Source of the DNA: Candidatus Kapaibacteriota bacterium | GTDB lineage: Bacteria > Bacteroidota > Ignavibacteria > OLB7 | Assembly: GCA_048594725.1 (NCBI GenBank) | Contig: JBMDXA010000199.1 | Span: 159-64,158, forward strand | Length of the DNA: 64,000 bases | Direction: 5' to 3' | In this document: piece by piece, positions 1 to 64,000 of the stretch | Position numbering within the stretch: position 1 is the stretch's first letter | How the letters are laid out: each line of letters begins with the position of its first letter | Position numbers and translations under genes: made by a program | The notes under the pieces: generated by a model | What the model was told of the DNA's origin: nothing | Database searches by the model: none | Seen by the model: the letters and a program-made list of their open reading frames with translations, nothing else

Positions 1-1
1 G

Positions 2-730
2 CTGGTAGGGATTATCGATGTGCGCCTGCGTGATCTCTGCGATCTGGACTCGTTCGCGCGTTCCTATCCGTATTATCGATTCAGCCTGTATTGCAAGTTT
101 GCTGCGAACCCCGAGTCTAAAGCAATCTTTGGCTCGCGTGGCCCCGAGCTTATAATGAATAGCCGTGAGGGGTGGAGTGACTTCAGATCGTGCGGAATCG
201 ATAGGAGCATGGGAACCCGGAATCAGAAGGCCTATCCCGGTACCTCCCCTTCACCTGATGCGATTGATTCTCTTGAGATCATCACCGATAGATTCGATTA
301 TGTGATCCGTGGGAATCCGGATAAGCCTGCTGGGACCTCGGGGCGATTAATCTTTGGTCTGGTAAAGCTACACAATAACTCTTCGGGGTACATGGTTGTA
401 GACAGCATCTATACCGATGATGATGCTACGGATGTTATCGGGCTACCTAACTGGACAAGAACAGATCCCTGTACGACCGTCGCCATCCCTCCGGGCGGAT
501 CGGCATTGGTAGAGTATAAATCCCGAGTCATCGATAAACGATTCGAGGGGAATACAAAAGGTTTTCTGGAAAACGGGCACAGCTTTAATGTCTTCGTTCG
601 GTTGAGAGGAAGTCAAGCGAAGCCTGCGAGTGCCACCGTACGGCTTGACTTGCAGGGACTTCGGCGCCAGGTCGCGGTGCCGGGCGTTAGCTCCACCAAG
701 GATGGTTACGATGCTCCTGAAGGTTCTTGA
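2..730 (+). CDS. hypothetical protein, small paralog copy 1 (5' end lies outside the window)
   Basis: The frame is open from the window edge (LVGIIDVRLRDLCDLDSFARSYPYYRFSLYC...) to TGA at 728-730. The last ~150 aa are about 50% identical to ORF 1058..1684 (DSLEI[IT]TDRF[DE]YV[IV]RG ... LRRQV.V.GVS...DGYDAPE). The N-terminal LCDLD.FA..Y..YRF.L.C motif is shared with ORF 784..1230. Confidence 0.6.
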   Translation: MVGIIDVRLRDLCDLDSFARSYPYYRFSLYCKFAANPESKAIFGSRGPELIMNSREGWSDFRSCGIDRSMGTRNQKAYPGTSPSPDAIDSLEIITDRFDYVIRGNPDKPAGTSGRLIFGLVKLHNNSSGYMVVDSIYTDDDATDVIGLPNWTRTDPCTTVAIPPGGSALVEYKSRVIDKRFEGNTKGFLENGHSFNVFVRLRGSQAKPASATVRLDLQGLRRQVAVPGVSSTKDGYDAPEGS

Positions 731-783
731 TGGGAAGATTGTAGATGGAATAGCGAGCTTCCGTTGTCAGTACAGAGTGAAGT

Positions 784-1684
784 ATGGGAAGCCAATACGT
801 TTTGTGGGTATGGATGTCGTTGCAAATCTGTGCCCTTCTGGTCGCAGTGGACAGCGAAAGCCGAGATGATAGGAAGCTGATGCCTCCATATCATCGCGAA
901 AAATCTATAGTAGTGGTGGATGAATACGGCTTCTATGTCGATAGCTGCATGATCGGGTATAGCACCGAAATCCATAATCCGTTCAGTTTCCCTCTGGATC
1001 TGATGGCCGTGCAGTCCAGCGGCGGATGGCGGATACCGTTCGTGTGGCAGGGGAGGGATGGAGGGCTTCGAATCCCGCCGGGGAGAAGTCTTCTGGTTGG
1101 CCTGCGGGATGGCCGCCTCTATGAGCTCTGCGATCTCGATGGCTTTGCAAAACGTTATCGCAATTACCGGTTCCTCCTCTCCTGTACCTTACGTTTCAGA
1201 GGGGAGTACCGGAGTTGCCGATTCTCTTGAGATCACCACCGACAGATTTGAATATGTCGTTCGTGGAGGTTCGCCTAAAAGTCCTTACGGGACAGGGCTC
1301 TCCGTTATCGGCCTGATAAAGCTGCGGAATCGCTCTTCCCGTCCCATGATACTTGATAGCGCCTATACTGGAAATTCCTATTCGAGTTTTACAGGGGTTC
1401 CATCGGAATTGATCTATGGTTCCTGCACGCGAATTCTGATTCCGGCCGGCGGAGCCGTAGCCCTGGAATATCAATCGAGAGTCATCGAAGAGGAGTTCGA
1501 TGGTGACATGGAGGCATTTCTCAATCAGGGGCACGAGTTCAAGGTATGCTTTCGATTGAAGGGGGGAAGCGGACAGCCTGCCACTGCCATGATTCGCCTT
1601 GGCAGTGATAACCTCCGGCGCCAGGTCAGAGTGGAGGGGGTCAGTTTGTCGAGAGATGGGTACGACGCACCGGAACTCCCCTGA
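784..1684 (+). pseudogene. small paralog copy 2, split by a frameshift (pseudogene, assembly indel or recoding site)
   Basis: The N-terminal domain (GRLYELCDLDGFAKRYRNYRFLLSC) is in the frame of ORF 784..1230, which stops at 1228-1230. The C-terminal domain (DSLEITTDRFEYVVRG...DGYDAPELP) is in the +1 frame (ORF 1058..1684). Copy 1 carries both domains in one frame. The switch must lie within about 1171-1229, next to a CCTCCTCTCC pyrimidine run. The start is uncertain (ATG at 784 or 880). Confidence 0.55.
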
Positions 1685-2065
1685 GCGAGGGCCGGAACGT
1701 CCGGAGGGGCAATAGTTCTGAAACTGCATATGCATTTCGGCAATGAGGTGGTTCCGGCCCCCGCTTTTTACGTATCAACGTTATCGAGAACCACCATGAT
1801 GAGAAGATGACAGGCATTCACCTCGGGCCGTAGCTTCCCGAAATATCTGTGCAGATCATACTGCCGGAGGGATCGTCCCCCGGCAGTTTATGCCGCCCAT
1901 CATGGGCATTGGATCTATCGCCACCATCGGCAGCAACAGCATCAGTAGATACATTGTCATGGCGGGACCTTCCGTGACCCTGGCGCGCGCTTTTCGTTCG
2001 ATACCACTGCAATCTTATCACTGCGATCATCCTTACAGAATCACTATGTATAATCCTTCATCACT

Positions 2066-5000
2066 ATGACCGCAAACACATTTTATCCAAGCATCAAGAC
2101 GCTTATCGATCCGGAGGATATTCCGGAAGCGTTGTCATTTGTTCGTGAAGGGGTCGATGCTCTTCTCGACGGAATATTTATCAAGGATCTTCAGATAATG
2201 AGTTCCGGAGCCGATGCAAAAGCCTACAATGTGGTGCTACATCTGCTCGGGAAATATCGCTTCGATATCCTCGGAAGCGGGCTTTCGCTCGTGGCGAATC
2301 CTACCTTCGATGAGAATGCCGTAGGGGGCGGGACCGATATCGAGATGACCGTCAGCTACAGCCTGCCGATTCTCCGATATCTGAGCGCCGGTTCGCTGGA
2401 ACGGTTTTCGTTGCAGGGAGGACCGATATTCGATCTGGCTCTGAATATTCTGGGGCTCGGCGAGGAACAACTGCTCGATGATGTGATCCTTCTATTCGAG
2501 GCTGATTCCATCCCCCGTTATGTAGATAAGATCAATTCCCATTATTCTCTTTCCGGTGGAAATGCCGTACAGAACCCCTCCGGGAGCACCCACGCCGAGA
2601 AGATCGCCAATCTGGCTGCGGCGCTGAAATCCAACCCCTATCTCACTGCCGAGGGGATATCTCCGGTGCAGGCCGTGTTCGAGGTCTCCGTCCAGGATGC
2701 AAACGGGGATCAGACCCTTGCCAACGTCAATCGGCTGTTTGAACGGAGGCTCGGTTCGTCGCCGGTTGACCGGATCAAGGATCTATTCATTCCCACGGTT
2801 TTTGCTTCGGCATATCTGAGCGCCGGGGTGGAGGTCTCGCCGAATATCCTCAAACCGATCAGCGCGGCTACCGGCGAAGTGATAAGCGATGGAAGCGTAA
2901 AAACCACCTTCGTGTTCGATGCCGGCGAGGTGCAGTTCAGCACAACCGGAGGATTCGGGTTCGGCGATTCGCTGACCGTGACCTTCCCGGAGGAATATCC
3001 TACCGCGCAGATCGGAAATACCGGGCTGACCATCGGCTTTACCGATGCGAAGCTCGATCTCAGCCGAAACTCAAATCTTCCGGAGATCGATCGGGACGGC
3101 CGGACGAGAGATTTTGTCGGGGTTTTTGTGGAAGAGGCTTCCATCGGTCTTCCGTCTTCGCTCTGGAATGTTCTCGGGAGCGAAGGGGCAAGAGCACGGC
3201 TGGTGGGACGCAATCTCATCATCGGAACCGGTGGGCTCTCCGGCACTATCGGTCTGGAAGGAGTGACCTCCGGAGGGACCACATACGATGTGCTGGAGGC
3301 GCGATTCGGCGGGGATGATGGATTCATCGTCCGGCTGACCCGTTTCGATATCTCTTTTCAGCAGGGGGCCGTGGTGGGGTCGAAAATCGAGGGGACGCTG
3401 GTGATACCGGGGTGGGAGAATGAAGCCGGAGGGGCGGTGGAAGTCCCGGTCTCCGTCACTCTCACGGATGGCGGGTTCGAGTTCAGCGCCTCTGCAAGCG
3501 GTCTGCACGAGGAATTGGCTATACCGGAAATTCTGGCCTATACGATCGAGCGGCTCCGGCTTGGCAAGCGTGAGAGCCGATATTTCGTCGAGACCTCCGG
3601 TACGCTCGACATCATCGCCGAAATTCCCGGTATCGGCACACGATTTATCACCCAGCCGATCGAGATCAACAGGCTGGTGATCTGGTCCGACGGAACGATC
3701 GAGCTGGATGGAGGCAACGTTATTCTGCCGGCGGCGGTCGCCTTGAATATGGGGCCGGTTGCGATGTCGGTCACGTCGCTTCATCTGGGGGCTTATCAGC
3801 AGCAGTGGGATGGCGTGGGGCGCCGCTACATGTATTTCGGGTTCGACGGGGGCATCAAGACCGGCCTCGGCGGCATCGATGCACGGGGGCGCGGGGTGAA
3901 ATTCTATTTCACGGTCGATGGCGGAGAGCTTCATACGTTCCTTCGGGTAGAGGCCATCCATATCGATCTTACGATACCGGGGGATGCCTCGGAGCAAACC
4001 GCCTCGCTTCTGCTGCATGGGTTCGTGTCGGTGAAAAATCCTGAACATCCGGGTGATCCCGAAGCTCCATCGTCGCCAGAAAATCTGGCCGCCTCGCCCG
4101 CCTATACCGAATATGCCGGCGGGATCGACTTTATGCTGCCGAAGATCGATATGGGGGGAGGCGCCTCCATGCGGATCGTTCCGGCCACCGGCGCTTTCCT
4201 GGTCGATACGCATATGAACCTTTCCACTCCGGTCGCCATCGGCAGTACGGGGCTCGGCATCTACGGATTTCAGGGGACGTTCGGCAACCGCTATGTGCTC
4301 TCCAAATCCGCCGCAGGAGTTTCCGACGAAGCCACCTGGTGGGAATTCTATAAGAAAGATCCCCGCGGAATCGGCATCACGAAATTCAGGGAGGAGGAAG
4401 GAATCTCCGTCGGTGCCGGGGCATCAATCGCCACGCTGGGAGATCAGGGCCAGGCATTTTCCAGCAAGCTTTATTTCATGCTCTCGATTCCGGAGGCGTA
4501 TCTCCTGGAAGGCCAGGCCGCTATCATGAGCCGCCGGCTCGGCCTTGACCAGGATGCCGATCCTCCGTTCTACGCCATCATCACGCTGGCACCCGGCGAC
4601 AGCATCAGCGCCAATTTCGGTGCAAATGTGAATATCCCGGACCCCGGCGGGGAAATTCTGGCGTTGCAGGCCAGCCTGGAGATGGCCTATTTCTTCGGTA
4701 AAAGCTCGGCATGGTATATCTATATCGGACGTGATGAGCCGCAGAGCGCACGAATCGAGGCCACACTGCTGAAGCTCTTCAACGCCCATGCGTATTTCAT
4801 GCTCGCGGCTTCCGGGATCAAGGCCGGTGCCGGCGTGGACTGGGAGTACAAGCAGGATTGCGGTATTGCCGTGGTCGGGCTGGGGGCCAGTCTGGAGGTA
4901 GGAGGGCGCGTCAGCTTCAAGCCGGTACAGCTCGGAGGCTGGGTGCGCCTGATGGGCTACGCCGAACTGAAGGTGTTCGGCATCGGGTTCCGTCTGCTCG

Positions 5001-8000
5001 CCAAGGCAATGCTCGCGGCCGAGGCTCCGCAACCATTCATCATCAGCGGAGGGTTTCAGCTCGGTCTGGATCTCCCCTGGCCGTTCGGTGATATCGATGT
5101 CAACGTAAACCTGAGCTGGCGTTTCCATGAACTGCCGGACAGGCGGCCGATCGGCAGCATCGACGCCGGAAAATATCCTTCGCTCGAAGCCTACAGGAGC
5201 GCGGCCACGTTCCCGGTGAAGGGGGTGAATATGATGTCGCAGGAGCCCTTCCTGCTGAATTATGTGAATCGCGATCATCCGGTTGATATCAGGACCGAGG
5301 ATTCATCGCTTCCGGCTCCCGGGCAGACCGGTGCCGATAGCTGGATCGGTGATTTCGGCGATTTCATCGTCCCGCTCGACACGTATATCGATGTGGAGTT
5401 CGCAAAGGGAGTGCTTCCGGTGGCCGGGAGCGAGTCGATGCGGAAATTCGTTCCTCCGATGTCCGGGGGAGTTTGCAGCGAACTGGTTCCGCCGCAACGA
5501 GGGCGTTCCAACCAGATCGAGCATACCTACAAGGTGCGCAACGTTTCGCTGTTCTACTGGACCGGCAGTGCCTGGGAGCCGTACCGGATGGAGCAGTTGA
5601 ATACGCCGCTTCTCCGGATACTGGAGGATGCGCAGGACCCGTCGCCGGAGGCCACGCTCGCCACCGTGCTTCGTTATGGCGCCTGGCAGGCCACTCTGGG
5701 GGGGAAGCACACCACGCTCCGCATTCTGGGCCGTACGCCGTTCGACCGGAACGCAACGCTCTCTCCCACGGAATCCGATTTTCCGCCCGCCTACCTTATC
5801 TGCCCGGAGGAGCCTCGTCCCATGAGCTGTCTGGACTGGAGCGAGGTTCCCCTTGCTACGCTGTACCCGGCGAACGAGGAAATCTTCGATCGTAAACTGG
5901 CTCTGACGGTCACCTCCGGGAATGCCGAAGTAGTGGCACTGCCGAATATATTCGGTCTGCCGCGCTCGCTGATGCTGAAGCGGAATGATCGCATCGAACT
6001 CCGTTTTCCGCAGCCTGTCAACAGCGTTGCGCTCAGGCTTTCCACACTGGCGGAGAATGTCACGATCTCCTATTACCGTGGATATGCCTACGTGCCGGGA
6101 AATGATGAGCAACAGGGAGGCACTTCTTCCGGCGACGGTGCCGATAGCTGGGAAATAGTGACGGCGGAGGAATCATCGGATGAAATCCTCTCCAGGCTCC
6201 GCGCCATGCCGGGATTTATCCGTGCGCTCTGCGAAGGCCCGCAACTTCCCGCCGAAACGGCCGGGCCGGTGGTTGCCATCGCGGAATTGATGGATGGAGT
6301 CTATGGAACCGTGCACACCTATCTGCGCCAGGTCATGGGGCTGGAGGTGCCTCCGGAAGAGGAGCCGGCGACGTTCTGCGACAGGCTTCGGGAGATGCTG
6401 CGAGTCATCATCGTCGGCTATACCGGCGGTATCCCTATTCCGGCGGTGTTCCGCTCGTCGGTGGAGCGATTCTATCGGGATGTGCAGACCTCCGTGGAGG
6501 CATTTCTCAGGCTGCCGGAGGGAGCAGGGCAGCCGCCCGACGGGGGGGCGGATCTGTTCTACGAGCAGTGGGGTGATCTCATCGCCTGTCTCGGGACGCT
6601 CTGCGATGCGCGGGGAAACCTGCCGGGATATATCGATGAGAGCATTGCCGTTATGATCGATCCGGCCATCGGCCAGTTGTACAACCGGCTGGCCGGGGAG
6701 CACTGGTATGGAAGCGGACTCTCGGCGCGCACCGATCTCCGCGACACCTGCGATCAGCTTCGTGCGGTTGCCGGCTTCATCGCGCTGGTTTCTCTCGATT
6801 ATCAGGAGCTCTCCGGCGGCATTATTCCGGGCATTCTCTCCCCGTACTACCAGACGCTGGAAGAGGGGGCCATTGCCGTGCGCGCGCTGATGAACCAGGC
6901 GTGGGCCGGGAACTGCATCCTCCCGTCATGCACCGGCGCTGCCGGTCTGGCGGAGATCGCACGGCTGTTCTGTACGGGCACCTTGCATACCGGCGCTGCA
7001 GCCGTCACCGGAATTGAAACGCTTCTTGATGAGTTCGAACCGGCGCGCGATGCCCTGCTGGAATCATTCGGATGGGATATGCCGGCCGGGAACTCCGGCG
7101 ATTTTTGTGCGAACCTTCGTGCCGCGCTGGAACCGCTGGTGGTGGCTCTCTCGGTTCTCGATGAGCTGCCGTTTTCGCTGCGTCGCTCCGTCGTGGAATT
7201 TCATGAGAAGCTTGGAGCGCTGGTTACGCAGTACAGGAGGGAGACCCTGGAGCTTCCTGCACCGGCGCCGGATCAGGAGGCCGATGCGTTCGCGGAAAAA
7301 TGGAACGCCATCTTCGCCTGCCTCTGCGCCATCTGCTCGCGCTCGCCGGAAGCCCTGGAACCGGTGGCCGGGAACCTTGATGAGGAACTCGGGACGTTAT
7401 TCGGGAATATCACCGCGCTGCTCCATACCGGGGCCGTAACCGGCGGACGCAGAATGCTTCTGTATGGCTCGCGGATGCCGGAGAGGCTGGAGGATCGTGT
7501 TGCCGGGCTCACCAACTTCTTTACCTCCTTTCTAACCGGGTGCTCCATAACGATGCCGGCGGGCGTTAAAGCGCGGCTGGATACCGCTTTCACAGCGTTC
7601 GATCAGCTCTACACCCAGGTGGAGCAGGCGCTCTCCGGCTATACTCTCTGCCAGGGGCCGCTGGGCGGGTACTGCGGGGAGTGGGGCGGACTGTTCGAAT
7701 GTCTGCGCGGCCTTCGCCTGCGCCAGAGCGAATATCCCGCCGGGATTCGCAATCAGATCGGTGGGGAGGAACTGGGCGATATCGTCGATTCGATCTACCG
7801 TATCGCGCTGGGCTTTACTCCCACCGAGCCTGTTCTCGTTCCGGCGGGAAGCGATCTGCTCCTTCTGGAAATCGAAGGGGTGCTGAAATTCTTCTATGAA
7901 TATTGCCTGCAAGGGGATGATATCCCTACGAACAAGGAACAGGCGCTTGCTCCCTATCTGGAACAATTACGTCTGCTTTTTTCGAGAATAATCGCGCTGC

Positions 8001-10633
8001 CGGACTACGAAGGGGTGAACGTCTGTCACATCAACGGGATGAGAAGCCCGCACCGGCGCGAGCAGCTGGTGGAATTCCATCGCCTGCTCTGCATGGTGCC
8101 TCCCATCGGGATTCCCTGGCCCCCGCCGGAAATTCTCGCGCTGGTGGCCGATGCCGGCGAGATGCTGGCGGATATTACATCGGTTCTGAATATCGACCCT
8201 GTGCCGGTGCAGGGAGCGGCATACGATTTCTGCGGAGTGTTCGGCAACGTGGTTCGCACGCTGGTTATCGCGTACGGGGCGGAGGGCGCGCTGCCGCTTC
8301 GTGTTCTTGCGGAGATGCGGCGGTTCTGCGATGCGATGCAGGAGGCGATCGATGATGCCATTACTTCGGCCCCGGCCATTCCCTCCGGAAGCTGTGCGGA
8401 AACCGCATCCCGCTGGCTGGCGGATCTCTCCTGTCTCGAAAAGATCTGCTCCTATCGCTGGTATCTTCCCGGCCAGATCTATACGGCGGTGGAAACCTAT
8501 CTCGGCGGGGCGATCGAGGAACTCTATCGCGAAGCGCTCCTCCTTGCCGATATGCTCGGGCTGCCGATGGAGCGCAATCGCAGCACGAGCGATCGTTGCC
8601 GCCGAGCGGCCCTTATCAGGAACTTCATCGCCATTCAAAGTCTTGATTATGCGGGCCTGGAGTCTCCCGGTACGCTTCCATGGTTCACCAACCAGGATGA
8701 ACTGGAATCGGTCTATCTCGATCCCGCTCTGGACGGCGCGCGCTACACTGCCTGCGCCACCGATAAGCCGTATGATCCGCTGATGAAGCGGGAAACGGTC
8801 GCCCGCCTGGATCTGCTCGACGAGGTGATCTATGATAATGCCGATGTCGCCATCGACCGGATCATCATCGAGCCGGAATACGGCTGCGATTCCGGTGATC
8901 TTCTCGAATGGGGACCGGTGCTGGCGGAACTGGACGTGCGCCTGCAATCTCTTTCCGACACGAAGGAAACGCTGGAGGATGTGCTCGCGGTTTCCGCCGT
9001 GGATGGCCCGGAATATCGCCGCACCGCGCGCGAGCTGGCCGGGATCAATGCTGCTATTGGTCTGCTGGATAATTATAAATCCGAAATTCCTCTCACCGGA
9101 ATTGAGCCGTGCGGTACCTATCTGCATGCGGTCTGCTGGCACGAACCGGAGGATTATCAGTACAACGTGAATCTCCCCGATCCGGAAGTTATCGCCGAGG
9201 AGGCGCGCACCATGGCGATATCGCTCAATACCCTCACGCAGCCGGTCTGGCGTCCCGATACCACCTATGCGGTTCAGATAGAGACCGTGGAGTGGGTTCG
9301 GGATGTTCTTTCGGATGGCCGCAGGAGCGGGGAGGAGGTCTATACCCGCTTCCATACGTTCGGATTCCGGACTGCCGGAGGGGTGGGGCATTTCCATCAG
9401 ACCGGAAACGGGAGCGATGACGCAAGCTACCGGAAGGAGTATCTCGATCTGCTCAGGGCCGACAGGGAAGCGGAGTATAAATACGCCGATTTAAAACACT
9501 ACATCAATTATGCTAATTCCTATCCGAATGCCGATGGGGCATTATCGGGGGCCAAGCCGCTGTATTATCACGACGTGCAGCTCCTTCTGTTCTACGTGCA
9601 TGATTATGTGAATTCGATGTTCAGCGGATGGAGCCCGCACCCGCAGACCGGGCTGGCGGCCGTCAGGTCGGGAATGCGAATCACCATCAAGGACCCCGCT
9701 TCCGATGGAAGCAATGGGGATATCGTGATCGAGGCGCCGGAATGGGACCGCGATCCGAGGCCGGTCATCGGCAGGCATATCAGGAAATTCAAGAATATCG
9801 TCGCCAATGGCATGGCCGATGGAGCCGGTTGCATCACCATCACCCCGGTGGAGGAGAGCGGGCCGCCGGCACGGATGACGGCGGTGAATATCGTGTCGCT
9901 GCAACCACGAAAACTCTATACCGCGATATTCGAGGCGATGTTCGGTGCCGGGGGCGCTCCTGATGTGGGGCGTGAGGTCCATAACTATGTCTTCCAGACC
10001 TCGCGCTACCGGAGTTTCCGGGAACATATCGAGACCTGGATGCTGGACGGCGTTTCCGGATCGGAGCGTGCTCTCTATGATATTCCGGTCTATCTCCCGG
10101 CCACGGGTGCGGCGGTTCTGGGCCATCTCCTGAACGACTCGGAGCCTTCCGATCCGGTGGTGCTGGAGTCGGTGCTCCGGCTCCGCCGCGAGTACGCATC
10201 CGGGTTCGATCGCATCGCCGATGGCCTTCTGCGGCTGCGCGATATCCCCGCCCCGGCAACCACCGAGGTAAATGTGCTGAGAAGCGGGGATGATGTGATC
10301 GGCCTGCTGGTACGGAGCCCCGAACCTCTGAACGACCCGAAGGTGCCGCGAACGGTTCCGGAGGGGATTGCACCGGAGGATTTCGGCAAGGTACTGGGCG
10401 ATTCTCTTTCGGTCTCCGGAATTGCCAGCCCGGTTGTGCTCTTCTCAACCGACTGTACGAGCGTCCTCCTCCTTGGAGAGCCCGCCGGCAGCGGGCCCTG
10501 GGATCTGGAATTGAAGTTCCGCTATCTCCGGTTCGATGGTATAGGATACCGGTTCGCTACCGAAACCGTGGAGACGGGGGGCGTGCAGGAGGAGATAACG
10601 CTGGAAATCCCGATCGCCATCACAATCGAATAA
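2066..10633 (+). CDS. giant hypothetical protein A (2855 aa), family not recognised
   Basis: An 8.6-kb ORF with ordinary protein-like composition, unlike the Arg/Gly/Pro/His-rich antisense ORFs. It has three parts: a beta-rich N region (aa 1-~1370), a Cys-bearing helical repeat array (~aa 1370-2210) and a beta-rich C region. I saw no signal peptide, T9SS CTD, Walker A or HExxH. Confidence 0.85.
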   Translation: MTANTFYPSIKTLIDPEDIPEALSFVREGVDALLDGIFIKDLQIMSSGADAKAYNVVLHLLGKYRFDILGSGLSLVANPTFDENAVGGGTDIEMTVSYSLPILRYLSAGSLERFSLQGGPIFDLALNILGLGEEQLLDDVILLFEADSIPRYVDKINSHYSLSGGNAVQNPSGSTHAEKIANLAAALKSNPYLTAEGISPVQAVFEVSVQDANGDQTLANVNRLFERRLGSSPVDRIKDLFIPTVFASAYLSAGVEVSPNILKPISAATGEVISDGSVKTTFVFDAGEVQFSTTGGFGFGDSLTVTFPEEYPTAQIGNTGLTIGFTDAKLDLSRNSNLPEIDRDGRTRDFVGVFVEEASIGLPSSLWNVLGSEGARARLVGRNLIIGTGGLSGTIGLEGVTSGGTTYDVLEARFGGDDGFIVRLTRFDISFQQGAVVGSKIEGTLVIPGWENEAGGAVEVPVSVTLTDGGFEFSASASGLHEELAIPEILAYTIERLRLGKRESRYFVETSGTLDIIAEIPGIGTRFITQPIEINRLVIWSDGTIELDGGNVILPAAVALNMGPVAMSVTSLHLGAYQQQWDGVGRRYMYFGFDGGIKTGLGGIDARGRGVKFYFTVDGGELHTFLRVEAIHIDLTIPGDASEQTASLLLHGFVSVKNPEHPGDPEAPSSPENLAASPAYTEYAGGIDFMLPKIDMGGGASMRIVPATGAFLVDTHMNLSTPVAIGSTGLGIYGFQGTFGNRYVLSKSAAGVSDEATWWEFYKKDPRGIGITKFREEEGISVGAGASIATLGDQGQAFSSKLYFMLSIPEAYLLEGQAAIMSRRLGLDQDADPPFYAIITLAPGDSISANFGANVNIPDPGGEILALQASLEMAYFFGKSSAWYIYIGRDEPQSARIEATLLKLFNAHAYFMLAASGIKAGAGVDWEYKQDCGIAVVGLGASLEVGGRVSFKPVQLGGWVRLMGYAELKVFGIGFRLLAKAMLAAEAPQPFIISGGFQLGLDLPWPFGDIDVNVNLSWRFHELPDRRPIGSIDAGKYPSLEAYRSAATFPVKGVNMMSQEPFLLNYVNRDHPVDIRTEDSSLPAPGQTGADSWIGDFGDFIVPLDTYIDVEFAKGVLPVAGSESMRKFVPPMSGGVCSELVPPQRGRSNQIEHTYKVRNVSLFYWTGSAWEPYRMEQLNTPLLRILEDAQDPSPEATLATVLRYGAWQATLGGKHTTLRILGRTPFDRNATLSPTESDFPPAYLICPEEPRPMSCLDWSEVPLATLYPANEEIFDRKLALTVTSGNAEVVALPNIFGLPRSLMLKRNDRIELRFPQPVNSVALRLSTLAENVTISYYRGYAYVPGNDEQQGGTSSGDGADSWEIVTAEESSDEILSRLRAMPGFIRALCEGPQLPAETAGPVVAIAELMDGVYGTVHTYLRQVMGLEVPPEEEPATFCDRLREMLRVIIVGYTGGIPIPAVFRSSVERFYRDVQTSVEAFLRLPEGAGQPPDGGADLFYEQWGDLIACLGTLCDARGNLPGYIDESIAVMIDPAIGQLYNRLAGEHWYGSGLSARTDLRDTCDQLRAVAGFIALVSLDYQELSGGIIPGILSPYYQTLEEGAIAVRALMNQAWAGNCILPSCTGAAGLAEIARLFCTGTLHTGAAAVTGIETLLDEFEPARDALLESFGWDMPAGNSGDFCANLRAALEPLVVALSVLDELPFSLRRSVVEFHEKLGALVTQYRRETLELPAPAPDQEADAFAEKWNAIFACLCAICSRSPEALEPVAGNLDEELGTLFGNITALLHTGAVTGGRRMLLYGSRMPERLEDRVAGLTNFFTSFLTGCSITMPAGVKARLDTAFTAFDQLYTQVEQALSGYTLCQGPLGGYCGEWGGLFECLRGLRLRQSEYPAGIRNQIGGEELGDIVDSIYRIALGFTPTEPVLVPAGSDLLLLEIEGVLKFFYEYCLQGDDIPTNKEQALAPYLEQLRLLFSRIIALPDYEGVNVCHINGMRSPHRREQLVEFHRLLCMVPPIGIPWPPPEILALVADAGEMLADITSVLNIDPVPVQGAAYDFCGVFGNVVRTLVIAYGAEGALPLRVLAEMRRFCDAMQEAIDDAITSAPAIPSGSCAETASRWLADLSCLEKICSYRWYLPGQIYTAVETYLGGAIEELYREALLLADMLGLPMERNRSTSDRCRRAALIRNFIAIQSLDYAGLESPGTLPWFTNQDELESVYLDPALDGARYTACATDKPYDPLMKRETVARLDLLDEVIYDNADVAIDRIIIEPEYGCDSGDLLEWGPVLAELDVRLQSLSDTKETLEDVLAVSAVDGPEYRRTARELAGINAAIGLLDNYKSEIPLTGIEPCGTYLHAVCWHEPEDYQYNVNLPDPEVIAEEARTMAISLNTLTQPVWRPDTTYAVQIETVEWVRDVLSDGRRSGEEVYTRFHTFGFRTAGGVGHFHQTGNGSDDASYRKEYLDLLRADREAEYKYADLKHYINYANSYPNADGALSGAKPLYYHDVQLLLFYVHDYVNSMFSGWSPHPQTGLAAVRSGMRITIKDPASDGSNGDIVIEAPEWDRDPRPVIGRHIRKFKNIVANGMADGAGCITITPVEESGPPARMTAVNIVSLQPRKLYTAIFEAMFGAGGAPDVGREVHNYVFQTSRYRSFREHIETWMLDGVSGSERALYDIPVYLPATGAAVLGHLLNDSEPSDPVVLESVLRLRREYASGFDRIADGLLRLRDIPAPATTEVNVLRSGDDVIGLLVRSPEPLNDPKVPRTVPEGIAPEDFGKVLGDSLSVSGIASPVVLFSTDCTSVLLLGEPAGSGPWDLELKFRYLRFDGIGYRFATETVETGGVQEEITLEIPIAITIE
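6170..8700 (+). repeat. protein-level array of Cys-bearing helix-loop-helix repeats inside giant A
   Basis: Core motifs occur at 6563..6628 (EQWGDLIACLGTLCDARGNLPG), 7295..7363 (EKWNAIFACLCAICSRSPEALEP), 7673..7744 (CGEWGGLFECLRGLRLRQSEYPAG) and 8408..8473 (SRWLADLSCLEKICSYRWYLPG). Degenerate copies lie near 6950 and 8060, giving a spacing of about 366-380 nt. They interleave with FC..LR..L and C..LR..A.FIA..SLDY helices. Boundaries are approximate. Confidence 0.7.
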
Positions 10634-10686
10634 TCACCTGATCCCGGGTTCTACCGGGATGCATCGATCGCTCTGCCGGTGCCGGA

Positions 10687-10720
10687 GGCGCCCATCGGGA
10701 TAGATCTTCCGATGGGCGCC
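10687..10720 (+). other. perfect 12-bp stem-loop in the 173-bp spacer between the two giant genes
   Basis: GGCGCCCATCGG (10687-10698) pairs with CCGATGGGCGCC (10709-10720) across a 10-nt loop, with no T tract after it. A second 7-bp hairpin, ATCCCGG/CCGGGAT, lies at about 10641-10660. Confidence 0.6.
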
Positions 10721-10806
10721 GGCGCCGGTGGATTCGTAGCCGGGAAATCACCGCCTCATACCGCAAAATATTGCCGGAATAATTATTCAATAGAATTGCA
10801 TTCATT

Positions 10807-13800
10807 ATGAATCAGCAGATCGCCTTGTTATCGCTAACCCGGGTTGCCCACTTCGGGAGTTTTATCGGAGGAAATTTTACTATTACGATCCAGGCCGCCG
10901 GAGATACCACCGTCCTGCAGGTTCAGATCCCTTATGGAGGAGGGACCGACCGGGATGAGCTGCTGGCCGGCAAGGAGATTCCGAATGGAACCTGGACGAT
11001 GATGCCTGTAAACGTTTCCGTTCAGGCCATGAGCCCCCAGTTCGGCGGAACCGGTTCCGGCTCGACCGCGTTCCAGGTAAGCACCACCAACCAGGGCCCC
11101 TATTATCTGGATGTTCCGGTTGGTGCCATGACCGGGCCATCCGCCACCATACGCCTGACGTTCGAGGCCACCGTCTGGGAGTGCGAGGCTCCGTGTGATG
11201 AGGCCGGCTGGTATTGCGGCGGATATCACGAGCGATCGGTCTATTATAAATGGCTCTGTGCGGGGAAGGATCACACCTCGTTTAATCAGCTCGCTTCCGT
11301 TCAATCGCTCGATACGCTGCTGGTGGCTTCGCTTCCGGTCTTCAATGCGGTGCAGAGCAGCCTTGTGCTGAATTACCAGCCTTCGGTCTCCACACTGTTC
11401 CAGCGGCTGGATTATGCCCTGGATGTCACCACGGCCGCGGTCGATCGCTGGAGCCAGCTGACATGGCGCCGCAGGTACCAGATAAATCAATTCTCGGCGA
11501 ATTTCGTCGAGAGGGGCATCGCATATCTCGGGGAGGCCGTGAAGAAGCCCGAAATAGAGCCCCCTGCCACGCCGGTCTGCATCAAATGGCACGATCTTCT
11601 GCGATGCCTCTGCGCGTTCAATGCACGGCGTTCCACACTGCCGGGCGCTGCGGTGAATCAATACGATGTCGATCTCCTGCCCCATATCAATGCTCTCTTC
11701 TGGGAGGTCATCGCGATTGCGCAGAACGAGGGGATAGGGACGTTGCTGGATCAGAACCGCACCGATCATTACGAGAAGGTCCGTTATATCGCGGCGTTTT
11801 TCGAGTACTGGTGCCGCCGTTGCGGATACGGCGGATCGGGATCACTCGGGAATATCGAATATTATTATCCCCTGCTCCAGCAGAGATATGAATCGCTGAT
11901 CTCCAGCGAGTCCATGGAGGGAATTACCCTTTGCGAGCCCACGCTGGAGGAATTGTGCGATCGCTGGCTCGAAATTCTCTCCTGCATCCGCAAGCTCTGC
12001 GATCTGCGCGCACAGCTGCCGCAGGGGGTAGTCGATGATATCGTAACCACGTTCGAGGATCTGGTGGCATCGTTGCAGCAAAGCCTGATGTTTCTTGGAG
12101 GAACCTTCCTTCCGGGAATCGAATCCCTTTGCGTACGGGCGGGGCTGGCTGCATCGGGCATCGAAAAATATATCTGCCCGGATAACCTGCTCCCTGGAGG
12201 TGCGGACAGGCGCGATGCGCTCGAAGCGCTGCTGCTCCAGTTCGAAAGTGCCATGGATGGCTTCATCGCACGCAACGGAGATCTCTGCAAGGATGAGATC
12301 CCGGTCGGTCCGGAATTCTGCGATGACTGGCTCGATCTGCTCGGCTGCCTGAAGCGGATCTGCGACGGCAGGCGTGAAATGCTTCCCGATCTGCGCTCGG
12401 CATTCTTCGGCCTCCTCTTTATTCCGGTCAGGCATCTCTATCATATCGTCAGCGATACTCCCTTGTCGGATGCACCGGCCGGTATCGGCGAGCTTTGCTA
12501 TCGCATCGGCTATCTCCATACGGCGTTTTCCGCGATCTGCTCCGAGGGAGTTATCGACCCGATACTCAAGCTCCATATCGATGGCTATCTGGCCGGGCTT
12601 CAGGATGCGCTCGATGAACTGAAGGATGAATATCCCGATATCTGTGCGGAAACTCTCCTGCTCGATCCCGATTTCTGTCCCGATATGAAGGAGATCCTCG
12701 CCTGTCTGCGCCGCGTGTGCGATCAGGCCGATATCCTGCATCCATCGGTGCTGGAATATTTTCTGGATGAATATTATAATCACATCGATTATCTCTACTG
12801 GCTGGTGCTCGATATTCCGTCGGAATATGAACTTCCCGCGGTACGGCTGGGCGTCGGCGCGATGTGCAGCCGGCTGGAGGCGATCCAGGAGTATATAGAT
12901 GCGATCTGCGAGTTGGAGGAGGCCGATCCTATCCGCAAGATGAGGCTGGAGTACCAGCTCGGTGGGCTCCGAAGCGCGCACACCGCTTTTCTCCTCCGCT
13001 ATCCTGCTCTCTGTACCCCGCAGCCCGGTTATAACTGCATCGACTGGCTTGCGATGCTCGATTGCCTGGCCCGCCTGTGCGACAAAAGAGTATGGCTGGA
13101 GAGATATCATCCTGAGGTGATAACCAGAATCATCGAATTATTCGGCGGGGAGGAGCCACAGGAGGATTCCCCTCTGGATGAGGTGTTCGATCCGCTGTTC
13201 CCCACGCTGCCGGCGCCTGTTCCCGGCGGGAGCATCGACCGCATCTGCTACAAGGTCCGGAGCGTCCTGGACCGCCTTGCCGGGCATTGCGTCTGCGGCA
13301 TATCGCTGGACCCCGCGCAGCTGGGCGCGCTGGAAGCATGGCTGATTCCGTTCCGGGAGGCCTATCAGGAATTGATGACCGATATGACCATCCTTGAAAC
13401 CGTGCACTGCGATGATGCAGATATGCAGTGCGACCGGTTTGCCAGGATCGTGGCATTTCACCGTCTGCTCTGCCGGGAGGAGTATGATGCCTCATCTCCC
13501 GCTATCACCGCCATCGCCGGCCTGTTGCAGGAGTTTTCCGATGAGCTTCCGGCGATCATCCTCCAGCTTGGGTTCAATCCGTTGTCGGTAACGATTCCCG
13601 ATGGGAGCGATCTCTGCGAGTTGCTCGATTTTACGCTGCTGGTGCTGGCGCCGGCTTCCGCCGATACCGGGAAACTCCCGGTGGAGACCCGCTACCGGAT
13701 CGATTGCTTCTTCGAGGCATTGCGCGCCCAGGTGGAGCTGTATGCTCCTGTTGCGGAGAACCGCCCCATCCTCTGCCCGGCAGGGGAGTGCGATGATCTG

Positions 13801-16800
13801 GTGGATCGCTGGCTGGAAATCTTTATCTGTCTCTGCCGGATCTGCAACGAGCAGGCCAACCCGGTCTGGTATGATACCCCGGAGGCAGGGAGCATCCGCA
13901 CATTTATCGAAAATGAAGTATGCCCGCAATTGCTCGCACTGCACCCCACTCTGCGGGATATTTCCGAATCGCTCCAGTTGCCGGTCGATCTCGGTTTCGC
14001 CGCAACGGAATCGTGCTGCCTTGTGGTACATGATGCTCTGGTTCTGCTGGCGGCCATCGGCCTTCGGTGCGATACGCTGAATTATCAGGGGATATCGCCG
14101 TACGAACTGGATCTCTTTTATGAGTCGATGCAGCAGAAGATGGCGCAGTTGAACGGCCTGCTTGCGGTGGCGGGGCTGTTCAGCTGCCGTACCGAGTGCG
14201 ACGAGTGGAAGGGAATGCTGGAATGTCTTGCCGATATCCTTCTTCGGGGAGACCGGGTTTCACCGGCTCTTGCCGCGACGGCCGATTCTCTGTTCGGTGA
14301 CTCGATCACCGGGCTGTATGATGCGCTCTATACCGATGGCCCGCTCGATCCTCCCGCTTCCAGCCCGGTACCTCCGGCGGCGTTCGGTGAGAGTTCGTGG
14401 AAACTTCTAGTGGCGCTCAAGGGGATGTATCGTCTCTGTGCGCCCTGGTCGGCGCGCTGGAGCCGGGAGCTGGAGGAGCCGCTGGCCGCGCTGCTGCTGG
14501 AGTTCAGGGGAGCGTACGCCACGTTCCTGATGGCGCTCGACGCCGAAGGCATAACCGGTTGCGGGCGGATGGAGCCGGAGTGCGACATGCTGGGGGAGAT
14601 AGCGGAGATCAGCGCCCGGTTCTGCAATGGGGATGCCGATCCGCTGGATGCTCCCGTGGCGGTTGCCGCCGGGCTGCTCGCCAATCTCTCGGACGAACTC
14701 CAGGATATCGCCTCGCAACTCCGGCTGGCATGGACTCTCCCTTCGGGAAATAATTTCTGCGTGCGGCTCGGCTCCGTGCTGGGCCTGCTCGGGGTTGACC
14801 TTTCCCGTCCCGGCGAGCTTACGGCATCGCACCGCCTGCTGGCCCGGTTCATCTTCGCCATTCTCCGGGAACAGGCGGCGGAATATGGAAGAGTATTTCC
14901 AGAGCGAGCCGGGGAACCGCCCGCGCCGATGCGGGCCTTCCGCGGGAGCTGGATGGAGATGCTCGATTGCATCTGCCGGACCTGCGAGCAGTTGCGGAGC
15001 ATGCCGAAGAGCGTTCTCGACGGATTGACAGCGGTGAAGGGGCGTTTCTCCCAGATGGAGATCCGGATCGATGTGCTCTATCCGGTTATCACCACACAGG
15101 CGGCGGCGCTCGGCGTGGGGCTGGGCGATCTCGATTGTGTGAATTCCTCCTGCGGCAAGCTGGCTGTTATCAGGCTCTTCTTCGCATTGTACGGGATAAG
15201 CGCACCGGAGCCCTCGCCGGGGCTTGTGACGCTGCTGGCCGGATACCAGCAGAGCCTTCGCGCTGCTCTGGCCCTGCTGCGGGGAGCATTGCAGGACGCC
15301 GGGCTCGATCCATGCGGCGGGCAGGGGGATGCGGCGAGCACGATGGTGCAGTCGCCGCACCTGTATATCCAGGCTGCGGGATCTACCGGTGCCGATGGGT
15401 CGGTGCCGGGCATCCATCTTCGCTGGGCGCTGCTGGAGGGGCTGGCGGGGCATCTGCCGAAAGGGGATCTGGCCGCTCCCTACGGACCCTATCCCGCCGA
15501 TTATGGATATAATCGTCCGGATGATGTGGTGCGCCTTTATCGAACGCCATACGATGAATTGGTTGCGGCATTTCCGGTACTGCTGGACCTGACCGCCATG
15601 CGCCCGGTACGGGTCTACAAGGCCGCCGGTGCACCGGTCTTGTGGGAGTTCGCTCCAATCCCGTCCGATCCGACGTTCCCGGATGTATCGGCCACGGCCA
15701 TCATGCTCCGCTTCGCCGATCCCGATCTGTACGACGATACCGATCATGACGATCCGCAGAATATCCAGGGCGATGTCCAGTATATTCTCAGCCATTATAC
15801 CGGTGTGCTCGATGTGCAGCCGATCGATAAAACGCTGTTCGTTCTGGATGTCACGGTGGCCGCTGCCGGGGCCGATCCGCTGCTGGAGGTGGAGACCGTT
15901 TCCGGTGGAATGGCTGCCGGGGATGACCGCGGTATCATTTCGGGGAGAAGGGCCTTTCATGGCAATGCATCGCCTCATCGTGTCATCAACGAGGGAGTAC
16001 AGTATGCGCGGCTGCGCTGGACCGACTGCTCTCCGGCCACCATCTCAATACAGACCTACAGCGATTATTACTGGGGAATCAGTAGAAGATATGGCTGGGA
16101 GGAGGTAGGGGAATTTTCTCTTTCGCTCGATCGTGACGAGGTCTACAAGCGCCTGGAGGATCGAGAGCATTTCACGGTGCATAAATCCTGGCCGAAATAT
16201 CAGAACGATCCGGCCGACGCAAGCGGGCGGGGACGGGTGAACGTCTGCAATTACCGGGATCGCTGGGATCGAAATCCCGCGCCTCATTCCAATCCCGAAT
16301 ATGCCTGCCAGGATTACGAGCGCGATCCCGAGGATTCGCTGGCCTTCGCCGTTCAGGAATATCTCGAAAAGAGCAGCATCCCCGGCAATGCCGATCCCTA
16401 CGTGCAGCGGCGTTCGAAGCTGCAATCATTCACCGGCGATCAGGCGGAGATCCGTCTGAGCCTGCTTCAGATCCTGAATCTCGCCGCGCAGGATTATCAT
16501 GTGGCCCGGATGCTCGGCCTCGGGTATATCGATTGGAGCATTCCATCCCTTCCCGGAGGATCGGGGCAGCGGTATATCTATGCGGCGGAATATATCGTGG
16601 CACCACGACGTGGACGGGTGCAGGCGCCGTCGGGAAAGCATCTGTATCTCACCCTTCCCACGGCCCAGACCGATCATCGTCTGCCGGTGGGGCCAAGCCT
16701 TGCAACCGGCACAGATCCGGCCGCCATCGAGTTCGGTCTTCCCGCGTTCGATGCCGATTCGGCTCCGATGACCGACCAGGAGGGATATACCCCCTATGGC

Positions 16801-19800
16801 GGCGCCCGTTTCATCCGGCTGCACAAGGATGCCCTGGTATTCGATCTTCCGGCTTCGACGCCGTTTTTCGAAGGGGATGAAGAGTTCAGCCGCATGGAGC
16901 ATACCCGGCCATTGTTCTACGGGGTGACCCTGCATCGCCTGAACGGCAGCGAATACGAACGGGTCTGGCCGGAGATAAGCAATGATGCCGGGGGGTACGA
17001 GCGGGATGATTATAATCCCTATGCCGATGCCTCGCCGGAGCATTATCCCGAGACCATCGGGATTCCGGAAACCACCAGTGACGATGGGCCGTTTTTCATC
17101 CACCATCTGGTCAAACCTCAGGAGGACCCCGATCCGCTGGTCTATCAGGCAAAGCTTGCGAGGGTGGAGGGAACCTTCAACTATGGCCTGTATGGCATCA
17201 ACTGGTTTTCGCGCGCCTCGGAGGTGAATATTCATCCGGAGCCGGTGACCACCCAGTTCCCGAAACGGAATACCATCAAGCCCCCGCTGAATCTGACAGC
17301 GCATCATATTCAGGAGGAATATCCGCGCATATTTATTTCCGCCTACGAGGCCGCGCATCTGGATGATCTCGGCGGCACAACGCGTGTGACGTTCGATTGG
17401 AATCATATTCAGAACGCCGCCTACAGGCGAGCCGATCTCGTCGAATTCTTTTTCCGCAGCTCTCCTCCGGCCCGGGTGATGGGGGAGATAGCCCGTGTGC
17501 GCGAACTTCACGGCACCCGCCGTGTGCAGGTGCAGACACGGAGTTATACCGATTATTCCGTGGAGACCGATCCGCCGGGCGGGCTCGTGATAGAGCCTGC
17601 GATCTCCTCCGATGACGTGTCCGGAAATCTTTTCACCGGAAGCCTGCTCGCTACCGGAGCGGGGAAGTTCGTGATAGCCGATGTGGCGCGTGATGGCGAC
17701 GGGTATGCCGTGTTTACGCTGGAGATGACCGCCGAGGATATCGGGGAGCGCAGGACGTACGTTGCGCCGAAGGAGGGGGAACGGTTTCTGGTAGTGGAGA
17801 ATCTCGCCGATACCGGCAGGTGGAAGCCGCTTCCCGGTTGCAGCATCCCTCTGGTTTCCTTCTCCGACCATGTGGAGCGCCATGTGCCCGCCGCTACAGG
17901 GCGTGAGGTGATCGATCATGTGGGAGGGATCTACGAGCCAGCGGCCATCGTTGCGGCTGCCGTGGATGGGGCCTATACCATCACGTTCCAGAATCCATCC
18001 GGCGTGCTGCTGCCGTATCATGAGTATCCCGAGGGGGCCGGTTCAGCAGTATCGGAGCATCTGGAGCGGGTCGAGTGGTATGGGGGAAGCGTGCGGATAG
18101 AGGATACCTCCGGCGCCATCCGCACGCTGAACGTTGTGCGGATCGAGACAGTGCCGGGCGATCCCTCCGTCCCCGCCGTTCCCACGGTGCTGCATGTGGC
18201 CGAGCAGTCCGGTGGCGGCGTCTCTCTTGCGGGAACCGGCACGCTGGTGGAATTCCATCCATCGTATCGAGCCTATCTGCGCCTTGGCGATGCCGGTATC
18301 GATCTGGCGGCGGAGGTGCTTCCGGCCGGGCGCGAGCAATCGCGCACCACATTTATCGCCGCGCGTGCGGTGGATACCACGGAGTGCCATACGGCCGGCG
18401 GCATTACGTTCTGCCATAGCTCCATGCTTACGCTGCCGGTCCCGCATCTGGCGCGCAGGATCATCGTGCCGCAGGTGCCGGCTCTCCCCGATAATCCGCT
18501 GGTTGCAACGCGGCCGGATTATTATGGAAAATCGACCTATTCCTTCGATGTGTATTTCGCCGCGCGCGACCTTTCCGGCGGGCTGCGCGATCCCTATGCG
18601 ATGGTCTTCTACCGCAGCAGCGAGCTTGATCTGCTTCAGGCGCTCTATAGCGATACGACCGTTGCATCGATCCTGGGCCAGTTGCCGGCGGCGGGGGACG
18701 ACTCGTCTCTGGCCGCGCGGTGGCGGTCATTATTCGGCGTGGAGACCGAGACCGAAGAGACCACCGCAGAGCCGGAGGATATCGGGACATTCCGGCGCTA
18801 TGGCGGGTTCGGATTTCCGAATCCGGACCGGAGCGATTTCTTCACGGAGGATCTCGATAATCCGGGTACCACCATTGCTCCGTTCGCCGTTCCTCCGGGG
18901 GAGACCGGGCACCGGAAGCCGGCCGATGTGGAGCGATATATCCGTATCGCCATCGAAGGGGCATTCCTGCCGCTGACGGAGCGTCCTGTGTTCTTCGATC
19001 TTGTGGCCGAGGACCCGCTCCTGCGGACGTCGCAGAACGCCCCGGTGATCCGGAACCGGAACGGTGATCTCCTGAAACCCGCGCTCAGGGCCGCCGATGG
19101 CTCCATCCTGCGGGATGCGGACCCCGGGTTCGATCCCTATCCGATGGTGCGCCGCCAGGAGGGGGAAGTGGAGCTTTCCGGCGACGCGGAGCATCGGAAG
19201 TGGCGGCAGGTGCGTTTCGCCGATTATTCCCTGGATGGCGCCTCGCGGAATATCTATTTCTATTGCGCGCGCGAACTCTCCAATACCATGGTCTCCGGCC
19301 AGCGGAGCGGCATGATAGGGCCGGTGCGCCTTATCAATACCTATCCCTCGGTGGCGCCCGGCATACGGGCGGTTCATGCCCGGCCCCGATCGTATTTCGG
19401 CCAGACCAGAGATGCGATCGCCTTCGAGATCGCAGCCTATCCGGCGAGCGAACATGTGGAACGGATTCGTATCTACCGCGCCTACGCCGCTGAACAGGCC
19501 GTCACTATCCGGACAATGACGATGGCCGGGGAAGTTCCTCTTCCCGCCGACGGAATAGTCCACGACTGGTTTGCCGGCGCTCTTCCGCATTATGGCGAGC
19601 CGATCTATTATCGCCTGACGGCGTTGCGGCGGATCATCAACGAGGGGGGGATGGAGGAGTATATCGAATCGCTTCCGTCGGAAACGATCGTTACCAATAT
19701 CGTGGATGGAATTGCTCCGGCTGCGCCTGCGATTTCCGCAGCATACGATGGTGCATATCCCGGTGTGCTGAGCGATGTGGTGCTCACCTGGAATCCGACC

Positions 19801-20028
19801 ACCTATAATGCGGCGTATCATCTTTTCAAGATGAACGAGCGGGGCAACTGGGAGAGCATACACCAGGTGCAGTCGGATACGAATACGGAGATGTCATACG
19901 CCTATCCCGACGATCTGCCCACGGCCTCCGGAGGCAAGAGGCTGTATCACCATTTCAAGGTGGCTGCGGTGAATTCCTCGGGATTGCCCAGCAGGGAGGA
20001 GCGGATCGTGACGTTGCCGGGAGAATAA
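10807..20028 (+). CDS. giant hypothetical protein B (3073 aa), family not recognised; FN3-like C-terminal domain
   Basis: A 9.2-kb ORF with protein-like composition. It has a short beta-rich N region (aa 1-256), a Cys/Trp helical repeat array (aa ~257-1504) and a long beta-rich C region. It ends in an FN3-like domain (PAAPAISAAYDG...VVLTWNPTTYNAAYHLFKMNERGNWESI...YHHFKVAAVNSSGLPS). There is no signal peptide or T9SS CTD. Confidence 0.85.
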   Translation: MNQQIALLSLTRVAHFGSFIGGNFTITIQAAGDTTVLQVQIPYGGGTDRDELLAGKEIPNGTWTMMPVNVSVQAMSPQFGGTGSGSTAFQVSTTNQGPYYLDVPVGAMTGPSATIRLTFEATVWECEAPCDEAGWYCGGYHERSVYYKWLCAGKDHTSFNQLASVQSLDTLLVASLPVFNAVQSSLVLNYQPSVSTLFQRLDYALDVTTAAVDRWSQLTWRRRYQINQFSANFVERGIAYLGEAVKKPEIEPPATPVCIKWHDLLRCLCAFNARRSTLPGAAVNQYDVDLLPHINALFWEVIAIAQNEGIGTLLDQNRTDHYEKVRYIAAFFEYWCRRCGYGGSGSLGNIEYYYPLLQQRYESLISSESMEGITLCEPTLEELCDRWLEILSCIRKLCDLRAQLPQGVVDDIVTTFEDLVASLQQSLMFLGGTFLPGIESLCVRAGLAASGIEKYICPDNLLPGGADRRDALEALLLQFESAMDGFIARNGDLCKDEIPVGPEFCDDWLDLLGCLKRICDGRREMLPDLRSAFFGLLFIPVRHLYHIVSDTPLSDAPAGIGELCYRIGYLHTAFSAICSEGVIDPILKLHIDGYLAGLQDALDELKDEYPDICAETLLLDPDFCPDMKEILACLRRVCDQADILHPSVLEYFLDEYYNHIDYLYWLVLDIPSEYELPAVRLGVGAMCSRLEAIQEYIDAICELEEADPIRKMRLEYQLGGLRSAHTAFLLRYPALCTPQPGYNCIDWLAMLDCLARLCDKRVWLERYHPEVITRIIELFGGEEPQEDSPLDEVFDPLFPTLPAPVPGGSIDRICYKVRSVLDRLAGHCVCGISLDPAQLGALEAWLIPFREAYQELMTDMTILETVHCDDADMQCDRFARIVAFHRLLCREEYDASSPAITAIAGLLQEFSDELPAIILQLGFNPLSVTIPDGSDLCELLDFTLLVLAPASADTGKLPVETRYRIDCFFEALRAQVELYAPVAENRPILCPAGECDDLVDRWLEIFICLCRICNEQANPVWYDTPEAGSIRTFIENEVCPQLLALHPTLRDISESLQLPVDLGFAATESCCLVVHDALVLLAAIGLRCDTLNYQGISPYELDLFYESMQQKMAQLNGLLAVAGLFSCRTECDEWKGMLECLADILLRGDRVSPALAATADSLFGDSITGLYDALYTDGPLDPPASSPVPPAAFGESSWKLLVALKGMYRLCAPWSARWSRELEEPLAALLLEFRGAYATFLMALDAEGITGCGRMEPECDMLGEIAEISARFCNGDADPLDAPVAVAAGLLANLSDELQDIASQLRLAWTLPSGNNFCVRLGSVLGLLGVDLSRPGELTASHRLLARFIFAILREQAAEYGRVFPERAGEPPAPMRAFRGSWMEMLDCICRTCEQLRSMPKSVLDGLTAVKGRFSQMEIRIDVLYPVITTQAAALGVGLGDLDCVNSSCGKLAVIRLFFALYGISAPEPSPGLVTLLAGYQQSLRAALALLRGALQDAGLDPCGGQGDAASTMVQSPHLYIQAAGSTGADGSVPGIHLRWALLEGLAGHLPKGDLAAPYGPYPADYGYNRPDDVVRLYRTPYDELVAAFPVLLDLTAMRPVRVYKAAGAPVLWEFAPIPSDPTFPDVSATAIMLRFADPDLYDDTDHDDPQNIQGDVQYILSHYTGVLDVQPIDKTLFVLDVTVAAAGADPLLEVETVSGGMAAGDDRGIISGRRAFHGNASPHRVINEGVQYARLRWTDCSPATISIQTYSDYYWGISRRYGWEEVGEFSLSLDRDEVYKRLEDREHFTVHKSWPKYQNDPADASGRGRVNVCNYRDRWDRNPAPHSNPEYACQDYERDPEDSLAFAVQEYLEKSSIPGNADPYVQRRSKLQSFTGDQAEIRLSLLQILNLAAQDYHVARMLGLGYIDWSIPSLPGGSGQRYIYAAEYIVAPRRGRVQAPSGKHLYLTLPTAQTDHRLPVGPSLATGTDPAAIEFGLPAFDADSAPMTDQEGYTPYGGARFIRLHKDALVFDLPASTPFFEGDEEFSRMEHTRPLFYGVTLHRLNGSEYERVWPEISNDAGGYERDDYNPYADASPEHYPETIGIPETTSDDGPFFIHHLVKPQEDPDPLVYQAKLARVEGTFNYGLYGINWFSRASEVNIHPEPVTTQFPKRNTIKPPLNLTAHHIQEEYPRIFISAYEAAHLDDLGGTTRVTFDWNHIQNAAYRRADLVEFFFRSSPPARVMGEIARVRELHGTRRVQVQTRSYTDYSVETDPPGGLVIEPAISSDDVSGNLFTGSLLATGAGKFVIADVARDGDGYAVFTLEMTAEDIGERRTYVAPKEGERFLVVENLADTGRWKPLPGCSIPLVSFSDHVERHVPAATGREVIDHVGGIYEPAAIVAAAVDGAYTITFQNPSGVLLPYHEYPEGAGSAVSEHLERVEWYGGSVRIEDTSGAIRTLNVVRIETVPGDPSVPAVPTVLHVAEQSGGGVSLAGTGTLVEFHPSYRAYLRLGDAGIDLAAEVLPAGREQSRTTFIAARAVDTTECHTAGGITFCHSSMLTLPVPHLARRIIVPQVPALPDNPLVATRPDYYGKSTYSFDVYFAARDLSGGLRDPYAMVFYRSSELDLLQALYSDTTVASILGQLPAAGDDSSLAARWRSLFGVETETEETTAEPEDIGTFRRYGGFGFPNPDRSDFFTEDLDNPGTTIAPFAVPPGETGHRKPADVERYIRIAIEGAFLPLTERPVFFDLVAEDPLLRTSQNAPVIRNRNGDLLKPALRAADGSILRDADPGFDPYPMVRRQEGEVELSGDAEHRKWRQVRFADYSLDGASRNIYFYCARELSNTMVSGQRSGMIGPVRLINTYPSVAPGIRAVHARPRSYFGQTRDAIAFEIAAYPASEHVERIRIYRAYAAEQAVTIRTMTMAGEVPLPADGIVHDWFAGALPHYGEPIYYRLTALRRIINEGGMEEYIESLPSETIVTNIVDGIAPAAPAISAAYDGAYPGVLSDVVLTWNPTTYNAAYHLFKMNERGNWESIHQVQSDTNTEMSYAYPDDLPTASGGKRLYHHFKVAAVNSSGLPSREERIVTLPGE
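11578..15320 (+). repeat. protein-level array of 10 super-repeats (~120-130 aa each) with conserved Cys/Trp motif inside giant B
   Basis: Type-I cores start at 11578, 11955, 12316, 12672, 13033, 13426, 13801, 14194, 14578 and 14938 (spacing 356-393 nt). The consensus is C-x(3-10)-C-D-x-W-[LM]-E-[IM]-L-x-C-[IL]-x-R-[ILV]-C-[DN]-x(4-7)-[LM]-P, for example LCDRWLEILSCIRKLCDLRAQLP, FCDDWLDLLGCLKRICDGRREMLP and NCIDWLAMLDCLARLCDKR. They alternate with type-II helices of the form C-x(14-16)-C (LCYRIGYLHTAFSAIC, MCSRLEAIQEYIDAIC). Confidence 0.8.
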
Positions 20029-20076
20029 CCCGCGCCTGCCGGCAGTGCCGATGATATACGATATATGCCGATAACC

Positions 20077-20125
20077 AGCGGCCAGCCGATATTCTTATGA
20101 ATACGTGCTGGCCGCCCTCTGTTTT
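20077..20125 (+). terminator. possible intrinsic terminator after giant B
   Basis: AGCGGCCAGC (20077-20086) pairs with GCTGGCCGC (20107-20115) across a 20-nt loop, followed by CCTCTGTTTT. Confidence 0.35.
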
Positions 20126-20133
20126 GCAGGAGA

Positions 20134-20523
20134 TTATCGCCAGCGGCCGGCGGGGAAAATTGCGATGGCGGTGATAGGGGCTTCGCCGGGATTTTCCTGA
20201 TCGGTACCGGCCGTATCTATCGTAAATGATATCCCGGGAATATCCGGGAGCGTTATCGTTTCATCCTCATCCATTTCCAGCATCCCGGCATTTTCCTCCA
20301 GTTCCGCCAGCGTGGAGCCGATGCCGATCGTCTCTTCGATGAGCCCCCTATATCCCTCGCGGAGGATGATCCTGGTGATCGATCCCCCTGATTCCCATAG
20401 TTCCAGTGCGGCCGAGCGATGGCGTATCACAAACCCTTCCGGCAGATTCGGGCTTGCGAAATACGATGGGCGCAGCCTTCCATCGGCGATAGCGGGGATG
20501 GCTGCGGCACCTGTGCCCAGCAT
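20134..20523 (-). CDS. hypothetical protein (129 aa)
   Basis: The ORF has balanced composition (GFVIRHRSAALELWESGGSITRIILREGYRGLIEETIGIGSTLAELEENAG) and is convergent with giant B. The overlapping plus-strand ORFs are Ser/Pro-rich. I recognise no family. Confidence 0.45.
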   Translation of the reverse strand: MLGTGAAAIPAIADGRLRPSYFASPNLPEGFVIRHRSAALELWESGGSITRIILREGYRGLIEETIGIGSTLAELEENAGMLEMDEDETITLPDIPGISFTIDTAGTDQENPGEAPITAIAIFPAGRWR

Positions 20524-20564
20524 TATTCCGCCGGCCGATGTGCCGGGAATAATCGGGGCGGAAT

Positions 20565-20630
20565 ATTCGATTTCGAACTTCGGATTTTCGATTGGGAGAG
20601 GAGATTTTACGATTTCAGATTTTCGATTAT
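20565..20630 (+). repeat. GATTTTC-heptamer intergenic element (copy E1; satellite copy at 20777..20789)
   Basis: The sequence is attcgatttcgaacttcGGATTTTCGATTGGgagaggaGATTTTACGATTTCAGATTTTCGATTatat. It shares the GATTTTCGATTGG core with the copies at 30953, 40813, 42937, 44893 and 51813 (reverse strand). Confidence 0.7.
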
Positions 20631-20921
20631 ATACCTGATAGACCCAACCATGCCAGATGCATCACGCAAAGCCGCGAAGGCGCAAAGAAGAGGTCTTTCT
20701 TTTCGCCTTCGCGGCTTCCCGTGGGATTCTTCTGGAAGTGCCCACTCAGGGTCGCTGGAGTATATAGTTGCCTTCAGATTTTCGATTGGAAGCGAGGAGG
20801 GGCCGCCGACGGGAGGCCTGCTGTCAGTAAGCAGTCGCCTTCGTCCGTGGCAGCTCCAACGAGACTGCGGGAGTCTAGGGATATTCCCGGAATAATGGAA
20901 ATAAGCTCCTTGACCGGCTGG

Positions 20922-21992
20922 TTACTGCTTCAGCCGGAAGCTGAAGGTCGTGCCGGTTCCCAGTTGCGATTCAACCTGGACGGTGGAGCCATGGGCTTCG
21001 ATGATATGCTTGACGATGGCGAGCCCAAGGCCGCTTCCTCCCACCGCCCGCGAGCGGTCCTTGTTCACCCGGTAGAAGCGTTCGAAGATCCGTCCCAGAT
21101 CCTCTTTCGGGATGCCGATGCCGGTATCGCGCACACGAACGATCGCTTCGGTGGCGCCCGGCTCCAGCTCTATGCTCACCACGCCGCCGGGATGATTGTA
21201 TTTGATGGCATTCTCGATCAGGTTGACCACCGCCTGTTTCAGTCGGTCGCGGTCGCCGAGCACGGAGATATTCCCGTTCCTGGGGGAGCCGGCGATATGG
21301 AACTCCAGCTGCACATCGGCCATCTCGGCGGTGGGCTGAAGTTCGTCGATGATGGCGCGGAAATACTCCACGGCGTTGAAGTAGCGGAAGCTCATCTTCA
21401 TCTCTCCGGATTCGATGCGGGAGATCTCGATCAGATCGGTCAGCAGGGAGTGCAGGCGAAGGACGTTCTGATGGGCCTTGTGGAGAAAATCATCGCGCAC
21501 CTCCGGATCTTCCACGGCGCCATCGATCAGGGTTTCCAGGTAGCCCTGCACCGAGAAGATGGGGGTTCGAAGCTCGTGCGAGACGTTGCCGAGAAACTCG
21601 CTCCGCACCCGTTCCAGCCGTTTCATCTCGGCGATATCGTGTTTGGCGCGGGTGGACATGGCGTTGATGGCCTCGGCGAGCTCGCGCAGCTCCTCCAGCG
21701 GGATCTGCGCGGTATCGATCTTCCGTTCCAGGTCCCCCCTGGAGATCTCGCGCGATACGGCGGTCATGCGGTCCACATGATCGGCGATCTTCTCGGTGAA
21801 ACGGGTCACCCGCATAAATCCCACCACGAAGATCGTGGAGGCCACCACGATGATAAGCCAGATCTCCTGCTCGGGGGATTGGGGGATGCCGAAAATGTAG
21901 TGAAGGACCAGAAGCGTGACGATTGCGGCCACCGCGATGCCCAGCAGCCGGGTGGTTACCCAGCGGACCCGCTGACGAATTGAACCATTCAT
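20922..21992 (-). CDS. sensor histidine kinase (TM-HAMP-HisKA-HATPase, PhoR-like)
   Basis: It has the H-box FLGNVSHELRTPIF, the N-box LIENAIKYN and the G-boxes DTGIGI and GGSGLGLAIV. The start is placed at ATG 21992 (MNGSIRQRVRW + TM helix) rather than at the ORF-track start of 22172. Confidence 0.85.
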   Translation of the reverse strand: MNGSIRQRVRWVTTRLLGIAVAAIVTLLVLHYIFGIPQSPEQEIWLIIVVASTIFVVGFMRVTRFTEKIADHVDRMTAVSREISRGDLERKIDTAQIPLEELRELAEAINAMSTRAKHDIAEMKRLERVRSEFLGNVSHELRTPIFSVQGYLETLIDGAVEDPEVRDDFLHKAHQNVLRLHSLLTDLIEISRIESGEMKMSFRYFNAVEYFRAIIDELQPTAEMADVQLEFHIAGSPRNGNISVLGDRDRLKQAVVNLIENAIKYNHPGGVVSIELEPGATEAIVRVRDTGIGIPKEDLGRIFERFYRVNKDRSRAVGGSGLGLAIVKHIIEAHGSTVQVESQLGTGTTFSFRLKQ

Positions 21993-22070
21993 GCGTGGGG
22001 GATGAGTTGATGGAGGGCGCGCAGCCCTGAGCCGTTTGCGGCGCGTCGTGCCGCTTGTGCGTTCGCCGGC

Positions 22071-22109
22071 AGCAGTATGCGCGAGCAGTATGCGCGAGCA
22101 GTATGCGCG
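22071..22109. repeat. perfect 13-bp x3 tandem repeat (AGCAGTATGCGCG) between the response regulator and kinase genes
   Basis: Units at 22071-22083, 22084-22096 and 22097-22109 are identical. They lie in the 247-bp gap between the RR stop (22240) and the preferred HK start (21992). Confidence 0.9.
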
Positions 22110-22239
22110 GGGCCTGCGGCCGCTGTAGCCGGCAGCAGAGACGGAAGGGGAGAAATCGCCGGAGAGCCTCATCCCGCATCCCTGCCTTTCTGCTACCAGC
22201 CACGATCTACGAACTTATCTCTACTCTGGCAACTCTCCT

Positions 22240-22941
22240 CTATCTGCCATCGGCAAATCTGTAGCCCACGCCCTTTACCGTCTCGATCAGCTCGCACTGA
22301 TGGCCGAGCTTCTCGCGGATCTTGGAAATATGCACATCGACCGTTCTATCCACCACATAGACGTTCTCTCCCCAGATCCTGTTCAGGAGTATCTCGCGGG
22401 AGAAGACCTTGCCACGGTTGGAGGCCAGGAAGGCGAGCAGTTCGAACTCCTTTTTCGGGAAGAACGTCTCGCGGCCGCGCACCTTCACCGTGTAGTTCTG
22501 GCGGTTGATCTCCAGATCGCCCACATTGAGCATCTCCGGCATCACGATCGTCTCGGTTTTTACCGCCTCGGCGCTGCGCCGCAGAACCGATTTCACGCGC
22601 GCCACCAGCACACGCGGGGAGATCGGCTTCTGGATATAATCATCGGCACCGAGCTCAAGCCCGAGGATCTGGTCGAGCTCCCCCACGCGCGCGGTAAGGA
22701 AGATGATCGGCGTTGCCGCATGCAGCGGGTTGGCGCGGAGCTTCCGGCAGACCTCGAAACCATCCACCTCCGGCATCATCACGTCCAGGAGGATCAGATC
22801 GAGCGGGGCCGTGGTGGCAAGCTCCAGCGCCTTGGCCCCGTCATTTGCGGTCTTGACGAGATATCCTTCCTTCTCCAGGTTGTAGCGGAGGAGCTGGAGG
22901 ATATCCTCTTCATCATCAACGACAAGAATCGTTTTAGGCAT
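22240..22941 (-). CDS. OmpR/PhoB-family response regulator
   Basis: The receiver domain reads MPKTILVVDDEEDIL...LDLILLDVMMPEVDGF. The winged-helix output reads LEINRQNYTVKVRGRETFFPKKEFELLAFL...VDVHISKIREKL...VKGVGYRF. The start is at ATG 22941. Confidence 0.9.
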   Translation of the reverse strand: MPKTILVVDDEEDILQLLRYNLEKEGYLVKTANDGAKALELATTAPLDLILLDVMMPEVDGFEVCRKLRANPLHAATPIIFLTARVGELDQILGLELGADDYIQKPISPRVLVARVKSVLRRSAEAVKTETIVMPEMLNVGDLEINRQNYTVKVRGRETFFPKKEFELLAFLASNRGKVFSREILLNRIWGENVYVVDRTVDVHISKIREKLGHQCELIETVKGVGYRFADGR

Positions 22942-23409
22942 GTAATCACTTGAACTGTAGGAGGGCACCTGAGCCCGGTTTGCAGAGGGGGTCCGGCAGG
23001 CGCCGGAGATAGCCTCTTCCGCCTCGATCTCAGGTATGCAAGTTAACATTGCGCCCCGGCTTTATCCAGACTGCGGAGGGGGGAAGGGGGGTCAAGATTT
23101 CTTAACATTGGGGGATGGGAGTCCACAAGTCCGGGAGCCGGGGAGAACGAAGATGGGGCGTGATGCCTGGGCGCCGCTGTGCTCCTGATTCCTCCGGCTC
23201 CCGCACCTCTTGACTCTCCCGGAGGCTTGAAATCTCTTTTTTCAGGGAGATACAAAGTTTTGCCGCTGAAATCGTTGCCGTAATCGTCTCCCGCTTGCTA
23301 TGTTTGTTGACTGTATAAGTTTTCCGGCGCACAACTCACTCCTTGCACACCCGTGAAAGTGGGAGTTGGCGGCGGCCCGGAGTTCCATCCGGACCATTCG
23401 GGAGGAACC

Positions 23410-23655
23410 ATGAGCTTCCAGAAGAAACCCCGCCAATCGACGATGCAGCAGCTTGGACCCTACCTGGGGATGGGGCTGCAGATTGCCGCGGCGATGAGCG
23501 CGTTCGGGGCTCTGGGGTGGTGGTTGGACGGCAAATACGGGACAACCCCCTGGCTTCTGGCCGCGGGGGTGGTACTCGGGGCCACAGGGGGGATGATCAG
23601 CGTGGTGAGAACCACGATACAGCTTGGCAAACGGGATAAGCCAGGCCGGCAGTGA
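23410..23655 (+). CDS. AtpZ/AtpR-like small membrane protein of the ATP synthase operon
   Basis: Two TM helices with LGMGLQIAAAMSAFGALGWWLDGKYGTTPWLLAAGVVLGATGGMISV match the pattern of the 'putative F0F1-ATPase subunit' family. GGAGGA lies 4 nt upstream of ATG 23410. Confidence 0.6.
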   Translation: MSFQKKPRQSTMQQLGPYLGMGLQIAAAMSAFGALGWWLDGKYGTTPWLLAAGVVLGATGGMISVVRTTIQLGKRDKPGRQ

Positions 23656-23701
23656 CCGGCATTCCATCGTGTACGTCCGCTAGAAGTCTACTTCCGACCG
23701 A

Positions 23702-24154
23702 ATGCGCTTCAAGTTCTGCAAATCCGTTCTTCTGCTTGCCACTGTGATGGCGCTCCTGCTTGCATACCCGATGTATGCGTGGTCGAGCGCCGAGGTCATC
23801 CGCGCCGTGGTCGCCTCCGGCATCATCGCGCTGGTCAACATCATCGTCGGTTGTATCACCCTCGACTACACGATCGATAAGAGCAATCAGACCTTTATGA
23901 TCGGCGTGTTCGGCGGCATGGGCGTCCGTATGGGGCTCATCCTGCTGGCCGTGGCGATCCTGCTGCTCAATGGTTATCATGCGCTCTCCCTGTCGCTGTC
24001 GCTGATGGGATTTTATGTGGCGTTCATGATCGCCGAGATCATCTATGCCACGCGGGAGCTCTCCCGGCGCAACCCCAGGACCAGGCCGGTCCGCCAGGGC
24101 GCCGATAGAGGAACCTCCCTTCGCTCACTCTCTGTTGAACATCGGAGCAACTGA
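23702..24154 (+). CDS. AtpI-like membrane protein
   Basis: A polytopic hydrophobic 150-aa ORF directly upstream of atpB. Its stop overlaps the atpB ATG (TGATG at 24152-24156). Confidence 0.55.
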   Translation: MRFKFCKSVLLLATVMALLLAYPMYAWSSAEVIRAVVASGIIALVNIIVGCITLDYTIDKSNQTFMIGVFGGMGVRMGLILLAVAILLLNGYHALSLSLSLMGFYVAFMIAEIIYATRELSRRNPRTRPVRQGADRGTSLRSLSVEHRSN

Positions 24155-25230
24155 TGCAAGATCCTGAAACGTTACCTCTCATCGCGCAGGCCGGTGACCA
24201 TCCCGGCACCAGCGAACAGCACTCGGACAAGCCTGCCGGCGATCAGCACGCCGGTGAGCCAGCCGGGGAGCATGGCGCTGCGCCGGAGGCGGGGGATACC
24301 GGGGCCATCTTCAATACGCTCCTGGCAAAGCTGGGTGATCACCGCGAGGTGGAGATCGGGCCGCTGCATCTGCCGTTGCCGGTGATTCTGATCGATGACG
24401 GGGTGCACGTCTATTCGAGCATCGAGTCGATGCAGGCCGCCGGCCGCTACGAGTACACGCATCACCATATCTATCGCGCCGGGACCGAGCAGGCCCCCGC
24501 GCTGGATATGTCGGTGACCAGCCTGGTCTTCTTCCAGTGGCTGGCGATGGCGATTCTCTTCCTGGTGATGGTGCCGATGGCCGCCAGGTACAAGAAGAAC
24601 GGCGTGCGCCCGGTAAAGGGGATCTTCAATGCTATGGAAGCCCTTATCATGTATGTGAGGGATGAGATCGTGCTGCCGAACACCGGCGAGTACGGCAAGA
24701 AGATGATGCCGATCTTCCTGACCTTCTTCTTCTTCATCATCACGATGAACTTCCTCGGGATGGTCCCGTACGGGCATTCCCCCACGGGCAGCCTGAACGT
24801 TACCGCGGGTCTGGCGATCATCGCCTTCTTCACCGTACAGATCGCCTCTATCGCCAAGAACGGCTTCGGCGCCTGGCTGAAGCATCTTACCGGCGGCGTG
24901 CCGGTGTGGCTGTGGCCGATCATGGTGCCGGTGGAAGTTCTCGGCCTTTTCACGAAGCCCTTCGCCCTGTGCGTGCGTCTGTTCGCCAATATGACGGCCG
25001 GCCACGTGATCCTTCTTTCGCTGATCGGTCTGGTGTTCGTAACCTCGGCATTCATCCCGGTCACGCTCGGATTCTCGCTGTTCATCAACATCCTCGAGCT
25101 GCTGGTGGCGTTTATCCAGGCCTACGTCTTCACGATTCTGACGGCGGTGTTCACCGGGATCGGTCTTGCCTCGCATGACCACGATCACGATCACGCCCAT
25201 GGCGGCAGCGAGCACGCGGCTGCACACTAA
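24154..25230 (+). CDS. atpB: F0F1 ATP synthase subunit a
   Basis: It contains NFLGMVPYGHSPTG and the essential-Arg helix RLFANMTAGHVILL. It has the long N-terminal extension typical of FCB-group subunit a and a His/Asp-rich tail (HDHDHDHAHGGSEH). Confidence 0.9.
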   Translation: MQDPETLPLIAQAGDHPGTSEQHSDKPAGDQHAGEPAGEHGAAPEAGDTGAIFNTLLAKLGDHREVEIGPLHLPLPVILIDDGVHVYSSIESMQAAGRYEYTHHHIYRAGTEQAPALDMSVTSLVFFQWLAMAILFLVMVPMAARYKKNGVRPVKGIFNAMEALIMYVRDEIVLPNTGEYGKKMMPIFLTFFFFIITMNFLGMVPYGHSPTGSLNVTAGLAIIAFFTVQIASIAKNGFGAWLKHLTGGVPVWLWPIMVPVEVLGLFTKPFALCVRLFANMTAGHVILLSLIGLVFVTSAFIPVTLGFSLFINILELLVAFIQAYVFTILTAVFTGIGLASHDHDHDHAHGGSEHAAAH

Positions 25231-25248
25231 GGAAGTGGGTTTAGATCG

Positions 25249-25345
25249 TAGTGCTTAGTTCTTGGAGCTTAGTGCTTAGCAGAGAAGAACCATCTCTCGC
25301 TAAGCACTAAGGACTACAGCCGCCGCAGGCGGCGTCCTAAGAACC
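25249..25345. repeat. heptamer-word palindrome plus conserved GC hairpin between atpB and atpE
   Basis: GCTTAGTGCTTAGC ... GCTAAGCACTAAG are inverted words (reverse-complement forms of TAAGCAC/TAAGAAC). They are followed by CAGCCGCCGCAGGCGGCG (25317-25334) and TCCTAAGAAC. Confidence 0.75.
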
Positions 25346-25484
25346 AGGCGCCAATAACCACTTGATAATCTTTTCCCGGCACCGGCCGGGTGCTCGATGT
25401 ACGCTTTTTGCGTACTTTTGCTGGTCTTAACGAAAGCTTCACATACACATTTACGTCTCACATTCTCATTTCGGAGGACATTGA

Positions 25485-25712
25485 ATGGAGCCCCAGGTAT
25501 TCGCTTATCTTGCCGCTGGTCTCGGCGCTGCTATCACCGTGTTCGGAGCCGCCACCGGCATTGGCCGCCTGGCATCAGCCGCTCTGGAAGCCCATGGACG
25601 CCAGCCGGAAGCAATCGGTGATGTTCGCACCACCATGATTATCGCCGCCGCTCTTATCGAGGGTGTCGCCCTCTTCGCGGAGGTTATCTGCATCCTTCTG
25701 GCTACGAAGTAA
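25485..25712 (+). CDS. atpE: F0F1 ATP synthase subunit c
   Basis: A 75-aa helical hairpin: GLGAAITVFGAATGIGRLA...RTTMIIAAALIEGVALFAEVI, with the conserved carboxylate in IEG. Confidence 0.9.
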   Translation: MEPQVFAYLAAGLGAAITVFGAATGIGRLASAALEAHGRQPEAIGDVRTTMIIAAALIEGVALFAEVICILLATK

Positions 25713-25911
25713 TTGCCCTCATCCCAACCGCGCCAGGCATACCTGCCTGATGCGGAACAAGAGTGCGAGATGGAGTAGTGTCGAAGAGCGAGCGTACCGG
25801 TAGGGAGCCGGGGAGAATTCCCGGTTTCCGGAGCAGGGCGCTCCTCTTTGTTTCACAATCAGCTACCGTTGCTCCCAGCAACTTGCCTTAGCAACCCGAA
25901 AAGGTACAGAC

Positions 25912-26403
25912 ATGCTCGATATTCAGACCGGTCCGATTCTCTGGACGATTCTCAATTTCCTTATCCTGCTGCTGCTGCTCGGCAAGGTTGCATGGAAGCC
26001 GATTCTGAAGGCACTGGAAACGCGCGAAGCCACGATCAACGATGCGCTCAATCGTGCCGAGACCGCACGTGCCGAGGCCGATCGCATCCTTGCGGAAAAC
26101 CAGCAGACCCTGCGCAGGGCCGATGAGGAGTCGCAGAGGGTGCTGCGCGAAAGCCGCGAGTATGCCGAGCGGATGCAGGCCGAGGCGATGCAGAAGTCCC
26201 AGGACGAAAGCCGCCGCCTTCTCGACCAGGCCAACAAGGAGATCGAGCGGAACAAGCAGCAGGCGCTCAACGAGCTTCGCACCGAAGTCGCCAATCTCGC
26301 GGTGGGTGCCGCCGAGAAGATCCTCAACGAATCGCTCGATGCCGATCGCCACAAGCGCCTGGTGGATAACTATATCACGCAGGCTGCCCAGGTGCAGAAC
26401 TAA
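25912..26403 (+). CDS. atpF: F0F1 ATP synthase subunit b
   Basis: An N-terminal TM helix (ILWTILNFLILLLLLGKVAWKPI) followed by a long charged coiled coil, in operon position. Confidence 0.85.
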   Translation: MLDIQTGPILWTILNFLILLLLLGKVAWKPILKALETREATINDALNRAETARAEADRILAENQQTLRRADEESQRVLRESREYAERMQAEAMQKSQDESRRLLDQANKEIERNKQQALNELRTEVANLAVGAAEKILNESLDADRHKRLVDNYITQAAQVQN

Positions 26404-26418
26404 TCGGAGTTCCAGTAT

Positions 26419-26967
26419 ATGGCTACGACCCGCGTTGCACAGCGCTACGCCAAGGCGCTCATGGATTTGGCGAAAGAGCAGGGGGGACTGGATGTCATCA
26501 TCGATGATATCCGTACCATCAGCGGAGCCATCGAGGGCTCCAGAGAGCTTCAGCTTCTGCTTCATTCCCCGGTCGTCGACGACCGGAAGAAGGAGAGCAT
26601 CCTGCGGCAGATCTTCGGCGGAAAGGTCGGTACGGTGGTGGACCGGTTTATCTCGCTGCTGGCCCTGAAGGGACGCGGCGCCGATCTCCCGGCGATTCTC
26701 GAAGCCTTCGAACATCTGATCGATCGCGAGCGGAACGTGGTGCCGGCGACGATCACCACCGCCGTGGAGCTGGATGCCCCGCAGCGGGAGCGGCTGGAAC
26801 AGAAGATCGCCTCTCTCAGCGGTCATACGGTTCGCGCCAGGTATCTCGTCGATCCCACGCTCATCGGCGGGTTCCGTGCCCGTTTCGAGGATCAGATGAT
26901 CGATGCCTCGGTACGCCATCAGCTCGATCGCCTGCATGAATCGTTTGCCGGGGGGAGCCCCAACTAA
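26419..26967 (+). CDS. atpH: F0F1 ATP synthase subunit delta (OSCP)
   Basis: It starts VAQRYAKALMDLAKEQG, is 182 aa long, and sits between atpF and atpA. Confidence 0.85.
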   Translation: MATTRVAQRYAKALMDLAKEQGGLDVIIDDIRTISGAIEGSRELQLLLHSPVVDDRKKESILRQIFGGKVGTVVDRFISLLALKGRGADLPAILEAFEHLIDRERNVVPATITTAVELDAPQRERLEQKIASLSGHTVRARYLVDPTLIGGFRARFEDQMIDASVRHQLDRLHESFAGGSPN

Positions 26968-27054
26968 CGCTTCGGACCGGATCGGCGCTTCATATATCTA
27001 CGATCGCACCCGCCTCGTAATCAGGAAAATCTTACTCATATCAGGCATACAGAC

Positions 27055-28605
27055 ATGGCAGAAGTTCGTCCCGATGAAGTAACCGCGATTCTGCGCCAGC
27101 AGCTCACCAACTTCAGCAACGAAGTCGATATCTACGACGTCGGCACGGTGTTGCAGGTAGGTGACGGCGTGGCCCGCGTCTACGGGCTTACCAACGCCGT
27201 TGCGTCGGAGCTGCTGGAGTTCCCGAACGGCGTTTTCGGCATGGCCCTCAACCTCGAAGAGGATAACGTCGGCGTTGTGTTGTTCGGCGACGACAAGCTG
27301 ATCAACGAGGGGGATACCGTCAAGCGTACCGGCCGGGTTGCCTCGGTTCCCGTTGGCGAGGAACTGCTCGGCCGTGTCGTTAACCCGCTCGGCGTGCCGA
27401 TCGATGGCCGTGGCCCGATCAATGCCACCAGGACCCTGCCGATCGAGCGCAAGGCCACCGGCGTGGTTACCCGGTTCCCGGTGACCGAGCCGCTGCAGAC
27501 CGGTATCAAGGCTATCGACGCGATGGTGCCGATCGGCCGTGGACAGCGCGAGCTTATCATCGGCGACCGCCAGACCGGCAAGACCGCCGTGGCGATCGAC
27601 ACGATCATCAACCAGAAGTTCACGCACACCCCGGAGGCGAAGGCCCAGGGTATCGACCCGGTCTTCTGCGTCTATGTGAGCATCGGGCAGAAGGCTTCCA
27701 CGGTTGCCAACGTGGTGCAGATCCTGAAGGAGAACGGCGCCATGGAGTATACCACGGTGGTGGTTGCGGGCGCCTCGGACCCCGCGCCGCTTCAGTTCAT
27801 CGCCCCGTACGCCGGCGCCTCCATCGGCGAGTACTATCGCGATTCGAACCGCCATGCGCTGGCGATCTACGACGATCTTTCCAAGCAGGCCGCGGCCTAC
27901 CGCCAGGTGTCGCTGCTGCTGCGCCGCCCGCCGGGCCGCGAGGCATATCCGGGCGACGTGTTCTATCTGCACTCGCGCCTGCTGGAGCGCGCCGCAAAGC
28001 TCGACAAGGAGTATGGCGGCGGCTCGCTGACGGCACTTCCGGTGATCGAGACCCAGGAGAGCGATCCCTCGGCCTACATCCCGACGAACGTGATCTCGAT
28101 CACCGACGGGCAGATCTACCTGATGCCGGGCCTGTTCAACGCCGGCGTCCGTCCGGCTATCAACGTCGGCATCTCGGTGTCGCGCGTGGGTGGCAACGCC
28201 CAGATCAAGGCCATGAAGAAGGTGTCCGGCACGCTGAAGCTGGATCTTGCGCAGTATCGCGAGCTGGAGGCATTCGCCAAGTTCGGCTCCGATCTCGACA
28301 AGTCCACGCAGCAGCTTCTGCGCCGTGGCTCCCGCCTGGTGGAGCTTCTGAAGCAGGGACAGTACCAGCCGATGCCGGTCGAGGAGCAGGTTGCCTCCAT
28401 GTGGATGGGAACCAACGGCTATGCCGACCCGCTCCCGGTGGAGGATGTGCGCCGCTTCGAGAAGGAGTTCCTGGAGTACCTGCGCAACCGTTACCCGGAT
28501 GTGCTCTCGGCGATCGCCCAGAAGAAGGAACTGAGCGCCGATGTGGTGACCGGTCTGAAGGCCGCCGCCGAGGAGCTCTCGCGCACCTTCCAGAAGAGCG
28601 CCTGA
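27055..28605 (+). CDS. atpA: F0F1 ATP synthase subunit alpha
   Basis: It has the Walker [11 protein letters not shown], then [23 protein letters not shown] and ITDGQIYL. Confidence 0.97.
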
Positions 28606-28698
28606 GCATAACCGATAGACGCGGAACAGGGAAGGGCGCCCGGTTACAAGGGGCGCCCCCCGTACTTCAGAGATACAGAGACACCGGACTACTGATCA

Positions 28699-29580
28699 AT
28701 GGCAAAGTACCGTGAAATACGCGGCCGTATCCAGGGCATCCAGAATACGGCCAAGATCACCCAGGCGATGAAGATGGTGGCCGCGGCCAAGCTGCGCCGC
28801 GCGCAGGACAGCATCATCGCCGCTCGCCCGTACGGCCGGAAGCTCCGCGAACTGCTTCAGTTCCTGGCCTCCAGCATGGAGACCGCCGTAAGCCCTCTTC
28901 TGGAGGAGCGTGATGTGAACCGCGCCTGCCTGATCATCGTATCGGCCGATCGCGGTCTCTGCGGTGCCTTCAACAGCAATCTCATCAAGGCCGCGCAGTA
29001 CCTGATCCACAACCGGTTCGGCCAGCTGAATGCGGCCGGCAACCTCGATCTGGTGTGCGTGGGGAAGCGTGCGGTGGATCACTTCACCCGCCGCGGCTAC
29101 AATGTGATCGCCGCCTATCCGGGGGTGTTCCACTCCCTGGATTATTCGGTGGCGCAGCGCCTTATCGCCGAGGTGAGCCGGGGCTTCCTGGAGCGCCGGT
29201 TCGATCAGGTGAACGTGATCTATAACGAGTTCAAGTCGGTGGTGAAGCAGGATGTCGCCATCGAGCAGCTTCTGCCGATCCCGAAGCTGGAGATCGATGC
29301 CCATGCGGCCCCGCCGGTGGATTACATCTTCGAGCCCTCGCGCGAGGAGATCCTCGACGCGCTTCTGCCGAAGCACCTGAACACGCAGATGTGGAACGTG
29401 CTGCTGGAGTCGAACGCGGCCGAGCAGGGCGCGCGCATGACCGCGATGGAGAACGCCACGAAGAACGCGAAGGATCTGGTGCACGACCTGAAGCGCAGCT
29501 ACAACAAGGCGCGCCAGACCGCAATCACAACCGAGATTCTGGAGATCGTCTCCGGTGCCGAGGCACTGAGGCAATCGTAA
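28699..29580 (+). CDS. atpG: F0F1 ATP synthase subunit gamma
   Basis: It starts [30 protein letters not shown] and ends [20 protein letters not shown]. Confidence 0.95.
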
Positions 29581-29604
29581 ACCAGCAGTTGTTCACGAAC
29601 TACC

Positions 29605-29642
29605 GGGGAGCCTTCCGTAACGTGAAGGTTCCCCGTTTTATA
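29605..29642 (+). terminator. intrinsic terminator after atpG
   Basis: GGGGAGCCTTC (29605-29615) pairs with GAAGGTTCCCC (29624-29634) with one G-U pair, followed by GTTTTATATT. Confidence 0.6.
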
Positions 29643-29686
29643 TTCTGCCCGCGCCAACGCCGCGCGGAGGTACGAGGGAATCAACG

Positions 29687-30949
29687 ATGAGCCAACCAGG
29701 CCCGGCACAAGAGCCGGCTCCCGGCGAGGGGGCCGAAGAGAAGGGATTTCTACGATCCCCCCTTTTTCCGATCTTCCTGATCGTTCTGGTGGATGTCTTC
29801 GGCTTTACGCTGGTGCTGCCGCTGCTCCCGTTCTATGCCGAGCATCTCGGCGCATCCCCTATCACCGTGGGGCTGCTCACCGCGTCGTTCGCGGCCTGCC
29901 AGCTTATCGCGGGGCCCATCCTGGGGCGCATCTCCGACAAGGTGGGACGGCGTCCCACGCTGCTGGTGAGCCAGATCGGCACGCTGATCGGCTTTGTGAT
30001 TCTGGGCTTCGCCAACTCGCTCTGGATGCTCTTTCTCTCCCGTATCATCGATGGGCTTACCGCCGGCAACCTGAGCATCGCGCAGGCCTATATCAGCGAT
30101 GTGACCAAGCCGGAGAACCGTACCAAGGCGTTCGGCCTGATCGGTATCGCCTTCGGGGCGGGGTTCCTGATAGGGCCGGCCATCTCCGGGTTCCTCTCGC
30201 AGTACGGCTATCACTGGCCGGCGTTTGCGGCGATGACTCTCTCGGCGGGCTCCATCATCTGTACCTGGTTCCTTCTGCGCGAGGCCCCGCGCAATGCGGC
30301 GGAAGGGGAGAGAGCCAGCGCCGTGCGCGGCGGCCGGTTCTCGCAGTTCGGCAGCTTCTTCTCGCGCCCTCTTCCCAGACGGCGCCTGCTGGAGTTCTTC
30401 GCCTTCTCGCTGTCGTTCTCCACGCTGATCGGCGGCCTTGCGCTCTTTCTGGAGCGGCAGTTCTCGTTCGGCGCAAAACAGGTGGGCTTCGTCTTCGCCT
30501 TCTCCGGGCTGATCGGCGGTATCGTTCAGGGAGGGGCGCTGGGGCGTCTGGTGAAGAAGCTGGGAGAGGAGAAGCTCGCCACGGTCGGGTTCATCTCCAT
30601 GGGGCTGGGCTATTTCTTCCTCGGATGGATCTCCGGGGTACCGCTGCTTCTGGTAGCGGTGACGGTGGCCGGGTTCGGCACGGCGGTTACGCGCCCGGCG
30701 CTCACCACGCTCATTACCAAGAGCGTGGGGCGGAGCGAGCAGGGGGCCGCACTCGGCACCAGCCAGTCGCTCGCCAGCGTGGCGCAGATCCTGGGACCGA
30801 TCATCGCCGGCTGGCTGATCGAGCATTATCTGCTGAAGAGCTACGGCCTGGTTGCCGCCTGTATCGCCCTTGCCGGCGCGATGTTCGCGCTGAGCCGCGG
30901 AACACGCGAGGGAGAGATGGAGGAAGGAATGGATACGGCCAGAGCGTGA
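29687..30949 (+). CDS. MFS transporter (DHA1/tetracycline-efflux-like)
   Basis: About 12 TM helices, and MFS motif A GRISDKVGRRPTLL between TM2 and TM3. Confidence 0.85.
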   Translation: MSQPGPAQEPAPGEGAEEKGFLRSPLFPIFLIVLVDVFGFTLVLPLLPFYAEHLGASPITVGLLTASFAACQLIAGPILGRISDKVGRRPTLLVSQIGTLIGFVILGFANSLWMLFLSRIIDGLTAGNLSIAQAYISDVTKPENRTKAFGLIGIAFGAGFLIGPAISGFLSQYGYHWPAFAAMTLSAGSIICTWFLLREAPRNAAEGERASAVRGGRFSQFGSFFSRPLPRRRLLEFFAFSLSFSTLIGGLALFLERQFSFGAKQVGFVFAFSGLIGGIVQGGALGRLVKKLGEEKLATVGFISMGLGYFFLGWISGVPLLLVAVTVAGFGTAVTRPALTTLITKSVGRSEQGAALGTSQSLASVAQILGPIIAGWLIEHYLLKSYGLVAACIALAGAMFALSRGTREGEMEEGMDTARA

Positions 30950-31182
30950 TGAGATTTTCGATTTGCGATTTTAGATTTTCGATTGGGGGAACGTCCGTTG
31001 TCAGTAGTCAGTAGTGCGTCGCCGTTACAACGGGTGTACGTGCCGACGAGTACCTTCTGGTACAACGACCACGGACCACTGACAGCCGCCGCAGGCGGCG
31101 TACTGACTACTGACCTCCTCCTATCTACTATCTACAGCCGCCGCAGGCGGCGGACTAAGAGCTAAGAGCTAAGAACTAAAAA
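30950..31182. repeat. composite heptamer-word/hairpin element filling the convergent gap between the MFS and binding-protein genes
   Basis: The GATTTTC module is at 30953-30989. The GTCAGTAGTCAGTA arm (31000-31013) is a perfect 14/14 partner of TACTGACTACTGAC (31101-31114). Two copies of CAGCCGCCGCAGGCGGCG lie at 31083-31100 and 31135-31152. CTATCTA x2 follows, then TAAGAGC/TAAGAAC words from 31155 to 31187. Confidence 0.8.
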
Positions 31183-32130
31183 CTAAGCTCCAAACACTAC
31201 CTCCCGGTACGGTTCGGCGATGCTGGACTGCACCCGGTCGGCCGGAACCCCTTGCAGCGCATGGTGCAGAAGCTCGGCGGTTTCCACCAGGCGCGGGCCG
31301 GGACGGCTGAAGAAATGATTGCCGTCGAAGACGATCAACCGCACCGATGGGCGCCCGGCCAGCAGCGTGCGGAGTTCTTCGGAGGACTCGATGTCCTGCA
31401 TCGTGCGGGAGATCGCGAAGCCGCAGCAGGAGATCACGATGGCGTCGAACTCCGCCTCGCCGATCGTCTCCCAGGAGAGCTGGCGCGAGTAGTCGCCGGG
31501 ATTGGCAAGCACCGGCGTGCCCCCGGCGGCGCGGACCAGATCGGCCATCCAGTGGCCGGCCGAGAAGGGAGGAATCAGCCATTCCAGCAGAAGCACCCGT
31601 GCCGGAGCCGCCAGCGGCGGGATGGCGGCCAGACGCTCCCGCAGCATCCCGACCCGTTGTTCGCCGCGCTGGCGCAGCCCGAGAAGTTCTCCCACATCGA
31701 TGATCGTGCCCAGCACGTCGTCCAGGGTCTTCGGCTCCAGGTTTACCACGTGCGGCGGTTCCGGCAGGGCTGCCATCGCCGCGTGCACGGTTGCATAGCC
31801 CACCGCGCAGACGGTGCAGAGCTGCTGGGTGAGAACCAGTTCCGGGCGCAGCTCCTTCAACTGCTCCATATCGAGCGTGTAGAGCGTGCCGCCGTCATCG
31901 AGCTGCTGGCGCACCATCTGGTCGATCTGGTCGCTCGGCATCGATGGATTGATTCTTGCATCGGTCAGGCGCGGCCGTGCCAGAACCTCCGGGGGGAAGT
32001 CGCATTCGTGCGTCACGCCCACGAGCGTATCGGCCGCACCCAGCTCGTAGATGATTTCCGTTGCACTCGGAAGGAGGGACAGAACACGTTTCATTGTAAA
32101 TTTGTCGGCTAAAACGGTTGGAGCGGGCAT
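31183..32130 (-). CDS. periplasmic-binding-protein family (BtuF/cobalamin or Fe-siderophore type) ABC substrate-binding protein
   Basis: KRVLSLLPSATEIIYELGAADTLVGVTHECDFP is the typical PBP type-8 start. The start could be 32130 or ATG 32094. No clear signal peptide is visible. Confidence 0.7.
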   Translation of the reverse strand: MPAPTVLADKFTMKRVLSLLPSATEIIYELGAADTLVGVTHECDFPPEVLARPRLTDARINPSMPSDQIDQMVRQQLDDGGTLYTLDMEQLKELRPELVLTQQLCTVCAVGYATVHAAMAALPEPPHVVNLEPKTLDDVLGTIIDVGELLGLRQRGEQRVGMLRERLAAIPPLAAPARVLLLEWLIPPFSAGHWMADLVRAAGGTPVLANPGDYSRQLSWETIGEAEFDAIVISCCGFAISRTMQDIESSEELRTLLAGRPSVRLIVFDGNHFFSRPGPRLVETAELLHHALQGVPADRVQSSIAEPYREVVFGA

Positions 32131-32197
32131 TGTGATTCGTCCGTTCGCGGGCTTCGCCCGCTGTCAGTGGTCCGTGGTGGTTGATACTGGAGGTACT

Positions 32198-33523
32198 GAC
32201 CGGGAACATAGGTAACAAAATAGACCGGGAGCATCGGTAACAGTTTCGTAGATCGTGGCAGCAGATAAGGAGCAACGCCATGAGCTGGAAGGAAACTGAT
32301 AGAGTGCATCAACGGCATCTGTTTATCGAAGCATACCAGAGTGATCTGTACTCGATCACCGAACTGGCTGAGCGCTGGGGCATCAGCCGCAAGACTGCCT
32401 ACAAGTGGATCACACGCTTTGAAGCCGACGGCTCACCCGGGCTGGCAGACCGACGACGCTCTCCGAAGAACTGTCCGCATCGCATGCGTGCCGATATCCA
32501 GGAGCTGCTGCTGGGGTTGCGCCGCGAGCACCCGAACTGGGGACCGCTCACCTTGCGAGAGGTTCTGGCAACCCGGCATCCGCATCTGGTCGTGCCGGCC
32601 CCCAGCACAATCGGTGAGTTGCTGAAGCGCCATGGGCTGGTCGACAAGCGGCCGCCGCGTCGCAAGCTTCAGCAGAGCACCTACGCCAGCAACCCGATTG
32701 TTGCCGAGCAGCCGAATGCCCTGTGGTGCATCGACTTTAAGGGAGAGTTCCGCCTGGGCAACCGGCAGTACTGCTATCCGCTGACCGTCAGCGATGCGTA
32801 CTCGCGCTTCCTGCTGGAGTGCCACGGCTTGAGCGGTACTGCCCATGCAACGACCCAGCGGCGCATGAAGCGGCTCTTTGAGCAGTATGGGCTGCCTGAG
32901 GCGATCCGCAGCGACAACGGTGTGCCGTTCGCCTCGGTGCGCAGCCCGCTGGGGCTCTCACGTCTGAGCCTGTGGTGGGCGAAGCTTGGCATCCAGCATC
33001 AGCGTATCCAGCCCGGGTGCCCGCAGCAGAATGGGCGCCACGAGCGGATGCACCGCACGCTGAAAGCTGAGACGACGCGCCCGCCGGCAGCAAGCCTTGC
33101 TGCGCAGCAGCAGCGCTTCGATGCGTGGCGTGCTGAGTACAACCTGGTGCGACCGCATCAGGGGATCGGCTTGGCCTGCCCAGACTCCTTGTACCAGGCA
33201 AGTTCTCGGAGCTATCCGTCGCGTCTACGGCAGCCGCAGTACCCATCGCACTGTGAGGTGCGTGTGGTCGGGCACAATGGGACGATCCGCTTCAAGCAGC
33301 GGCGGGTGTTTCTGAGCTTCGTATTAACCAACGAGCGAGTCGCGCTTGAGCAGATCGACGATGGCATCTGGAACGTGCTCGTGTATGAGCTGGTTGTTGG
33401 CCGATTTGACGAGCGCGACGGGCAACTTCATTAACAACATCAACGCAGCTGATGGCAACCCGGCTCTGCTGTTCGCAGTGTTACCCATGTTCCCGGTCTG
33501 TTGTGTTACCTTTCTTTCCGGTC
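32198..33523 (+). mobile_element. IS481-family-like insertion sequence (boundaries approximate)
   Basis: A single rve/DDE transposase ORF is flanked by imperfect terminal inverted repeats. The left one is GACCGGGAACATAGGTAACAAAATAGACCGGGAGCATCGGTAACAG (32198-32243). The reverse complement of the right one (33478-33523) is GACCGGAAAGAAAGGTAACACAACAGACCGGGAACATGGGTAACAC. Each end holds tandem GACCGGGAACATGGGTAACA-like sub-repeats. I found no clear target-site duplication. Confidence 0.75.
32280..33434 (+). CDS. IS481-like transposase (HTH + integrase-core/DDE domain)
   Basis: The N-terminal HTH is ELAERWGISRKTAYKWITRF. The catalytic core is LWCIDFKGEF...YPLTVSDAYSRFLL...IRSDNGVPFAS...QPGCPQQNGRHERMHRTLK. 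Confidence 0.85.
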   Translation: MSWKETDRVHQRHLFIEAYQSDLYSITELAERWGISRKTAYKWITRFEADGSPGLADRRRSPKNCPHRMRADIQELLLGLRREHPNWGPLTLREVLATRHPHLVVPAPSTIGELLKRHGLVDKRPPRRKLQQSTYASNPIVAEQPNALWCIDFKGEFRLGNRQYCYPLTVSDAYSRFLLECHGLSGTAHATTQRRMKRLFEQYGLPEAIRSDNGVPFASVRSPLGLSRLSLWWAKLGIQHQRIQPGCPQQNGRHERMHRTLKAETTRPPAASLAAQQQRFDAWRAEYNLVRPHQGIGLACPDSLYQASSRSYPSRLRQPQYPSHCEVRVVGHNGTIRFKQRRVFLSFVLTNERVALEQIDDGIWNVLVYELVVGRFDERDGQLH

Positions 33524-33637
33524 GCTCAGGATACATACCCGGTACGGGATGCTTGCTGTATAACGACGACGGACAACCGACCACGGACCAGAGCCCGGCC
33601 GGCCTTTAATGTATATCTATTTTCCCGCACGAAAATT

Positions 33638-34090
33638 ATGACTCTTACGGAACGTATCAGCGAAGACCTGAAGAATGCCATGAAAGCCGGGGAGAAGCTT
33701 CGGGTGGAAACGCTCCGTATGGTGCGTGCCGCGCTGCTGGAGCTTCAGAAAAGCGGCACCGATGTCACCGAGGAGGCCGAGCAGAAGGCCGTGCAGAATC
33801 AGGCCAAGCGCCGCAAGGATGCCGCCGAGCAGTTCCGCGCCGCCGGGCGCGATGATCTTGCCGGCAAGGAGGACTCGGAGCTGGCTATCATCGCCGAATA
33901 TCTGCCGAAGCAGGTGGGGGATGATGAGATCCGCGCGGCGGTGGCGGCCATCATCGCCGAGACCGGCGCTGCCGGAGCCGGCGACTTCAAGGTTGTTATG
34001 CCGAAGGCCATGGGTGCACTTCGTGGCCGTGCCGATGGAGCGAAGGTGCAATCGATTGTTCGTGAAGAGCTTGAACGGAAAGGTGCATAG
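33638..34090 (+). CDS. GatB/YqeY domain-containing protein
   Basis: MTLTERISEDLKNAMKAGEKLRVETLRMVRAAL...AIIAEYLP...FKVVMPKAMGALRGRADGAKV is the canonical YqeY pattern. The start is at ATG 33638, not at the ORF-track start. Confidence 0.85.
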   Translation: MTLTERISEDLKNAMKAGEKLRVETLRMVRAALLELQKSGTDVTEEAEQKAVQNQAKRRKDAAEQFRAAGRDDLAGKEDSELAIIAEYLPKQVGDDEIRAAVAAIIAETGAAGAGDFKVVMPKAMGALRGRADGAKVQSIVREELERKGA

Positions 34091-34099
34091 AGGAAAGGA

Positions 34100-36442
34100 A
34101 TGACACAGGAAGAGCTTCTGCGCTCGAGTCTCGATCAGCTGGAGTTCCATCGCATACTGGAGCACATCGCCGGATATTCGGCGTCGTCGCTCGGCGTGGA
34201 ACACCTGAGCGAGGCCGGGCCCCTTACCGACGAGGAGGCGGTGCGCCAGGAACTGAGAATGGTGGGTGAGATCCGCCAGATGATCCAGCGCGATATGCCG
34301 CTGCCGCTCGACGGCATTTACGATATACGAGATGCTCTCAGCCTCTCCCGGATTCCGGGGGCGTATCTGAGCGGCGAAAATCTCAATCACATGGCGACCA
34401 CCTTCTCGGCGCTCAGAAGGGTGAGGGAATATTTCTCCGCCCGGCGCGAGACGTGCCCGCTCATGTTCGAACTGACCGAGCGTATCCACGCCAACAGGCT
34501 GCTGGAGAAGCATATCACCGATGCGGTGGATGACACCGGCAACGTCCGCGATAATGCCAGCCGCGATCTGGCGCGCATCCGCCGCGATATCATCGATCGC
34601 TCGGCCGCGCTCCGGACCCGGCTCCAGAAGATCCTCCGCCGCGTCTCCGACGAGGAGCTGGTGACCGACGAGTACGTGACGCTCCGCGAGGGGCGGCTGG
34701 TGCTTCCGGTGAAGGTGGAGTCCAAACGGAAGATCCCCGGCATCATCCACGGCGAGTCCCAGAGCGGCAGCACCGTGTTCCTGGAGCCGGCCGAGATCTT
34801 CGATATGAACAACGAGATCGCCGAGCTGACGTTCGCCGAACGCCGCGAGGTGGAGCGCATCCTGCGCACGCTCACCCAGGAGATCGGCGCCGAGGCAAAC
34901 CGCTTCATCGATTCGATGATGGTGCTCCAGCTTGTGGACTCCTGCAACGCGCGCGCCCGCTATGCCGAGCGCTACAACTGCGTGGAGCCGCGTGTGACCG
35001 ATGACGATGTGCTGCTGCTGCGCAACGCCCATCATCCGCTGCTGCTGCTCCGCCTGGACGATGTGGTGCCGATGTCGATCGAGCTGGATCGCGGCACCCG
35101 CTGCGTGGTGATCTCCGGGCCGAATGCCGGCGGCAAGACCGTGGCGATGAAGACGCTGGGGCTTGTCACGGCGATGGCGCTCTCCGGCATCCATCCGCCG
35201 GCCGCCGAGTGCGTTGTGCACCCGTGCAACGTCTACACCGATATCGGCGACCAGCAGTCCTTGGAGAACGACCTGTCCACCTTCAGCTCCCATATGTCGC
35301 GCATCGGGGAGATCGCACGGCATGCGACGATGGGGGATGTGGTGCTGCTGGATGAAATCGGCACCGGCACCGATCCGGACGAAGGTGGCGCCATCGCCGC
35401 CTCCATCCTGGATCACCTGCTGGCGCGCCGCACGTTCATCCTGGCGACGACGCACCATAGCTTCCTGAAGATCTTCGCCTACGAGACCGAGGCGGTGGTG
35501 AACGCCGGCATGGAGTTCGACACCAGGACGATCACGCCGACCTATCGCTTCATCTTCGGCATGCCGGGCAACAGCTATGCGTTCGAGCTGATCGAACGTC
35601 TCGGCTTCGACCCGAAGATCCTTCAGGATGCCCGCGACCGTCTGGGCGAGGAGCGCAACCGGATGACCGAGATCATCGGGCAGCTGGAGGTGGATCTCGC
35701 CGAAAGCCGGCGCATCCGCGAGGAACACCGCCGGGAGCTTGCGGTGGCCGAAGAGACCCGCCGCAAGTACGAGGCCGAGGCCCGCGAGCTTTCCGACCGC
35801 AAGCAGACGGTCATGGCCGATGCCAAGCGGGAGGCGCGCGAGACCCTGGCACGCGCCAACAGCATGATCGAGAACGCCCTGCGGGAGATCCGCTCCGGCG
35901 CCAGCAACGAGCAGGTGAAGGATCTTCGCCGCGCCATCGACGACCTCCGCGAGAACTTCTCCCGGAGCGATGCCAGGAACGAGCCGGCGCCCCCAGGATT
36001 CCGCAAGGGGGATACCGTCAGAATCAAGGGGGGAACGCAGATCGGCGAACTCCAGTTCGATCCGGACGAGAAGGGGAATGTGGTGGTGCAGTTCGGCGCC
36101 ATGCGGATGCGTTCGCATATCGACGAGCTGGAGACGGTGACGCGCAAGGAGGTGCGCCGCGAACAGGCGGGGCGCCAGGCCATCGTCAATGCCTCCGAGG
36201 CGGAGACCCGGATCGATCTTCGCGGCATGTACGCCGATGAGGCGGTCATCCGGCTGGAGCAGGCGATCAGCGCCGCGATGAACGGGAATGTCTCCCACCT
36301 GGATATCATCCACGGCAAGGGGACCGGCGCGTTGCGCACGCGCGTGCAGGAGTATCTGGCGCGCCATCCGGGCGTAGCCAGCTATCGTACCGGGGCGCTT
36401 ACCGAAGGGGGCGCGGGTATTACGATCGTCGAACTGAAATAA
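34100..36442 (+). CDS. mutS2: endonuclease MutS2 (MutS domain V ATPase + C-terminal Smr)
   Basis: It has Walker A GPNAGGKTVAMKTLGL and Walker B VLLDEIGTGTDPDEGGAIA, and the Smr domain IDLRGMYADEAV...LDIIHGKGTGALR. Confidence 0.93.
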   Translation: MTQEELLRSSLDQLEFHRILEHIAGYSASSLGVEHLSEAGPLTDEEAVRQELRMVGEIRQMIQRDMPLPLDGIYDIRDALSLSRIPGAYLSGENLNHMATTFSALRRVREYFSARRETCPLMFELTERIHANRLLEKHITDAVDDTGNVRDNASRDLARIRRDIIDRSAALRTRLQKILRRVSDEELVTDEYVTLREGRLVLPVKVESKRKIPGIIHGESQSGSTVFLEPAEIFDMNNEIAELTFAERREVERILRTLTQEIGAEANRFIDSMMVLQLVDSCNARARYAERYNCVEPRVTDDDVLLLRNAHHPLLLLRLDDVVPMSIELDRGTRCVVISGPNAGGKTVAMKTLGLVTAMALSGIHPPAAECVVHPCNVYTDIGDQQSLENDLSTFSSHMSRIGEIARHATMGDVVLLDEIGTGTDPDEGGAIAASILDHLLARRTFILATTHHSFLKIFAYETEAVVNAGMEFDTRTITPTYRFIFGMPGNSYAFELIERLGFDPKILQDARDRLGEERNRMTEIIGQLEVDLAESRRIREEHRRELAVAEETRRKYEAEARELSDRKQTVMADAKREARETLARANSMIENALREIRSGASNEQVKDLRRAIDDLRENFSRSDARNEPAPPGFRKGDTVRIKGGTQIGELQFDPDEKGNVVVQFGAMRMRSHIDELETVTRKEVRREQAGRQAIVNASEAETRIDLRGMYADEAVIRLEQAISAAMNGNVSHLDIIHGKGTGALRTRVQEYLARHPGVASYRTGALTEGGAGITIVELK

Positions 36443-36446
36443 CAGC

Positions 36447-36490
36447 ACGATGCCTCCGGCGCCGCAGGGCTCCGGGGGCATCGTCGTTTC
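36447..36490 (+). terminator. possible terminator after mutS2
   Basis: ACGATGCCTCCGG (36447-36459) pairs with CCGGGGGCATCGT (36472-36484) with one wobble, then CGTTTCG (a weak U tract). Confidence 0.35.
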
Positions 36491-36553
36491 GATGAGGAGG
36501 GACGAGATCTCCCAGCGCGAGACCCTCCCTCCCCTGAACCGAAATCCGAACCG

Positions 36554-37987
<1,434 letters not shown>

Positions 37988-38122
37988 CCCTACGGCATCT
38001 TCGATGATCTTTCCTTCTCCTCTGCGGTGCCCCCCTCGGGCTCTGGCAGGGGAGAAAACAATCTTACAAACTGCTTCCCAGCAATCTGCGACATTCGGTC
38101 CTGGCCGAAGGCGGTGCACTAT

Positions 38123-38410
38123 ATGTCAAGTAGTAGTCTTCATCGTTGCCCTCATTGCAGGACGACAGGGAAGGTAAACCGGTCGAAGCCGCGCGGCGTC
38201 GGCGAGAAGATCCGGCTGAAACTGATGCCGGTCTACAGCGTCTACCGCTGCCATAACTGCAACTGGCGCGGATGGCTGCTGCGTACTTCCTCATCCCCTC
38301 TGTCGCGGGCGCTTCTTGTGATCTGCTACGGCCTTGTTGCCGCGATCATCATCGGCGGCATCATCTTCGTGATCATCAGGAAGTGGCCCTCGGCCAATTA
38401 TCAATATTAG
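38123..38410 (+). CDS. small zinc-ribbon membrane protein (95 aa), hypothetical
   Basis: CPHC...x28...CHNC form two CxxC pairs, followed by one C-terminal TM helix (LLVICYGLVAAIIIGGIIFVII). The start is taken at ATG 38123. Confidence 0.5.
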   Translation: MSSSSLHRCPHCRTTGKVNRSKPRGVGEKIRLKLMPVYSVYRCHNCNWRGWLLRTSSSPLSRALLVICYGLVAAIIIGGIIFVIIRKWPSANYQY

Positions 38411-38488
38411 CTTTACAAGGCCGGCAAACGGCCGGTCCGCGGGAGATCCCGCGATCCATCTGACTCCTATTCCGAACCGCACGCATTC

Positions 38489-40741
38489 ATGTCTGACACT
38501 CAGGATACCCGCATAAGCACCGTGGAGGACGCCCGCGCCCTTGGTCTTACCGAGGCCGAATACGCCAGGATCAACGAGGTGCTCGGCAGAGCCCCGAACT
38601 ACACCGAACTGGGCGTCTATTCGGTGATGTGGAGCGAGCATTGCAGCTACAAGAATTCGATCGCGCAGTTGAAGACCCTTCCGCGCAGCGGCGGGCGGCT
38701 GCTGGTGGAGGCCGGCGCCGAGAACGCCGGTCTGGTGGATGTGGGGGAGGGATATGCCGTGGCCTTCAAGATCGAAAGCCATAACCATCCCAGCGCCGTG
38801 GAGCCGTTCCAGGGAGCCGCCACCGGCGTGGGGGGCATCCTCCGCGATATCTTCACGATGGGGGCCCGCCCGATCGCGGCGCTCGATTCGCTCCGCTTCG
38901 GCGGCCTGGACAACCCCCGCACCCGCTTCCTGTTCGAAGGGGTGGTGCATGGCATCAGCCATTACGGCAACTCCTTCGGTGTTCCCACCGTGGGAGGAGA
39001 GGTGTTCTTCGAGGAGTGCTACCGCGATAACCCGCTGGTCAATGCGATGGCGGTCGGGATCGTCAAGGCCGACCAGACCGTCTCGGCCACGGCCGGCCCT
39101 GCCGGGAACGTGGTGATGATCCTCGGCTCCCGCACCGGCCGCGATGGCATCCACGGAGCATCGCTCCTGGCCTCGCGCGAGTTCGATGAGCAGACCGAGA
39201 ATATGCGCCCGACGGTGCAGGTGGGCGATCCCTTCAGCGAGAAGCTGCTGCTGGAGGCATCGCTGGAGCTTATCGCCTCCGGCGTGGTGGTGGGAATGCA
39301 GGATATGGGCGCGGCCGGTATCAGCTGCTCCACCTCGGAGATGAGCGCCAAGGCCGGCTCCGGGATGACCATCGATCTGGACAAGGTGCCGCTGCGCGAG
39401 GCGGGAATGTCGGCCTACGAGATCATGCTGAGCGAGTCGCAGGAGCGCATGCTGCTGGTGGTCAGGGAGGAGGATATCGCCGTGGCCGAGAGCATCTGCG
39501 CCAAGTGGGATGTGCCGATCACCCGTATCGGCCACACCACCGACGATGGCATCATCCGGATCTCCCGTCACGGCCAGCCGGTGGCGAACCTTCCGGCCGA
39601 GAGCCTGGTGCTTGGCGGCGGCGCGCCGGTGTACGAGCGCGAGTGGCGCGAGGCATCGTATGTGAGCGAAACCCGCTCGGCCGATGTGCGCGCGCTGGTG
39701 GGGGATGTGAGCCCGGCCGAGGCGTTCGATGCGCTTCTTGCCGCGCCGAACATCGCCAGCAAGCGCTGGGTCTACGAGCAGTACGATTCGATGGTGCGCA
39801 CCAACACGGCGCAGTCGTTCAATGCCGACTCGGCGGTGATCCGCCTGAAGGAGATTCCCGGCAAGGCCATCGCCGTCGCCACCGACTGCAACAGCCGCTA
39901 CGTCTATCTGAACCCTTATGCGGGCGGGATGATCGCCGTGGCCGAAGCCGCCCGCAACGTGGTGTGCAGCGGCGCGCAGCCGGTTGCCATCACCAACTGC
40001 CTGAACTTCGGCAACCCGTACAACCCGGAGGTCTACTGGCAGTTCCGCGAGGCGATCCGTGGCATGGGAGACGCCTGCCGCAAGCTGGATACGCCGGTGA
40101 CCGGCGGGAACGTGTCGTTCCACAACGAGTCGCAGCAGCGCGCGGTCTTCCCGACACCCACCATCGGCATGCTGGGCGTCATCGACGATCTGTCGCATAT
40201 CACGCTGTCGGGCTTCCAGGAGAATGGCGATGAGATCGCATTGCTCGGATTCGAGGGCTACGAACTGGGGGGCAGCGAGCTTCTGTCGCTGCGCTCGGGG
40301 CGTGTGACGGGCGATGCCCCGGCGCTCGACATCGACCAGGAGGCGCGCCTTCAGGGGGCGTTGCTGGAGGCGATCCGTGGCGGCATGATCCGCTCGGCGC
40401 ACGATTGCTCCGAGGGGGGCCTCGCCATCGCCGTGGCCGAATCGGCCATCAACAGCAACGGTGGGAAGCTCGGCGCGGAAATCAGCTACGAGCGCGAGGA
40501 TGCAATCGCCGCGCTCTTCGGCGAATCGCAGTCGCGGGTGGTGGTCAGCTACGATCCGAAGTATAGCGATCTGCTGGCGCAGCTTGCCGAGCGTGCAGGG
40601 GTGCCGCTGGTGCGCCTGGGAAGCGTGGTGGAGAACCGCTTCTCCATCAACGGTGCGGCCATCGACACCACCGTCGATGCCATCGCCGAGCGCCATTCCA
40701 CGGCCATCGAGCGCATCATGGAGAAGGAAGCCGTCGCCTAG
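38489..40741 (+). CDS. purL: phosphoribosylformylglycinamidine synthase subunit PurL
   Basis: It has [37 protein letters not shown] and [13 protein letters not shown], and is 750 aa long. Confidence 0.95.
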
Positions 40742-40777
40742 CAATGCGCGGGAACCTGCAAACGTTGTATGTATGTT

Positions 40778-40810
40778 GGGGGCGCCACTTCGGTGCCCCC
40801 GGCTTTTTTG
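40778..40810 (+). terminator. intrinsic terminator after purL
   Basis: GGGGGCGCC (40778-40786) pairs with GGTGCCCCC (40792-40800), followed by GGCTTTTTTG. Confidence 0.7.
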
Positions 40811-40812
40811 GG

Positions 40813-41060
40813 GATTTTCGATTTGCGATTTTGGATTTTCGATTGATGGAGAAGTCCGTCGTCAGTTGTCCGTGGCAGTTCCAGCCTGGCGCCATGATGC
40901 TCCGGATACTCCAGTACCAACAACGACTGACAACTGACAGCGGGCGCCGCCCGCGCACAGACCACGGACCTTTTCTCTGTGCCCGCGCACGGACCACGGA
41001 CTTTTTCCCTGTCACTGCTAACTACGGCCGCGGCAGGCGGCGGACTACTAACCAGTAACT
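40813..41060 (+). repeat. composite heptamer-word/hairpin element, homologous to 30950..31182
   Basis: The GATTTTCGATTTGCGATTTTGGATTTTCGATTG module (40813-40849) is near-identical to 30953-30989. The arm GTCAGTTGTC (40861-40870) pairs with GACAACTGAC (40929-40938). GC hairpins are at 40940-40954 (GCGGGCGCCGCCCGC) and 41025-41042 (CGGCCGCGGCAGGCGGCG). GACCACGGACC words occur at 40960 and 40988. Confidence 0.8.
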
Positions 41061-41069
41061 TCCATCCCC

Positions 41070-42938
41070 ATGTTCACGACGTTACGATCGAAGATTCTGT
41101 CGGGCTTTACGGCCCTGATCGCGATCAACGTCGCGTTCGGGCTGTGGTCGATCTATCAGTTCTCCACGGTGGGAGACTCCACCACCGATGCGATCGCCAC
41201 CAACTACGAGCTGATCTCCAACACGGTGCAGCTTGCGGCGCTGGTCGATCGCCAGGTGGATATGCTCCAGAGGATGTCCAATACCGCCACCCCGGACCCC
41301 TATATCGTACAGTTCGAGCAGCGTACCACCGAATTTCTGATCGGCCTTACCCGTGTGGCCCGCAACCGCGCCGCCGATGAAAAGAGCGCGGCACTCGGCA
41401 AGATCAGAACCGATTACGATCACTTTCTTCGCAATGCCCAGGTCTATCGCAATACGCTCACCGGGCGGCAGCGCGGGGATGCGCGCGAGATACTCTACCG
41501 CGATGTGCTCCCGGTTGCCAATGCGGTCAAGGAGAGCTGCTTCGGCATCCTCTACCAGAACCAGAACGAGATCGCCAGCATCCGTACCGACCTGCGGACC
41601 GAGCTGCGGCAGTCGCTGGTGCTTGTGGGGCTTGCCACGCTGGTCAGTACCATGCTCGGCGTGATCGGCGGAGGGTTCTATTCGCGCTGGGCCATCCGCC
41701 CCATCCAGCGGCTCACCCAGGCGGTGAAGAACCTTACCGGCGGCCGCTTCGGCGAGCGCATCCTCATCACCACCGCCGATGAACTGGGGGATCTCTCCTT
41801 CGAGTTCAACCGGATGATCGAGCGCCTGGGCCGCTACGAGGCGATGAATATCGAGCAGCTGCTTCTGGAGAAACGAAAGGTGGAGACGATCGTGCAGTCG
41901 ATCGCCACGCCGATCGTGGTGGCCGATGCGGAGATGCGCCTGCTGCTTATCAACAGCGCCGCGCTGGCACTGTTCCGCCTGCCGATCGAGGAGAAATACG
42001 AGGGACGCTACGTGGGGGATGTGATCGGCGATGAGGCCGTGCTCCACCCGCTCCGCCGCGCCCTTGCCGATGAGGAGCGCCCCGGCAGCTCCCCCGATAT
42101 CTACATGGTGCGGGAGGAGGGGGCCGAGCGGTTCTACGCGGTGGAGACTCTGGGTCTGGAGACCACCTCGGCGGTGAGCGGTGCGGTGATGGTGCTGAGC
42201 GATATCACCCACTTCAAGGAACTGGACCGCCTGAAATCGGATTTTCTCGCGAAGGTCTCCCACGAGTTCCGCACCCCTCTTTCATCCATCATCATGAGTC
42301 TGGACATCCTGCGCGAGGGGCTGCTGGGGGAATTGAACGAGCAGCAGCGCGACCTGCTCCTCTCCAGCAAGGACGATTGCCGCCGCCTCTCGAAGCTCAT
42401 CACCGAGCTTCTGGAGCTTTCCAGGATGGAGGCCAATACCCGCCAGCGCACCGTGGCCGGGATCGATCTGCCCGCCCTTGTCGATGCGGTGCTGCGTCCG
42501 CACAGGCTGCCGGCACGGGAGAAGGGGGTGGAGCTGAGAGAGGAGGTGGCCGAGGAGCTTCCGGTGGTCTGGGCCGATCCGGAGGAGATCCGCTGGCTCT
42601 TCAACAATCTGGTCAGCAACGCGCTGCGGCATACCGATTCCGGCGGCACCATCACCGTGCGCGTGGCGCTGGACGGGGAAGCGCTGGTGGCATCGGTGGA
42701 GGACGACGGGCATGGCATCCCGCTGGACAGCCTGAACAAGATCTTCGAGAAGTTCCATCAGGTCGGCTCGCCGGCCATCACCACCCCCGGCAGCGTGGGT
42801 CTCGGCCTTGCAATTGCCAGGGATGTGGTGGAAAGCTACGGGGGGCGCATCTCCGTGACCAGCGAGATCCACAAGGGCTCCTGCTTCACCGTACGGATTC
42901 CGGGTGCGCGCCTTGCCGCGCCGGGAGGAGAGGGGTGA
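41070..42938 (+). CDS. sensor histidine kinase (TM-sensor-TM-HAMP-PAS-like-HisKA-HATPase)
   Basis: It has the H-box FLAKVSHEFRTPLSSI, the N-box LVSNALRHT and the G-boxes DDGHGIP and GSVGLGLAIA, with two TM segments around a ~150-aa sensor region. Confidence 0.88.
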   Translation: MFTTLRSKILSGFTALIAINVAFGLWSIYQFSTVGDSTTDAIATNYELISNTVQLAALVDRQVDMLQRMSNTATPDPYIVQFEQRTTEFLIGLTRVARNRAADEKSAALGKIRTDYDHFLRNAQVYRNTLTGRQRGDAREILYRDVLPVANAVKESCFGILYQNQNEIASIRTDLRTELRQSLVLVGLATLVSTMLGVIGGGFYSRWAIRPIQRLTQAVKNLTGGRFGERILITTADELGDLSFEFNRMIERLGRYEAMNIEQLLLEKRKVETIVQSIATPIVVADAEMRLLLINSAALALFRLPIEEKYEGRYVGDVIGDEAVLHPLRRALADEERPGSSPDIYMVREEGAERFYAVETLGLETTSAVSGAVMVLSDITHFKELDRLKSDFLAKVSHEFRTPLSSIIMSLDILREGLLGELNEQQRDLLLSSKDDCRRLSKLITELLELSRMEANTRQRTVAGIDLPALVDAVLRPHRLPAREKGVELREEVAEELPVVWADPEEIRWLFNNLVSNALRHTDSGGTITVRVALDGEALVASVEDDGHGIPLDSLNKIFEKFHQVGSPAITTPGSVGLGLAIARDVVESYGGRISVTSEIHKGSCFTVRIPGARLAAPGGEG

Positions 42939-43269
42939 TTTTAGATTTTCGATTGGCCCCGGCGATTTACGATTGACGATTTACGAGGGAGCGGAGGCGA
43001 TTGACGATTTACGAGGGAGCGGAGGCGATTGACGATTTACGATTTTGGGAACGGGGATGATGATTTACGATTGACGATTTACGAGGGGATGTGTGTGGGG
43101 GGGACATGTACGTGGTATTTCGTATTTACTGGTGCTCCAGTGCGCTTCCGCTTCGTCAATCAACACTCGTCAATCGTAAATCCTGCTGTCCCGCTTCTTC
43201 CCTAAGAGCTAAGAACTAAGAACTAAGAGCTAAGAACTAAGAGCTAAGAACTAAGCACCAAGAACTAAG
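42937..43269. repeat. dense tandem/inverted heptamer repeat block filling the kinase-regulator spacer
   Basis: GATTTTAGATTTTCGATTGG (42937-42956) overlaps the kinase stop codon. A 28-bp unit, GATTGACGATTTACGAGGGAGCGGAGGC, is repeated about 2.5 times (42971-43040), with more GATTTAC/GATTGAC words to 43082. The inverted partner GTCAATCGTAAATC lies near 43168-43181. TAAGAGC/TAAGAAC heptamers x9.6 (43203-43269) end 11 nt before the ATG at 43281. Confidence 0.9.
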
Positions 43270-43280
43270 TATCCTCATCC

Positions 43281-44606
43281 ATGAATGTCCTGCTGGTTGA
43301 CGACGAACCGAACGTGCTGAAGACCCTCACCATCTGCCTGAAGTCGATGGGGCTGGAGGTGACCGCCTGCAAAAGCCCGCTGGAGGGACTGGATGTGATG
43401 CGGGAGCGCCCGTCGTTCGATCTGGCGTTCATCGATCTGAAGATGTACCCGATCGACGGGATCGAGCTGATGCTCCAGATCCAGCAGATGCAGCCGGACA
43501 TCACGGTGGTGATTATCACCGCGCATGGCACCGTGGGAACGGCGGTGGAGGCGATCAAGAAGGGGGCGTTCGATTATCTCCAGAAGCCGTTCGATCTGGA
43601 GGAGCTGCGGCGGTTCATCGAAAAGGCGCTCCGGTTCCATGAGCTGAAGCAGGAGAACCGGCAGCTTCGCAGCGAACTTGAGCGGGTACACGATACCGCC
43701 GGGGAGATCATCACCCGCAACCCCACCATGCTGGGACTGATAACGCTGGCCGAGCGTGTGGCCGATACGCCGCTGACGGTGCTGGTGGAGGGGGAGAGCG
43801 GCACCGGCAAGGAGTTGTTCGCCGGGTTGATCCATCGCAGGAGCGCCCGCTCGGCGAAGTCGTTCGTGCGGGTGAACTGTGCGGCGCTGCCGGAGAACCT
43901 GCTGGAGTCTGAACTGTTCGGCCATGCGAAAGGATCGTTCACCGGAGCGCACAAGGACCGTGTGGGGCGCTTCGAGCTGGCCGACAAGGGGACGATCTTT
44001 CTGGATGAGGTGGGGGAGCTTCCGTTGCAGCTTCAGGCAAAGCTTCTGAGGGTGTTGCAGAGCCACGAGTTCGAGCGTCTGGGCGAAAGCCGTACGCGGC
44101 AGGTGGACGTACGCGTGGTGGCCGCCACCAACCGCGATCTCGGCGCGGAGATCGCGGCCGGACGGTTCCGCGAGGATCTCTATTACAGGCTGAACGCGGT
44201 GCGGCTGAAGATCCCGCCGCTGCGCGAACGCAAGGAGGATATCCCCCTGCTGGCGCACTATTTCATCGGCAAGTATGCGCCGGAGAGGACGGGACTGAAA
44301 CTATCGGTGGAGGCGCTGGCGCTGATCTCCGAGCACGAGTGGAAGGGGAATGTGCGCGAGCTGGAAAATGTGATAAGCAGGGCGGTGTTTCTGGCGCGCG
44401 GCGACGAGATCACCGAGACGGAGCTGCCGGATGAATTTCTGGGCTACACCCGCACCAGCGTCCCGGCCTCGCAGACGCTGGAGGCGATGGAGCGCGACCA
44501 TATCGCCCGCGTGATCGCCGAGTCGAAGAGCTTCGAGGAGGCCGCACGAAAACTCGACATCGATTCGGCCACCCTCTGGCGCAAGCGGAGGAAATACAAC
44601 CTGTGA
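43281..44606 (+). CDS. sigma54-dependent response regulator (receiver-AAA+-Fis HTH; NtrC/AtoC family)
   Basis: It has the receiver domain VLLVDDEPN...DLAFIDLKMYPIDG, Walker A GESGTGKE, the GAFTGA-type loop GSFTGA, ESELFGH, and a C-terminal HTH AARKLDIDSATLWRKRRKY. Confidence 0.93.
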   Translation: MNVLLVDDEPNVLKTLTICLKSMGLEVTACKSPLEGLDVMRERPSFDLAFIDLKMYPIDGIELMLQIQQMQPDITVVIITAHGTVGTAVEAIKKGAFDYLQKPFDLEELRRFIEKALRFHELKQENRQLRSELERVHDTAGEIITRNPTMLGLITLAERVADTPLTVLVEGESGTGKELFAGLIHRRSARSAKSFVRVNCAALPENLLESELFGHAKGSFTGAHKDRVGRFELADKGTIFLDEVGELPLQLQAKLLRVLQSHEFERLGESRTRQVDVRVVAATNRDLGAEIAAGRFREDLYYRLNAVRLKIPPLRERKEDIPLLAHYFIGKYAPERTGLKLSVEALALISEHEWKGNVRELENVISRAVFLARGDEITETELPDEFLGYTRTSVPASQTLEAMERDHIARVIAESKSFEEAARKLDIDSATLWRKRRKYNL

Positions 44607-44669
44607 TAGAAGCCCAGGGGGGAGAGCAGCCCAGGATGCGGGCAGCCGGGAGTTACGGCCCCTGGGGCC

Positions 44670-44714
44670 GGGAAGTCCTGCGGCGGGAAATCCTATGGCG
44701 GGAAGTGCTGCGGC
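44670..44714. repeat. 15-bp x3 imperfect tandem repeat
   Basis: The units are GGGAAGTCCTGCGGC, GGGAAATCCTATGGC and GGGAAGTGCTGCGGC, lying 64 nt after the regulator stop. Confidence 0.7.
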
Positions 44715-44790
44715 AAGGAGACGGGAGGGAGGATGGCTAGGGGGTTGGCTATCATCCCTGCCAGCTATTACCTATCACTATCCATCCTTC

Positions 44791-44883
44791 CTACAGCACC
44801 TTTGCTAGCAGATACCAGGTTACCACCAGCGTCAATACGATGCCGCCGATGGCGAACATCCGTTCGAGATTGGGACGGAGCAT
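44791..44883 (-). CDS. possible 30-aa single-TM micropeptide (MLRPNLERMFAIGGIVLTLVVTWYLLAKVL)
   Basis: A short ORF below the track cutoff with a hydrophobic core. I saw no RBS or conservation evidence. Confidence 0.15.
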   Translation of the reverse strand: MLRPNLERMFAIGGIVLTLVVTWYLLAKVL

Positions 44884-45158
44884 AAGATGTACGATTTCGG
44901 ATTTACTATCGGCGATTCGGGGATAATCGGCGCCCGCGCACCCAGGATTCACGCATATTTGCGGCCTGAATAATTCTCAGGATATCATCATAATCCGGGA
45001 CACGGCATCCATATGTAATTCGCAAAAAAAAAGTCGTCATAATCCGCGACGGGCCATATAAAATTGCCTTATAAAATTCGCGAAGATTTCATGCTGCCCG
45101 CGCCGGATCGAATAAACAACGCCCGGCCCACGCGGCCAAGATTCGCGCATATTCGCGG

Positions 45159-45986
45159 TTAGTGGGAGTAGTTCGCCAGGTCATCCAGCGTTATCCTATG
45201 CACATGGCGCAGGGGATTGCTGAGGAAGCGGCTGCCGACCTCGACGAATTTATGAGGGAAATCGCTCAGATAATAATCATGGCGGGGGATCGAGCGCGAG
45301 CTGTTCAGCATTCCCATCTCCTGCAGGGTAGCGCGTGCCTGTTCGGCGGCGGCGATGCCGGGATCGACCAGGGTTACCCGGTCGCCGGCGATCTCCCTGA
45401 TGCTTGGTATCAGCAGTGGATAATGGGTGCAGCCCAGGATAAGGGTATCGATGGAGCGTGCCAGCAGGGGGGAGAGATATTCCCGGGCCATGATGAGGGT
45501 GGCCGGGTGGTGGGAGAGCCCTTCCTCGGCAAACCCCACGAACAGCGGGCACGCCTTTGCGATCACCTGGCTTCCGGGTGCCAGTGCCGTTATTGCATTC
45601 TGGTAGGAATCGGACCGGACCGTTCCCTCGGTGCCTATCACGCCGATGGTTCCGGAGCGTGTGGCCGCCACCGCCGCGCTGGCTCCCGGCTGGATCACCC
45701 CGATCACCGGCACCGACGAGACGCTCCGCACCTGCTCCAGCGCCACTGCCGAGGCGGTGTTGCAGGCGATGATAATCATCTTCACCCCGAGCGATTCCAG
45801 AAACCCGGCCGCCTCCAGCGAATAGCCGATCACGGTCTGGCTCGATTTGGAGCCGTAGGGTACCCTCGCGGTGTCGCCGAAATAGATCGTGTTCTCCTGC
45901 GGGAGCAGTTCCATCACCCGGCAGGCCACGGTAAGCCCGCCGATGCCTGAATCGAACAATCCGATCGGTTGAGATGCCTTCGTCAT
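45159..45986 (-). CDS. murI: glutamate racemase
   Basis: It has IGLFDSGIGGLTV, IIIACNTASA and LGCTHYPLL and is 275 aa from ATG 45986. The longer track ORF (to 46475) is an out-of-context extension across the cytochrome gene. Confidence 0.92.
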   Translation of the reverse strand: MTKASQPIGLFDSGIGGLTVACRVMELLPQENTIYFGDTARVPYGSKSSQTVIGYSLEAAGFLESLGVKMIIIACNTASAVALEQVRSVSSVPVIGVIQPGASAAVAATRSGTIGVIGTEGTVRSDSYQNAITALAPGSQVIAKACPLFVGFAEEGLSHHPATLIMAREYLSPLLARSIDTLILGCTHYPLLIPSIREIAGDRVTLVDPGIAAAEQARATLQEMGMLNSSRSIPRHDYYLSDFPHKFVEVGSRFLSNPLRHVHRITLDDLANYSH

Positions 45987-46591
45987 TTGCCCCGCAATTG
46001 AAGTACGGTGTCCGGCCGCGCGTCGCGATCGGCGGCCTGGGGAACCTGATGGCGGATCTTCTGCCATGCCGAATCCGCGTTGAACGGCTCGTGCTGGAAC
46101 GGGCAGTGGATCTCCGCGGTGGCCGGGTTTGCCGCATGACACTGCGAGCAATCCTGCAACGATCCCACCACGCCGGCATGGGCGGTGAACGCCTCGCGAT
46201 CCAGCATGGTGTTGTAATCGGAGTAGTTGGAGCCGGGCCCGTGGCAGCGCTCGCAGCCCACCCCCTCGGCGTTCAGCAACTGTTCCGGTTCGTTCTGCGC
46301 CGGACGTCCCAGCGTGCTGTGGCAGCCGATGCACGACTCGGTAGTGATGTTGTGGCTTGCCAGATACGCCTTCGCCGAATCCGATTCCAGCACGCTGTAG
46401 GCGGTGGCGTGGGGGCCGCTGGCCCAGATCTTGAACTGTGCTCCCAGGCTTGCCGCTTCGTGGCAGACACGGCATCGCTCGATACCCACATAGCGGGCTT
46501 CATCGCTGTTGTCTCCGGTGAAATACACGAAGAGAAACGCGACGATTGCGATCAGTGCGAGAAGGAAAACGTAGCTGAATCTGTTGAGCAT
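45983..46591 (-). CDS. membrane-anchored tetrahaem c-type cytochrome
   Basis: It has an N-terminal TM helix and four CxxCH motifs (CRVCH, CIGCH, CERCH, CSQCH). Its stop overlaps the murI start by 4 nt (ATGA). Confidence 0.8.
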   Translation of the reverse strand: MLNRFSYVFLLALIAIVAFLFVYFTGDNSDEARYVGIERCRVCHEAASLGAQFKIWASGPHATAYSVLESDSAKAYLASHNITTESCIGCHSTLGRPAQNEPEQLLNAEGVGCERCHGPGSNYSDYNTMLDREAFTAHAGVVGSLQDCSQCHAANPATAEIHCPFQHEPFNADSAWQKIRHQVPQAADRDARPDTVLQLRGK

Positions 46592-46659
46592 AATGTCTAT
46601 CGGGGCAAAGATATTGAAATCATTAAAGGGATTCGCTCAGGGCCGGGGGCTGTAACGAT

Positions 46660-46687
46660 TTGCACATTGTAGAGTGTGTAGTATATT
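46660..46687 (+). promoter_or_regulatory. candidate sigma70-type promoter upstream of the S1-domain gene
   Basis: TTGCAC (46660-46665), a 16-bp spacer, then TATATT (46682-46687). A GC hairpin, CCCCGCC...GGCGGGG, follows in the putative leader. Confidence 0.3.
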
Positions 46688-46797
46688 GCTCCCCCTTTCC
46701 TTGGGGGTAGCCCCGCCCGATCGCTTCGGCGGGGCTGATTTGCCGCACGAAAGGGTACGCGAATAACGTCAACGCACTCCAAAAAGATCTCGTAATC

Positions 46798-48900
46798 ATG
46801 ACGGAACCTGGTAACACCTTAGAGTCACAGCCAAACAGCAGCTCCGGCTCCGAGGAGATGGACAACACGGTAATGACCGCCGCCGCCAACACCGGGGGCA
46901 CCCAGCCAACGGAAGAATCCACTGCCGTGCCGGAATCGGCCGCACCCCAGAGCGGGGAGGCTACCGAGCCCGCGCAGGGATCACCCGATACTCCCGCAGC
47001 CGATGCTTCGGCCTCGCAGGATGCCGGCACCCAGCCGGAGGCTACCGAGCCGGCAACGGACGGGGCCCAGGCCGCCGGAAGCGATGCTGCTGCGGCCGGG
47101 GAGCAGGAAGCAGCAGCTTCGGCCGAGCCGCAGGCGGATGCTGAATCAGCGGCAGGTTCGGATGCCGGTGCCCAGGGTGAAGGGGCCGACGAGGGGGACG
47201 ACGCCTCCGGTGGCCGCCGCCGCTCCGGCCGGCAGTTGCCGAAGATGCCGGAAGAGCAGATGCGCGAGATCTGGAACGAGCTGGTTGCAAAAAAGAATGC
47301 AGGAGAGGAGATCGAGCTGGAAGTGATCTCCACCAACCGCGGAGGCGTCGTCGCTTCCTACAAGGGGGTGGAGGTGTTCATTCCGATCTCCCACTGGAGC
47401 CTCGACCGGCATAACACCGAGGGTGTGGCCGGCGTCGGCGCCGGTGATCCGGTCCAGGCGCATGTCCTGGAGATCACCAACTTCGATACCGATGCCCGCC
47501 GCGTGACCGCTACCCGCCGCACGCTGCTTCGCAAGGACCTGCTCACCTCGCTGGAGGTCGGCCAGCGCCTGAAGGGGCGCGTCGCGTCGATCCTCGACTT
47601 CGGCGCGTTCGTCGATCTCGGCGGCGTCGATGGTCTGGTGCACGCCTCGGAGATCAGCTACGATCGCACCCGCCGCCCGAGCGAACTGCTCAACAAGGGG
47701 GATGAGGTCGAGGTGGTGATCCGCGAGATCGACCGCGAGAAGAAGCGTATCTATCTCGGCATGAAGGAGCTTCAGGCTTCGCCGTGGGAAGGGGTCGAGG
47801 ACCGCTATCCCACCGGCACCATCCAGCATGGCCGCGTGGTCGGCATCGGCAAGAACGGCGCGTTCATCGAGCTGGAGCCGGGTCTGGAAGGGTTCGTGCG
47901 CGTCTCGGAGCTTTCCTGGACCAAGCGCGTCAACAACCCGAAGGAAATCCTCAAGAAGGGGATGGAGATCGATGTGAAGGTGCTCGATAGCTCCGCACGC
48001 AAGCAGCGCCTCAGCCTGAGCTTCCGCCAGGCGCAGGATGATCCGTGGCAGAGCCTGGCCCAGAAGTTCTCGGTTGGCACCAACTGGAACGGCGAGATCC
48101 GCGAGATCAGCAACAAGGGCGTCGTGATCGCTGTTGAAGAGGTGGAGGGCTTCCTGCCGCGCGGCCGCATGGGACGCGAGGCCAAGCGCCTGCCGGAGAT
48201 GAAGGTGGGCGAGAAGCTCGACGTCCATGTGATCGAGATCGAGCCGGGCTCGCATTCGCTCATCTTCGGCCTGCCGATGCCGGAAGGCGAAGGCGGCGGG
48301 TTCGAGCGCAATGAGCGTGGCGGCGGCGAGCGTGGTGATCGCGGCGGCGACCGTGGCGGCGAGCGCCGTGGCGGTGGCGGCGGCCGTGATCGTGGAGATC
48401 GCGGCGACCGTGGAGACCGCGGTGATCGCAACCGTCCGGTGGGTACCGTTACCCCGGTCAACGAGATGAAGAGCGCCGATACGGTCAGCAGCTTCGCTCT
48501 CGGCGATATGATCGGCGACGCCATCAAGAAGGCGCTCAACTACAAGGAGGAGCAGCCGAAGAAGGAGCAGCAGCCGAAGGCGGAGACGCCGAAGCCTGAA
48601 GCCCCGAAGCAGGATGCTCCCCAGCCGGCACCGCCGAAGCAGGAGGAGAACGGTGGCGAGAGCGGCCCTGCCGAGCAGGGAGGCGCCATCGCCAATCCGG
48701 GCACCGAGGCTCCGGCCGGGACCGAGGGTGCCGAGCCGGCCCAGACCTCCGATGCCGGCCAGGATGCCGGTGCCGGTGATGCTCCGGATGCCGGTGCTGC
48801 CAGCAGCGGCCCCGCCTCCGAAGGGGAGCAGACCTTCCCGACCTCCTTCGAGGGAGGCAACGAGGAGCGCGGCGGTTCCGATGCCGAGCGTCCCGTCTAA
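46798..48900 (+). CDS. S1 RNA-binding-domain protein (ribosomal protein S1-like, 4 S1 domains with disordered extensions)
   Basis: Four S1 folds are visible, for example GQRLKGRVASILDFGAFVDLGGVDGLVHASEIS and GTIQHGRVVGIGKNGAFIELEPGLEGFVRVSELS. It has an acidic Ala/Glu/Gln N-terminal ~150 aa, and a C-terminal RGG/GDR tract (GDRGGDRGGERRGGGGGRDRGDRGDRGDRGDR) plus a Pro/Lys/Glu-rich tail. Confidence 0.85.
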   Translation: MTEPGNTLESQPNSSSGSEEMDNTVMTAAANTGGTQPTEESTAVPESAAPQSGEATEPAQGSPDTPAADASASQDAGTQPEATEPATDGAQAAGSDAAAAGEQEAAASAEPQADAESAAGSDAGAQGEGADEGDDASGGRRRSGRQLPKMPEEQMREIWNELVAKKNAGEEIELEVISTNRGGVVASYKGVEVFIPISHWSLDRHNTEGVAGVGAGDPVQAHVLEITNFDTDARRVTATRRTLLRKDLLTSLEVGQRLKGRVASILDFGAFVDLGGVDGLVHASEISYDRTRRPSELLNKGDEVEVVIREIDREKKRIYLGMKELQASPWEGVEDRYPTGTIQHGRVVGIGKNGAFIELEPGLEGFVRVSELSWTKRVNNPKEILKKGMEIDVKVLDSSARKQRLSLSFRQAQDDPWQSLAQKFSVGTNWNGEIREISNKGVVIAVEEVEGFLPRGRMGREAKRLPEMKVGEKLDVHVIEIEPGSHSLIFGLPMPEGEGGGFERNERGGGERGDRGGDRGGERRGGGGGRDRGDRGDRGDRGDRNRPVGTVTPVNEMKSADTVSSFALGDMIGDAIKKALNYKEEQPKKEQQPKAETPKPEAPKQDAPQPAPPKQEENGGESGPAEQGGAIANPGTEAPAGTEGAEPAQTSDAGQDAGAGDAPDAGAASSGPASEGEQTFPTSFEGGNEERGGSDAERPV

Positions 48901-48932
48901 CCTCCGGTTGCGATAGAAGTTGAACAAACGAG

Positions 48933-48969
48933 CCGCGCTCCGGTGTACGCCGGAGCGCGGTTCTTCTTC
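48933..48969 (+). terminator. intrinsic terminator after the S1-domain gene
   Basis: CCGCGCTCCGG (48933-48943) pairs perfectly with CCGGAGCGCGG (48950-48960), followed by TTCTTCTTC. Confidence 0.6.
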
Positions 48970-48983
48970 GCGAGACATTTGTT

Positions 48984-49068
48984 GCCCGGATGGCGAAATG
49001 GCAGACGCATCAGACTTAAAATCTGAAGTCGCGTAAGCGACGTGCGGGTTCAAGTCCCGCTCCGGGTA
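48984..49068 (+). tRNA. tRNA-Leu (anticodon UAA)
   Basis: The cloverleaf was folded by hand. The acceptor is GCCCGGA/TCCGGGT and the anticodon stem TCAGA/TCTGA, with loop CTTAAAA (anticodon TAA). It has a long variable arm, GTCGCGTAAGCGAC, and a T arm GCGGG-TTCAAGT-CCCGC. Confidence 0.9.
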
Positions 49069-49751
49069 CACATCCGATAGCCACCATATCATGCAGGAGA
49101 TGAGCTTCCGGCTCCTGCCACACCATAGTCTTCAGGGCTTCCAGCGGACGGCATTTCTCTCCCCGTCGGGCATTGCCCCATGGGCGGTAGCCGGTGGCCG
49201 GCAGCGCGATAGCGCCGATCACGGCAACCCGATCCCGGTAATCCGTTTCGATGGCATCTCTGCATCACCAGCGTTTCTCGTATCCGGGATTCGGTCCGGT
49301 CCGGCCGTTTTCATCCACGGATTCCCATGATGGTCCATCCATCTTCGTTTCTCCCCCGCATCCGGATCAATCGTATTCCATCTGTTTTATCATCCGATCC
49401 ATGGCAAAGGGCGGAAGGCCGCGCGCTGGATATCACCTTTATCGTTTCTCCTGTGGCCGATACCGCATTGCACCCTGCAACGGGGCGTACGGAGTGCGAA
49501 CCCGCCCCAGCGGCATGCAACCAGCAGAGAGTCAAGGCTCCGATATCTTCCCCGAAAAAACAGGGGGGGTACATCATCATGTACTGGTGGGATGACTTGC
49601 ATTGAAGTATCATTGCGCGCTTTCCAGAAGCAGTAGTGTCCCCCTTTCCGCCATATCCATCAGGATCATCCCTTCAGCTCCGGGCATGCCCGGGGAGACA
49701 CGTCATCGTCCGTACTCGTTACGGGGTCCCACTCATACACCAGAAATGTTC

Positions 49752-51647
49752 ATGAAAAACTTCGGTAGGATGTACACATCGGCTGCGGTGTTGCTGCTGT
49801 TGCTGGCAACGAAGGCGCTCGCCCAGCCCGTCTTCATCAACAAAATTCCGATTCCGCCGCTGCTGGATGCCCGCGATAGCCTCATCAATCTGGAAATGCG
49901 GGTGATGTATCACAAATTCAACCCGGGCAACCCGCTGGATTCGCTCAACGGCGGCGTGGGCCAGCCGAACGGCATCCGCACGTACGCCTACAACGTGGTT
50001 GGCGATTCCACGATGACGATCCTGGGCCCGACGCTCAAGTGGCACACCTACGACAGCACGGAGATCACCCTGAAGAACATGATCGGCGTGCATACCACCA
50101 CGCACTGGCATGGTGCCGAGGTTCCGTCGCATATGGACGGCGGCCCGCACCAGGAGATCCAGCCGGGCTCCACCTGGTATGTGAACTTCCGGACGCTGGA
50201 CAGCGCCAGCACGCTCTGGTACCATCCGCATTTCCACAACCTCACCATAGAGCATGTGCAGAAGGGGCTTTCCGGGATGGTGATCGTGGAGCGGGAGGAC
50301 GACCCGATCCGGAACACCCTTCCGCGCACCTACGGCGTGGATGATATCCCGGTGATCGTCGGTGATCTGGGCTTCACTCCCGGCTCCTCGCGCGCTGCGG
50401 GCATGGTGATCGATACCACCAAGGTGAAGCGGCCCATCAACCTTATCAACGGCGTCACCAATCCGTATGTGGAGGTGCCGGCCCATATCGTGCGCCTGCG
50501 CATCCTGAACGGCTCCACCCGCAAGGGGATCATGTTCGGCCTCTCGGAGTCCTACACTGCTCCGCTCGCCAACCTGAAGCCGTTCTACCTGATCGCCACC
50601 GATGGCGGGTACACCATGAAGCCCGATACCCTGACCAGCCTTATCAACGGGCCCGGCGCGCGCGATGAGATCATCCTGGATCTGAGCGGCTACCAGCCCG
50701 GCGATACTCTCTATCTCAGCAATCTGAAGGATTCGCTCCCTCCGTTTGTGATCGGTAACACGCGGGCCAGCGGAAATCCCCACGGCGACGGTGCCGGCAA
50801 GGATACCACGAACGGCTCGGCCTTCCTCCAGTTGCGCATCGTGGCCGACAGCACCTTCCCCGGCTATACCCCGGTTACCACGTTCACGCCGTTCACCACC
50901 ACCTGGAGCCCCGGCCTGGCCGATACCTCCAACGTGGTGCGGCATCGCCTGAAGCAGCTGGTGAGCCAGGGGAGCCAGCATACCAGCACCTTCACGATCG
51001 ATGGCATCACCTACGACATGGAGACCATCAATGATACCGTCTGCGTGGATACCAAGGAGATCTGGGCCATCCGGAACCTGACGGAAGTGGCGCATCCGTT
51101 CCACATCCACAAGATTCAGTTCCGTGTGCTGGATGTGGTGGATGCCGCCGGCAACAACGTGGATCTGGAAGAGCACGGGATGAACGGCCCCAAGGACGAC
51201 GTGCTGGTATTTCCCGGCTGGACGCTCCGCTTCCTTGCCCAGTTCGACGACTATCCCGATCCGATCGATCCGATGAACACGTATATGTACCACTGCCATA
51301 TCCTCACCCACGAGGATTCCATCGGCGGCGGGATGATGCACCAGTTCGTGGTCACCAACGAGGGCGCCTGCGCCAGTTCCTCCTATCCCGGCACCGGCAA
51401 TAATGGTCCGGCGATGGTGCTCCTCTCCAACCCGACCGAAGGCGCCATCTACCTGCGAGGCCGCTCGGCGAAGCCCAGCACGCTCGCCATCTTCGATTTC
51501 CAGGGACGCCGCATCCGCGGCCAGCAGCTCCCGGCCTTCGACGGCGATGCCAGGATCAATACCGAGGGGCTTCCTTCGGGCCTGTATCTGGTCGAGTGGC
51601 GCACGCCGGGCGGTGCCACCACCGGCAAGGTTGTGCTGGTGAAGTAA
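49752..51647 (+). CDS. multicopper oxidase with T9SS C-terminal sorting domain
   Basis: It has a Sec signal (MKNFGRMYTSAAVLLLLLATKALAQP), copper motifs HWHG, WYHPH, HPFHIH and HCHILTHED..GMM, and a type-A CTD (IYLRG...LAIFDFQGRRI...GLPSGLYLVEW...KVVLVK). Confidence 0.9.
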   Translation: MKNFGRMYTSAAVLLLLLATKALAQPVFINKIPIPPLLDARDSLINLEMRVMYHKFNPGNPLDSLNGGVGQPNGIRTYAYNVVGDSTMTILGPTLKWHTYDSTEITLKNMIGVHTTTHWHGAEVPSHMDGGPHQEIQPGSTWYVNFRTLDSASTLWYHPHFHNLTIEHVQKGLSGMVIVEREDDPIRNTLPRTYGVDDIPVIVGDLGFTPGSSRAAGMVIDTTKVKRPINLINGVTNPYVEVPAHIVRLRILNGSTRKGIMFGLSESYTAPLANLKPFYLIATDGGYTMKPDTLTSLINGPGARDEIILDLSGYQPGDTLYLSNLKDSLPPFVIGNTRASGNPHGDGAGKDTTNGSAFLQLRIVADSTFPGYTPVTTFTPFTTTWSPGLADTSNVVRHRLKQLVSQGSQHTSTFTIDGITYDMETINDTVCVDTKEIWAIRNLTEVAHPFHIHKIQFRVLDVVDAAGNNVDLEEHGMNGPKDDVLVFPGWTLRFLAQFDDYPDPIDPMNTYMYHCHILTHEDSIGGGMMHQFVVTNEGACASSSYPGTGNNGPAMVLLSNPTEGAIYLRGRSAKPSTLAIFDFQGRRIRGQQLPAFDGDARINTEGLPSGLYLVEWRTPGGATTGKVVLVK

Positions 51648-51701
51648 CCGGCTGCCTGTCTACCAGGATGTGCCAGGCCATGCCACCGGCCGCATAACGC
51701 A

Positions 51702-51742
51702 ACGGCCCTCGTGAACGCATCACGAGGGCCGTTATTTTTTTT
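51702..51742 (+). terminator. intrinsic terminator after the multicopper oxidase gene
   Basis: A perfect 12-13-bp stem, ACGGCCCTCGTG (51702-51713) with CACGAGGGCCGT (to 51732), followed by TATTTTTTTT. Confidence 0.75.
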
Positions 51743-51812
51743 AATGATGTACGATGGAATTAAAATTACCCCCAATCGAAGAATCCCCCTCCCACCACCA
51801 CCAATTCCGCAT

Positions 51813-51856
51813 CCCCCAATCGAAAATCCAAAATCGAAAATCGAAAATTTCCCCCC
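51813..51856 (-). repeat. GATTTTC-heptamer element (copy E5, minus orientation), just 3' of the DUF1501 gene
   Basis: The reverse complement reads GGGGGGAAATTTTCGATTTTCGATTTTGGATTTTCGATTGGGGG. It lies 12 nt after the minus-strand stop at 51868. A partial copy, CCCCCAATCGAAGAATCCCCC, is at 51769-51789. Confidence 0.8.
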
Positions 51857-51867
51857 GAAACTGCCCA

Positions 51868-53406
51868 TCACCTCACCACCGTCATCCGCTTCGAAATCCG
51901 GTACCGTCCGTTCTCCATAGTGTAGAGATAGGAGCCGGAGGGGAGGGCGGAGACATCCACCGGCAGGCGGTGTTCCCCCGCTTCCACGGTGCGATCCAGG
52001 ATGGAGCGGAGGGCCTTGCCATCGGCGGCGAACAGGCCGATACGCACGCGGGAGCGCTCCGGAATCCGGAACGCCAGCGTGGTGGCGGTGGATGCGGGGT
52101 TCGGCATATTTCCCAGCAGTTCCACCCCGGCCATCCGCGCATCGCTCTCATCGGGGACGCCGACGGTGGGAGCATTGAAGAGGGGGAGACGCTCGAAGTT
52201 CCCGCCGAGCGCCGTTTCGGCATAGGCGGGGGCGAACCCGAGCCAGTCGCGGAGGACCGAGGCATAGATCTGCCGGAAGTCGTTCACGAACTTGATATCG
52301 CCACGGTTGTCCAGGTCCACAAGGTTCGGAGCGCCGCCTATCACCGTTCCTCCCAGCACCCCCTTGCCTATCACCAGCTGCGGCGATGCGGCGCCATGAT
52401 CGGTGCCGGCCGAGCCGTTTTCATTGACGCGCCGCCCGAACTCCGAATAGGTCATGCAGGCCACGCGATCGGCGTTGCCGGCCGCCCCGATATCGGCCAG
52501 GAAGGTGCTCACCCCGCGCGACAACTGGGTAAGCCGCGCCGCATGGGAGACCATCTGCCCGTTGTGCGTATCGAACCCTCCCAGCGTCACCACATAGACG
52601 CCCGTGCGGAGCCCGCCGTTGATAAGGCGCGCCACCACCCGGAGCTGCGCGGAGAATCCATCGGCATCGTACTGTACGTTGGTGGAGCCGCCGATCATCG
52701 CGTTGCGGATCTCGCTGGAGTAGCGGTTCGACTGCGCTATCACATCCCGCACGAACTTCAGTTCCGGGCCGGCCAGCGTGCCCGGGAGGGGATCATCCGG
52801 CACCGACAGGCCGTTGGCGAGGTTGTAGAACCGGTCCGGGTTGTCGATCGCCATCCCCATGCCGCCGCTTTCTCCCTGAAGCGCCAGCGTGGCGCTGGAG
52901 CCCACCTGCATGGCGAACGGCGCGTTCGGGAGGGTGCCGGGATACTCCGGATGGGAGCGTTCCAGATAGCGTCCCAGCCAGCCGGTATGCCAGATCTCAT
53001 CGGCATCGGAGGCGGTGTGCCAGATATCGGTGGAGCGGAAGTGGGAGCGGTCCTGGTTGGGATAGCCAACGCTCTGCACCACCGCGCACTGTCCGCTGTT
53101 GAACAGGCCGTGCAGGCCGCTCATGGCGTTATGGAACGCAAGGCCGTCGGTGATCGGAAGGGTTTCCCCGGCGCTCAGGCGGATGCTCGGGCGGGCATCG
53201 TGATAGCGCTGGTCGTTGACCGGCACCACCATGTTCAAACCATCGTTGCCGCCGTTCAGGTTGATAAGCACCAGCACCCGGTCCTCCATCGCCGCCGCGC
53301 GCGGAGCGAAGAATCCTTCCAGGGGGCGTGCAAAAAGGCCGCTGGAGACGAGCGGGACCATCGCCCCGGCCTGAAACGTATGTTTGAGAAAATCTCTGCG
53401 CTGCAT
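51868..53406 (-). CDS. DUF1501-family (sulfatase-fold) protein with twin-arginine signal and T9SS C-terminal sorting domain
   Basis: It has the Tat motif MQRRDFLKHTF, DUF1501-type motifs LNGGNDGLN and SEFGRRVNENGSAGTDHG, and a type-A CTD (NMPNPASTATTLAFRIP...IGLFAADGKAL...LPSGSYLYTM...KRMTVVR). Confidence 0.85.
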   Translation of the reverse strand: MQRRDFLKHTFQAGAMVPLVSSGLFARPLEGFFAPRAAAMEDRVLVLINLNGGNDGLNMVVPVNDQRYHDARPSIRLSAGETLPITDGLAFHNAMSGLHGLFNSGQCAVVQSVGYPNQDRSHFRSTDIWHTASDADEIWHTGWLGRYLERSHPEYPGTLPNAPFAMQVGSSATLALQGESGGMGMAIDNPDRFYNLANGLSVPDDPLPGTLAGPELKFVRDVIAQSNRYSSEIRNAMIGGSTNVQYDADGFSAQLRVVARLINGGLRTGVYVVTLGGFDTHNGQMVSHAARLTQLSRGVSTFLADIGAAGNADRVACMTYSEFGRRVNENGSAGTDHGAASPQLVIGKGVLGGTVIGGAPNLVDLDNRGDIKFVNDFRQIYASVLRDWLGFAPAYAETALGGNFERLPLFNAPTVGVPDESDARMAGVELLGNMPNPASTATTLAFRIPERSRVRIGLFAADGKALRSILDRTVEAGEHRLPVDVSALPSGSYLYTMENGRYRISKRMTVVR

Positions 53407-53494
53407 AATTCTGGGTTCCTGCTGGTTCCTCCGGTCCAGTCCGGGGCATTGCTGCGCATCGGAGGCGGGGCCGGAGTGCTGGATGGAGGAGATA

Positions 53495-55120
53495 TTACAT
53501 CAACTGGTATTCGCCGAGGTTCGTGATGCGGATCAGGCAGGCGCGAACTCTCGTGGGGGCGCTCGGAGCGTCCGGGTCCCACTCGTAGGCCGGCCCTCCG
53601 GCCAGCAGCTCATCCAGCAGGGCGGCGCGGGTATCGGCGCTTACGGCGATCGGCAGATGCAGGGCGAGCAGATGATCGAGAAGTTTTTCGGCGTCGCCGG
53701 CATCCGGCAGCGATTTTACATGCGCGGCCGGATCGAACTTGTAGGGGAGGGCGCCGTTGACCGGCTCCAGCCACATCTTCGCGTAGCGGATGCGCAGCGG
53801 CAGGGTGGCGCTGCTGATCCAGGAGCGCCCGCCGGGCCATCCCTTCACGTTGGGCGGATACAAGAGGATCTGCGAGAGATTGGACATCGCGGTAACCGGG
53901 TCGTGGGTTTCCGGGCGGCCGATATCGGTTGTGCTCCGGCTCATCGGCGCTTCCAGGCCGAACGAGCGCACGGCCCCGAGCACGTAATCGGCGGGGCTCT
54001 TGAGCTTTGCGCCGATCACATTCTCATGGAAGAAATGCTCGCTCGTCAGCAACTCCTCCAGCACCGGCTCCATCCGCCAGTTGCTGCTCTCCAGGGTGGC
54101 GGCCATTCCGGCCACGATGGCCGGGTCGGGCGTTTCATGGACGAAATACTGGTAGAGTTTCGAGCAGATGAAGACCGCCGCCCGCTTGTGCTGGAGATCG
54201 CGGTCCTGCTGTTCGAAGATCAGATCGATCACATCGCGCGATGCCTTCCCCTCGATGCCGAAGTTGGCCGATTCCCCGAAGATCGACTTCACTCCGTTGT
54301 CGAATCGTGCCGGGCGGAACTCGCTTCCCAGCTCCCTGACGGTCCAGCCGGTGAGCGCCCTTGCCAGCTCCACGATATCATGCTCGGTATAGTGCGGGGT
54401 GCCATCGGCATAGGTGCCGATCCCCATTGTAAAGAGCTCCAGCAGCTCGCGCGCATAGTTCTCGTTCGGGTTGCCGGCGCGGCTTGTGGCGCCGTCCAGA
54501 TACACCAGCATGGCCGGGTCGATGGTGACCTTCTTGGTCAGCTCCCTGAAGTCGCCGAAGGCATGGTCGCGGAAGAGCTGGTTCTGCCTGTACATGTACT
54601 GCGCAACCAGCACCGTGGGGTATTCGCTGACGAAGTGATTATGCCAGAACAGGACCATCTTCTCGCGCAGCATGCGTGCCGGGGCCAGCATCAGTGCGGC
54701 CCACCATTCCTGGGTATCGCGGGTCCAGGTGCCGTACTGTGCCCGCTCGGGATTGTTCACCTGGGCGAACGGCGTCTGCGATGCCCAGGCGCCGGGCGCA
54801 TCCGGGAGCGGAGCGGCCGCAAGCATCCCCTTGACGATCGCCGAGGGAGTGGAGCCGAGCGCTCCCTGGAGGGTGTTCCAGGTGGCGCCGAATCCGATGC
54901 GGCGGAGCAGATGCCCGGCGCGGCGGATATCCCACGGCTGTTCGGCGCTCGGCGTGTACGGCTTCAGCGAGCCGATGGCCGATGCCCTCCCGTAGGGGGC
55001 CGGTCCGGTATGGTCCCCGCGGTAGGAGGGGGGGCCGGTATCAGGCGAGACGGGGCGGAGGCCGCCGAGGAGAGAGGCGGCCGGTGCGGCACCATTTTGC
55101 AGGAATGATCGTCTGTTCAT
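53495..55120 (-). CDS. DUF1800-family protein
   Basis: It contains MVLFWHNHFVSE and NENYARELLELFTMG, which are signature stretches, with a Tat-like N-terminus MNRRSFLQNGAA. The start is at ATG 55120. It forms the classic pair with the downstream DUF1501 gene. Confidence 0.85.
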   Translation of the reverse strand: MNRRSFLQNGAAPAASLLGGLRPVSPDTGPPSYRGDHTGPAPYGRASAIGSLKPYTPSAEQPWDIRRAGHLLRRIGFGATWNTLQGALGSTPSAIVKGMLAAAPLPDAPGAWASQTPFAQVNNPERAQYGTWTRDTQEWWAALMLAPARMLREKMVLFWHNHFVSEYPTVLVAQYMYRQNQLFRDHAFGDFRELTKKVTIDPAMLVYLDGATSRAGNPNENYARELLELFTMGIGTYADGTPHYTEHDIVELARALTGWTVRELGSEFRPARFDNGVKSIFGESANFGIEGKASRDVIDLIFEQQDRDLQHKRAAVFICSKLYQYFVHETPDPAIVAGMAATLESSNWRMEPVLEELLTSEHFFHENVIGAKLKSPADYVLGAVRSFGLEAPMSRSTTDIGRPETHDPVTAMSNLSQILLYPPNVKGWPGGRSWISSATLPLRIRYAKMWLEPVNGALPYKFDPAAHVKSLPDAGDAEKLLDHLLALHLPIAVSADTRAALLDELLAGGPAYEWDPDAPSAPTRVRACLIRITNLGEYQLM

Positions 55121-55659
55121 GCGCTGTAACCCTGACTGGAAAATCTGGGTGCCGGGACGCAAGGCACCTGAGTGCTGCATTCCCGGCGGGGGAGTCCCTA
55201 TACTTGATCTGTAACGGTAGCAATCGCGAAAGAGGCGGGGCGAGATCCGGGATCGACATGGGACCATGCATACCTGCACGGGGCGGACCTGATTCTCCCG
55301 GACCGGAAGAGAAGTTACATCTGATTTCAGACGCAATCAAGCGGACGATAGTGTGGAGGTTACTGAATCGCGAAACCGCGTCAGTAGAGAGGAAGTCGGG
55401 ACCCGGGATGGCCGGAGTCAGGGAGTTGGAAGGGGAGCTGGCGGAGAGCGGTTCAAGGCCGCTACGCACCGGCTACGGCCCCTGCAGGGAGGGATCGGCC
55501 GGCTGGCATCCGCCTCGTGAATTGCCTTGTCGCGCGATTGCACCGGTGCTAACTAGGGGCAGCCGAAGCGCCGCCGTTAAGCCTGTCTGGTTTGTATTTG
55601 GCGGCTTAAACCGGTAGATTCGCTGTCATTTTCAGGAAACTACAACAGGAACTTCATAC

Positions 55660-56496
55660 GTGGCCTGGGAGACTGAGCAATCGGAGCAGGATAAACTGCT
55701 CCAGCGCGAGCTGATCGAAAGCGGTACGCTTCCGAATCATGTGGCGATCATCATGGACGGCAACGGCCGCTGGGCCAAGGAGCGCGGGCTGCCTCGCGTT
55801 GCCGGCCACCGCGAGGGGGTGGATTCTGTTCGTGATATCGTCAAGGCATGCGGCCAGTTGCACATCTCGTTCCTTACGCTGTATGCGTTCTCCACCGAGA
55901 ACTGGAAGCGTCCGCACAGCGAGGTGATGGTGCTGATGAATCTGCTTCTTCACTATCTTCGCAGCGAATTGGAAGAACTTAATCGCAACAACGTACGCCT
56001 GAATGCGATAGGGAATCTCAATTCACTGCCGAAGCCGGTACAGAAACAGCTCTACAGGAGCATCGAGAAACTCTCCGGGAATACCGGTCTTACCCTGACG
56101 CTGGCGCTCAGCTACAGCGGGCGCTGGGATATCCTGCGCGCGGTGCAGACGCTGGCGCTGGATGTGCGCCGGGGGAAGCTCTCGCCGGAGGATATCACCG
56201 AGGAGCTGTTTCGAACCTATCTGACAACCGAGTCGCTTCCCGACCCCGACCTCATGATTCGCACAAGCGGCGAGATGCGTCTCAGCAACTTTCTCCTCTG
56301 GGAGATGGCCTATGCCGAGATCCGCGTCGCCCCCGTCTACTGGCCTGATTTCAGGCGGCAACATCTCTACGATTCACTCGCCGATTATCTGCAGCGCGAA
56401 CGCCGTTTCGGCAGGACAAGCGAGCAGTTGAGCGATTCGGAGAAGCCTCAGAGAACCTACGTTCAGAAGATCCTAGATGCGTTTACCCGTCAATAG
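55660..56496 (+). CDS. uppS: isoprenyl transferase (undecaprenyl-diphosphate synthase)
   Basis: It has HVAIIMDGNGRWA, FSTENWKRP and RTSGEMRLSNFLLWEMAYAE. The apparent start is GTG. Confidence 0.92.
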   Translation: MAWETEQSEQDKLLQRELIESGTLPNHVAIIMDGNGRWAKERGLPRVAGHREGVDSVRDIVKACGQLHISFLTLYAFSTENWKRPHSEVMVLMNLLLHYLRSELEELNRNNVRLNAIGNLNSLPKPVQKQLYRSIEKLSGNTGLTLTLALSYSGRWDILRAVQTLALDVRRGKLSPEDITEELFRTYLTTESLPDPDLMIRTSGEMRLSNFLLWEMAYAEIRVAPVYWPDFRRQHLYDSLADYLQRERRFGRTSEQLSDSEKPQRTYVQKILDAFTRQ

Positions 56497-58870
56497 TATC
56501 CGGCGATGGGGCCCCATGCTCGGCGTCGCCGCCGCCCTGGGAACCGCCCTCGGGGCCGCCGTGGCCCCGGCATATGCACAGACCAGCCCCGGCAGCGATC
56601 CCCCTGCCATTCGCGTTCGCGATATCCGTGTGGAGGGGGTACAGTCATCCTCCCCCTCGGCGATCATCTCCTTTTCGGGATTACGGGTCGGTGATCTTAT
56701 CACCCCCACCTCCGATGCGCTCCCCCGTGCGGTGCGCAATCTGATGGACCGGCGCCTGTTCAGCGATGTGAAAATCTACGCCGAAGGGGTCTCCGCCGAT
56801 GGCAGCACCACGCTCGTGATCGTCGTCAAGGAATATCCCCGTGTTGCGGGGGTGGGCTTTGCCGGCAACGACGAAGTGAGCGATGATGACCTCAACGAGC
56901 TTTCCACGATCCGCCCCGGCGATATCGCCTCGCCGTACGAGTTCGATCGCACCCGCTCGAAGATCAGGGCCAAATACTCCGAGGAGGGATATCTCTTCAC
57001 GAAGGTGGCGGCCGCGCAAACCCCCTCGGCGGTCGATACCGGCCGCGTGGATGTGCTCTTCCAGATCGAGGAGGGGCCGGAGGTGCGTATCGGCCAGATC
57101 AGCTTCGCCGGCAACAGCGCCGTCAGCGAGTCGGACCTGAAAGGGGCCATGCAGGATATCCAGGAGAAGTCGTGGTGGCAGTTCTGGCGCTCCTCGCAGT
57201 TCGATCGCGAACAGCTCAAGGCCGATGAAAAGCGGGTGGTGGATTACTACCGCAGCCGCGGATATATCGATGCGGAGATCCTCGACGACTCCATCGCGAT
57301 CAACCCCGTCTCCGGCCGCGCCGATGTCAATATCACCGTCAGGGAGGGGAACCCGGCCTATCTGCGCTCGGTCAGCATCACCGGCAACACGGTCTATCCC
57401 ACCGATGTGCTGATGCGGCGCCTGGAGGCGGAGCCGGGGGAGCCGTACAACCAGGTGGCGATCGAGCAGAACCTGCGGGGCAACGAGGAGCAGACCGATA
57501 TCCAGTCGCTGTATCTGGACAACGGCTATCTCTCGTTCAATGCCCAGATCTCCGAGCAGCGCATCGGCGCCGACTCGGTGGATGTGGTTATCAAGCTGAG
57601 CGAGGGGGGGCCCTCCTCGATCCGTTATGTGTCGATCGTGGGGAACACGAAGACGCGCGACAAGGTGATCCGCCGCGAACTCTATACGCGCCCCGGAGAT
57701 ACCTTCTCCAAGGCGGCCGTCATCCGCTCGCTGCGGAACCTCGCCAACCTGAATTATTTCAACCCGGAGCGCCTGCAGCCGGATGTGCAGCCGGTGGATG
57801 CCACGTCGGTGGATGTCACCTACCAGGTGGAGGAGCGCCCGAGCGATACGTTCAATGCCTCGCTCGGCCTCAGCTCGCAGGGGCTTACCGGCATGCTGGG
57901 GGTCTCCTTCACGAACTTCTCCCTGCTGGAGCCCCTTACCGGCGGCGGCGGGCAGATCCTGAACTTCAACTGGGAGTTCGGCGAATATCTCACCACGTTC
58001 TCGCTCGGCGTCACCGAGCCGTGGCTGTTCGATGATCCCACGTCGCTCGGCGCCAGCGTCTTCTACCAGACGCGCGAGGTGAGCGATTACCGCCTGCGCC
58101 GTATCGGTGCGGCGGTGAACCTGGGACGCCGCCTGCGCTGGCCGGACGATTATTTCCGTGCCGACCTGAGCATGAACTTCCTCCGGAACAATATCGAGGG
58201 GGATGAGGCATCAAGCTCCTACTATCGCAACGGCAGCGAGTTGAGCGCTACGCTGTCGCTGTCGCGTTCCAGCATCGACAACCCGATCTTCCCGACGGTA
58301 GGGTCGCGGTTCTCCTTTGCGAACACTGTTGCGGGACTTGGCGACGCCGAATACACGAAACATGAGATCCGATTCGACTTCTATTCACCCCTGGCGCAGC
58401 TCGGGGAATCGAACCCGCTGGTGTTCTATCTCGGCAACGAGTACGGCTATCTGAACGATTACGGTCCCATCTCGCTGATTCCTCCCACGGCGTTCTATTC
58501 GATGGGTGGCACCGGCATCGGCGGCTTCAACGTGACGCCGCTCAGAGGCTACCGCGACGGCTCCATCGGCCCGGTGGGCTCCGATAACATCCCGGTCGGG
58601 AAGGTGTATACCAAGATCACCTCGGAACTTCGTTTCGGCGTCTCGATCAACCCGATACCGATCTACCTGCTGGCGTTTGCCGAGGCGGGGAACGTCTGGG
58701 AACGGTTCCGCGGGGTGGACCCGTTCGATCTGAAGCGCTCGGCCGGCCTCGGCCTTCGCCTTACGATTCCGGGCGTTGGTCTGCTCGGATTCGATTACGG
58801 CTATGGCTTCGACCGCGACAGCGAAGGGGTGCCGGGAGGATGGCAGTTCCACTTCCAGTTCGGCCGCTAA
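56477..58870 (+). CDS. bamA: outer membrane protein assembly factor BamA
   Basis: It has a signal peptide ending APAYAQ, five POTRA-like repeats (IRVEGVQ..., VGFAGN..., ISFAGN..., VSITGN..., VSIVGN...) and a C-terminal Omp85 barrel ending WQFHFQFGR. Confidence 0.93.
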   Translation: MRLPVNSIRRWGPMLGVAAALGTALGAAVAPAYAQTSPGSDPPAIRVRDIRVEGVQSSSPSAIISFSGLRVGDLITPTSDALPRAVRNLMDRRLFSDVKIYAEGVSADGSTTLVIVVKEYPRVAGVGFAGNDEVSDDDLNELSTIRPGDIASPYEFDRTRSKIRAKYSEEGYLFTKVAAAQTPSAVDTGRVDVLFQIEEGPEVRIGQISFAGNSAVSESDLKGAMQDIQEKSWWQFWRSSQFDREQLKADEKRVVDYYRSRGYIDAEILDDSIAINPVSGRADVNITVREGNPAYLRSVSITGNTVYPTDVLMRRLEAEPGEPYNQVAIEQNLRGNEEQTDIQSLYLDNGYLSFNAQISEQRIGADSVDVVIKLSEGGPSSIRYVSIVGNTKTRDKVIRRELYTRPGDTFSKAAVIRSLRNLANLNYFNPERLQPDVQPVDATSVDVTYQVEERPSDTFNASLGLSSQGLTGMLGVSFTNFSLLEPLTGGGGQILNFNWEFGEYLTTFSLGVTEPWLFDDPTSLGASVFYQTREVSDYRLRRIGAAVNLGRRLRWPDDYFRADLSMNFLRNNIEGDEASSSYYRNGSELSATLSLSRSSIDNPIFPTVGSRFSFANTVAGLGDAEYTKHEIRFDFYSPLAQLGESNPLVFYLGNEYGYLNDYGPISLIPPTAFYSMGGTGIGGFNVTPLRGYRDGSIGPVGSDNIPVGKVYTKITSELRFGVSINPIPIYLLAFAEAGNVWERFRGVDPFDLKRSAGLGLRLTIPGVGLLGFDYGYGFDRDSEGVPGGWQFHFQFGR

Positions 58871-59010
58871 TCGCTCCTTGATGCAGTCTTTTACGCCGGA
58901 CCCGCTAAACTCCGCAGCGCGGGACGGGTCTGGCGTAGAGCGTTGCACGCGCACAGGTTCAATTCACTTCAATCAGCGTTCACTTACTCAGTCTCTTACG
59001 CTCTAATCAC

Positions 59011-59535
59011 ATGAAAGCATTCGTTCGCCTGGGACTTCTCATGGTCCTTCTCTGCACCGGTAGCCTCACCACCGCGTTCTCGCAGGTAAAGCTGGCATTT
59101 GTCGATACCGAAGTGATAATTCAGCAGTTGCCGGAGTTCAAGGATGTGCAGACGCGGCTTCAGACGTTGCAGAAGTCGTATGTCGATACGTTGCAGGCCC
59201 TGGAATCCAACTACAAGTCGAAGGTGGAGAGCTATCAGCGCCAGCAGGCCATGCTCAACGCCGAGGCGCGAGCAAACGAAGAGGCCCAGTTGAAGGGGAT
59301 GGGAGAGCAGTACATGGCCTATCAGCAGGACCGTCTCGGACCGCAGGGGAGACTGGCGGAGTATCAGAGCCAGCTTCTGGAGCCGATCAAGCAGAAGGTG
59401 CGGGGCGCCATCGAAAAGGTGGCAAAGGATGAGAAGGCGACGGCCGTCATGGATAAGGCGATGCTGATCTACTTCGATTCTAAGCTCGATATCACGTTCA
59501 AAGTACTCGATTATCTGCGCCGTGGTAATAATTAA
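59011..59535 (+). CDS. OmpH/Skp-family periplasmic chaperone (copy 1)
   Basis: It has a signal peptide, KLAFVDTEVIIQQLPEF, and a coiled-coil body, in the position after bamA. Confidence 0.85.
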   Translation: MKAFVRLGLLMVLLCTGSLTTAFSQVKLAFVDTEVIIQQLPEFKDVQTRLQTLQKSYVDTLQALESNYKSKVESYQRQQAMLNAEARANEEAQLKGMGEQYMAYQQDRLGPQGRLAEYQSQLLEPIKQKVRGAIEKVAKDEKATAVMDKAMLIYFDSKLDITFKVLDYLRRGNN

Positions 59536-60274
59536 ACGACTCTCTCTGCTTCTTCTGCTCTCCGCTGTGATGCTTCCCGGCCCCGATGCCGGCGCCCAGC
59601 AGCAGAAGATAGCCTATGTGGCAAGCGAAGCCATCCTCGAGAAGCTTCCCGATGCCATCTCCGCGCGGGCGAAACTCTCCGAGCTTCAGATGGGCTGGAT
59701 GCGCGAGATCCAGCGCCAGGAGCAGGAGGTGACCAAGCTCGGAACGGAGATCCAGACCAACCGTCTCCTCTGGAGCGCCCAGGAAAAGCGGGACGCCGAG
59801 GCGCGGCTGGCCGATATGCAGGCGAAGCTCGCCACCTACCGGAGCGTGAAGTTCGGCCCGAACCAGGAGTTCGACCGCCAGCAGACCGATCTGATGGGGC
59901 CGGTGATCGACAAGATCTGGAAGGCGATCGACGACGAGGCCCGTGCCCAGAAGTACGATTTCGTCTTCGACAAGAGCAGCCGTGGCGTGGGAATGGTCTA
60001 TTCCAATCCCACACACGATCTCACCTGGGCCGTTCTGAAACGGCTCGGCGTGGAGGTGCAGCCGCCGGCTGCGGCGGAGGAGACCTCCGGGGCTACCGAT
60101 ACCGCCCGCGAGCAGGATGCCCGCCGCAATCGCGGCCGCGGCCGCCAGCAGAACCCGCCGGTGGGGGATCAGTCGTTCGACCCGAACCGGGCGCTGGAGG
60201 ATAACGGCGGCAGCGTCACCGTCCCCCCGGCCGATGACGGCGGATCGGACGAGCCGATCAGTAGCCCGAAGTAA
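59522..60274 (+). CDS. OmpH/Skp-family periplasmic chaperone (copy 2, with disordered C-terminal tail)
   Basis: It has a signal peptide, KIAYVASEAILEKLPD and KYDFVFDKS. The apparent start is GTG, overlapping the copy 1 stop. Confidence 0.8.
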   Translation: MVIIKRLSLLLLLSAVMLPGPDAGAQQQKIAYVASEAILEKLPDAISARAKLSELQMGWMREIQRQEQEVTKLGTEIQTNRLLWSAQEKRDAEARLADMQAKLATYRSVKFGPNQEFDRQQTDLMGPVIDKIWKAIDDEARAQKYDFVFDKSSRGVGMVYSNPTHDLTWAVLKRLGVEVQPPAAAEETSGATDTAREQDARRNRGRGRQQNPPVGDQSFDPNRALEDNGGSVTVPPADDGGSDEPISSPK

Positions 60275-60429
60275 GCCGCACAGAACCGGATGCCGGCGGA
60301 GGGTTCCCCCTCCAGGCCGGCCCGGCGTGCAGTGTGCCGGTGCCTGCGGTTGCATCGCCCGGCCGTATTCCTCTCGTATGCAGTCCTACCTCCGGCATGC
60401 ACCGGGAGCATATCAACACATACTCATCT

Positions 60430-61473
60430 ATGCAGGTACAGGAAATCGCGCGGCTGGTTGGTGGGGAGTTCGTTGGAGACGGCGAGCGTGAGATCACCAA
60501 CATCTCCAAGATCGAGGATGCGGCGGAGGGGAATGTCTCCTTTATCGCCAATCCCAAATATCTCAAGTATCACGATTCCACGCGCGCCTCGGCGCTGCTG
60601 GTGGCGCTGGATTTCAAGACGACGCGCGCTGATATGGCCTACATCCGTGTGGCCGATCCGTATGCGGCGTTCCTCCAGACGTTGCGTGCCTTCGCTCCCG
60701 TGCTGGAACGCCCGGCGGCGGGCGTGCATCCCACGGCGGTGATCGGCCGGGATGTGACGCTGGGAGAGGGGGTCTCGGTGGGAGCGTATGTGGTGGTGGG
60801 GGATGGGTGCTCTATCGGAAACGGCAGCATCATCTATCCGAACACGGTGCTGGGAGCCGGTGTGACGCTGGGGGAGAACTGCTGTATCCACGCAAACGTG
60901 TCGCTGTATCGCGGTACCCGCATCGGGAACAACGTGATGATCCATTCCGGCAGCGTCCTCGGCGCCGACGGCTTCGGGTTCGTTCCGAACGGTGAGTCCG
61001 GCTGGGAGAAGATCCCGCAGATCGGTATCGTGGTGGTGGAGGATAATGTGGAGATCGGCGCCAACTGCGCCATCGACCGTGCAACGCTGGGGGAGACCCG
61101 TGTAGCACGCGGCGTGAAGCTGGACAACCTTATCCATATCGCGCACAATGTGACCGTGGGGGAGAATACGGTGATAGCCGCACAGACCGGCGTTTCCGGC
61201 AGCACCCGCATCGGCGTCGGCAACCTGATCGCCGGGCAGGTGGGGATCGTGGGGCATATCGAAACCGCCGACGGCGTCATCATCGAAGCGCAGTCGGGCG
61301 TCAGCAAATCCATCCGGAAGGCCGGGCGGTATTTCGGTCATCCGGTCAAGGAGCACTCCCTGGCGCTTCGCCAGGAGGGGGCCCTGCGCCAGCTTCCCGA
61401 TCTGCTTGCGGAGATCCGCGATATGCGCAACCGGATAGCGCAGCTGGAGGCGGCGCTGGGTGTAAGCAGCTAG
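60430..61473 (+). CDS. lpxD: UDP-3-O-acylglucosamine N-acyltransferase
   Basis: It has MQVQEIARLVGGEFVGDGEREI...FIANPKYLKY and left-handed beta-helix hexapeptide repeats. The start is at ATG 60430. Confidence 0.92.
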   Translation: MQVQEIARLVGGEFVGDGEREITNISKIEDAAEGNVSFIANPKYLKYHDSTRASALLVALDFKTTRADMAYIRVADPYAAFLQTLRAFAPVLERPAAGVHPTAVIGRDVTLGEGVSVGAYVVVGDGCSIGNGSIIYPNTVLGAGVTLGENCCIHANVSLYRGTRIGNNVMIHSGSVLGADGFGFVPNGESGWEKIPQIGIVVVEDNVEIGANCAIDRATLGETRVARGVKLDNLIHIAHNVTVGENTVIAAQTGVSGSTRIGVGNLIAGQVGIVGHIETADGVIIEAQSGVSKSIRKAGRYFGHPVKEHSLALRQEGALRQLPDLLAEIRDMRNRIAQLEAALGVSS

Positions 61474-61619
61474 TAGATGGCGGCCTTCGGCCGCTGGAGT
61501 GCCTCGTTCCTGGATAGTAGTGCTCCGGCAGAAGCGGAGCGGCAGGCATCAGCAGGGGGGTATTGATACGGGTAGTAGCGGGATAGGGGATGCCGTTGCT
61601 TTGCAAATACCAGGAACCA

Positions 61620-61636
61620 CAGCCGCGCAGGCGGCG
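61620..61636 (+). repeat. copy of the conserved GC hairpin (CAGCCGCGCAGGCGGCG + TCCTGAGAAC)
   Basis: It matches the 25317-25345 unit (CAGCCGCCGCAGGCGGCGTCCTAAGAAC) with two differences, and lies in the lpxD - lpxC/fabZ spacer. Confidence 0.7.
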
Positions 61637-61863
61637 TCCTGAGAACTGATAACCATCTCCGGAACCATTTCAGCGTGGGTGTACCAAACCAGGGTGCATC
61701 CACGTTTTTGTATAACGAATCATAACAGCCCGCCTGCGGCTTCGTGCCGGAACCGGTGGAAACATTATTTTCGTGGCTCCAGTACGCGCGCGGTGTCCTG
61801 AGCCACGATTCGCGTACGTGCGCCGTGCCTTGACGGCAGACCCTGCCTAGAATATTCTACTCT

Positions 61864-63267
61864 ATGCGCCAACAGCAGAGAACAATCGCGGAGCGTGTCA
61901 GCCTCTCGGGGGTTGGCCTTCACACCGGCAATCAATCCACTCTCACCTTCTGTCCCGCCCCGGAGAACTACGGTCTCCGGTTCGTTCGTGTCGACCTCGA
62001 CGGGGCGCCGGAGATCCCGGCCGATGTCGATCTGGTGACCGACATCTCGCGGGGTACCACGCTCACCCATAACAACGCCAGCGTCCATACCGTGGAGCAT
62101 GTTCTGGCGGCGCTCGTCGGTCTGGAGATCGACAACTGCCGCATAGAGCTTTCGGCCAATGAGCCGCCGGTGGGGGATGGGAGCGCGCTGCCGTATACCG
62201 AGGTGCTGCTGAAGGCCGGTTTCGCCGATCAGAAGGAGCCCCGGCAGGTGATCGTGATCGACCAGATGGTCAATTACAAGAATGAAGAGAAGGGGGTGGA
62301 GATCGTCGCCCTGCCGTACACCGATTTCCGGGTGACGGTGATGATCGACTACAAGAACCCGGCGCTCGGCAGCCAGCACTCCGGGCTCTTCAACCTCCAG
62401 AACGAGTTCGCCACCGAGTTCGCCCCGGCGCGTACGTTCTGCTTTCTGACGGAAGTGGAGATGCTCCGGCGCGAGGGGCTTATCAAGGGGGGGAACCTGG
62501 ACAATGCCATCGTGATCGTCGATAAGGATATCGACCAGCAGGAGATGGATGGCCTTTCTTCGCGGCTCGGGATAGAGGGCTCGGTGGTGCTGGGCTCCAC
62601 CGGGGTGCTCAACAACGGCACCATGCGTTTCCCGAACGAGCCGGCGCGCCACAAGCTCCTGGATATGCTGGGCGATCTTGCGCTGGTGGGAGCCCCCATG
62701 CAGGCGCATCTGCTTGCGGCCCGCCCGGGGCATGCAAGCAACATCGAGTTCGCCAGGAAGATCAAGCGCCTGGCCGAGCAGAAGAAGCTTCAGAAGAAGT
62801 TCAACCTTTCCAGCCAGAACGGGATGGTGATGGATATCAACGCCATCATGAAGGTGCTCCCGCACCGCTACCCGTTCCTTCTGGTGGATCGTATCCTGGA
62901 GCTGGATACCGACGAGGGGCGTATCGTCGGCCTGAAGAACGTGACGATCAACGAGCCGTTTTTCGGCGTGCATTTCCCACGGCAGCCGATCATGACGGGG
63001 GTGCTGATGGTGGAGGCGATGGCGCAGACCGGCGGGATGCTGCTGATGAATCATCTCAGCGCCGACGGCTCGAAGCTGGCCTTCTTCATGGGGATCAACA
63101 ACGCCAAATTCCGCAAGCCGGTGGTGCCGGGCGATCAGCTCCGGTTCGAGGTCACCCTCAAGGGGAAGCGTTTCAACACCTTTACGCTGCATGGGCGCGC
63201 CACGGTGGATGGAAGCCTGGTAGCCGAAGCGGAGTTGAGCATCGCTGTCGTCGATCGTCAATCGTGA
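61864..63267 (+). CDS. lpxC/fabZ: bifunctional UDP-3-O-acyl-GlcNAc deacetylase / 3-hydroxyacyl-ACP dehydratase
   Basis: The N-terminal LpxC part reads RQQQRTIAERVSLSGVGLHTGN...TVEHVLAAL...HKLLDMLGDLAL. The C-terminal FabZ hot-dog part reads LPHRYPFLLVDRI...HFPRQPIMTGVLMVEAMAQ. Confidence 0.95.
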   Translation: MRQQQRTIAERVSLSGVGLHTGNQSTLTFCPAPENYGLRFVRVDLDGAPEIPADVDLVTDISRGTTLTHNNASVHTVEHVLAALVGLEIDNCRIELSANEPPVGDGSALPYTEVLLKAGFADQKEPRQVIVIDQMVNYKNEEKGVEIVALPYTDFRVTVMIDYKNPALGSQHSGLFNLQNEFATEFAPARTFCFLTEVEMLRREGLIKGGNLDNAIVIVDKDIDQQEMDGLSSRLGIEGSVVLGSTGVLNNGTMRFPNEPARHKLLDMLGDLALVGAPMQAHLLAARPGHASNIEFARKIKRLAEQKKLQKKFNLSSQNGMVMDINAIMKVLPHRYPFLLVDRILELDTDEGRIVGLKNVTINEPFFGVHFPRQPIMTGVLMVEAMAQTGGMLLMNHLSADGSKLAFFMGINNAKFRKPVVPGDQLRFEVTLKGKRFNTFTLHGRATVDGSLVAEAELSIAVVDRQS

Positions 63268-63295
63268 TACGAGTATGAGTATGGGGAGCGTCCAA

Positions 63296-64000
63296 ATGAC
63301 AGAAACAACGGTCAGTCATCTCGCCTCGGTTCATCCGGGCACGAAGATCGGAGAAGGCGTTCGGATCGATCCATTCGCCGTTATCGAGGAGGATGTGGAG
63401 ATCGGCAACGGTGTCCATATCCAGCCGCATGTGCACCTCTGCCCCGGCGCACGCATCGGCGATGACTGCAAGCTTTTTACAGGGGCCGCCATCGGCGCGG
63501 TGCCGCAGGATCTGAAGTTCGGCGGGGAGACCACCCTGGCGATCATCGGTCCCCGCACGGTGGTGCGGGAATATGTGACCGTGCACCGCGGAACCACCGC
63601 GCGCCAGCAGACGGTAGTCGGGAGCGACTGCCTTATCATGGCCTACTGCCATGTGGCGCACGATTGCATCGTGGGGGATCGTGTGATCCTTGCCAACGGC
63701 GTGCAGCTGGGCGGGCATGTGGAGATCGAGGACTGGGCCATCATCGGCGGGCTTACCGGCATCCATCAGTTCGAGCGGATCGGGAAGCATGCGATGGTGG
63801 GCGCCGGGTTCCGTGTGATGAAGGACGTGCCGCCGTTCGCACTGGCAGGCAATCATCCGCTCGGCTTCAGCGGCATCAATGCCATCGGCCTGCGCCGCCG
63901 GGGCTTTTCCGACGAGACCGTGGAGATCATCTCGCAGGTCTACAGGATCATCTACCAGTCCGGATATAATATCGGCGATGGCGTCAGGCGCGCCGAGGAA
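63296..64000 (+). CDS. lpxA: acyl-ACP--UDP-N-acetylglucosamine O-acyltransferase (3' end outside the window)
   Basis: This ORF is absent from the ORF track because it has no stop in the window. My manual translation gives MTETTVSHLASVHPGTKIGEGVRIDPFAVIEEDVEIG...VHRGT...MAYCHVAHDCIVGD...GIHQFERIGKHAMVG...GINAIGLRRRGFS. Alternative in-frame ATGs are at 63275 and 63281. Confidence 0.9.
   Translation, partial: MTETTVSHLASVHPGTKIGEGVRIDPFAVIEEDVEIGNGVHIQPHVHLCPGARIGDDCKLFTGAAIGAVPQDLKFGGETTLAIIGPRTVVREYVTVHRGTTARQQTVVGSDCLIMAYCHVAHDCIVGDRVILANGVQLGGHVEIEDWAIIGGLTGIHQFERIGKHAMVGAGFRVMKDVPPFALAGNHPLGFSGINAIGLRRRGFSDETVEIISQVYRIIYQSGYNIGDGVRRAEE

Follow-up and report, generated by a model that had tools for sequence, protein, structure and literature searches.

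Tc (ABC) toxins, built from TcA, TcB and TcC, are encoded by co-directional giant genes whose products of ~2000-3000 aa lack signal peptides, and they combine beta-rich shells and receptor-binding Ig-like inserts with enzymatic cargo from the same operon. Polymorphic toxin systems feature a large S8 subtilase protein together with diverse, often tandem small genes located downstream of a variable C-terminal toxin, and subtilisin domains act as processing peptidases of these toxins, also where export is by the PVC pathway (Zhang et al. 2012, PMC3482391). Contractile injection systems (CIS) and phage tail baseplates (Baseplate_J/gp6, gp7, tail fibres) are exported independently of Sec and involve sheath, tube, spike and ATPase genes. 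Proteins of the TamB/AsmA/LptD type are characterized by a long antiparallel beta-meander and by a membrane anchor or signal peptide. Additionally, Pfam includes an uncharacterized family, DUF6603 (PF20248), that has no assigned function and for which a literature search found no mention under either name.

Here we analyze a 64,000-nucleotide stretch of DNA (the window) that contains two giant genes, G1 and G2. Together with a third large gene, termed A, these constitute a cassette that probably encodes a large protein machine of an undescribed kind, the function of which we infer. The cassette core recurs in abundant soil, freshwater and marine bacteria without a function, structure or publication that covers it. 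By analogy only, the cassette resembles Tc toxins in the size, orientation and missing signal peptides of its giants, in beta-rich shells, Ig-like inserts and enzymatic cargo, and in a cell-wall hydrolase gene that lies nearby in some cassette relatives. However, the giants carry no VRP1, TcA_TcB_BD, SpvB or RHS/YD signature and no PxxxxDPxGL motif, no pore-forming helical channel domain is recognized in them, and no Tc, Rhs or teneurin chain occurs among their Foldseek matches. Likewise, a large S8 subtilase protein and diverse, often tandem small genes are shared with polymorphic toxin systems, but no trafficking domain, toxin domain or immunity family is recognized in G1, G2, the A core or the small genes, and the small genes of the cassette precede the giants. 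If the cassette does encode a protein-delivery or cell-attachment machine, it would represent a new mechanism of antagonism or predation in Bacteroidota and would provide DUF6603 with a function. This question is directly testable because cultivable and genetically tractable hosts exist, such as Pedobacter, Chryseobacterium, Flavobacterium and Dokdonia.

Two giant genes at the contig end

G1 (2066..10633, + strand) encodes a protein of 2855 aa and G2 (10807..20028, + strand) one of 3073 aa, and the ORF list confirms both the co-directional arrangement and the 173 bp gap reported in a preliminary description of this sequence. Neither protein has a signal-peptide-like or TM-like hydrophobic stretch (maximum 19-residue Kyte-Doolittle mean <2), so the earlier statement that Sec signals are absent holds for the giants but not for the small paralogues upstream, which carry one. 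Full-length orthologues with 34-38% identity and with equal domain order, lengths and repeat counts are present in at least 12 independent assemblies (near-equal examples are L003/L004, L007, L170 and L174-L193), and gene order is kept among hundreds of more distant homologues. It had been considered that the giants might be assembly chimeras, or alternatively chance open frames in GC-rich DNA. The window is indeed GC-rich with abundant long shadow ORFs on other frames, the contig end lies ~600 bp from the locus (at 64605 bp, the contig exceeds the window by only ~600 bp) and the second small gene is frameshifted. However, given full-length orthologues with the same domain order in independent assemblies, an artefact is virtually inconceivable and we reject it; G1 and G2 are real genes. 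A computed GC profile also bears out the impression that the first 2 kb are less GC-rich, with a GC content of 0.531 as compared to 0.56-0.62 for the giants and 0.59-0.65 for the remaining window.

The giants were described as lacking the usual giant-protein signatures and as belonging to no nameable family, and both statements withstand detailed searching. No matches to G1 or G2 are obtained at E<=1 from Pfam, NCBIfam, PHROGs or PADLOC, sequence searches of the PDB return no match and profile searches no confident one, and Foldseek searches with the two AlphaFold models return only generic and weak matches (TM <0.2) with none to a characterized family at confidence. A regex scan detects no Walker A, HExxH, RTX, YD or RHS-core motif. 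With regard to classical giant adhesins, there are no RTX motifs, no cadherin or Ig repeat-family matches and no DNA tandem repeats. With regard to T9SS cargo, neither Por_Secre_tail nor another CTD is found in Pfam or NCBIfam, in agreement with the earlier reading, nor is there a Sec signal or a match to a repeat family.

Domain architecture of G1 and G2

G1 is composed of two conserved cores separated by an insert. The N-terminal core (aa 1-1347; 2066..6106, + strand) is delimited by BLASTP conservation, alignment A1 and an AlphaFold model (pLDDT 72.6, pTM 0.40) in which aa 1-240 form an alpha/beta plus helical head and aa 244-1020 form a very large, long and regular antiparallel beta-meander of ~45 strands. 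The insert (aa 1365-2340; 6158..9085, + strand) consists of Cys-bearing helical repeats detected with a repeat HMM and is clade-specific, with BLASTP indicating that the region is missing from most homologues and that the Dokdonia protein has ~230 aa in this place. The C-terminal core (aa 2346-2838; 9101..10579, + strand), supported by BLASTP and by conserved columns in A1, exhibits 33% identity to aa 1669-2147 of the Dokdonia protein. Altogether 50 homologues of G1 were found, and relatives are encoded in at least 125 species genomes.

Several of these homologues connect G1 to DUF6603. Using the Pfam HMM gathering score of 27 bits as the membership cut-off, the distant homologues P0048 (36.4 bits) and P0049 (38.1 bits) qualify as members, and P0008, P0021 and the Dokdonia protein fall marginally under it. 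A Mycetohabitans "DUF6603 domain-containing protein" moreover aligns with G1 aa 314-1268 at an E value of 5e-46. G1 itself has no match in Pfam, DUF6603 included, even at E<=1. The G1 beta-meander (~aa 430-1020) thus appears to be distantly related to DUF6603, as a divergent homologue by transitivity and not by a direct model match. Membership in an uncharacterized family offers no mechanistic explanation.

The predicted meander raises the question of whether G1 could be a bridge-like lipid-transfer protein of the TamB, AsmA or VPS13 type or a giant envelope beta-barrel. In Foldseek searches, the G1 model is matched best by LptD and ApoB100 (E 3e-6 to 2e-5), followed by SlpA, ushers and porins, the weakest at E >1e-3, and by a chorein-N protein from BFVD (E 1.2e-3). 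However, TM-scores of 0.10-0.16 for the best matches indicate generic beta-meander likeness only, and the pTM of the model is just 0.40. Furthermore, unlike TamB/AsmA/LptD-type proteins, G1 lacks both an N-terminal TM anchor and a signal peptide and matches neither AsmA, DUF490 nor TamB in Pfam or NCBIfam, which makes such an envelope function very unlikely.

The N-terminal part of G2 carries 8 Cys-bearing helical repeat units in a clade-specific array (aa 201-1441; 11407..15129, + strand), a position at which other lineages have either nothing or Ig-like Big_1/Invasin_D3 domains. Its conserved core (aa 1512-3073; 15340..20028, + strand) is defined by 168 homologues, alignment A2 and an AlphaFold model (pLDDT 75.6, pTM 0.61). 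This core opens with the motif QSPxLYLQAAGSxGxDGSxxGIHLRW, includes DYHVARMLGLG and terminates in an FN3-like domain. Relatives of G2 are encoded in 310 species genomes, and orthologues from the Kapabacteria-like clade are 3066-3284 aa in length.

The repeat unit of both giants is ~115-120 aa long with a core motif of LC-x(6-8)-C-x2-W-x5-C-L-x3-C. G1 has 4 strong units (aa 1441-2170) as compared to the 8 of G2, and the repeat HMM detects the same 4 G1 units in all clade members. The repeat is restricted to the Kapabacteria-like clade, with other lineages having Ig-like or lectin modules in that place. The unit represents a new type of repeat, perhaps a modular scaffold for binding. In proteins lacking a signal peptide, Cys-rich helical repeats might equally serve as metal-binding modules in the cytoplasm. 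The proposal that both giants follow one beta/Cys-helical/beta plan is only partly correct, as a Cys-bearing helical array is real in both but is N-terminal in G2. The further proposal of a diverged paralogous pair fails, since BLASTP and hhalign comparison (probability 0.06) of G1 aa 1-1347 and 2346-2838 with G2 aa 1512-3073 indicates that the conserved cores are unrelated; judged by sequence, the inserted Cys-helical module is the sole part that the giants have in common. That they act as a pair is, in contrast, supported by the presence of a G2-like gene directly 3' of a G1-like gene in 74 of the 80 loci that were fetched.

Conserved cassette and its possible roles

The locus was suspected to extend upstream, and this is borne out by the third large gene of its relatives, A, which is located upstream of G1 in 56 of 61 loci. 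For example, L170, the closest complete relative, encodes a 2638-aa S8/C15 peptidase protein directly 5' of G1; the A gene of the present locus presumably sits past the contig end. A proteins have a conserved core of ~450-700 aa that is frequently fused to an S8 subtilase or other hydrolase, with Peptidase_S8 (E 1e-16 to 1e-21), Peptidase_C15 and CarboxypepD_reg domains, and the interval between A and G1 holds at least one variable extra ORF in 44 of 56 loci. A, G1 and G2 sum to ~5000-8500 residues per locus. The cassette occurs in hundreds of genomes, mainly of Bacteroidota and Acidobacteriota and in several copies in some of them, and distant DUF6603 relatives such as those of Mycetohabitans and Haloferax reach Proteobacteria, Planctomycetia and haloarchaea.

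Our best guess, offered tentatively, is that the cassette specifies a complex for toxicity or adhesion, released without Sec signals and active outside of the producer cell. In this conserved multi-protein apparatus, the two large structural subunits would be G1 and G2, with A as a third core subunit. G1 may fold into a barrel, cocoon or belt, a very large body of antiparallel beta-sheet, and G2 into a chain of beta-sandwich and beta-barrel modules, with each bearing a lineage-specific binding module that would be Ig-like or lectin-like elsewhere and a Cys-helical array in the Kapabacteria-like clade. Such a complex would bind and damage other cells, with A contributing an enzymatic activity involved in processing or toxicity, and lineage-specific accessory proteins (immunity, chaperone or adaptor) would be the products of the variable small genes that separate A from G1.

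This reading is suggested by the conserved G1-G2 and A-G1 synteny with variable ORFs between A and G1, and by the diversity of these small genes, which are often tandem and of which several are predicted lipoproteins. A Sec-independent route of release or exposure is proposed because signal peptides and TM helices are missing from all core proteins (A, family 2, G1 and G2). An extracellular binding role is proposed because domains characteristic of extracellular binding proteins are found at variable positions of the two giants (for example Big_1, Invasin_D3, Filamin, Laminin_G_3, the ConA-like 3keto-disac_hyd, IgGFc_binding and TSP_C) in addition to the C-terminal FN3-like domain. Enzymatic damage is proposed because of the peptidase domains of A, the PG_binding_1 domain of a family-20 protein and a phospholipase D-like gene located between the G2-like and G1-like genes of Mycetohabitans. 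Several observations count against an extracellular complex: toxin, immunity and trafficking domains are not recognized, A C-termini are conserved within a clade and not hypervariable, Foldseek matches are generic and weak, and the repeats are equally possible as cytoplasmic metal-binding modules. The broader idea that A-G1-G2 constitutes an unrecognized class of large Sec-independent machine, non-homologous to Tc toxins, CIS or secretion systems, that delivers enzymes or attaches to other cells, with the Kapabacteria type targeting these via its Cys-helical repeat, is possible if somewhat doubtful.

Gene neighbors in other lineages may also point outside the cell. In Flavobacteriaceae, G2 is followed by tail-fibre-like genes (phrog_23676 "tail fiber", 1e-17; phrog_25032, 8e-35), which in L001, L213, L237 and L228 precede an Amidase_3-like gene, a lipoprotein gene and a 107-aa gene, and in a Haloferax cluster a G1-like gene is two genes away from a Baseplate_J protein (Pfam E 2e-12). 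These neighbors favor an extracellular complex, but are also what would be expected if G1 and G2 were highly diverged giant baseplate or tail-tip proteins of a tailocin or contractile-injection-like particle, or peripheral parts for a CIS or T6SS encoded elsewhere. The missing signal peptides suit a phage-tail origin as well, as do chains of lambda gpJ and of N4, Chi, Sf11 and JBD30 tails or baseplates among the weak Foldseek matches of the G2 model, although at probabilities <0.4 and TM-scores <0.1. However, Pfam annotation of seven loci (+-10 kb) reveals no sheath, tube, VgrG/gp27-gp5 spike, gp25, Baseplate_J, tape-measure, capsid, terminase or ATPase gene, the other ~150 loci having been compared by BLAST against cassette proteins only, and Baseplate_J is confined to the distant Haloferax cluster. 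In addition, G1 and G2 have no PHROG matches, tblastn of their cores against 50,697 phage genomes yields nothing, a relative is present on only 1 of 2.9 million IMG/VR contigs, and hhalign of the G2, A and family-2 profiles with the Haloferax Baseplate_J protein detects no similarity. A phage-tail origin is thus unlikely. The fibre and amidase module is absent from this window and from Kapabacteria-type loci, which counts against an extracellular complex.

Toxin-antitoxin genes and IS elements lie on either side of the cassette copy in Mycetohabitans, a setting that would suit an intracellular conflict or anti-phage defence system with the giants as sensors or scaffolds and with proteases or enzymes of the phospholipase D family as effectors. 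The absence of export signals, the S8 and C15 peptidases, the variable small neighbors and the multiple copies in some genomes would fit this as well. However, PADLOC has no match among five window proteins, and neither a Walker A motif nor a sensor domain of the NTPase, helicase or nuclease type is present. It is also unusual for cytoplasmic defence proteins to carry Ig-like, lectin, FN3 and tail-fibre modules, and defence systems rarely keep >6000 residues of beta-rich structural protein, leaving a defence role improbable.

Small genes upstream of G1

In most cassettes the slot upstream of G1 is occupied by variable small genes that are often tandemly duplicated. Diverse examples in L022, L060, L067 and L019 resemble the arrangement of the window, where two small paralogues occupy the slot and may fill it as exported accessory proteins. 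Copy 1 (2..730, + strand) comprises the 3' 242 codons of an exported protein of ~337 aa with 85% identity to aa 97-336 of P0173, the N-terminus of which is a signal peptide; ~96 N-terminal residues are missing because the contig ends. It has no match in Pfam, NCBIfam, PHROG or PADLOC. The N-terminal part of copy 2 (784..1230, + strand, frame 1) combines a signal-like N-terminus with the LCDLD motif and reaches a stop after a frame change, with 901-1215 exhibiting 50% identity to P0173 aa 33-137 by tblastn. Its C-terminal part (1205..1684, + strand) is in frame 2, with 1205-1675 exhibiting 44% identity to P0173 aa 180-336. Since the two parts match P0173 in different frames with a gap between, copy 2 appears to be disrupted by a frameshift and by a deletion of ~42 residues relative to copy 1, and may be a pseudogene, two separate ORFs or an assembly error.

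The preliminary description was correct in recognizing tandem paralogues, but their full size is ~335 aa, as in the relatives P0173 and P0174, and not ~250 aa. It also suggested that they may be accessory partners, but a conserved partnership is not supported, as a search of 1.84 billion representative proteins yields just these 2 relatives and the small paralogues are missing from the most closely related cassettes of the same clade. On the basis of their sequences, the small paralogues are near-orphan exported proteins. One of the two relatives adjoins a patatin/Omp85 gene.

The G1-G2 locus and its surroundings

The ORF listing identifies two giant genes on the forward strand, G1 (2066..10633, 2855 aa) and G2 (10807..20028, 3073 aa), that run in the same direction 173 bp apart, as the preliminary description had reported. 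The locus ends at 20028, because G2 is directly followed by a HisKA/HATPase sensor kinase and OmpR-type response regulator pair on the opposite strand (20922..23049) and then by an F-type ATP synthase operon on the forward strand (24154..29580). The two-component pair is not conserved beside the cassette in relatives. Beyond the window, both ends summed, lies at most ~600 bp of the 64605-bp contig. The first 2 kb has a computed GC content of 0.531, against 0.56-0.62 over the giants and 0.59-0.65 downstream of them, which bears out the earlier impression that the first ~2 kb is less GC-rich. There are no DNA tandem repeats, scans for sigma-70 promoters and terminators were uninformative, and the sole Rfam match in the window is a tRNA far downstream (48984..49068, forward strand). 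Two additional ORFs resemble shadow ORFs arising in GC-rich sequence: one of 1500 aa on the reverse strand (33617..38119) that overlaps forward ORFs at 34100..36442 and 36554..37987, and one of 463 aa with a TTG start on the forward strand (20592..21983) that has no Pfam match and lies opposite the histidine-kinase gene.

AtpA shares 85% identity with its counterpart in one MAG and about 75% with those of Candidatus Kapaibacterium and Ignavibacteria. Within the Bacteroidota, the host is Kapabacteria- or Ignavibacteria-like. The closest relatives of both genome and cassette, found in loci L089 (CAYWXV010000001.1), L170/L176/L233 (CAYVWR01...) and L181/L190 (CAZJYH01...), are MAGs titled 'uncultured Alphaproteobacteria'. 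These labels look wrong, since AtpA and the cassette genes of these MAGs cluster with Kapaibacterium and Ignavibacteria.

Two small tandem genes had been described upstream of G1. Both are present, with copy 1 (2..730, forward strand) in a frame open to the window start, but copy 2 is split over two reading frames, since positions 901-1215 (frame 1) align with residues 33-137 of P0173, a full-length relative, and positions 1205-1675 (frame 2) with residues 180-336. Thus, copy 2 has lost about 42 residues by deletion and carries a frameshift as well. Only two relatives were recovered by an exhaustive HMMER search of 1.84 billion representative proteins: P0173 (337 aa, 85% identical) and P0174 (331 aa, 31% identical). 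No contig is recorded for P0173, and the short contig of P0174 has a patatin/Omp85 gene beside it. Both proteins have an N-terminal signal peptide, with an LLGC lipobox in P0174. As the small paralogue is also missing from same-clade cassettes, the two copies in the window are exported, near-orphan proteins, and they are not conserved partners of the giants.

Family breadth and domain anatomy

In a 5.8-billion-protein collection there are 50 homologues of G1, all of them unnamed or 'hypothetical', and by genome scan at least 125 species-level genomes encode a G1 relative. The hosts include Bacteroidota (Pedobacter, Mucilaginibacter, Chryseobacterium, Dokdonia, Tenacibaculum, Aquimarina, Fluviicola and others) and Acidobacteriota (Pyrinomonadaceae and Thermoanaerobaculia). 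A search with whole G2 was swamped by repeats and yielded one protein, so the G2 core (aa 1512-3073) was used as the query, which gave 168 homologues; its carriers comprise 310 species genomes, some of them Planctomycetia and Alphaproteobacteria, and some genomes have two or three G2-core copies. Orthologues of equal length and layout are present in independent assemblies, which rules out the alternative raised in the preliminary description that the giants are assembly chimeras, and we give an artefact next to no credence. Separate G1-G2 cassette copies, two to three per genome, occur in MAG SZAS-92 (L174, L178, L182/L008), with further multi-copy genomes being Kapaibacterium SMAG_U6034 (L177, L179) and that of L176 and L233; this multiplicity suggests either paralogous expansion or cassette exchange.

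Neither the giants nor the small genes match any entry in Pfam, NCBIfam, PHROGs or PADLOC at E<=1, or any PDB sequence. Profiles of G1, G2, family 2 (a protein of about 1000-1100 aa encoded in some cassettes), two small-gene families and the core of A, the protein encoded upstream of G1 in relatives, found nothing real in the PDB, where the sole 'match', a low-complexity huntingtin polyQ tract, was discarded. A regex search of the giants for Walker A, HExxH, RTX, YD and RHS-core motifs was also empty, and signal-peptide-like or TM-like stretches are absent from G1 and G2, as they are from A and family 2. The initial reading that the usual giant-protein signatures and a Sec-type signal are missing is thus confirmed, and profile and Foldseek checks assign neither giant confidently to a characterised family. 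Databases show the cassette family only as 'hypothetical' or DUF6603, and our literature searches found no description of the cassette or its Cys-helical repeat and no mention of DUF6603 (PF20248). Within these searches, the cassette and the repeat match no characterised family or system.

BLASTP against relatives divides G1 into two conserved cores, one N-terminal (aa 1-1347) and one C-terminal (aa 2346-2838), separated by a clade-specific middle (aa 1365-2340). In G2, a clade-specific N-terminal part (aa 1-1500) precedes the conserved core (aa 1512-3073). Only the clade-specific parts are common to both proteins. These are arrays of a helical repeat with a unit of about 115-120 residues and the core motif LC-x(6-8)-C-x2-W-x5-C-L-x3-C, with 4 units in G1 and 8 in G2. 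Counts of 4 (G1) and 7-9 (G2) are found again in at least 12 related loci, the exceptions being a shorter G2-like protein with 3 units (L008/L182) and a contig-truncated one that shows 5 (L181). Because these counts recur and there is no repetition at the DNA level, the arrays are old and stable. The preliminary description had viewed the giants as a diverged paralogous pair sharing one plan. A Cys-bearing helical array does occur in both, but it is N-terminal in G2 and nothing else is common; by profile comparison the conserved cores are unrelated (hhalign probability 0.06), so the paralogous-pair reading is abandoned.

AlphaFold models of moderate confidence were obtained for aa 1-1200 of G1 (26-sequence alignment; pLDDT 72.6, pTM 0.40) and aa 1512-2711 of G2 (33-sequence alignment; pLDDT 75.6, pTM 0.61). 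G1 is predicted to have an alpha/beta plus helical head followed by about 45 long antiparallel strands (aa 244-1020), and G2 a chain of beta-barrel and beta-sandwich modules, with a C-terminus that is FN3-like by sequence. Against the PDB, Foldseek paired the G1 N-core model with LptD, ApoB100, SlpA, ushers and porins (TM 0.10-0.16); against BFVD this model gave nothing meaningful. For the G2 model, also compared with the PDB, riboflavin-synthase barrels rank first, followed by several phage tail-tip/baseplate chains with probability below 0.4 and TM below 0.1. All of these were rejected as homologues: with TM below 0.2 they match only as generic beta-meanders or beta-sandwiches, and the output reflects general fold classes instead of homology. 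An envelope lipid-transfer or barrel protein, which the LptD, usher and porin matches might bring to mind, is quite improbable given that the structural matches are generic and that an anchor or signal is lacking.

A conserved cassette with a variable slot

ORF clustering across 87 loci shows that the giants belong to a cassette with the fixed order A, family 2 (when present, in about 20 loci), 0 to 6 variable small genes, G1 and G2. G2 is directly 3' of G1 in 74/80 loci, the A core is upstream in 56/61, and the variable slot holds at least one extra ORF in 44/56. The conserved core of A, about 450-700 aa, either stands alone, in a protein of about 700 aa, or forms part of larger proteins that reach about 2900 aa. 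The long forms have an N-terminal Peptidase_S8 domain (E 1e-16 to 1e-21), and some also have Peptidase_C15 and CarboxypepD_reg. For example, in L170, the closest complete relative, a 2638-aa S8/C15 protein is encoded immediately 5' of G1, and no small gene intervenes. Polymorphic toxins are known to use subtilisin domains as processing peptidases (PMC3482391). L170 additionally encodes, 3' of G2 (19901-21520), a 539-aa protein with faint AAA+ similarity (Sigma54_activat, AAA_5) that has no counterpart in the window.

Variable-slot genes represent many unrelated families; several encode lipoproteins, and tandem duplication is frequent (L022, L060, L067, L019). The position, tandem duplication, one-copy decay and lower GC of the small paralogues fit such a fast-turnover slot. 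Pfam searches of ten variable small genes for immunity families matched nothing beyond a single RNase_T exonuclease, and PDB profile searches of two small-gene families gave no match. This 3'-5' exonuclease of the RNase_T family (182 aa; Pfam E 2e-14) is encoded in the slot 5' of G1 in one Pedobacter and one Fluviicola locus (L019 6249-6797, L038 8982-9527).

In Flavobacteriaceae the cassette runs on past G2 (L213 12546-19052; L237 14586-18192; L228 5158-8410; L001 22741-24469) with one to several tail-fibre-like genes, whose products have the N-terminal motif KxYFETGDxPTxxQFxDLIDS and match, at 1e-17, phrog_23676 'tail fiber'. L213 and L228 then encode a conserved 'MAVPNNYNFSL...' protein, and the next products in L213, L237 and L228 are an Amidase_3-like enzyme, a lipoprotein of ~160 aa and a protein of 107 aa; in L001 a fibre-like gene and the amidase were seen. 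These genes could constitute either a lysis/release module or a cell-wall-attack module. In other lineages, variable positions of G1 and G2 contain domains of binding type, namely Big_1, Invasin_D3, Filamin, Laminin_G_3, ConA-like 3keto-disac_hyd, IgGFc_binding and TSP_C domains.

Possible function and distant relatives

The cassette thus encodes a conserved triad of giant, signal-less, beta-rich proteins with lineage-specific binding-type inserts and hydrolase fusions of A. Based on this context, we tentatively propose that the proteins form a complex that is released without Sec and works extracellularly on other cells; its functional analogues would be Tc toxins or phage-tail-like particles. 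In this clade, targeting would fall to the Cys-helical arrays, and variable-slot products would be immunity or accessory factors. That the cassette is instead an intracellular defence system seems unlikely as it has no NTPase or nuclease, no PADLOC match, and domains of extracellular type.

Remote G1 homologues exceed the Pfam DUF6603 threshold across the beta-meander. Relatives also turn up beyond the main host phyla. One, from a Mycetohabitans megaplasmid and annotated 'DUF6603 domain-containing', aligns with G1 aa 314-1268 (E 5e-46). Three genes make up its cassette: the first product, of 1322 aa, is weakly similar to the G2 C-terminus (E 1e-6), the second is phospholipase D-like, and the third is the DUF6603 giant itself, of 2496 aa. 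This cassette is flanked by IS elements and toxin-antitoxin genes. On Haloferax mediterranei pHME322 (L171, 168387-181500), genes for a 1858-aa G1-like protein, a 1370-aa protein and a 1142-aa protein with a Baseplate_J domain (E 2e-12) lie in a row, and sheath and tube genes are absent within 15 kb. The 1370-aa protein reaches an hhalign probability of only 16% against the G2 profile, with the conserved DYHVARMLGLG region aligned, and profiles of G2, A and family 2 show no relation to the Baseplate_J protein.

The Baseplate_J neighbour and the tail-fibre-like genes might indicate a diverged phage-tail or baseplate element. This origin is nevertheless doubtful, since sheath, tube and capsid genes are absent from seven annotated loci and the searches gave no PHROG match for the giants, no phage-genome match and one match in IMG/VR. 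An eCIS_core (DUF4157) protein is encoded about 8 kb 5' of one cassette on the opposite strand (L006 1-990, reverse strand); as it has been seen only once, this neighbour is probably coincidental.

Follow-up and report, generated by a model that had tools for sequence, protein, structure and literature searches.

Spectrin units (~106 aa) and the 126-aa units of S. aureus Ebh are three-helix bundles without conserved Cys that stand in tandem in giant proteins. Saposins, carried as tandem copies on the single polypeptide of prosaposin, are small helical bundles of about 80 aa in which six conserved Cys form three nested intradomain disulfides (C1-C6, C2-C5 and C3-C4). The motifs of CagY are about 31-39 aa long, rich in Lys and Glu, and vary by DNA-level recombination. 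In the middle repeat of this H. pylori type IV secretion protein, regular conserved Cys were proposed to stabilise the secreted protein via extensive disulfide bonding, and the passage of the same paper that cites the structures of HcpB and HcpC describes tandem alpha-helical SEL1-like repeats whose helices are bridged by disulfides between conserved Cys pairs (PMC2581425). Csp1 and Csp3 are four-helix bundles with Cys pointing inward that bind 13 and up to 20 Cu(I) per monomer, respectively, mostly via Cys thiolates, and Csp3 has no export signal (PMC7558416).

The locus described here lies in a window of 64,000 nucleotides, the whole stretch analysed, from a Candidatus Kapaibacteriota bacterium (GCA_048594725.1, JBMDXA010000199.1:159-64158). 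Its giant ORF B (10807..20028, + strand, 3073 aa) comprises an N-terminal beta-rich domain, a ten-unit Cys/Trp helical array and a conserved core of ~1560 aa. The array shares tandem bacterial helical repeats and conserved Cys pairs with HcpB and HcpC, but these are small proteins of 36-aa, two-helix SEL1/TPR-class units with one disulfide each, whereas the ORF B unit is a ~125-aa bundle of four helices with about three Cys pairs, in a protein without a recognisable signal peptide. CagY, too, is a bacterial giant in which alpha-helical modules with conserved Cys at regular intervals form a long tandem array; in contrast, the 125-aa units of ORF B are about 20% identical, have no DNA repeat and show no sequence similarity to CagY. 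Saposins offer a helical bundle, six Cys and tandem copies in one chain, but their units are shorter, and a saposin-like (SAPLIP) assignment was rejected on the different Cys spacing and the absence of SapB_1, SapB_2 or Foldseek matches. The four-helix bundle and the missing export signal of Csp3 also recur here; however, Csp proteins are homotetramers of single bundles with about 13-18 core Cys distributed over the helices, whereas this module has about six, on helices 1 and 3 and a loop, that vary pairwise, and with no Pfam metal-storage match a Csp assignment was likewise rejected. Spectrin and Ebh resemble the array in period (about 105-126 aa), in the tandem bundles of a giant protein and in presumably serving as spacer or rod, but have three helices per bundle, no conserved Cys, and no sequence or fold match to the ORF B array. 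The Cys/Trp module is a new domain family, a variant of the cysteine-stapled helical-repeat theme set in a giant-protein operon: the ~125-aa unit with its Cys signature on helices 1 and 3 stands in tandem in two giants, ten times in ORF B and seven times in ORF A.

The repeat array of ORF B

The features of the two giant genes are:

2066..10633 (+): giant ORF A, 2855 aa, partner of B
6149..8680 (+): seven module copies in ORF A (aa 1362-2205), more degenerate, 25 Cys in 844 aa
10807..11541 (+): ORF B N-terminal domain (aa 1-245), invariant Cys C130, C137 and C151, no signal peptide by hydrophobicity scan
11542..11919 (+): unit 1 (aa 246-371), with C16, C25, C27, C92 and C95, by HMM envelope and Cys table
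11905..12285 (+): unit 2 (aa 367-493), canonical six-Cys type, four helices in the model
12265..12639 (+): unit 3 (aa 487-611), canonical, with C8, C16, W19, C25, C30, C78 and C92, in the model
12622..13002 (+): unit 4 (aa 606-732), canonical, in the model
12991..13398 (+): unit 5 (aa 729-864), canonical, by HMM and Cys table
13381..13764 (+): unit 6 (aa 859-986), variant without W19, C25 and C92
13747..14172 (+): unit 7 (aa 981-1122), variant with an added C27/C95 pair (CLCRIC)
14161..14550 (+): unit 8 (aa 1119-1248), without C30 and C78
14533..14910 (+): unit 9 (aa 1243-1368), variant without W19, C25 and C92
14899..15300 (+): unit 10 (aa 1365-1498), without C8 and C16, with CICRTC
15334..20025 (+): ORF B core module (aa ~1510-3073), Cys-poor, by phmmer and four-way conservation profile

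An earlier note, made from the sequence of this DNA alone, had described a ten-fold regular super-repeat, and its periodicity was retained on formal analysis. A repeat HMM built from the 10 ORF B units recovered all of them in aa 246-1498 at 79-127 bits per unit; after iteration with units of homologues it scored them at 61-98 bits, against a maximum of 7.9 bits in 200 shuffles of the array region. The peptides quoted in the note all occur in the ORF B translation, and all ten core starts (aa 258, 383, 504, 622, 743, 874, 999, 1130, 1258 and 1378) lie in the ORF B frame, although two of the nucleotide positions given for them, 11955 and 12672, sit 2 nt off a codon boundary; the array ends at about nt 15300 rather than at 15320. 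The units are mutually only about 20% identical and no DNA-level repeat of the array period was found by Tandem Repeats Finder (longest period searched, 500 nt); the repeat exists at the protein level only. It is vanishingly improbable that the array is a product of chance or composition, or that the ORF, lying in GC-rich DNA, is non-coding. The window is about 60% GC and holds many long spurious antisense ORFs, but GC3 (0.70) against GC2 (0.45) is typical of coding sequence, no shuffle exceeded 8 bits, and there are syntenic full-length orthologues of about 35% identity. ORF B could be aligned end to end with two locus-encoded orthologues and with a 34% identical homologue (P0001) that carries 11 units by the repeat HMM (E 2e-102). 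Together with the Cys conservation and the exhaustive profile search described below, the shuffle scores refute this explanation.

ORF B had no match in Pfam, PHROG, NCBIfam or PADLOC, with only sub-threshold Pfam noise in its N-terminal domain, and a PDB sequence search returned no significant match to the array. SEL1-like and TPR repeats (including Hcp; 34-36-aa helix-turn-helix units) were rejected on the period of about 125 aa, the four helices, and the lack of a Pfam match in whole B or A (E<=0.1) or in 40 single units (E<=1). A HEAT or Armadillo solenoid, a superhelix of ~40-47-aa repeats with two or three helices each, found no Pfam match in the same proteins and units and none among the 50 Foldseek PDB matches listed. 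Zinc-ribbon or zinc-finger folds were set aside because CxC occurs with CxxC only in unit types 1, 7 and 10, the Cys vary pairwise elsewhere and His conservation is 0.15. A thioredoxin-like (WCxxC) fold gave only sub-threshold matches (E 0.014-0.02), to WWCRRC in unit 1. The view that this is no named repeat (HEAT, ARM, TPR or Sel1) thus held up.

An AlphaFold2 model of units 2-5 (pLDDT 84.5, pTM 0.66) is all-alpha with four helices per unit, and the best match of the array model in a Foldseek search of the PDB had an E-value of 0.24 and a TM-score of about 0.1, which is no match. Discrete four-helix units of ~125 aa are predicted, not two- or three-helix solenoid repeats, and the solenoid suggested at first is not supported. 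In the model a beta-bridge links the loop before helix 1 to the loop between helices 3 and 4, which would set the start of helix 1 beside the end of helix 3, so that helices 1 and 3 are predicted to run antiparallel.

Conservation and covariation of the cysteines

The array holds 58 Cys in 1258 aa (aa 246-1503; 4.6%), in keeping with the 50-60 positionally conserved Cys in about 1250 aa estimated beforehand, compared with 7 in 1570 aa (0.45%) in the rest of ORF B and 0.8% in 15 other genes of the window; ORF A is likewise Cys-poor outside its array. Across 14 orthologues sharing about 35% identity, Cys conservation is 0.95 against 0.30 for other residues, and 59 of the 62 Cys in aa 130-1503 are invariant across four orthologues at about 35% pairwise identity. 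Cys are almost the sole conserved residues at this identity, and the module makes a clean, well-delimited new domain family. His is the least conserved residue (0.15), and Met reaches 0.20.

The canonical unit has the spacing C-x7-C-x8-C-x4-C-x47-C-x13-C, with C8 in a loop, C16-D-x-W19-x5-C25-L-x3-C30 on helix 1 and C78-x13-C92 on helix 3. The helix 1 Cys are therefore spaced i, i+9 and i+14 (plus i+11 in some units), with C16 and C30 on a core-facing stripe with W19, L23 and L26 and C25 on the opposite face, and not i+3/i+6 on a single face as first described; the two Cys of the second helix, given as 15-17 residues apart, are at i,i+14. Because C16/C30 and C78/C92 share this spacing, the two Cys of each pair would lie on the same side of their helix, with the pairs matching in antiparallel register.

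Covariation was measured over 228 units from 28 proteins, but orthologous units from one position are not independent of each other, so that it rests on about 17 unit types and a handful of independent losses. Phi coefficients were 0.80 for C30-C78, 0.70 for C27-C95, 0.63 for C8-C16, 0.54 for C25-C92 and 0.51 for C16-C92, and among 5156 column pairs ranked by normalised mutual information C30-C78 came first, C16-C92 fourth and C25-C92 sixth. The strongest Cys covariation is within the unit and not between units. The commonest patterns have 6, 4 or 2 Cys per unit, twenty units retain C30 and C78 alone, and joint losses of these two occurred independently in orthologous units 1, 5 and 8: in unit 1 both are absent from ORF B of the window and present in orthologues, and in unit 8 both are absent from this ORF B and three orthologues and present in most others. 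C8 and C16 were jointly gained or lost in A-type units 3 and 6. Gain and loss in pairs favours intradomain cross-links over four-Cys metal sites. For the remaining Cys, co-occurrence favours a putative C8-C16 with C25-C92 pairing, and helix geometry favours C16-C92 with C8-C25.

Disulfides, metal or reactive thiols

We prefer, at a probability of roughly 0.55, to read ORF B as carrying an array of an undescribed all-alpha module of ~125 residues whose Cys are intradomain cross-links, most likely disulfides, giving a rod or spacer. Each module would begin with the loop bearing C8 and continue into four helices. One staple would join C30, at the end of helix 1, to C78, at the start of helix 3, and a second would tie C92, at the opposite end of helix 3, to either C16 (by geometry) or C25 (by co-occurrence) of helix 1; C8 would pair with whichever of C16 and C25 remains, and some units would add a C27-C95 pair. 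The outcome would be a helical rod or spacer, hardened chemically and mechanically, and such a naturally cross-linked modular rod could be of use in protein engineering. The array would then work in an oxidising setting, either outside the cell, which it could reach by lysis or non-classical export, or in the cytoplasm if the host is moderately thermophilic. A PA14-like insert of ~170 aa stands behind unit 5 in most ORF B orthologues, though not in ORF B of the window, and a tail-fibre-like protein and an endolysin come next after the homologous A/B pair of Dokdonia; both would suit a product that is released by lysis and acts outside the cell. Against disulfides, a diderm cytoplasm would keep the thiols of a protein without signal peptide reduced, and 7 of 14 orthologues have an odd number of Cys in their N-terminal half; the two-Cys sites could alternatively be linear Cu(I) or Hg(II) sites. 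The phage-like hint stems from the locus of a distant homologue rather than from the window.

That Cys pairs or clusters hold metal in each four-helix unit, so that A and B would serve in the cytoplasm as metal stores or as scaffolds stabilised by metal, is possible though improbable. Candidates would be Cu(I) in digonal or trigonal thiolate coordination, as in Csp bundles, or Zn at sites of the C25/C27/C92/C95 type. The reducing cytoplasm is the default location for proteins of which no orthologue has a signal peptide, C16 and C30 face the core, CxC accompanies CxxC in units 1, 7 and 10, and Cys totals are odd in half of the orthologues. We know of no Zn or Fe-S motif with the spacings C-x7-C-x8-C-x4-C and C-x13-C, however, and no Pfam metal-binding family matched the whole protein or 40 single units. 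Stacked Zn or Fe-S sites, offered in the earlier note beside a disulfide ladder, are disfavoured, as Cys are lost in twos and not as sets of three or four ligands, conservation of His and Met is low, and no more than two or three unit types have CxxC knuckles; the ladder is the best supported reading by pairwise Cys covariation. The predicted four-helix bundles do recall Csp1 and Csp3, in which core thiolates hold Cu(I), but about 6 Cys per 125 aa contrast with 13-20 Cu(I) per Csp monomer (PMC7558416). Deciding between disulfide and metal would show where the signal-less giants A and B function. It is distinctly unlikely that the array is redox-active, its Cys staying reduced or cycling as a disulfide relay, as an oxidant sink or sensor, or as intermolecular disulfide cross-links that join A to B, or one copy to another, while a large structure is being assembled. 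W-W-C-R-R-C of unit 1 has weak thioredoxin-like matches (PDB profile E 0.014; Pfam Thioredoxin E 0.021, one unit), Cys totals are, again, odd in half of the orthologues, the same module is arrayed in A and B, which could pair, and repeat Cys contribute to multimerisation of CagY (PMC2581425). However, these matches are non-significant and the model, of units 2-5, is all-alpha and not of thioredoxin fold, covariation is strongest within the unit, and unit numbers differ (7 in A, 9-11 in B).

Distribution of the module and operon context

An exhaustive profile search of 1.84 billion (1.84e9) protein representatives gave 27 matches, two of them low-complexity false positives, leaving about 25 true members: B-type proteins with 9-11 units, adjacent A-type giants with 7 units, including ORF A of the window, and fragments. 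The copies in ORF A had been overlooked earlier; the repeat HMM places 6-7 units there (E 1e-32) and the exhaustive search seven stretches. They occupy the variable middle of the protein, between conserved regions at the N terminus (~1350 aa) and the C terminus (~650 aa) that 51 mostly Bacteroidota proteins share.

The order A then B recurs in four other loci. In Dokdonia and Chryseolinea, A-like genes have partner proteins that are homologous to the ORF B core but lack the array; phmmer matched the core to L006:16472-22717 and L008:16185-20570 at an E-value of about 1e-118. The array, as had also been overlooked, is a lineage-specific addition N-terminal to a conserved B core of ~1500 aa and not the working core of the protein. 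A and B are encoded in an uncharacterised operon, [large protein X][small protein][A][B], found widely among Bacteroidota-like bacteria; its relatives occur in cultured members of the Flavobacteriia and Cytophagia (Dokdonia, Flagellimonas, Kordia and Chryseolinea). Peptidase S8 and C15 domains were matched in protein X only, and the operon is otherwise almost unannotated; the module could give a handle on this widespread bacterial dark matter through antibodies or a tagged rod of defined length. An N-terminal hydrophobicity scan found neither signal peptide nor transmembrane segment in any A or B orthologue.

A broader reading, which we regard as doubtful, makes the module the hallmark of a new kind of giant nanostructure released by FCB-group bacteria, or else makes the arrays the first multi-domain thiolate metal store. 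In the former case the structure would consist of X, A and B (about 2400-3200 aa, none with a signal peptide) and be released by lysis or non-classically; its dimensions would be set by a cross-linked stalk or ruler made of matching disulfide-laddered arrays, with 7 copies in A and 9-11 in B. In the latter, each protein would contribute some 30 Cys pairs to the store. Either would be a structural principle not described for bacterial proteins.

A ten-unit cysteine/tryptophan array in giant protein B

The array lies in the second of two tandem giant open reading frames at the left end of the window, both of which have the codon-position GC of coding sequence:

2066..10633, giant ORF A, 2855 aa
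6149-8680, seven more-degenerate copies of the Cys/Trp module, in the variable middle region of A
10807..20028, giant ORF B, 3073 aa, which holds the array

The earlier note had described a regular ten-fold Cys/Trp helical repeat in B that it could assign to no named repeat family. All ten motif starts were in the B frame (aa 258 to 1378) and every peptide quoted was found in B. The ten units could be aligned by MAFFT, and an HMM built from them recovered ten units at 79-127 bits each versus a maximum of 7.9 bits in 200 composition-matched shuffles, confirming the repeat. After iteration with units from homologues, the HMM delimited the array to aa 246-1498 with 61-98 bits per unit. No repeat was found in the array at the DNA level and pairwise identity among units was only ~20%, the latter indicating that the array is old. 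The consensus unit of ~125 aa comprises C8, C16-D-x-W19, L23, C25-L, C30, a Pro-rich loop, G-x4-C78-x13-C92, and conserved Pro and Leu residues (numbers are positions within the unit). Cysteine accounts for 58 of the 1258 array residues (4.6%), versus 0.45% in the rest of B and 0.8% in 15 other genes of the window.

The absence of a family name held in every comparison made, whether by Pfam, PDB-sequence, profile or structure search. Whole A and B proteins had no match in Pfam, PHROGs, NCBIfam or PADLOC, B had none among PDB sequences, and profile searches of the PDB returned only noise. When 40 single units were compared with Pfam, no family (Sel1, TPR, HEAT, Arm and saposin included) gave more than one match or an E-value below 0.02. 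Units 2-5 were modelled confidently by AlphaFold2 (mean pLDDT 84.5, pTM 0.66) from an alignment that included 11 orthologues, with four helices per unit; the best Foldseek match of this model in the PDB had an E-value of 0.24 and a TM-score of about 0.1, and nothing in BFVD had an E-value below 0.2. A literature search on DUF6603 found nothing. Among described cases, those closest to the module are Helicobacter Hcp proteins, whose SEL1-like repeats are bridged by disulfides, and CagY, whose helical repeat region is studded with Cys (PMC2581425), together with six-Cys helical domains of the saposin type, the copper-storing Csp bundles, and spectrin- or Ebh-type rods. The module shares with them an organisation in Cys-stapled or bundle-type helical tandem units, but differed from these cases in each test that was run, be it of period, helix number, Cys spacing, or sequence or fold match. 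It is a new domain family, a fresh take on the cysteine-stapled helical-repeat theme in an uncharacterised giant-protein operon. Sub-threshold thioredoxin matches (E 0.014-0.02) were noted at a W-C-R-R-C motif in unit 1 (window 11806-11823, B aa 334-339; W-W-C-R-x-C in orthologues); these are probably spurious, as units 2-5 were modelled as all-alpha.

Distribution of the module

A word-indexed protein search returned a single homologue, P0001 (3220 aa, 34% identity), whether B alone or a four-sequence profile was the query, and a scan of genome contigs matched only the P0001 locus. B itself was clustered under a 381-aa fragment in the protein database. The P0001 locus, whose NCBI label of 'uncultured Alphaproteobacteria' looks doubtful, has the order S8-peptidase giant, A-like gene (2857 aa), B-like gene and AAA+ gene. 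The family emerged only when 1.84 billion cluster representatives were searched exhaustively by HMMER with a profile of the 17 window units. This gave 27 proteins, a few of them fragments; two of the 27 were rejected as low-complexity false positives. About 12 were of the B type (3043-3220 aa, 9-11 units), alongside one of 2186 aa with 5 units, and about 10 were A-type proteins with 7 units each. The module is thus very rare and restricted to the A/B pair.

Searching with A identified 51 homologues, mostly giant proteins of Bacteroidota (Flagellimonas, Dokdonia, Kordia, Chryseolinea, Chryseobacterium), which share with A its N-terminal ~1350 aa and C-terminal ~650 aa and nearly all lack the module. 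Besides A itself, only P0003 and P0004 among these matches carry the repeat in the variable middle region, as does the A-like gene of the P0001 locus, and on the P0003 and P0004 contigs a B-like giant again lies directly downstream of the A-like gene. The repeat HMM detected no unit in the other 48 A-family proteins (best E 0.24), and we therefore discarded the idea that all A proteins carry one ancestral copy. The C-terminal ~1560 aa of B, a Cys-poor core, have homologues (E about 1e-118) in the proteins paired with A-like genes in Dokdonia (2081 aa) and Chryseolinea (1461 aa), the latter of which begins right at the B core. This homology to array-less partners indicates that both subunits received their arrays as lineage-specific extensions, within a conserved module consisting of X (a large protein upstream of A), a small gene, A and B.

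Cysteine pairing and its likely chemistry

Among four orthologues with ~35% pairwise identity, 59 of the 62 cysteines of aa 130-1503 were invariant, over a region with an overall four-way identity of about 12%. Array conservation across 14 orthologues was 0.95 for Cys, 0.60 for Trp and on average 0.30 for residues other than Cys, with His lowest at 0.15. The Cys columns of 228 units, taken from 28 proteins, behaved as pairs, with phi coefficients of 0.80 for C30-C78, 0.70 for C27-C95, 0.63 for C8-C16, 0.54 for C25-C92 and 0.51 for C16-C92. A full set of six cysteines was the commonest pattern (47 units), ahead of C8+C16+C30+C78 (29) and C30+C78 alone (20). Orthologous units 1, 5 and 8 show independent joint losses of C30 and C78, and in A-type units 3 and 6 the cysteines C8 and C16 are either both present or both absent. 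As gap artefacts dominated mean-field DCA of the 228 units, we used normalised mutual information with APC instead, in which C30-C78 ranked first by a wide margin among 5156 column pairs, C16-C92 fourth and C25-C92 sixth. Correlations between cysteines of different units were set aside because the unit types stand in a fixed order, which confounds them.

In the AlphaFold2 model C16 and C30 appear to mark the approximate ends of helix 1, and C78 and C92 those of helix 3. Both pairs are spaced i, i+14, which would place each on one helix face. DSSP assigned a beta-bridge that joins the loop preceding helix 1 to the one following helix 3, which would put the start of helix 1 beside the end of helix 3 and make the helices antiparallel. 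This predicted geometry fits two end staples, C30-C78 and C16-C92, with C25 probably on the opposite face and open to the loop cysteine C8; judged by co-occurrence, the alternative would be C8-C16 with C25-C92. The pairing of C30 with C78 is firm. The earlier note, which proposed metal sites or a disulfide ladder, was supported in part: its single helix face of cysteines at i+3/i+6 was incorrect, as those of helix 1 are spaced i, i+9, i+14.

We favour disulfide-type stapling of these cysteines, at a probability of about 0.55. Their gain and loss in pairs argues for it, as do the lack of conserved His or Met in the array, the Cys-poor remainder of A and B, and the absence of any metal-binding Pfam family among matches to the whole proteins and 40 single units. 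The spacings are also not known from standard Zn or Fe-S motifs. Further support comes from a PA14-like insert that separates unit 5 from unit 6 in most B orthologues, a beta-rich segment of ~170 aa seen in P0001 and the L003 and L005 orthologues; the PA14 match, to the P0001 insert, had an E-value of 0.0025, below the Pfam cut-off. The insert is absent from B at window ~13398; protein lengths suggest that most other B orthologues carry it and that P0055, P0056 and P0059, like B, probably do not. In Dokdonia pacifica, moreover, the genes that come after an A/B-like pair (L006 22741-24469) encode a tail-fibre-like protein (phrog_23676, E 1e-17; phrog_25032, E 8e-35) and an endolysin of the Amidase_3 type (phrog_435, E 4.5e-26), a hint that the wider A/B module derives from a phage or that lysis releases it.

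Against disulfides, no signal peptide or transmembrane segment was found in any orthologue and Cys totals were odd in half of them, although this parity (7 even, 7 odd) is uninformative. The IVYWREL fraction of 16 housekeeping proteins was 0.411, corresponding to a crude growth optimum near 50 °C by a formula reportedly published by Zeldovich et al. in 2007. Some thermophiles are documented to have disulfides in the cytoplasm (PMC1188242), and such an optimum is weak evidence that they are plausible here. A further point against disulfides is that a site of two cysteines could hold Cu(I), in the manner of the four-helix Csp bundles (PMC7558416). Metal binding is distinctly less probable than stapling, and a role in redox chemistry or in links between molecules seems unlikelier still.

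Operon context and possible role

Most relatives of A and B do without the array, which is expanded in both partners of one clade, and the model suggests discrete helical bundles that would be hardened by cross-links. Taken together, these features argue for a structural and not a catalytic part, the most economical reading being a rigid spacer or stalk that affects how robust the A/B assembly is or what dimensions it has. An AlphaFold2 model of A aa 1-1150 (window 2066-5515), in which no signal peptide was found, formed a huge antiparallel beta-meander (pLDDT 73.5, pTM 0.41). By Foldseek it came closest in the PDB to the LptD barrel, which has 26 strands, and to the beta-belt of ApoB100 (E about 4e-5, TM 0.12-0.2), a resemblance of fold class only.

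In related loci, X is a protein of 2400-2640 aa with Peptidase_S8 and Peptidase_C15-like domains:

L001 1-930, X
L004 1671-9329, X
L005 2538-9794, X

The central ~400 aa of X are shared with upstream genes of 733 aa and 1237 aa in Dokdonia and Chryseolinea, and the counterpart for A and B of the window would lie beyond the contig end. Directly upstream of A are two paralogous ORFs (20-730 and 1058-1684; ~210-236 aa, 44% identical), which had no Pfam or PHROG match and bear no relation to the 196-aa gene with a signal peptide that occupies this position in L003 and L004. Downstream of B, a 463-aa ORF (20592-21983, + strand) was considered as an AAA+ neighbour of the L001 type and rejected as antisense noise over a histidine kinase gene.

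The window is chromosomal, with genes for ATP synthase subunits, MutS2, ribosomal protein S1, Skp and LpxD. Its other features include:

20922-22172, - strand, HisKA/HATPase_c histidine kinase
22240-23049, - strand, OmpR-type response regulator
49602-51647, multicopper oxidase with a type IX secretion C-terminal sorting domain
56477-58870, BamA
61864-63267, LpxC-FabZ fusion

Judged by BamA, the LpxC-FabZ fusion and the type IX secretion domain, the host is a diderm, and the latter two suggest that it is of the FCB/Bacteroidota type. An IS481-type transposase gene (rve and HTH domains) lies among the housekeeping genes at 32280-33434, and tRNA-Leu(TAA) at 48984-49069 was the only Rfam or ARAGORN match in the window.

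What the first reader, a model, noticed from the sequence alone, without database searches (positions are those of the whole stretch)
30953..30989. Dispersed GATTTTC-heptamer module (consensus GATTTTCGATTTGCGATTTTRGATTTTCGATTGGGGG) placed on the 3' side of genes
I found seven copies:
- 20565-20630, plus a satellite at 20777-20789
- 30953-30989
- 40813-40849
- 42937-42956, extended by GATTTAC/GATTGAC words to 43082
- 44893-44922
- 51813-51856 (reverse strand), plus a partial copy at 51769-51789

Four copies (30953, 40813, 42937, 51813) start within or soon after the stop of a gene on the same strand. Two overlap or abut the stop codon: at 30953 the module begins 4 nt after the MFS TGA, and at 42937 it overlaps the kinase TGA. 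The 51813 copy lies 12 nt after the DUF1501 stop. The copies at 20565 and 44893 lie farther from the nearest co-oriented stop (about 540 and 290 nt). All are strictly 7-bp periodic (GATTTNC words) and end in a G run. The genome also has canonical hairpin-plus-T-tract terminators at 29605, 40778, 48933 and 51702, so these modules do not simply replace terminators. The 40813 copy starts 3 nt after a terminator's T tract, which argues for a DNA-level role or a read-through RNA role. Candidates are a protein-binding array, a 3'-UTR platform for an RNA-binding protein, or the head of a non-autonomous mobile element.
Basis: seen in the sequence. Interest (0 to 1): 0.65.

Follow-up and report, generated by a model that had tools for sequence, protein, structure and literature searches.

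The report
Heptamer repeat cassette placed after stop codons
The "module" is real, but it is one family of the long-known and still unexplained 7-base tandem repeats of bacteria (STRR-type repeats), here in a Kapabacteria-like genome; it is a recently gained, dispensable 33-base cassette that sits just after stop codons, not a new kind of regulatory element.

Summary
The GATTTNC arrays are real (35 matches against 3.6 expected). Three copies are full length, (GATTTNC)4+GATTG, about 33 nt: 30953, 40813 and 51813(-). The other four are short or degenerate. The window also holds other heptamer arrays (CTAAGAA, GTCAGTA, CTATCTA). They combine with a recurring GC hairpin into 230-340 nt repeat-built spacers.

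The closest relative (85% identical kinase, same gene order) has none of these arrays. Its kinase-regulator spacer is 35 nt against 342 nt here. A second relative has a different heptamer (GGCAAAA) starting 4-7 nt after two stop codons.

The exact cassette occurs in at least 8 phyla. A shuffled control heptamer is equally widespread, so the unit sequence is not special. Across phyla the cassette lies in sense orientation within 15 nt of a stop codon (9 sense, 0 antisense). It also lies antisense and in frame inside genes (19:1), including LeuRS, CarB, MurD, SMC and PurL (peptide IENRKSKIEN). Heptamer arrays in general abut stops, with the C-poor strand as mRNA sense.

No promoter, Rfam family or phage copy was found. 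Published Xanthomonas and Nostoc heptamer repeats show the same four-unit, 3'-of-gene pattern.

Verdict: a new member of a known kind, most likely non-essential copy-and-paste repeat DNA tolerated in 3' UTRs. Function is untested.

The parts
30953..30989 (+). Full cassette GATTTTC GATTTGC GATTTTA GATTTTC GATTG + GGGG. It starts directly after the TGA-TGA end of the MFS transporter gene (29687-30949).
30990..31187 (+). Rest of composite element A. It holds a long hairpin with heptamer-derived arms (GTCAGTAGTCAGTA 31000-31015 pairing with TACTGACTACTGAC about 31101-31114), two copies of the hairpin CAGCCGCCGCAGGCGGCG (31083-31100 and 31135-31152), CTATCTA x2, and a CTAAGAG array (31154-31187). 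On the minus strand the CTAAGAG array contains the TAG stop of the periplasmic-binding-protein gene (31183-32130, -).
40813..40849 (+). Full cassette GATTTTC GATTTGC GATTTTG GATTTTC GATTG. It lies 3 nt after the T tract of the PurL terminator (40775-40803), 72 nt after the PurL stop.
40850..41069 (+). Rest of composite element B, co-linear with A. It holds a GTCGTCAGTTGTC...GACAACTGACAGC hairpin, a 32-nt x2 repeat (40949-41012) and the hairpin CGGCCGCGGCAGGCGGCG (41025-41042). It ends at the histidine-kinase start (41070).
42937..42956 (+). Short cassette GATTTTA GATTTTC GATTGG. The T before its first GA forms the kinase stop codon TGA (42936-42938).
42961..43087 (+). GATTTAC/GATTGAC heptamers arranged in a 28-nt higher-order repeat (42970-43042, 2.6 copies, 100% matches). 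The inverted partner lies at 43150-43182.
43202..43269 (+). (CTAAGAA/CTAAGAG) x 9.7 array ending 12 nt before the ATG of the sigma-54 response regulator (43281). Together with the two parts above it fills a 342-nt kinase-regulator spacer that is 35-42 nt in relatives.
51813..51856 (-). Full cassette flanked by G runs: GGGGGG AA ATTTTC GATTTTC GATTTTG GATTTTC GATTG GGGG. It starts 11-12 nt after the DUF1501 stop (51868-51870) and lies upstream of the conserved bidirectional terminator (51701-51733), so it is inside the 3' UTR.
51769..51789 (-). Partial copy GGGGGATTCTTCGATTGGGGG.
20562..20630 (+). Degenerate, irregular GATT-type array: GATTTTC GATTGGG ... GATTTTAC GATTTCA GATTTTC GATTA.
20777..20789 (+). 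Satellite GATTTTC GATTGG (1.7 units).
44886..44923 (+). Degenerate array in 7-nt register: GATGTAC GATTTCG GATTTAC TATCGGC GATTCGG. It lies immediately 5' of a small conserved minus-strand membrane ORF (44800-44886).
25241..25312 (+). Another heptamer family: (K)CTTAGT array with its inverted partner CTAAGCACTAAGG. It starts 11 nt after the stop of atpB (24154-25230) and is followed by the hairpin CAGCCGCCGCAGGCGGCG (25317-25334).

Best explanation
The module is an STRR-type heptanucleotide tandem repeat. It is a discrete cassette of about 33 nt, (GATTTNC)4+GATTG, and one of several heptamer families that build repeat-made spacers in this Kapabacteria-like genome.

It is most likely non-essential repeat DNA. 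It is copied to new places, often as part of larger composite elements. Its units are homogenised within an array by slippage or gene conversion. It is kept only where it does no harm. Permissive places are directly after a stop codon with the C-poor, T-rich strand as mRNA sense, between convergent genes, or antisense and in frame in surface loops of proteins, where it reads as the hydrophilic peptide IENRKSKIEN.

After a stop codon it is transcribed as the first, unpaired stretch of the 3' UTR or intercistronic RNA, ahead of heptamer-built hairpins. Any effect there would be passive and REP-like, acting on the mRNA 3' end or as insulation.

Shown: the anatomy, the copy relationships, the absence from relatives, and the cross-phylum position and orientation rules.
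Inferred: the copy-and-paste spread, the selective filtering, transcription of the copies, and the lack of a dedicated factor.
For: Class membership:
- The unit is 7 nt and the copies are dispersed.
- Other heptamer families share the same spacers.
- Published heptamer repeats in Xanthomonas and Nostoc mostly have 4 units. They are 89-93% intergenic, lie on average 28 nt from the upstream ORF against 160 nt from the next ORF, form inverted pairs, differ between close species, and have no known function (PMC4692102).
- Cyanobacterial STRR are 7-bp repeats that form hairpins between genes, function unknown (PMC2670836).

Not essential and recently gained:
- The syntenic locus of the closest relative (kinase 85% identical) has no period-7 array in 22 kb. 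Its spacers are 87, 179 and 35 nt against 233, 328 and 342 nt here.
- The 76% relative has a different heptamer (GGCAAAA/GTCAAAA), starting 7 nt after the MFS stop and 4 nt after the AccC stop.
- Protein C-termini end where the orthologues end.

Copy and paste:
- Elements A and B are co-linear over about 230 nt. They share the rare GATTTGC second unit, seen in about 4 of 100 cross-phylum copies.
- The same order, GATTTTC array followed by GATTTAC array, recurs on four contigs of one metagenome.

The unit sequence is not special:
- A shuffled heptamer pattern hit at least 120 loci in many phyla.

Filtering by context:
- Of 85 dereplicated cassette sites, 19 are antisense in CDS and 1 is sense (p=4e-5). 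9 are sense and 0 antisense within 15 nt after a stop (p=0.004).
- In-frame IENRKSKIEN inserts occur in LeuRS (twice), CarB, MurD, SMC and PurL.

Homogenisation:
- At one orthologous site in 27 Microcoleus species the array is always 33 nt, while its units switch together between GATTTTC, GATTTTG and GATTTGG.

RNA context:
- Copy E lies between a stop codon and a conserved terminator.
- The array is largely unpaired in predicted folds, while the flanking heptamer arms form hairpins (z = -2.9 and -3.4).

Negative results for other roles:
- No promoter motif, Rfam family or phage copy was found.
Against: - The cassette has a fixed size. 91 of 100 arrays have exactly 4 units, whereas the control heptamer arrays span 5-41 units. 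Free slippage does not predict this. It could reflect a functional length or a fixed inserted unit.
- Heptamer arrays of any unit start within 15 nt of a stop 3.5-4 times more often than in later bins.
- The mRNA-sense strand of those arrays is C-poor: 70 against 13 overall, 28:2 in cyanobacteria and 42:11 elsewhere. Such strong rules may mean targeted insertion or a real function at gene ends, not just tolerance.
- No enzyme or mechanism for the proposed copying is known or seen in the window.
- No target-site duplication or empty site could be defined at nucleotide level.
- Transcription was not measured.
- ORFs in the comparison loci were called by simple rules, not by a gene finder.
Confidence: 0.55

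Rival explanations
1. Functional post-stop RNA element. The single-stranded (GAUUUUC)n at the start of the 3' UTR is read in 7-nt register by an RNA-binding protein (for example a cold-shock-domain type), or serves as an RNase entry or processing site (each unit fits RN|WUU). It would then set mRNA decay, 3'-UTR sRNA release or coupling to the next cistron.
For: - Sense orientation within 15 nt of stops.
- The C-poor sense strand is a general rule in both cyanobacteria and other phyla.
- Fixed length of about 33 nt.
- The array is unpaired ahead of hairpins.
- Copy E lies between a stop and a terminator.
- The literature suggests roles in transcript stability or translational coupling for STRR (PMC2670836).
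Against: - Absent at all orthologous sites in the 85% relative.
- A different unit sits at the same sites in another relative.
- Copy 40813 lies after a terminator.
- The complementary strand is the one transcribed in 19 CDS copies.
- The control heptamer prefers, if anything, the A-rich strand after stops: 12 against 5.
- The named binders rest on recalled knowledge only.
Confidence: 0.2
2. DNA heptad array bound cooperatively by a small DNA-binding protein, in the way the omega repressor of pSM19035 binds tandem 7-bp heptads. It would act as a polar boundary or roadblock at gene ends.
For: - A constant GATT core with variable positions 5-7.
- Four to five heptads with sharp ends.
- The orientation pattern (sense after stops, antisense inside genes) is what a polar block would allow.
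- Copy 40813 lies beyond a terminator, so a DNA-level role is possible.
Against: - Heptamer arrays with unrelated units show the same positional rule.
- A shuffled unit is equally widespread, so one sequence-specific protein cannot explain the class.
- The cassette is not conserved in relatives.
- No candidate binder was identified.
- Peptide selection explains the CDS bias more simply.
Confidence: 0.1
3. Plain microsatellite. Each array arose in place by replication slippage, with no copying between sites.
For: - Heptameric SSRs are over-represented in bacteria, and polymerase slippage has been proposed as the cause (PMC4692102).
- Units change in concert within arrays.
- Control heptamer arrays show SSR-like lengths of 5-41 units.
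Against: - Copies 30953 and 40813 share a rare variant pattern and co-linear flanks.
- 33-nt arrays lie inside conserved housekeeping genes with no visible local seed.
- The length is capped at 4 units.
Confidence: 0.1
4. Promoter, UP element or 5' leader of the downstream gene (kinase or response regulator).
For: - The copies at 40813 and 42937 lie upstream of co-oriented genes.
- The cassette is AT-rich in a 61% GC genome.
Against: - No sigma-70-like site and no Bacteroidetes-type TAnnTTTG motif lies downstream of any copy.
- Copies 30953 and 51813 lie between convergent genes.
- Relatives express the same genes without the cassette.
Confidence: 0.04
5. Head of a classical MITE with terminal inverted repeats and target-site duplications, moved by a transposase.
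For: - The composite elements are paralogous.
- An IS481-family transposase gene lies at 32280-33434.
- Inverted copies of a 54-66 nt sub-module flank the gene at 31183-32130 (I1 and I3).
Against: - No terminal inverted repeats or duplications bound elements A or B.
- The cassette also occurs alone, in genes and in phyla without the rest of the composite.
Confidence: 0.05

Closest known systems
Heptameric repeats GGGAATC of Xanthomonas and GGGGA(T/C)T of Nostoc PCC 7120 (Rehm et al. 2015, PMC4692102)
   Same: - 7-nt unit, with four units the commonest size.
- Mostly intergenic.
- Much closer to the upstream ORF (mean 28 nt) than to the next one (160 nt).
- Frequent inverted pairs.
- Different between close species.
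- Transcribed, with function unknown.
   Different: - Those units are G-rich and form G-quadruplexes, and the authors explain the four-unit preference that way.
- GATTTTC has no G tracts yet shows the same four-unit size.
- Those repeats show no overall strand bias in Xanthomonas.
STRR, the short tandemly repeated repetitive sequences of heterocyst-forming cyanobacteria (Mazel 1990 from own knowledge; Vioque 1997 cited)
   Same: - Tandem heptamers of several unit families in one genome.
- Dispersed and hairpin-forming between genes.
- Also found inside a functional gene (rnpB).
   Different: - The units differ (CCCCAGT, TTGGTCA, CAACAGT).
- STRR were described only in cyanobacteria.
- Here the host is Kapabacteria-like, and the same cassette occurs in at least 8 phyla.
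REP/BIME elements of enterobacteria
   Same: - Roughly 35-nt dispersed elements in 3' UTRs and between cistrons.
- Many lie within 15 nt of a stop codon.
- They have passive effects on mRNA 3' ends and translation (own knowledge: Newbury 1987; Liang, Rudd and Deutscher 2015).
   Different: - REP are imperfect palindromes moved by RAYT transposases (PMC3116915).
- The cassette is not a palindrome, and no RAYT gene is in the window.
Small dispersed repeats of Nostoc (Elhai 2008) and Rickettsia palindromic elements
   Same: - Very small repeats that behave as mobile.
- They are found within heptamer arrays (the Nostoc repeats) or inserted in frame in protein genes (the Rickettsia elements). Own knowledge; Elhai cited.
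   Different: - The sequences are unrelated.
- The Rickettsia elements are 100-150 nt palindromes.
- Neither paper could be read here.
Omega-repressor heptad operators of plasmid pSM19035
   Same: Tandem 7-bp heptads (WATCACW), direct or inverted, bound cooperatively. This is a precedent for reading DNA in 7-bp register (own knowledge).
   Different: - They are plasmid promoter operators.
- No such protein or promoter context is seen here.

Membership tests
Heptanucleotide tandem repeats (STRR / heptameric SSR) | Head-to-tail copies of a 7-nt unit | tested here: met
   TRF finds period 7 with 4.4-4.6 copies at 30953, 40813 and 51818.
Heptanucleotide tandem repeats (STRR / heptameric SSR) | Many dispersed copies, mostly intergenic, with several unit families in one genome | tested here: met
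   Seven GATT-type sites plus CTAAGAA, GTCAGTA and CTATCTA arrays, all in spacers. Only 64 kb of the genome was available.
Heptanucleotide tandem repeats (STRR / heptameric SSR) | Close to the 3' end of the upstream ORF, with about four units typical (as in PMC4692102) | tested here: met
   compared.
Heptanucleotide tandem repeats (STRR / heptameric SSR) | Variable between close relatives | tested here: met
   Absent in L176. A different unit occurs in L180.
Heptanucleotide tandem repeats (STRR / heptameric SSR) | Copy-number polymorphism by slippage | tested here: inconclusive
   Units are homogenised, but the length is constant at a coding site in 27 Microcoleus species. No strain-level data exist for the window's lineage.
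STRR in the strict sense | Cyanobacterial host and the units CCCCAGT, TTGGTCA or CAACAGT | tested here: not met
   The host is Kapabacteria-like and the unit is GATTTTC.
G-quadruplex heptamer repeats | Four or more G tracts of at least 3 G | tested here: not met
   There is one G per unit.
REP / REPIN | Imperfect palindrome of about 35 nt, and a RAYT gene in the genome | tested here: not met
   The array is unpaired in folds. The flanking proteins scanned in the window gave no Y1-transposase (RAYT) hit; not every ORF was scanned. The rest of the genome was not available.
MITE | Terminal inverted repeats and target-site duplication | tested here: not met
Intrinsic terminator | GC-rich hairpin followed by a T tract | tested here: not met
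   The scan finds true terminators beside the cassettes, not in them.
Any Rfam family | Covariance-model match | tested here: not met
   Only a tRNA matched at gathering score. Nothing matched on the cassettes at E<=1.

The most novel reading that the evidence does not exclude
The 33-nt cassette, and heptamer arrays in general, may be written or placed by a dedicated and still unknown mechanism shared by many bacterial phyla. That could be an insertion process coupled to the end of translated regions, or a factor that reads nucleic acid in 7-nt register. This would explain three things: the fixed four-unit size without G-quadruplex potential, the start within 15 nt of stop codons with the C-poor strand as mRNA sense, and the clean in-frame insertions into housekeeping genes.
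Probability: 0.2. Interest if true: 0.8.

Novelty: new member of a known kind. Interest (0 to 1): 0.4.

Why it matters
Heptamer tandem repeats have been known since 1990 and are used for strain typing, yet nobody knows why the unit is 7 nt or what the repeats do. This case adds a non-G-rich family in a new phylum. It also gives testable rules:
- A four-unit size that cannot be explained by G-quadruplexes.
- A start within a ribosome footprint of the stop codon.
- A C-poor sense strand.
- Antisense in-frame insertions into essential proteins.

If these rules hold genome-wide, they narrow the search for the mechanism.

For annotation, the practical point is that such cassettes should be read as repeat DNA. 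They are not promoters or novel RNAs. They can also inflate operon spacers: the kinase-regulator spacer here is 342 nt against 35 nt in the closest relative.

Tried and rejected
- Promoter role: no sigma-70-like or TAnnTTTG motif lies next to any copy.
- Known RNA family: none found.
- Phage-borne spread: 0 hits in 2.9 million viral contigs.
- Sequence-specific cross-phylum element or horizontal transfer of GATTTTC: weakened by the control, since a shuffled heptamer saturates the same scan.
- Rho avoidance as the reason for the C-poor sense strand: the bias is as strong in cyanobacteria, which lack Rho by my own knowledge.
- Arrays as three-frame stop cassettes: stop-containing units are only modestly enriched near stops (59% against 37%), and GATTTTC has no stop in any frame.
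- Truncation of genes by the array: C-termini match the orthologues, and only the kinase is about 5 aa shorter.
- Finding the source contig by exact protein look-up: not on record.
- Finding empty sites for the LeuRS insertions: two protein searches failed.
- Reading Elhai 2008 and Vioque 1997: neither paper is held.
- Literature searches for the motif and for the peptide returned nothing useful.

Full report
**Observation**

The motif is real. GATTTTCGATTT with up to two mismatches occurs 35 times in the window. Shuffles give 3.6 +/- 2.0. TRF reports period-7 arrays at 30953-30984, 40813-40844 and 51818-51848.

Three copies are full length: 30953-30989 (+), 40813-40849 (+) and 51813-51856 (-). 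They are nearly identical, at 92-93% over 37-40 nt. Each reads as four GATTTNC units followed by GATTG.

The other four sites are weaker.
- 42937-42956 has two units plus GATTGG. It runs on into a GATTTAC/GATTGAC array with a 28-nt higher-order period, ending at 43087.
- 20562-20630 is irregular and includes an 8-nt unit.
- 20777-20789 is 1.7 units.
- 44886-44923 is degenerate. It lies just 5' of a small conserved minus-strand ORF, not 3' of a gene.

Gene identities were checked with Pfam: MFS transporter, PurL, histidine kinase, sigma-54 response regulator and DUF1501 with a T9SS tail. The reported distances to stop codons hold. So do the four terminators.

**What surrounds the copies**

The same spacers also carry:
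- (CTAAGAA)n at 31154-31187, at 43202-43269, and reverse-complemented at 25241-25280;
- GTCAGTA at 31000-31015;
- CTATCTA at 31121-31135;
- a recurring hairpin CAGCCGCCGCAGGCGGCG at 25317, 31083, 31135 and 41025.

The spacers 30950-31182 and 40810-41069 are co-linear paralogues. Both run in this order: GATTTTC cassette, a hairpin with GTCAGT-type arms, the GC hairpin, then a CTAAGA-type tail. They fold better than shuffles (z = -2.9 and -3.4), with the cassette itself largely unpaired.

Two of the CTTAG-type arrays also abut stops. One starts 11 nt after atpB. The other contains the TAG stop of the minus-strand periplasmic-binding-protein gene.

**Relatives**

The window comes from an FCB-group bacterium close to Candidatus Kapabacteria.

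Two syntenic loci were recovered: L176 (kinase 85% identical) and L180 (76% identical).
- L176 has no period-7 array in 22 kb. Its spacers are much shorter:

| Spacer | L176 | Window |
|---|---|---|
| MFS to binding protein | 87 nt | 233 nt |
| PurL to kinase | 179 nt | 328 nt |
| Kinase to regulator | 35 nt | 342 nt |

- L180 lacks GATTTTC. It has GGCAAAA/GTCAAAA arrays that start 7 nt after the MFS stop and 4 nt after the AccC stop.

Protein C-termini in the window end where the orthologues end. The terminator downstream of DUF1501 is conserved in L176, so copy 51813 sits inside a pre-existing 3' UTR.

The arrays are therefore recent, dispensable and lineage-specific. Even so, a different heptamer obeys the same placement in a relative.

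**Other phyla**

The hosts include Microcoleus, Tychonema and Nostoc, and members of Planctomycetota, Verrucomicrobiota, Acidobacteriota, Chloroflexota, Armatimonadota, Bacteroidota and Deltaproteobacteria. It gave no hit in viral contigs.

A control was essential here. A shuffled heptamer of the same composition, (GTATTCT)n, also hit the limit, with at least 120 loci in many phyla. The GATTTTC unit is therefore not special. What is general is the 7-nt period.

The two sets do differ in length. Control arrays span 5-41 units. 91 of 100 GATTTTC arrays have exactly four units before GATTG, and unselected arrays in the same loci drop sharply above four units.

**Position and orientation**

I used simple ORF rules with dereplication of similar flanks and a GC3 filter. 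This gave 85 cassette sites.

| Context | Count |
|---|---|
| Inside long ORFs, antisense | 19 |
| Inside long ORFs, sense | 1 (p = 4e-5) |
| Sense, within 15 nt after the stop of an ORF of at least 150 codons | 9 |
| Antisense, within 15 nt after such a stop | 0 (p = 0.004) |
| Elsewhere or unclear | 53 |

The lenient count gave about 16-19 sense against 0-2 antisense near stops.

The coding copies are in frame. They read (P/T/S/A)IENRKSKIEN(P/R/L/Q) in LeuRS (twice), CarB, MurD, SMC, PurL and an NRPS. The sense strand would encode DFRFSIF, so peptide selection is a sufficient reason for the bias inside genes.

Heptamer arrays of any unit start within 15 nt of a long-ORF stop 3.5-4 times more often than in later 15-nt bins. 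In those stop-adjacent arrays the mRNA-sense strand is C-poor, 70 against 13. The ratio reverses for arrays 15-150 nt away. That fits inverted partners and arrays belonging to the convergent gene. The bias holds in cyanobacteria (28:2) and in other phyla (42:11).

Caveat: orthologous sites inflate some of these counts, and ORF calling was crude.

**How the arrays evolve**

One orthologous coding site was examined in 27 Microcoleus species. The array is always 33 nt. Its units change together, being all GATTTTC, all GATTTTG or all GATTTGG. This shows homogenisation within arrays at constant length.

In the window, copies 30953 and 40813 share the rare GATTTGC second unit and their flanks. Seven metagenome contigs carry this exact variant. 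Four of them, from one sample, follow it with a GATTTAC array, as at 42937. Three of the seven have a TGA 3 nt upstream. This supports copying of composite units between sites.

**Comparison with what is known**

Rehm et al. (PMC4692102) describe heptamer repeats in Xanthomonas and Nostoc. Four units is the commonest size. They are 89-93% intergenic. They lie on average 28 nt from the upstream ORF and 160 nt from the next one. They form inverted pairs, differ between close species, are transcribed, and have no function found. [quoted passage not shown]

Cyanobacterial STRR are 7-bp repeats that form hairpins between genes, with stability or translational coupling suggested as roles. They also occur inside rnpB (reference).

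The present cassette fits this class on every structural feature tested. It fails only the narrow STRR definition (host and units) and the G-quadruplex feature. It is not a REP, MITE, terminator or Rfam family.

**Mechanism**

The best-supported reading is non-essential repeat DNA. It is copied between sites, homogenised by slippage or conversion, and filtered by context. It is transcribed as an unpaired 3'-UTR stretch ahead of repeat-built hairpins.

The steps shown are the anatomy, the paralogy, the absence in relatives and the cross-phylum rules. The steps inferred are the copying process, the selection and the transcription.

Two facts keep the functional rivals alive: the fixed size, and the strong stop-adjacent, strand-specific placement. 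These rivals are an RNA platform read in 7-nt register, or a DNA heptad array bound by a protein.

A promoter role is unlikely.

**Verdict**

The finding is a new member of a known kind. The interpretation as a distinct module is too narrow. The general rules found along the way deserve a proper genome-wide test.

Noticed in passing
L010, L045, L095, L049, L040, L027 (other phyla): The 33-nt cassette is inserted antisense and in frame in housekeeping genes: LeuRS twice, CarB, MurD, SMC, PurL and an NRPS. It adds the peptide IENRKSKIEN or QSKIENRKSKI. In PurL of L040 it sits beside a second heptamer-derived peptide repeat (DSRL...).
   Followed up: partly
window 2066-10633 and 10807-20028 (+): Two adjacent giant ORFs (2855 and 3073 aa) have coding-like GC3 but no Pfam domain. 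They share internal repeats of about 40 nt (families D4 and D12).
   Followed up: partly
window 32280-33434 (+): An IS481-family transposase gene lies between the periplasmic-binding-protein gene and yqeY. It is absent at this position in both relatives. Inverted copies of a 54-66 nt repeat sub-module flank the neighbouring gene (31049-31114 and 32132-32197).
   Followed up: partly
window 49251-51647: About 2.6 kb carrying a multicopper oxidase with a T9SS sorting domain lies between a tRNA gene (48984-49068) and DUF1501. L176 has nothing there, and L180/L181 carry different cargo (an AAA ATPase gene). This looks like a tRNA-adjacent insertion hot spot.
   Followed up: partly
window 25317, 31083, 31135, 41025 (+); similar at about 61620: A short GC hairpin, CAGCCGCCGCAGGCGGCG, recurs in repeat-built spacers, usually followed by a CTAAGA-type heptamer. 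It gives 4 matches against 0.02 expected.
   Followed up: partly
window 44800-44886 (-): A small ORF (MLRPNLERMFAIGGIVLTLVVTWYLLA...) is conserved in L176 downstream of the response regulator. It is probably an unannotated small membrane protein.
   Followed up: no
L328 about 8900-9100 (metagenome contig Ga0209027_1000749): A long near-perfect palindrome is built from two heptamer families in mirror order: CTGGAGT units, the GATTTTC cassette, a loop, then both reverse complements.
   Followed up: no
window 22071-22109: A perfect 13-nt x 3 tandem repeat (AGCAGTATGCGCG) lies within the 5' part of the minus-strand histidine-kinase ORF (20922-22172). At 39 nt it is in frame.
   Followed up: no
L180 1208-1245, 1297-1323, 6961-6995, 3026-3041: The 76% relative uses GGCAAAA/GTCAAAA arrays right after two stop codons. 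It also has an AAACAGG x2 array directly before the MutS2 start codon.
   Followed up: partly
L205-L324 (control heptamer loci): (GTATTCT)n arrays reach 41 units, and 26 of 121 lie at contig ends. They are also antisense when inside ORFs (12:0), and 17 lie within 15 nt of a stop.
   Followed up: partly
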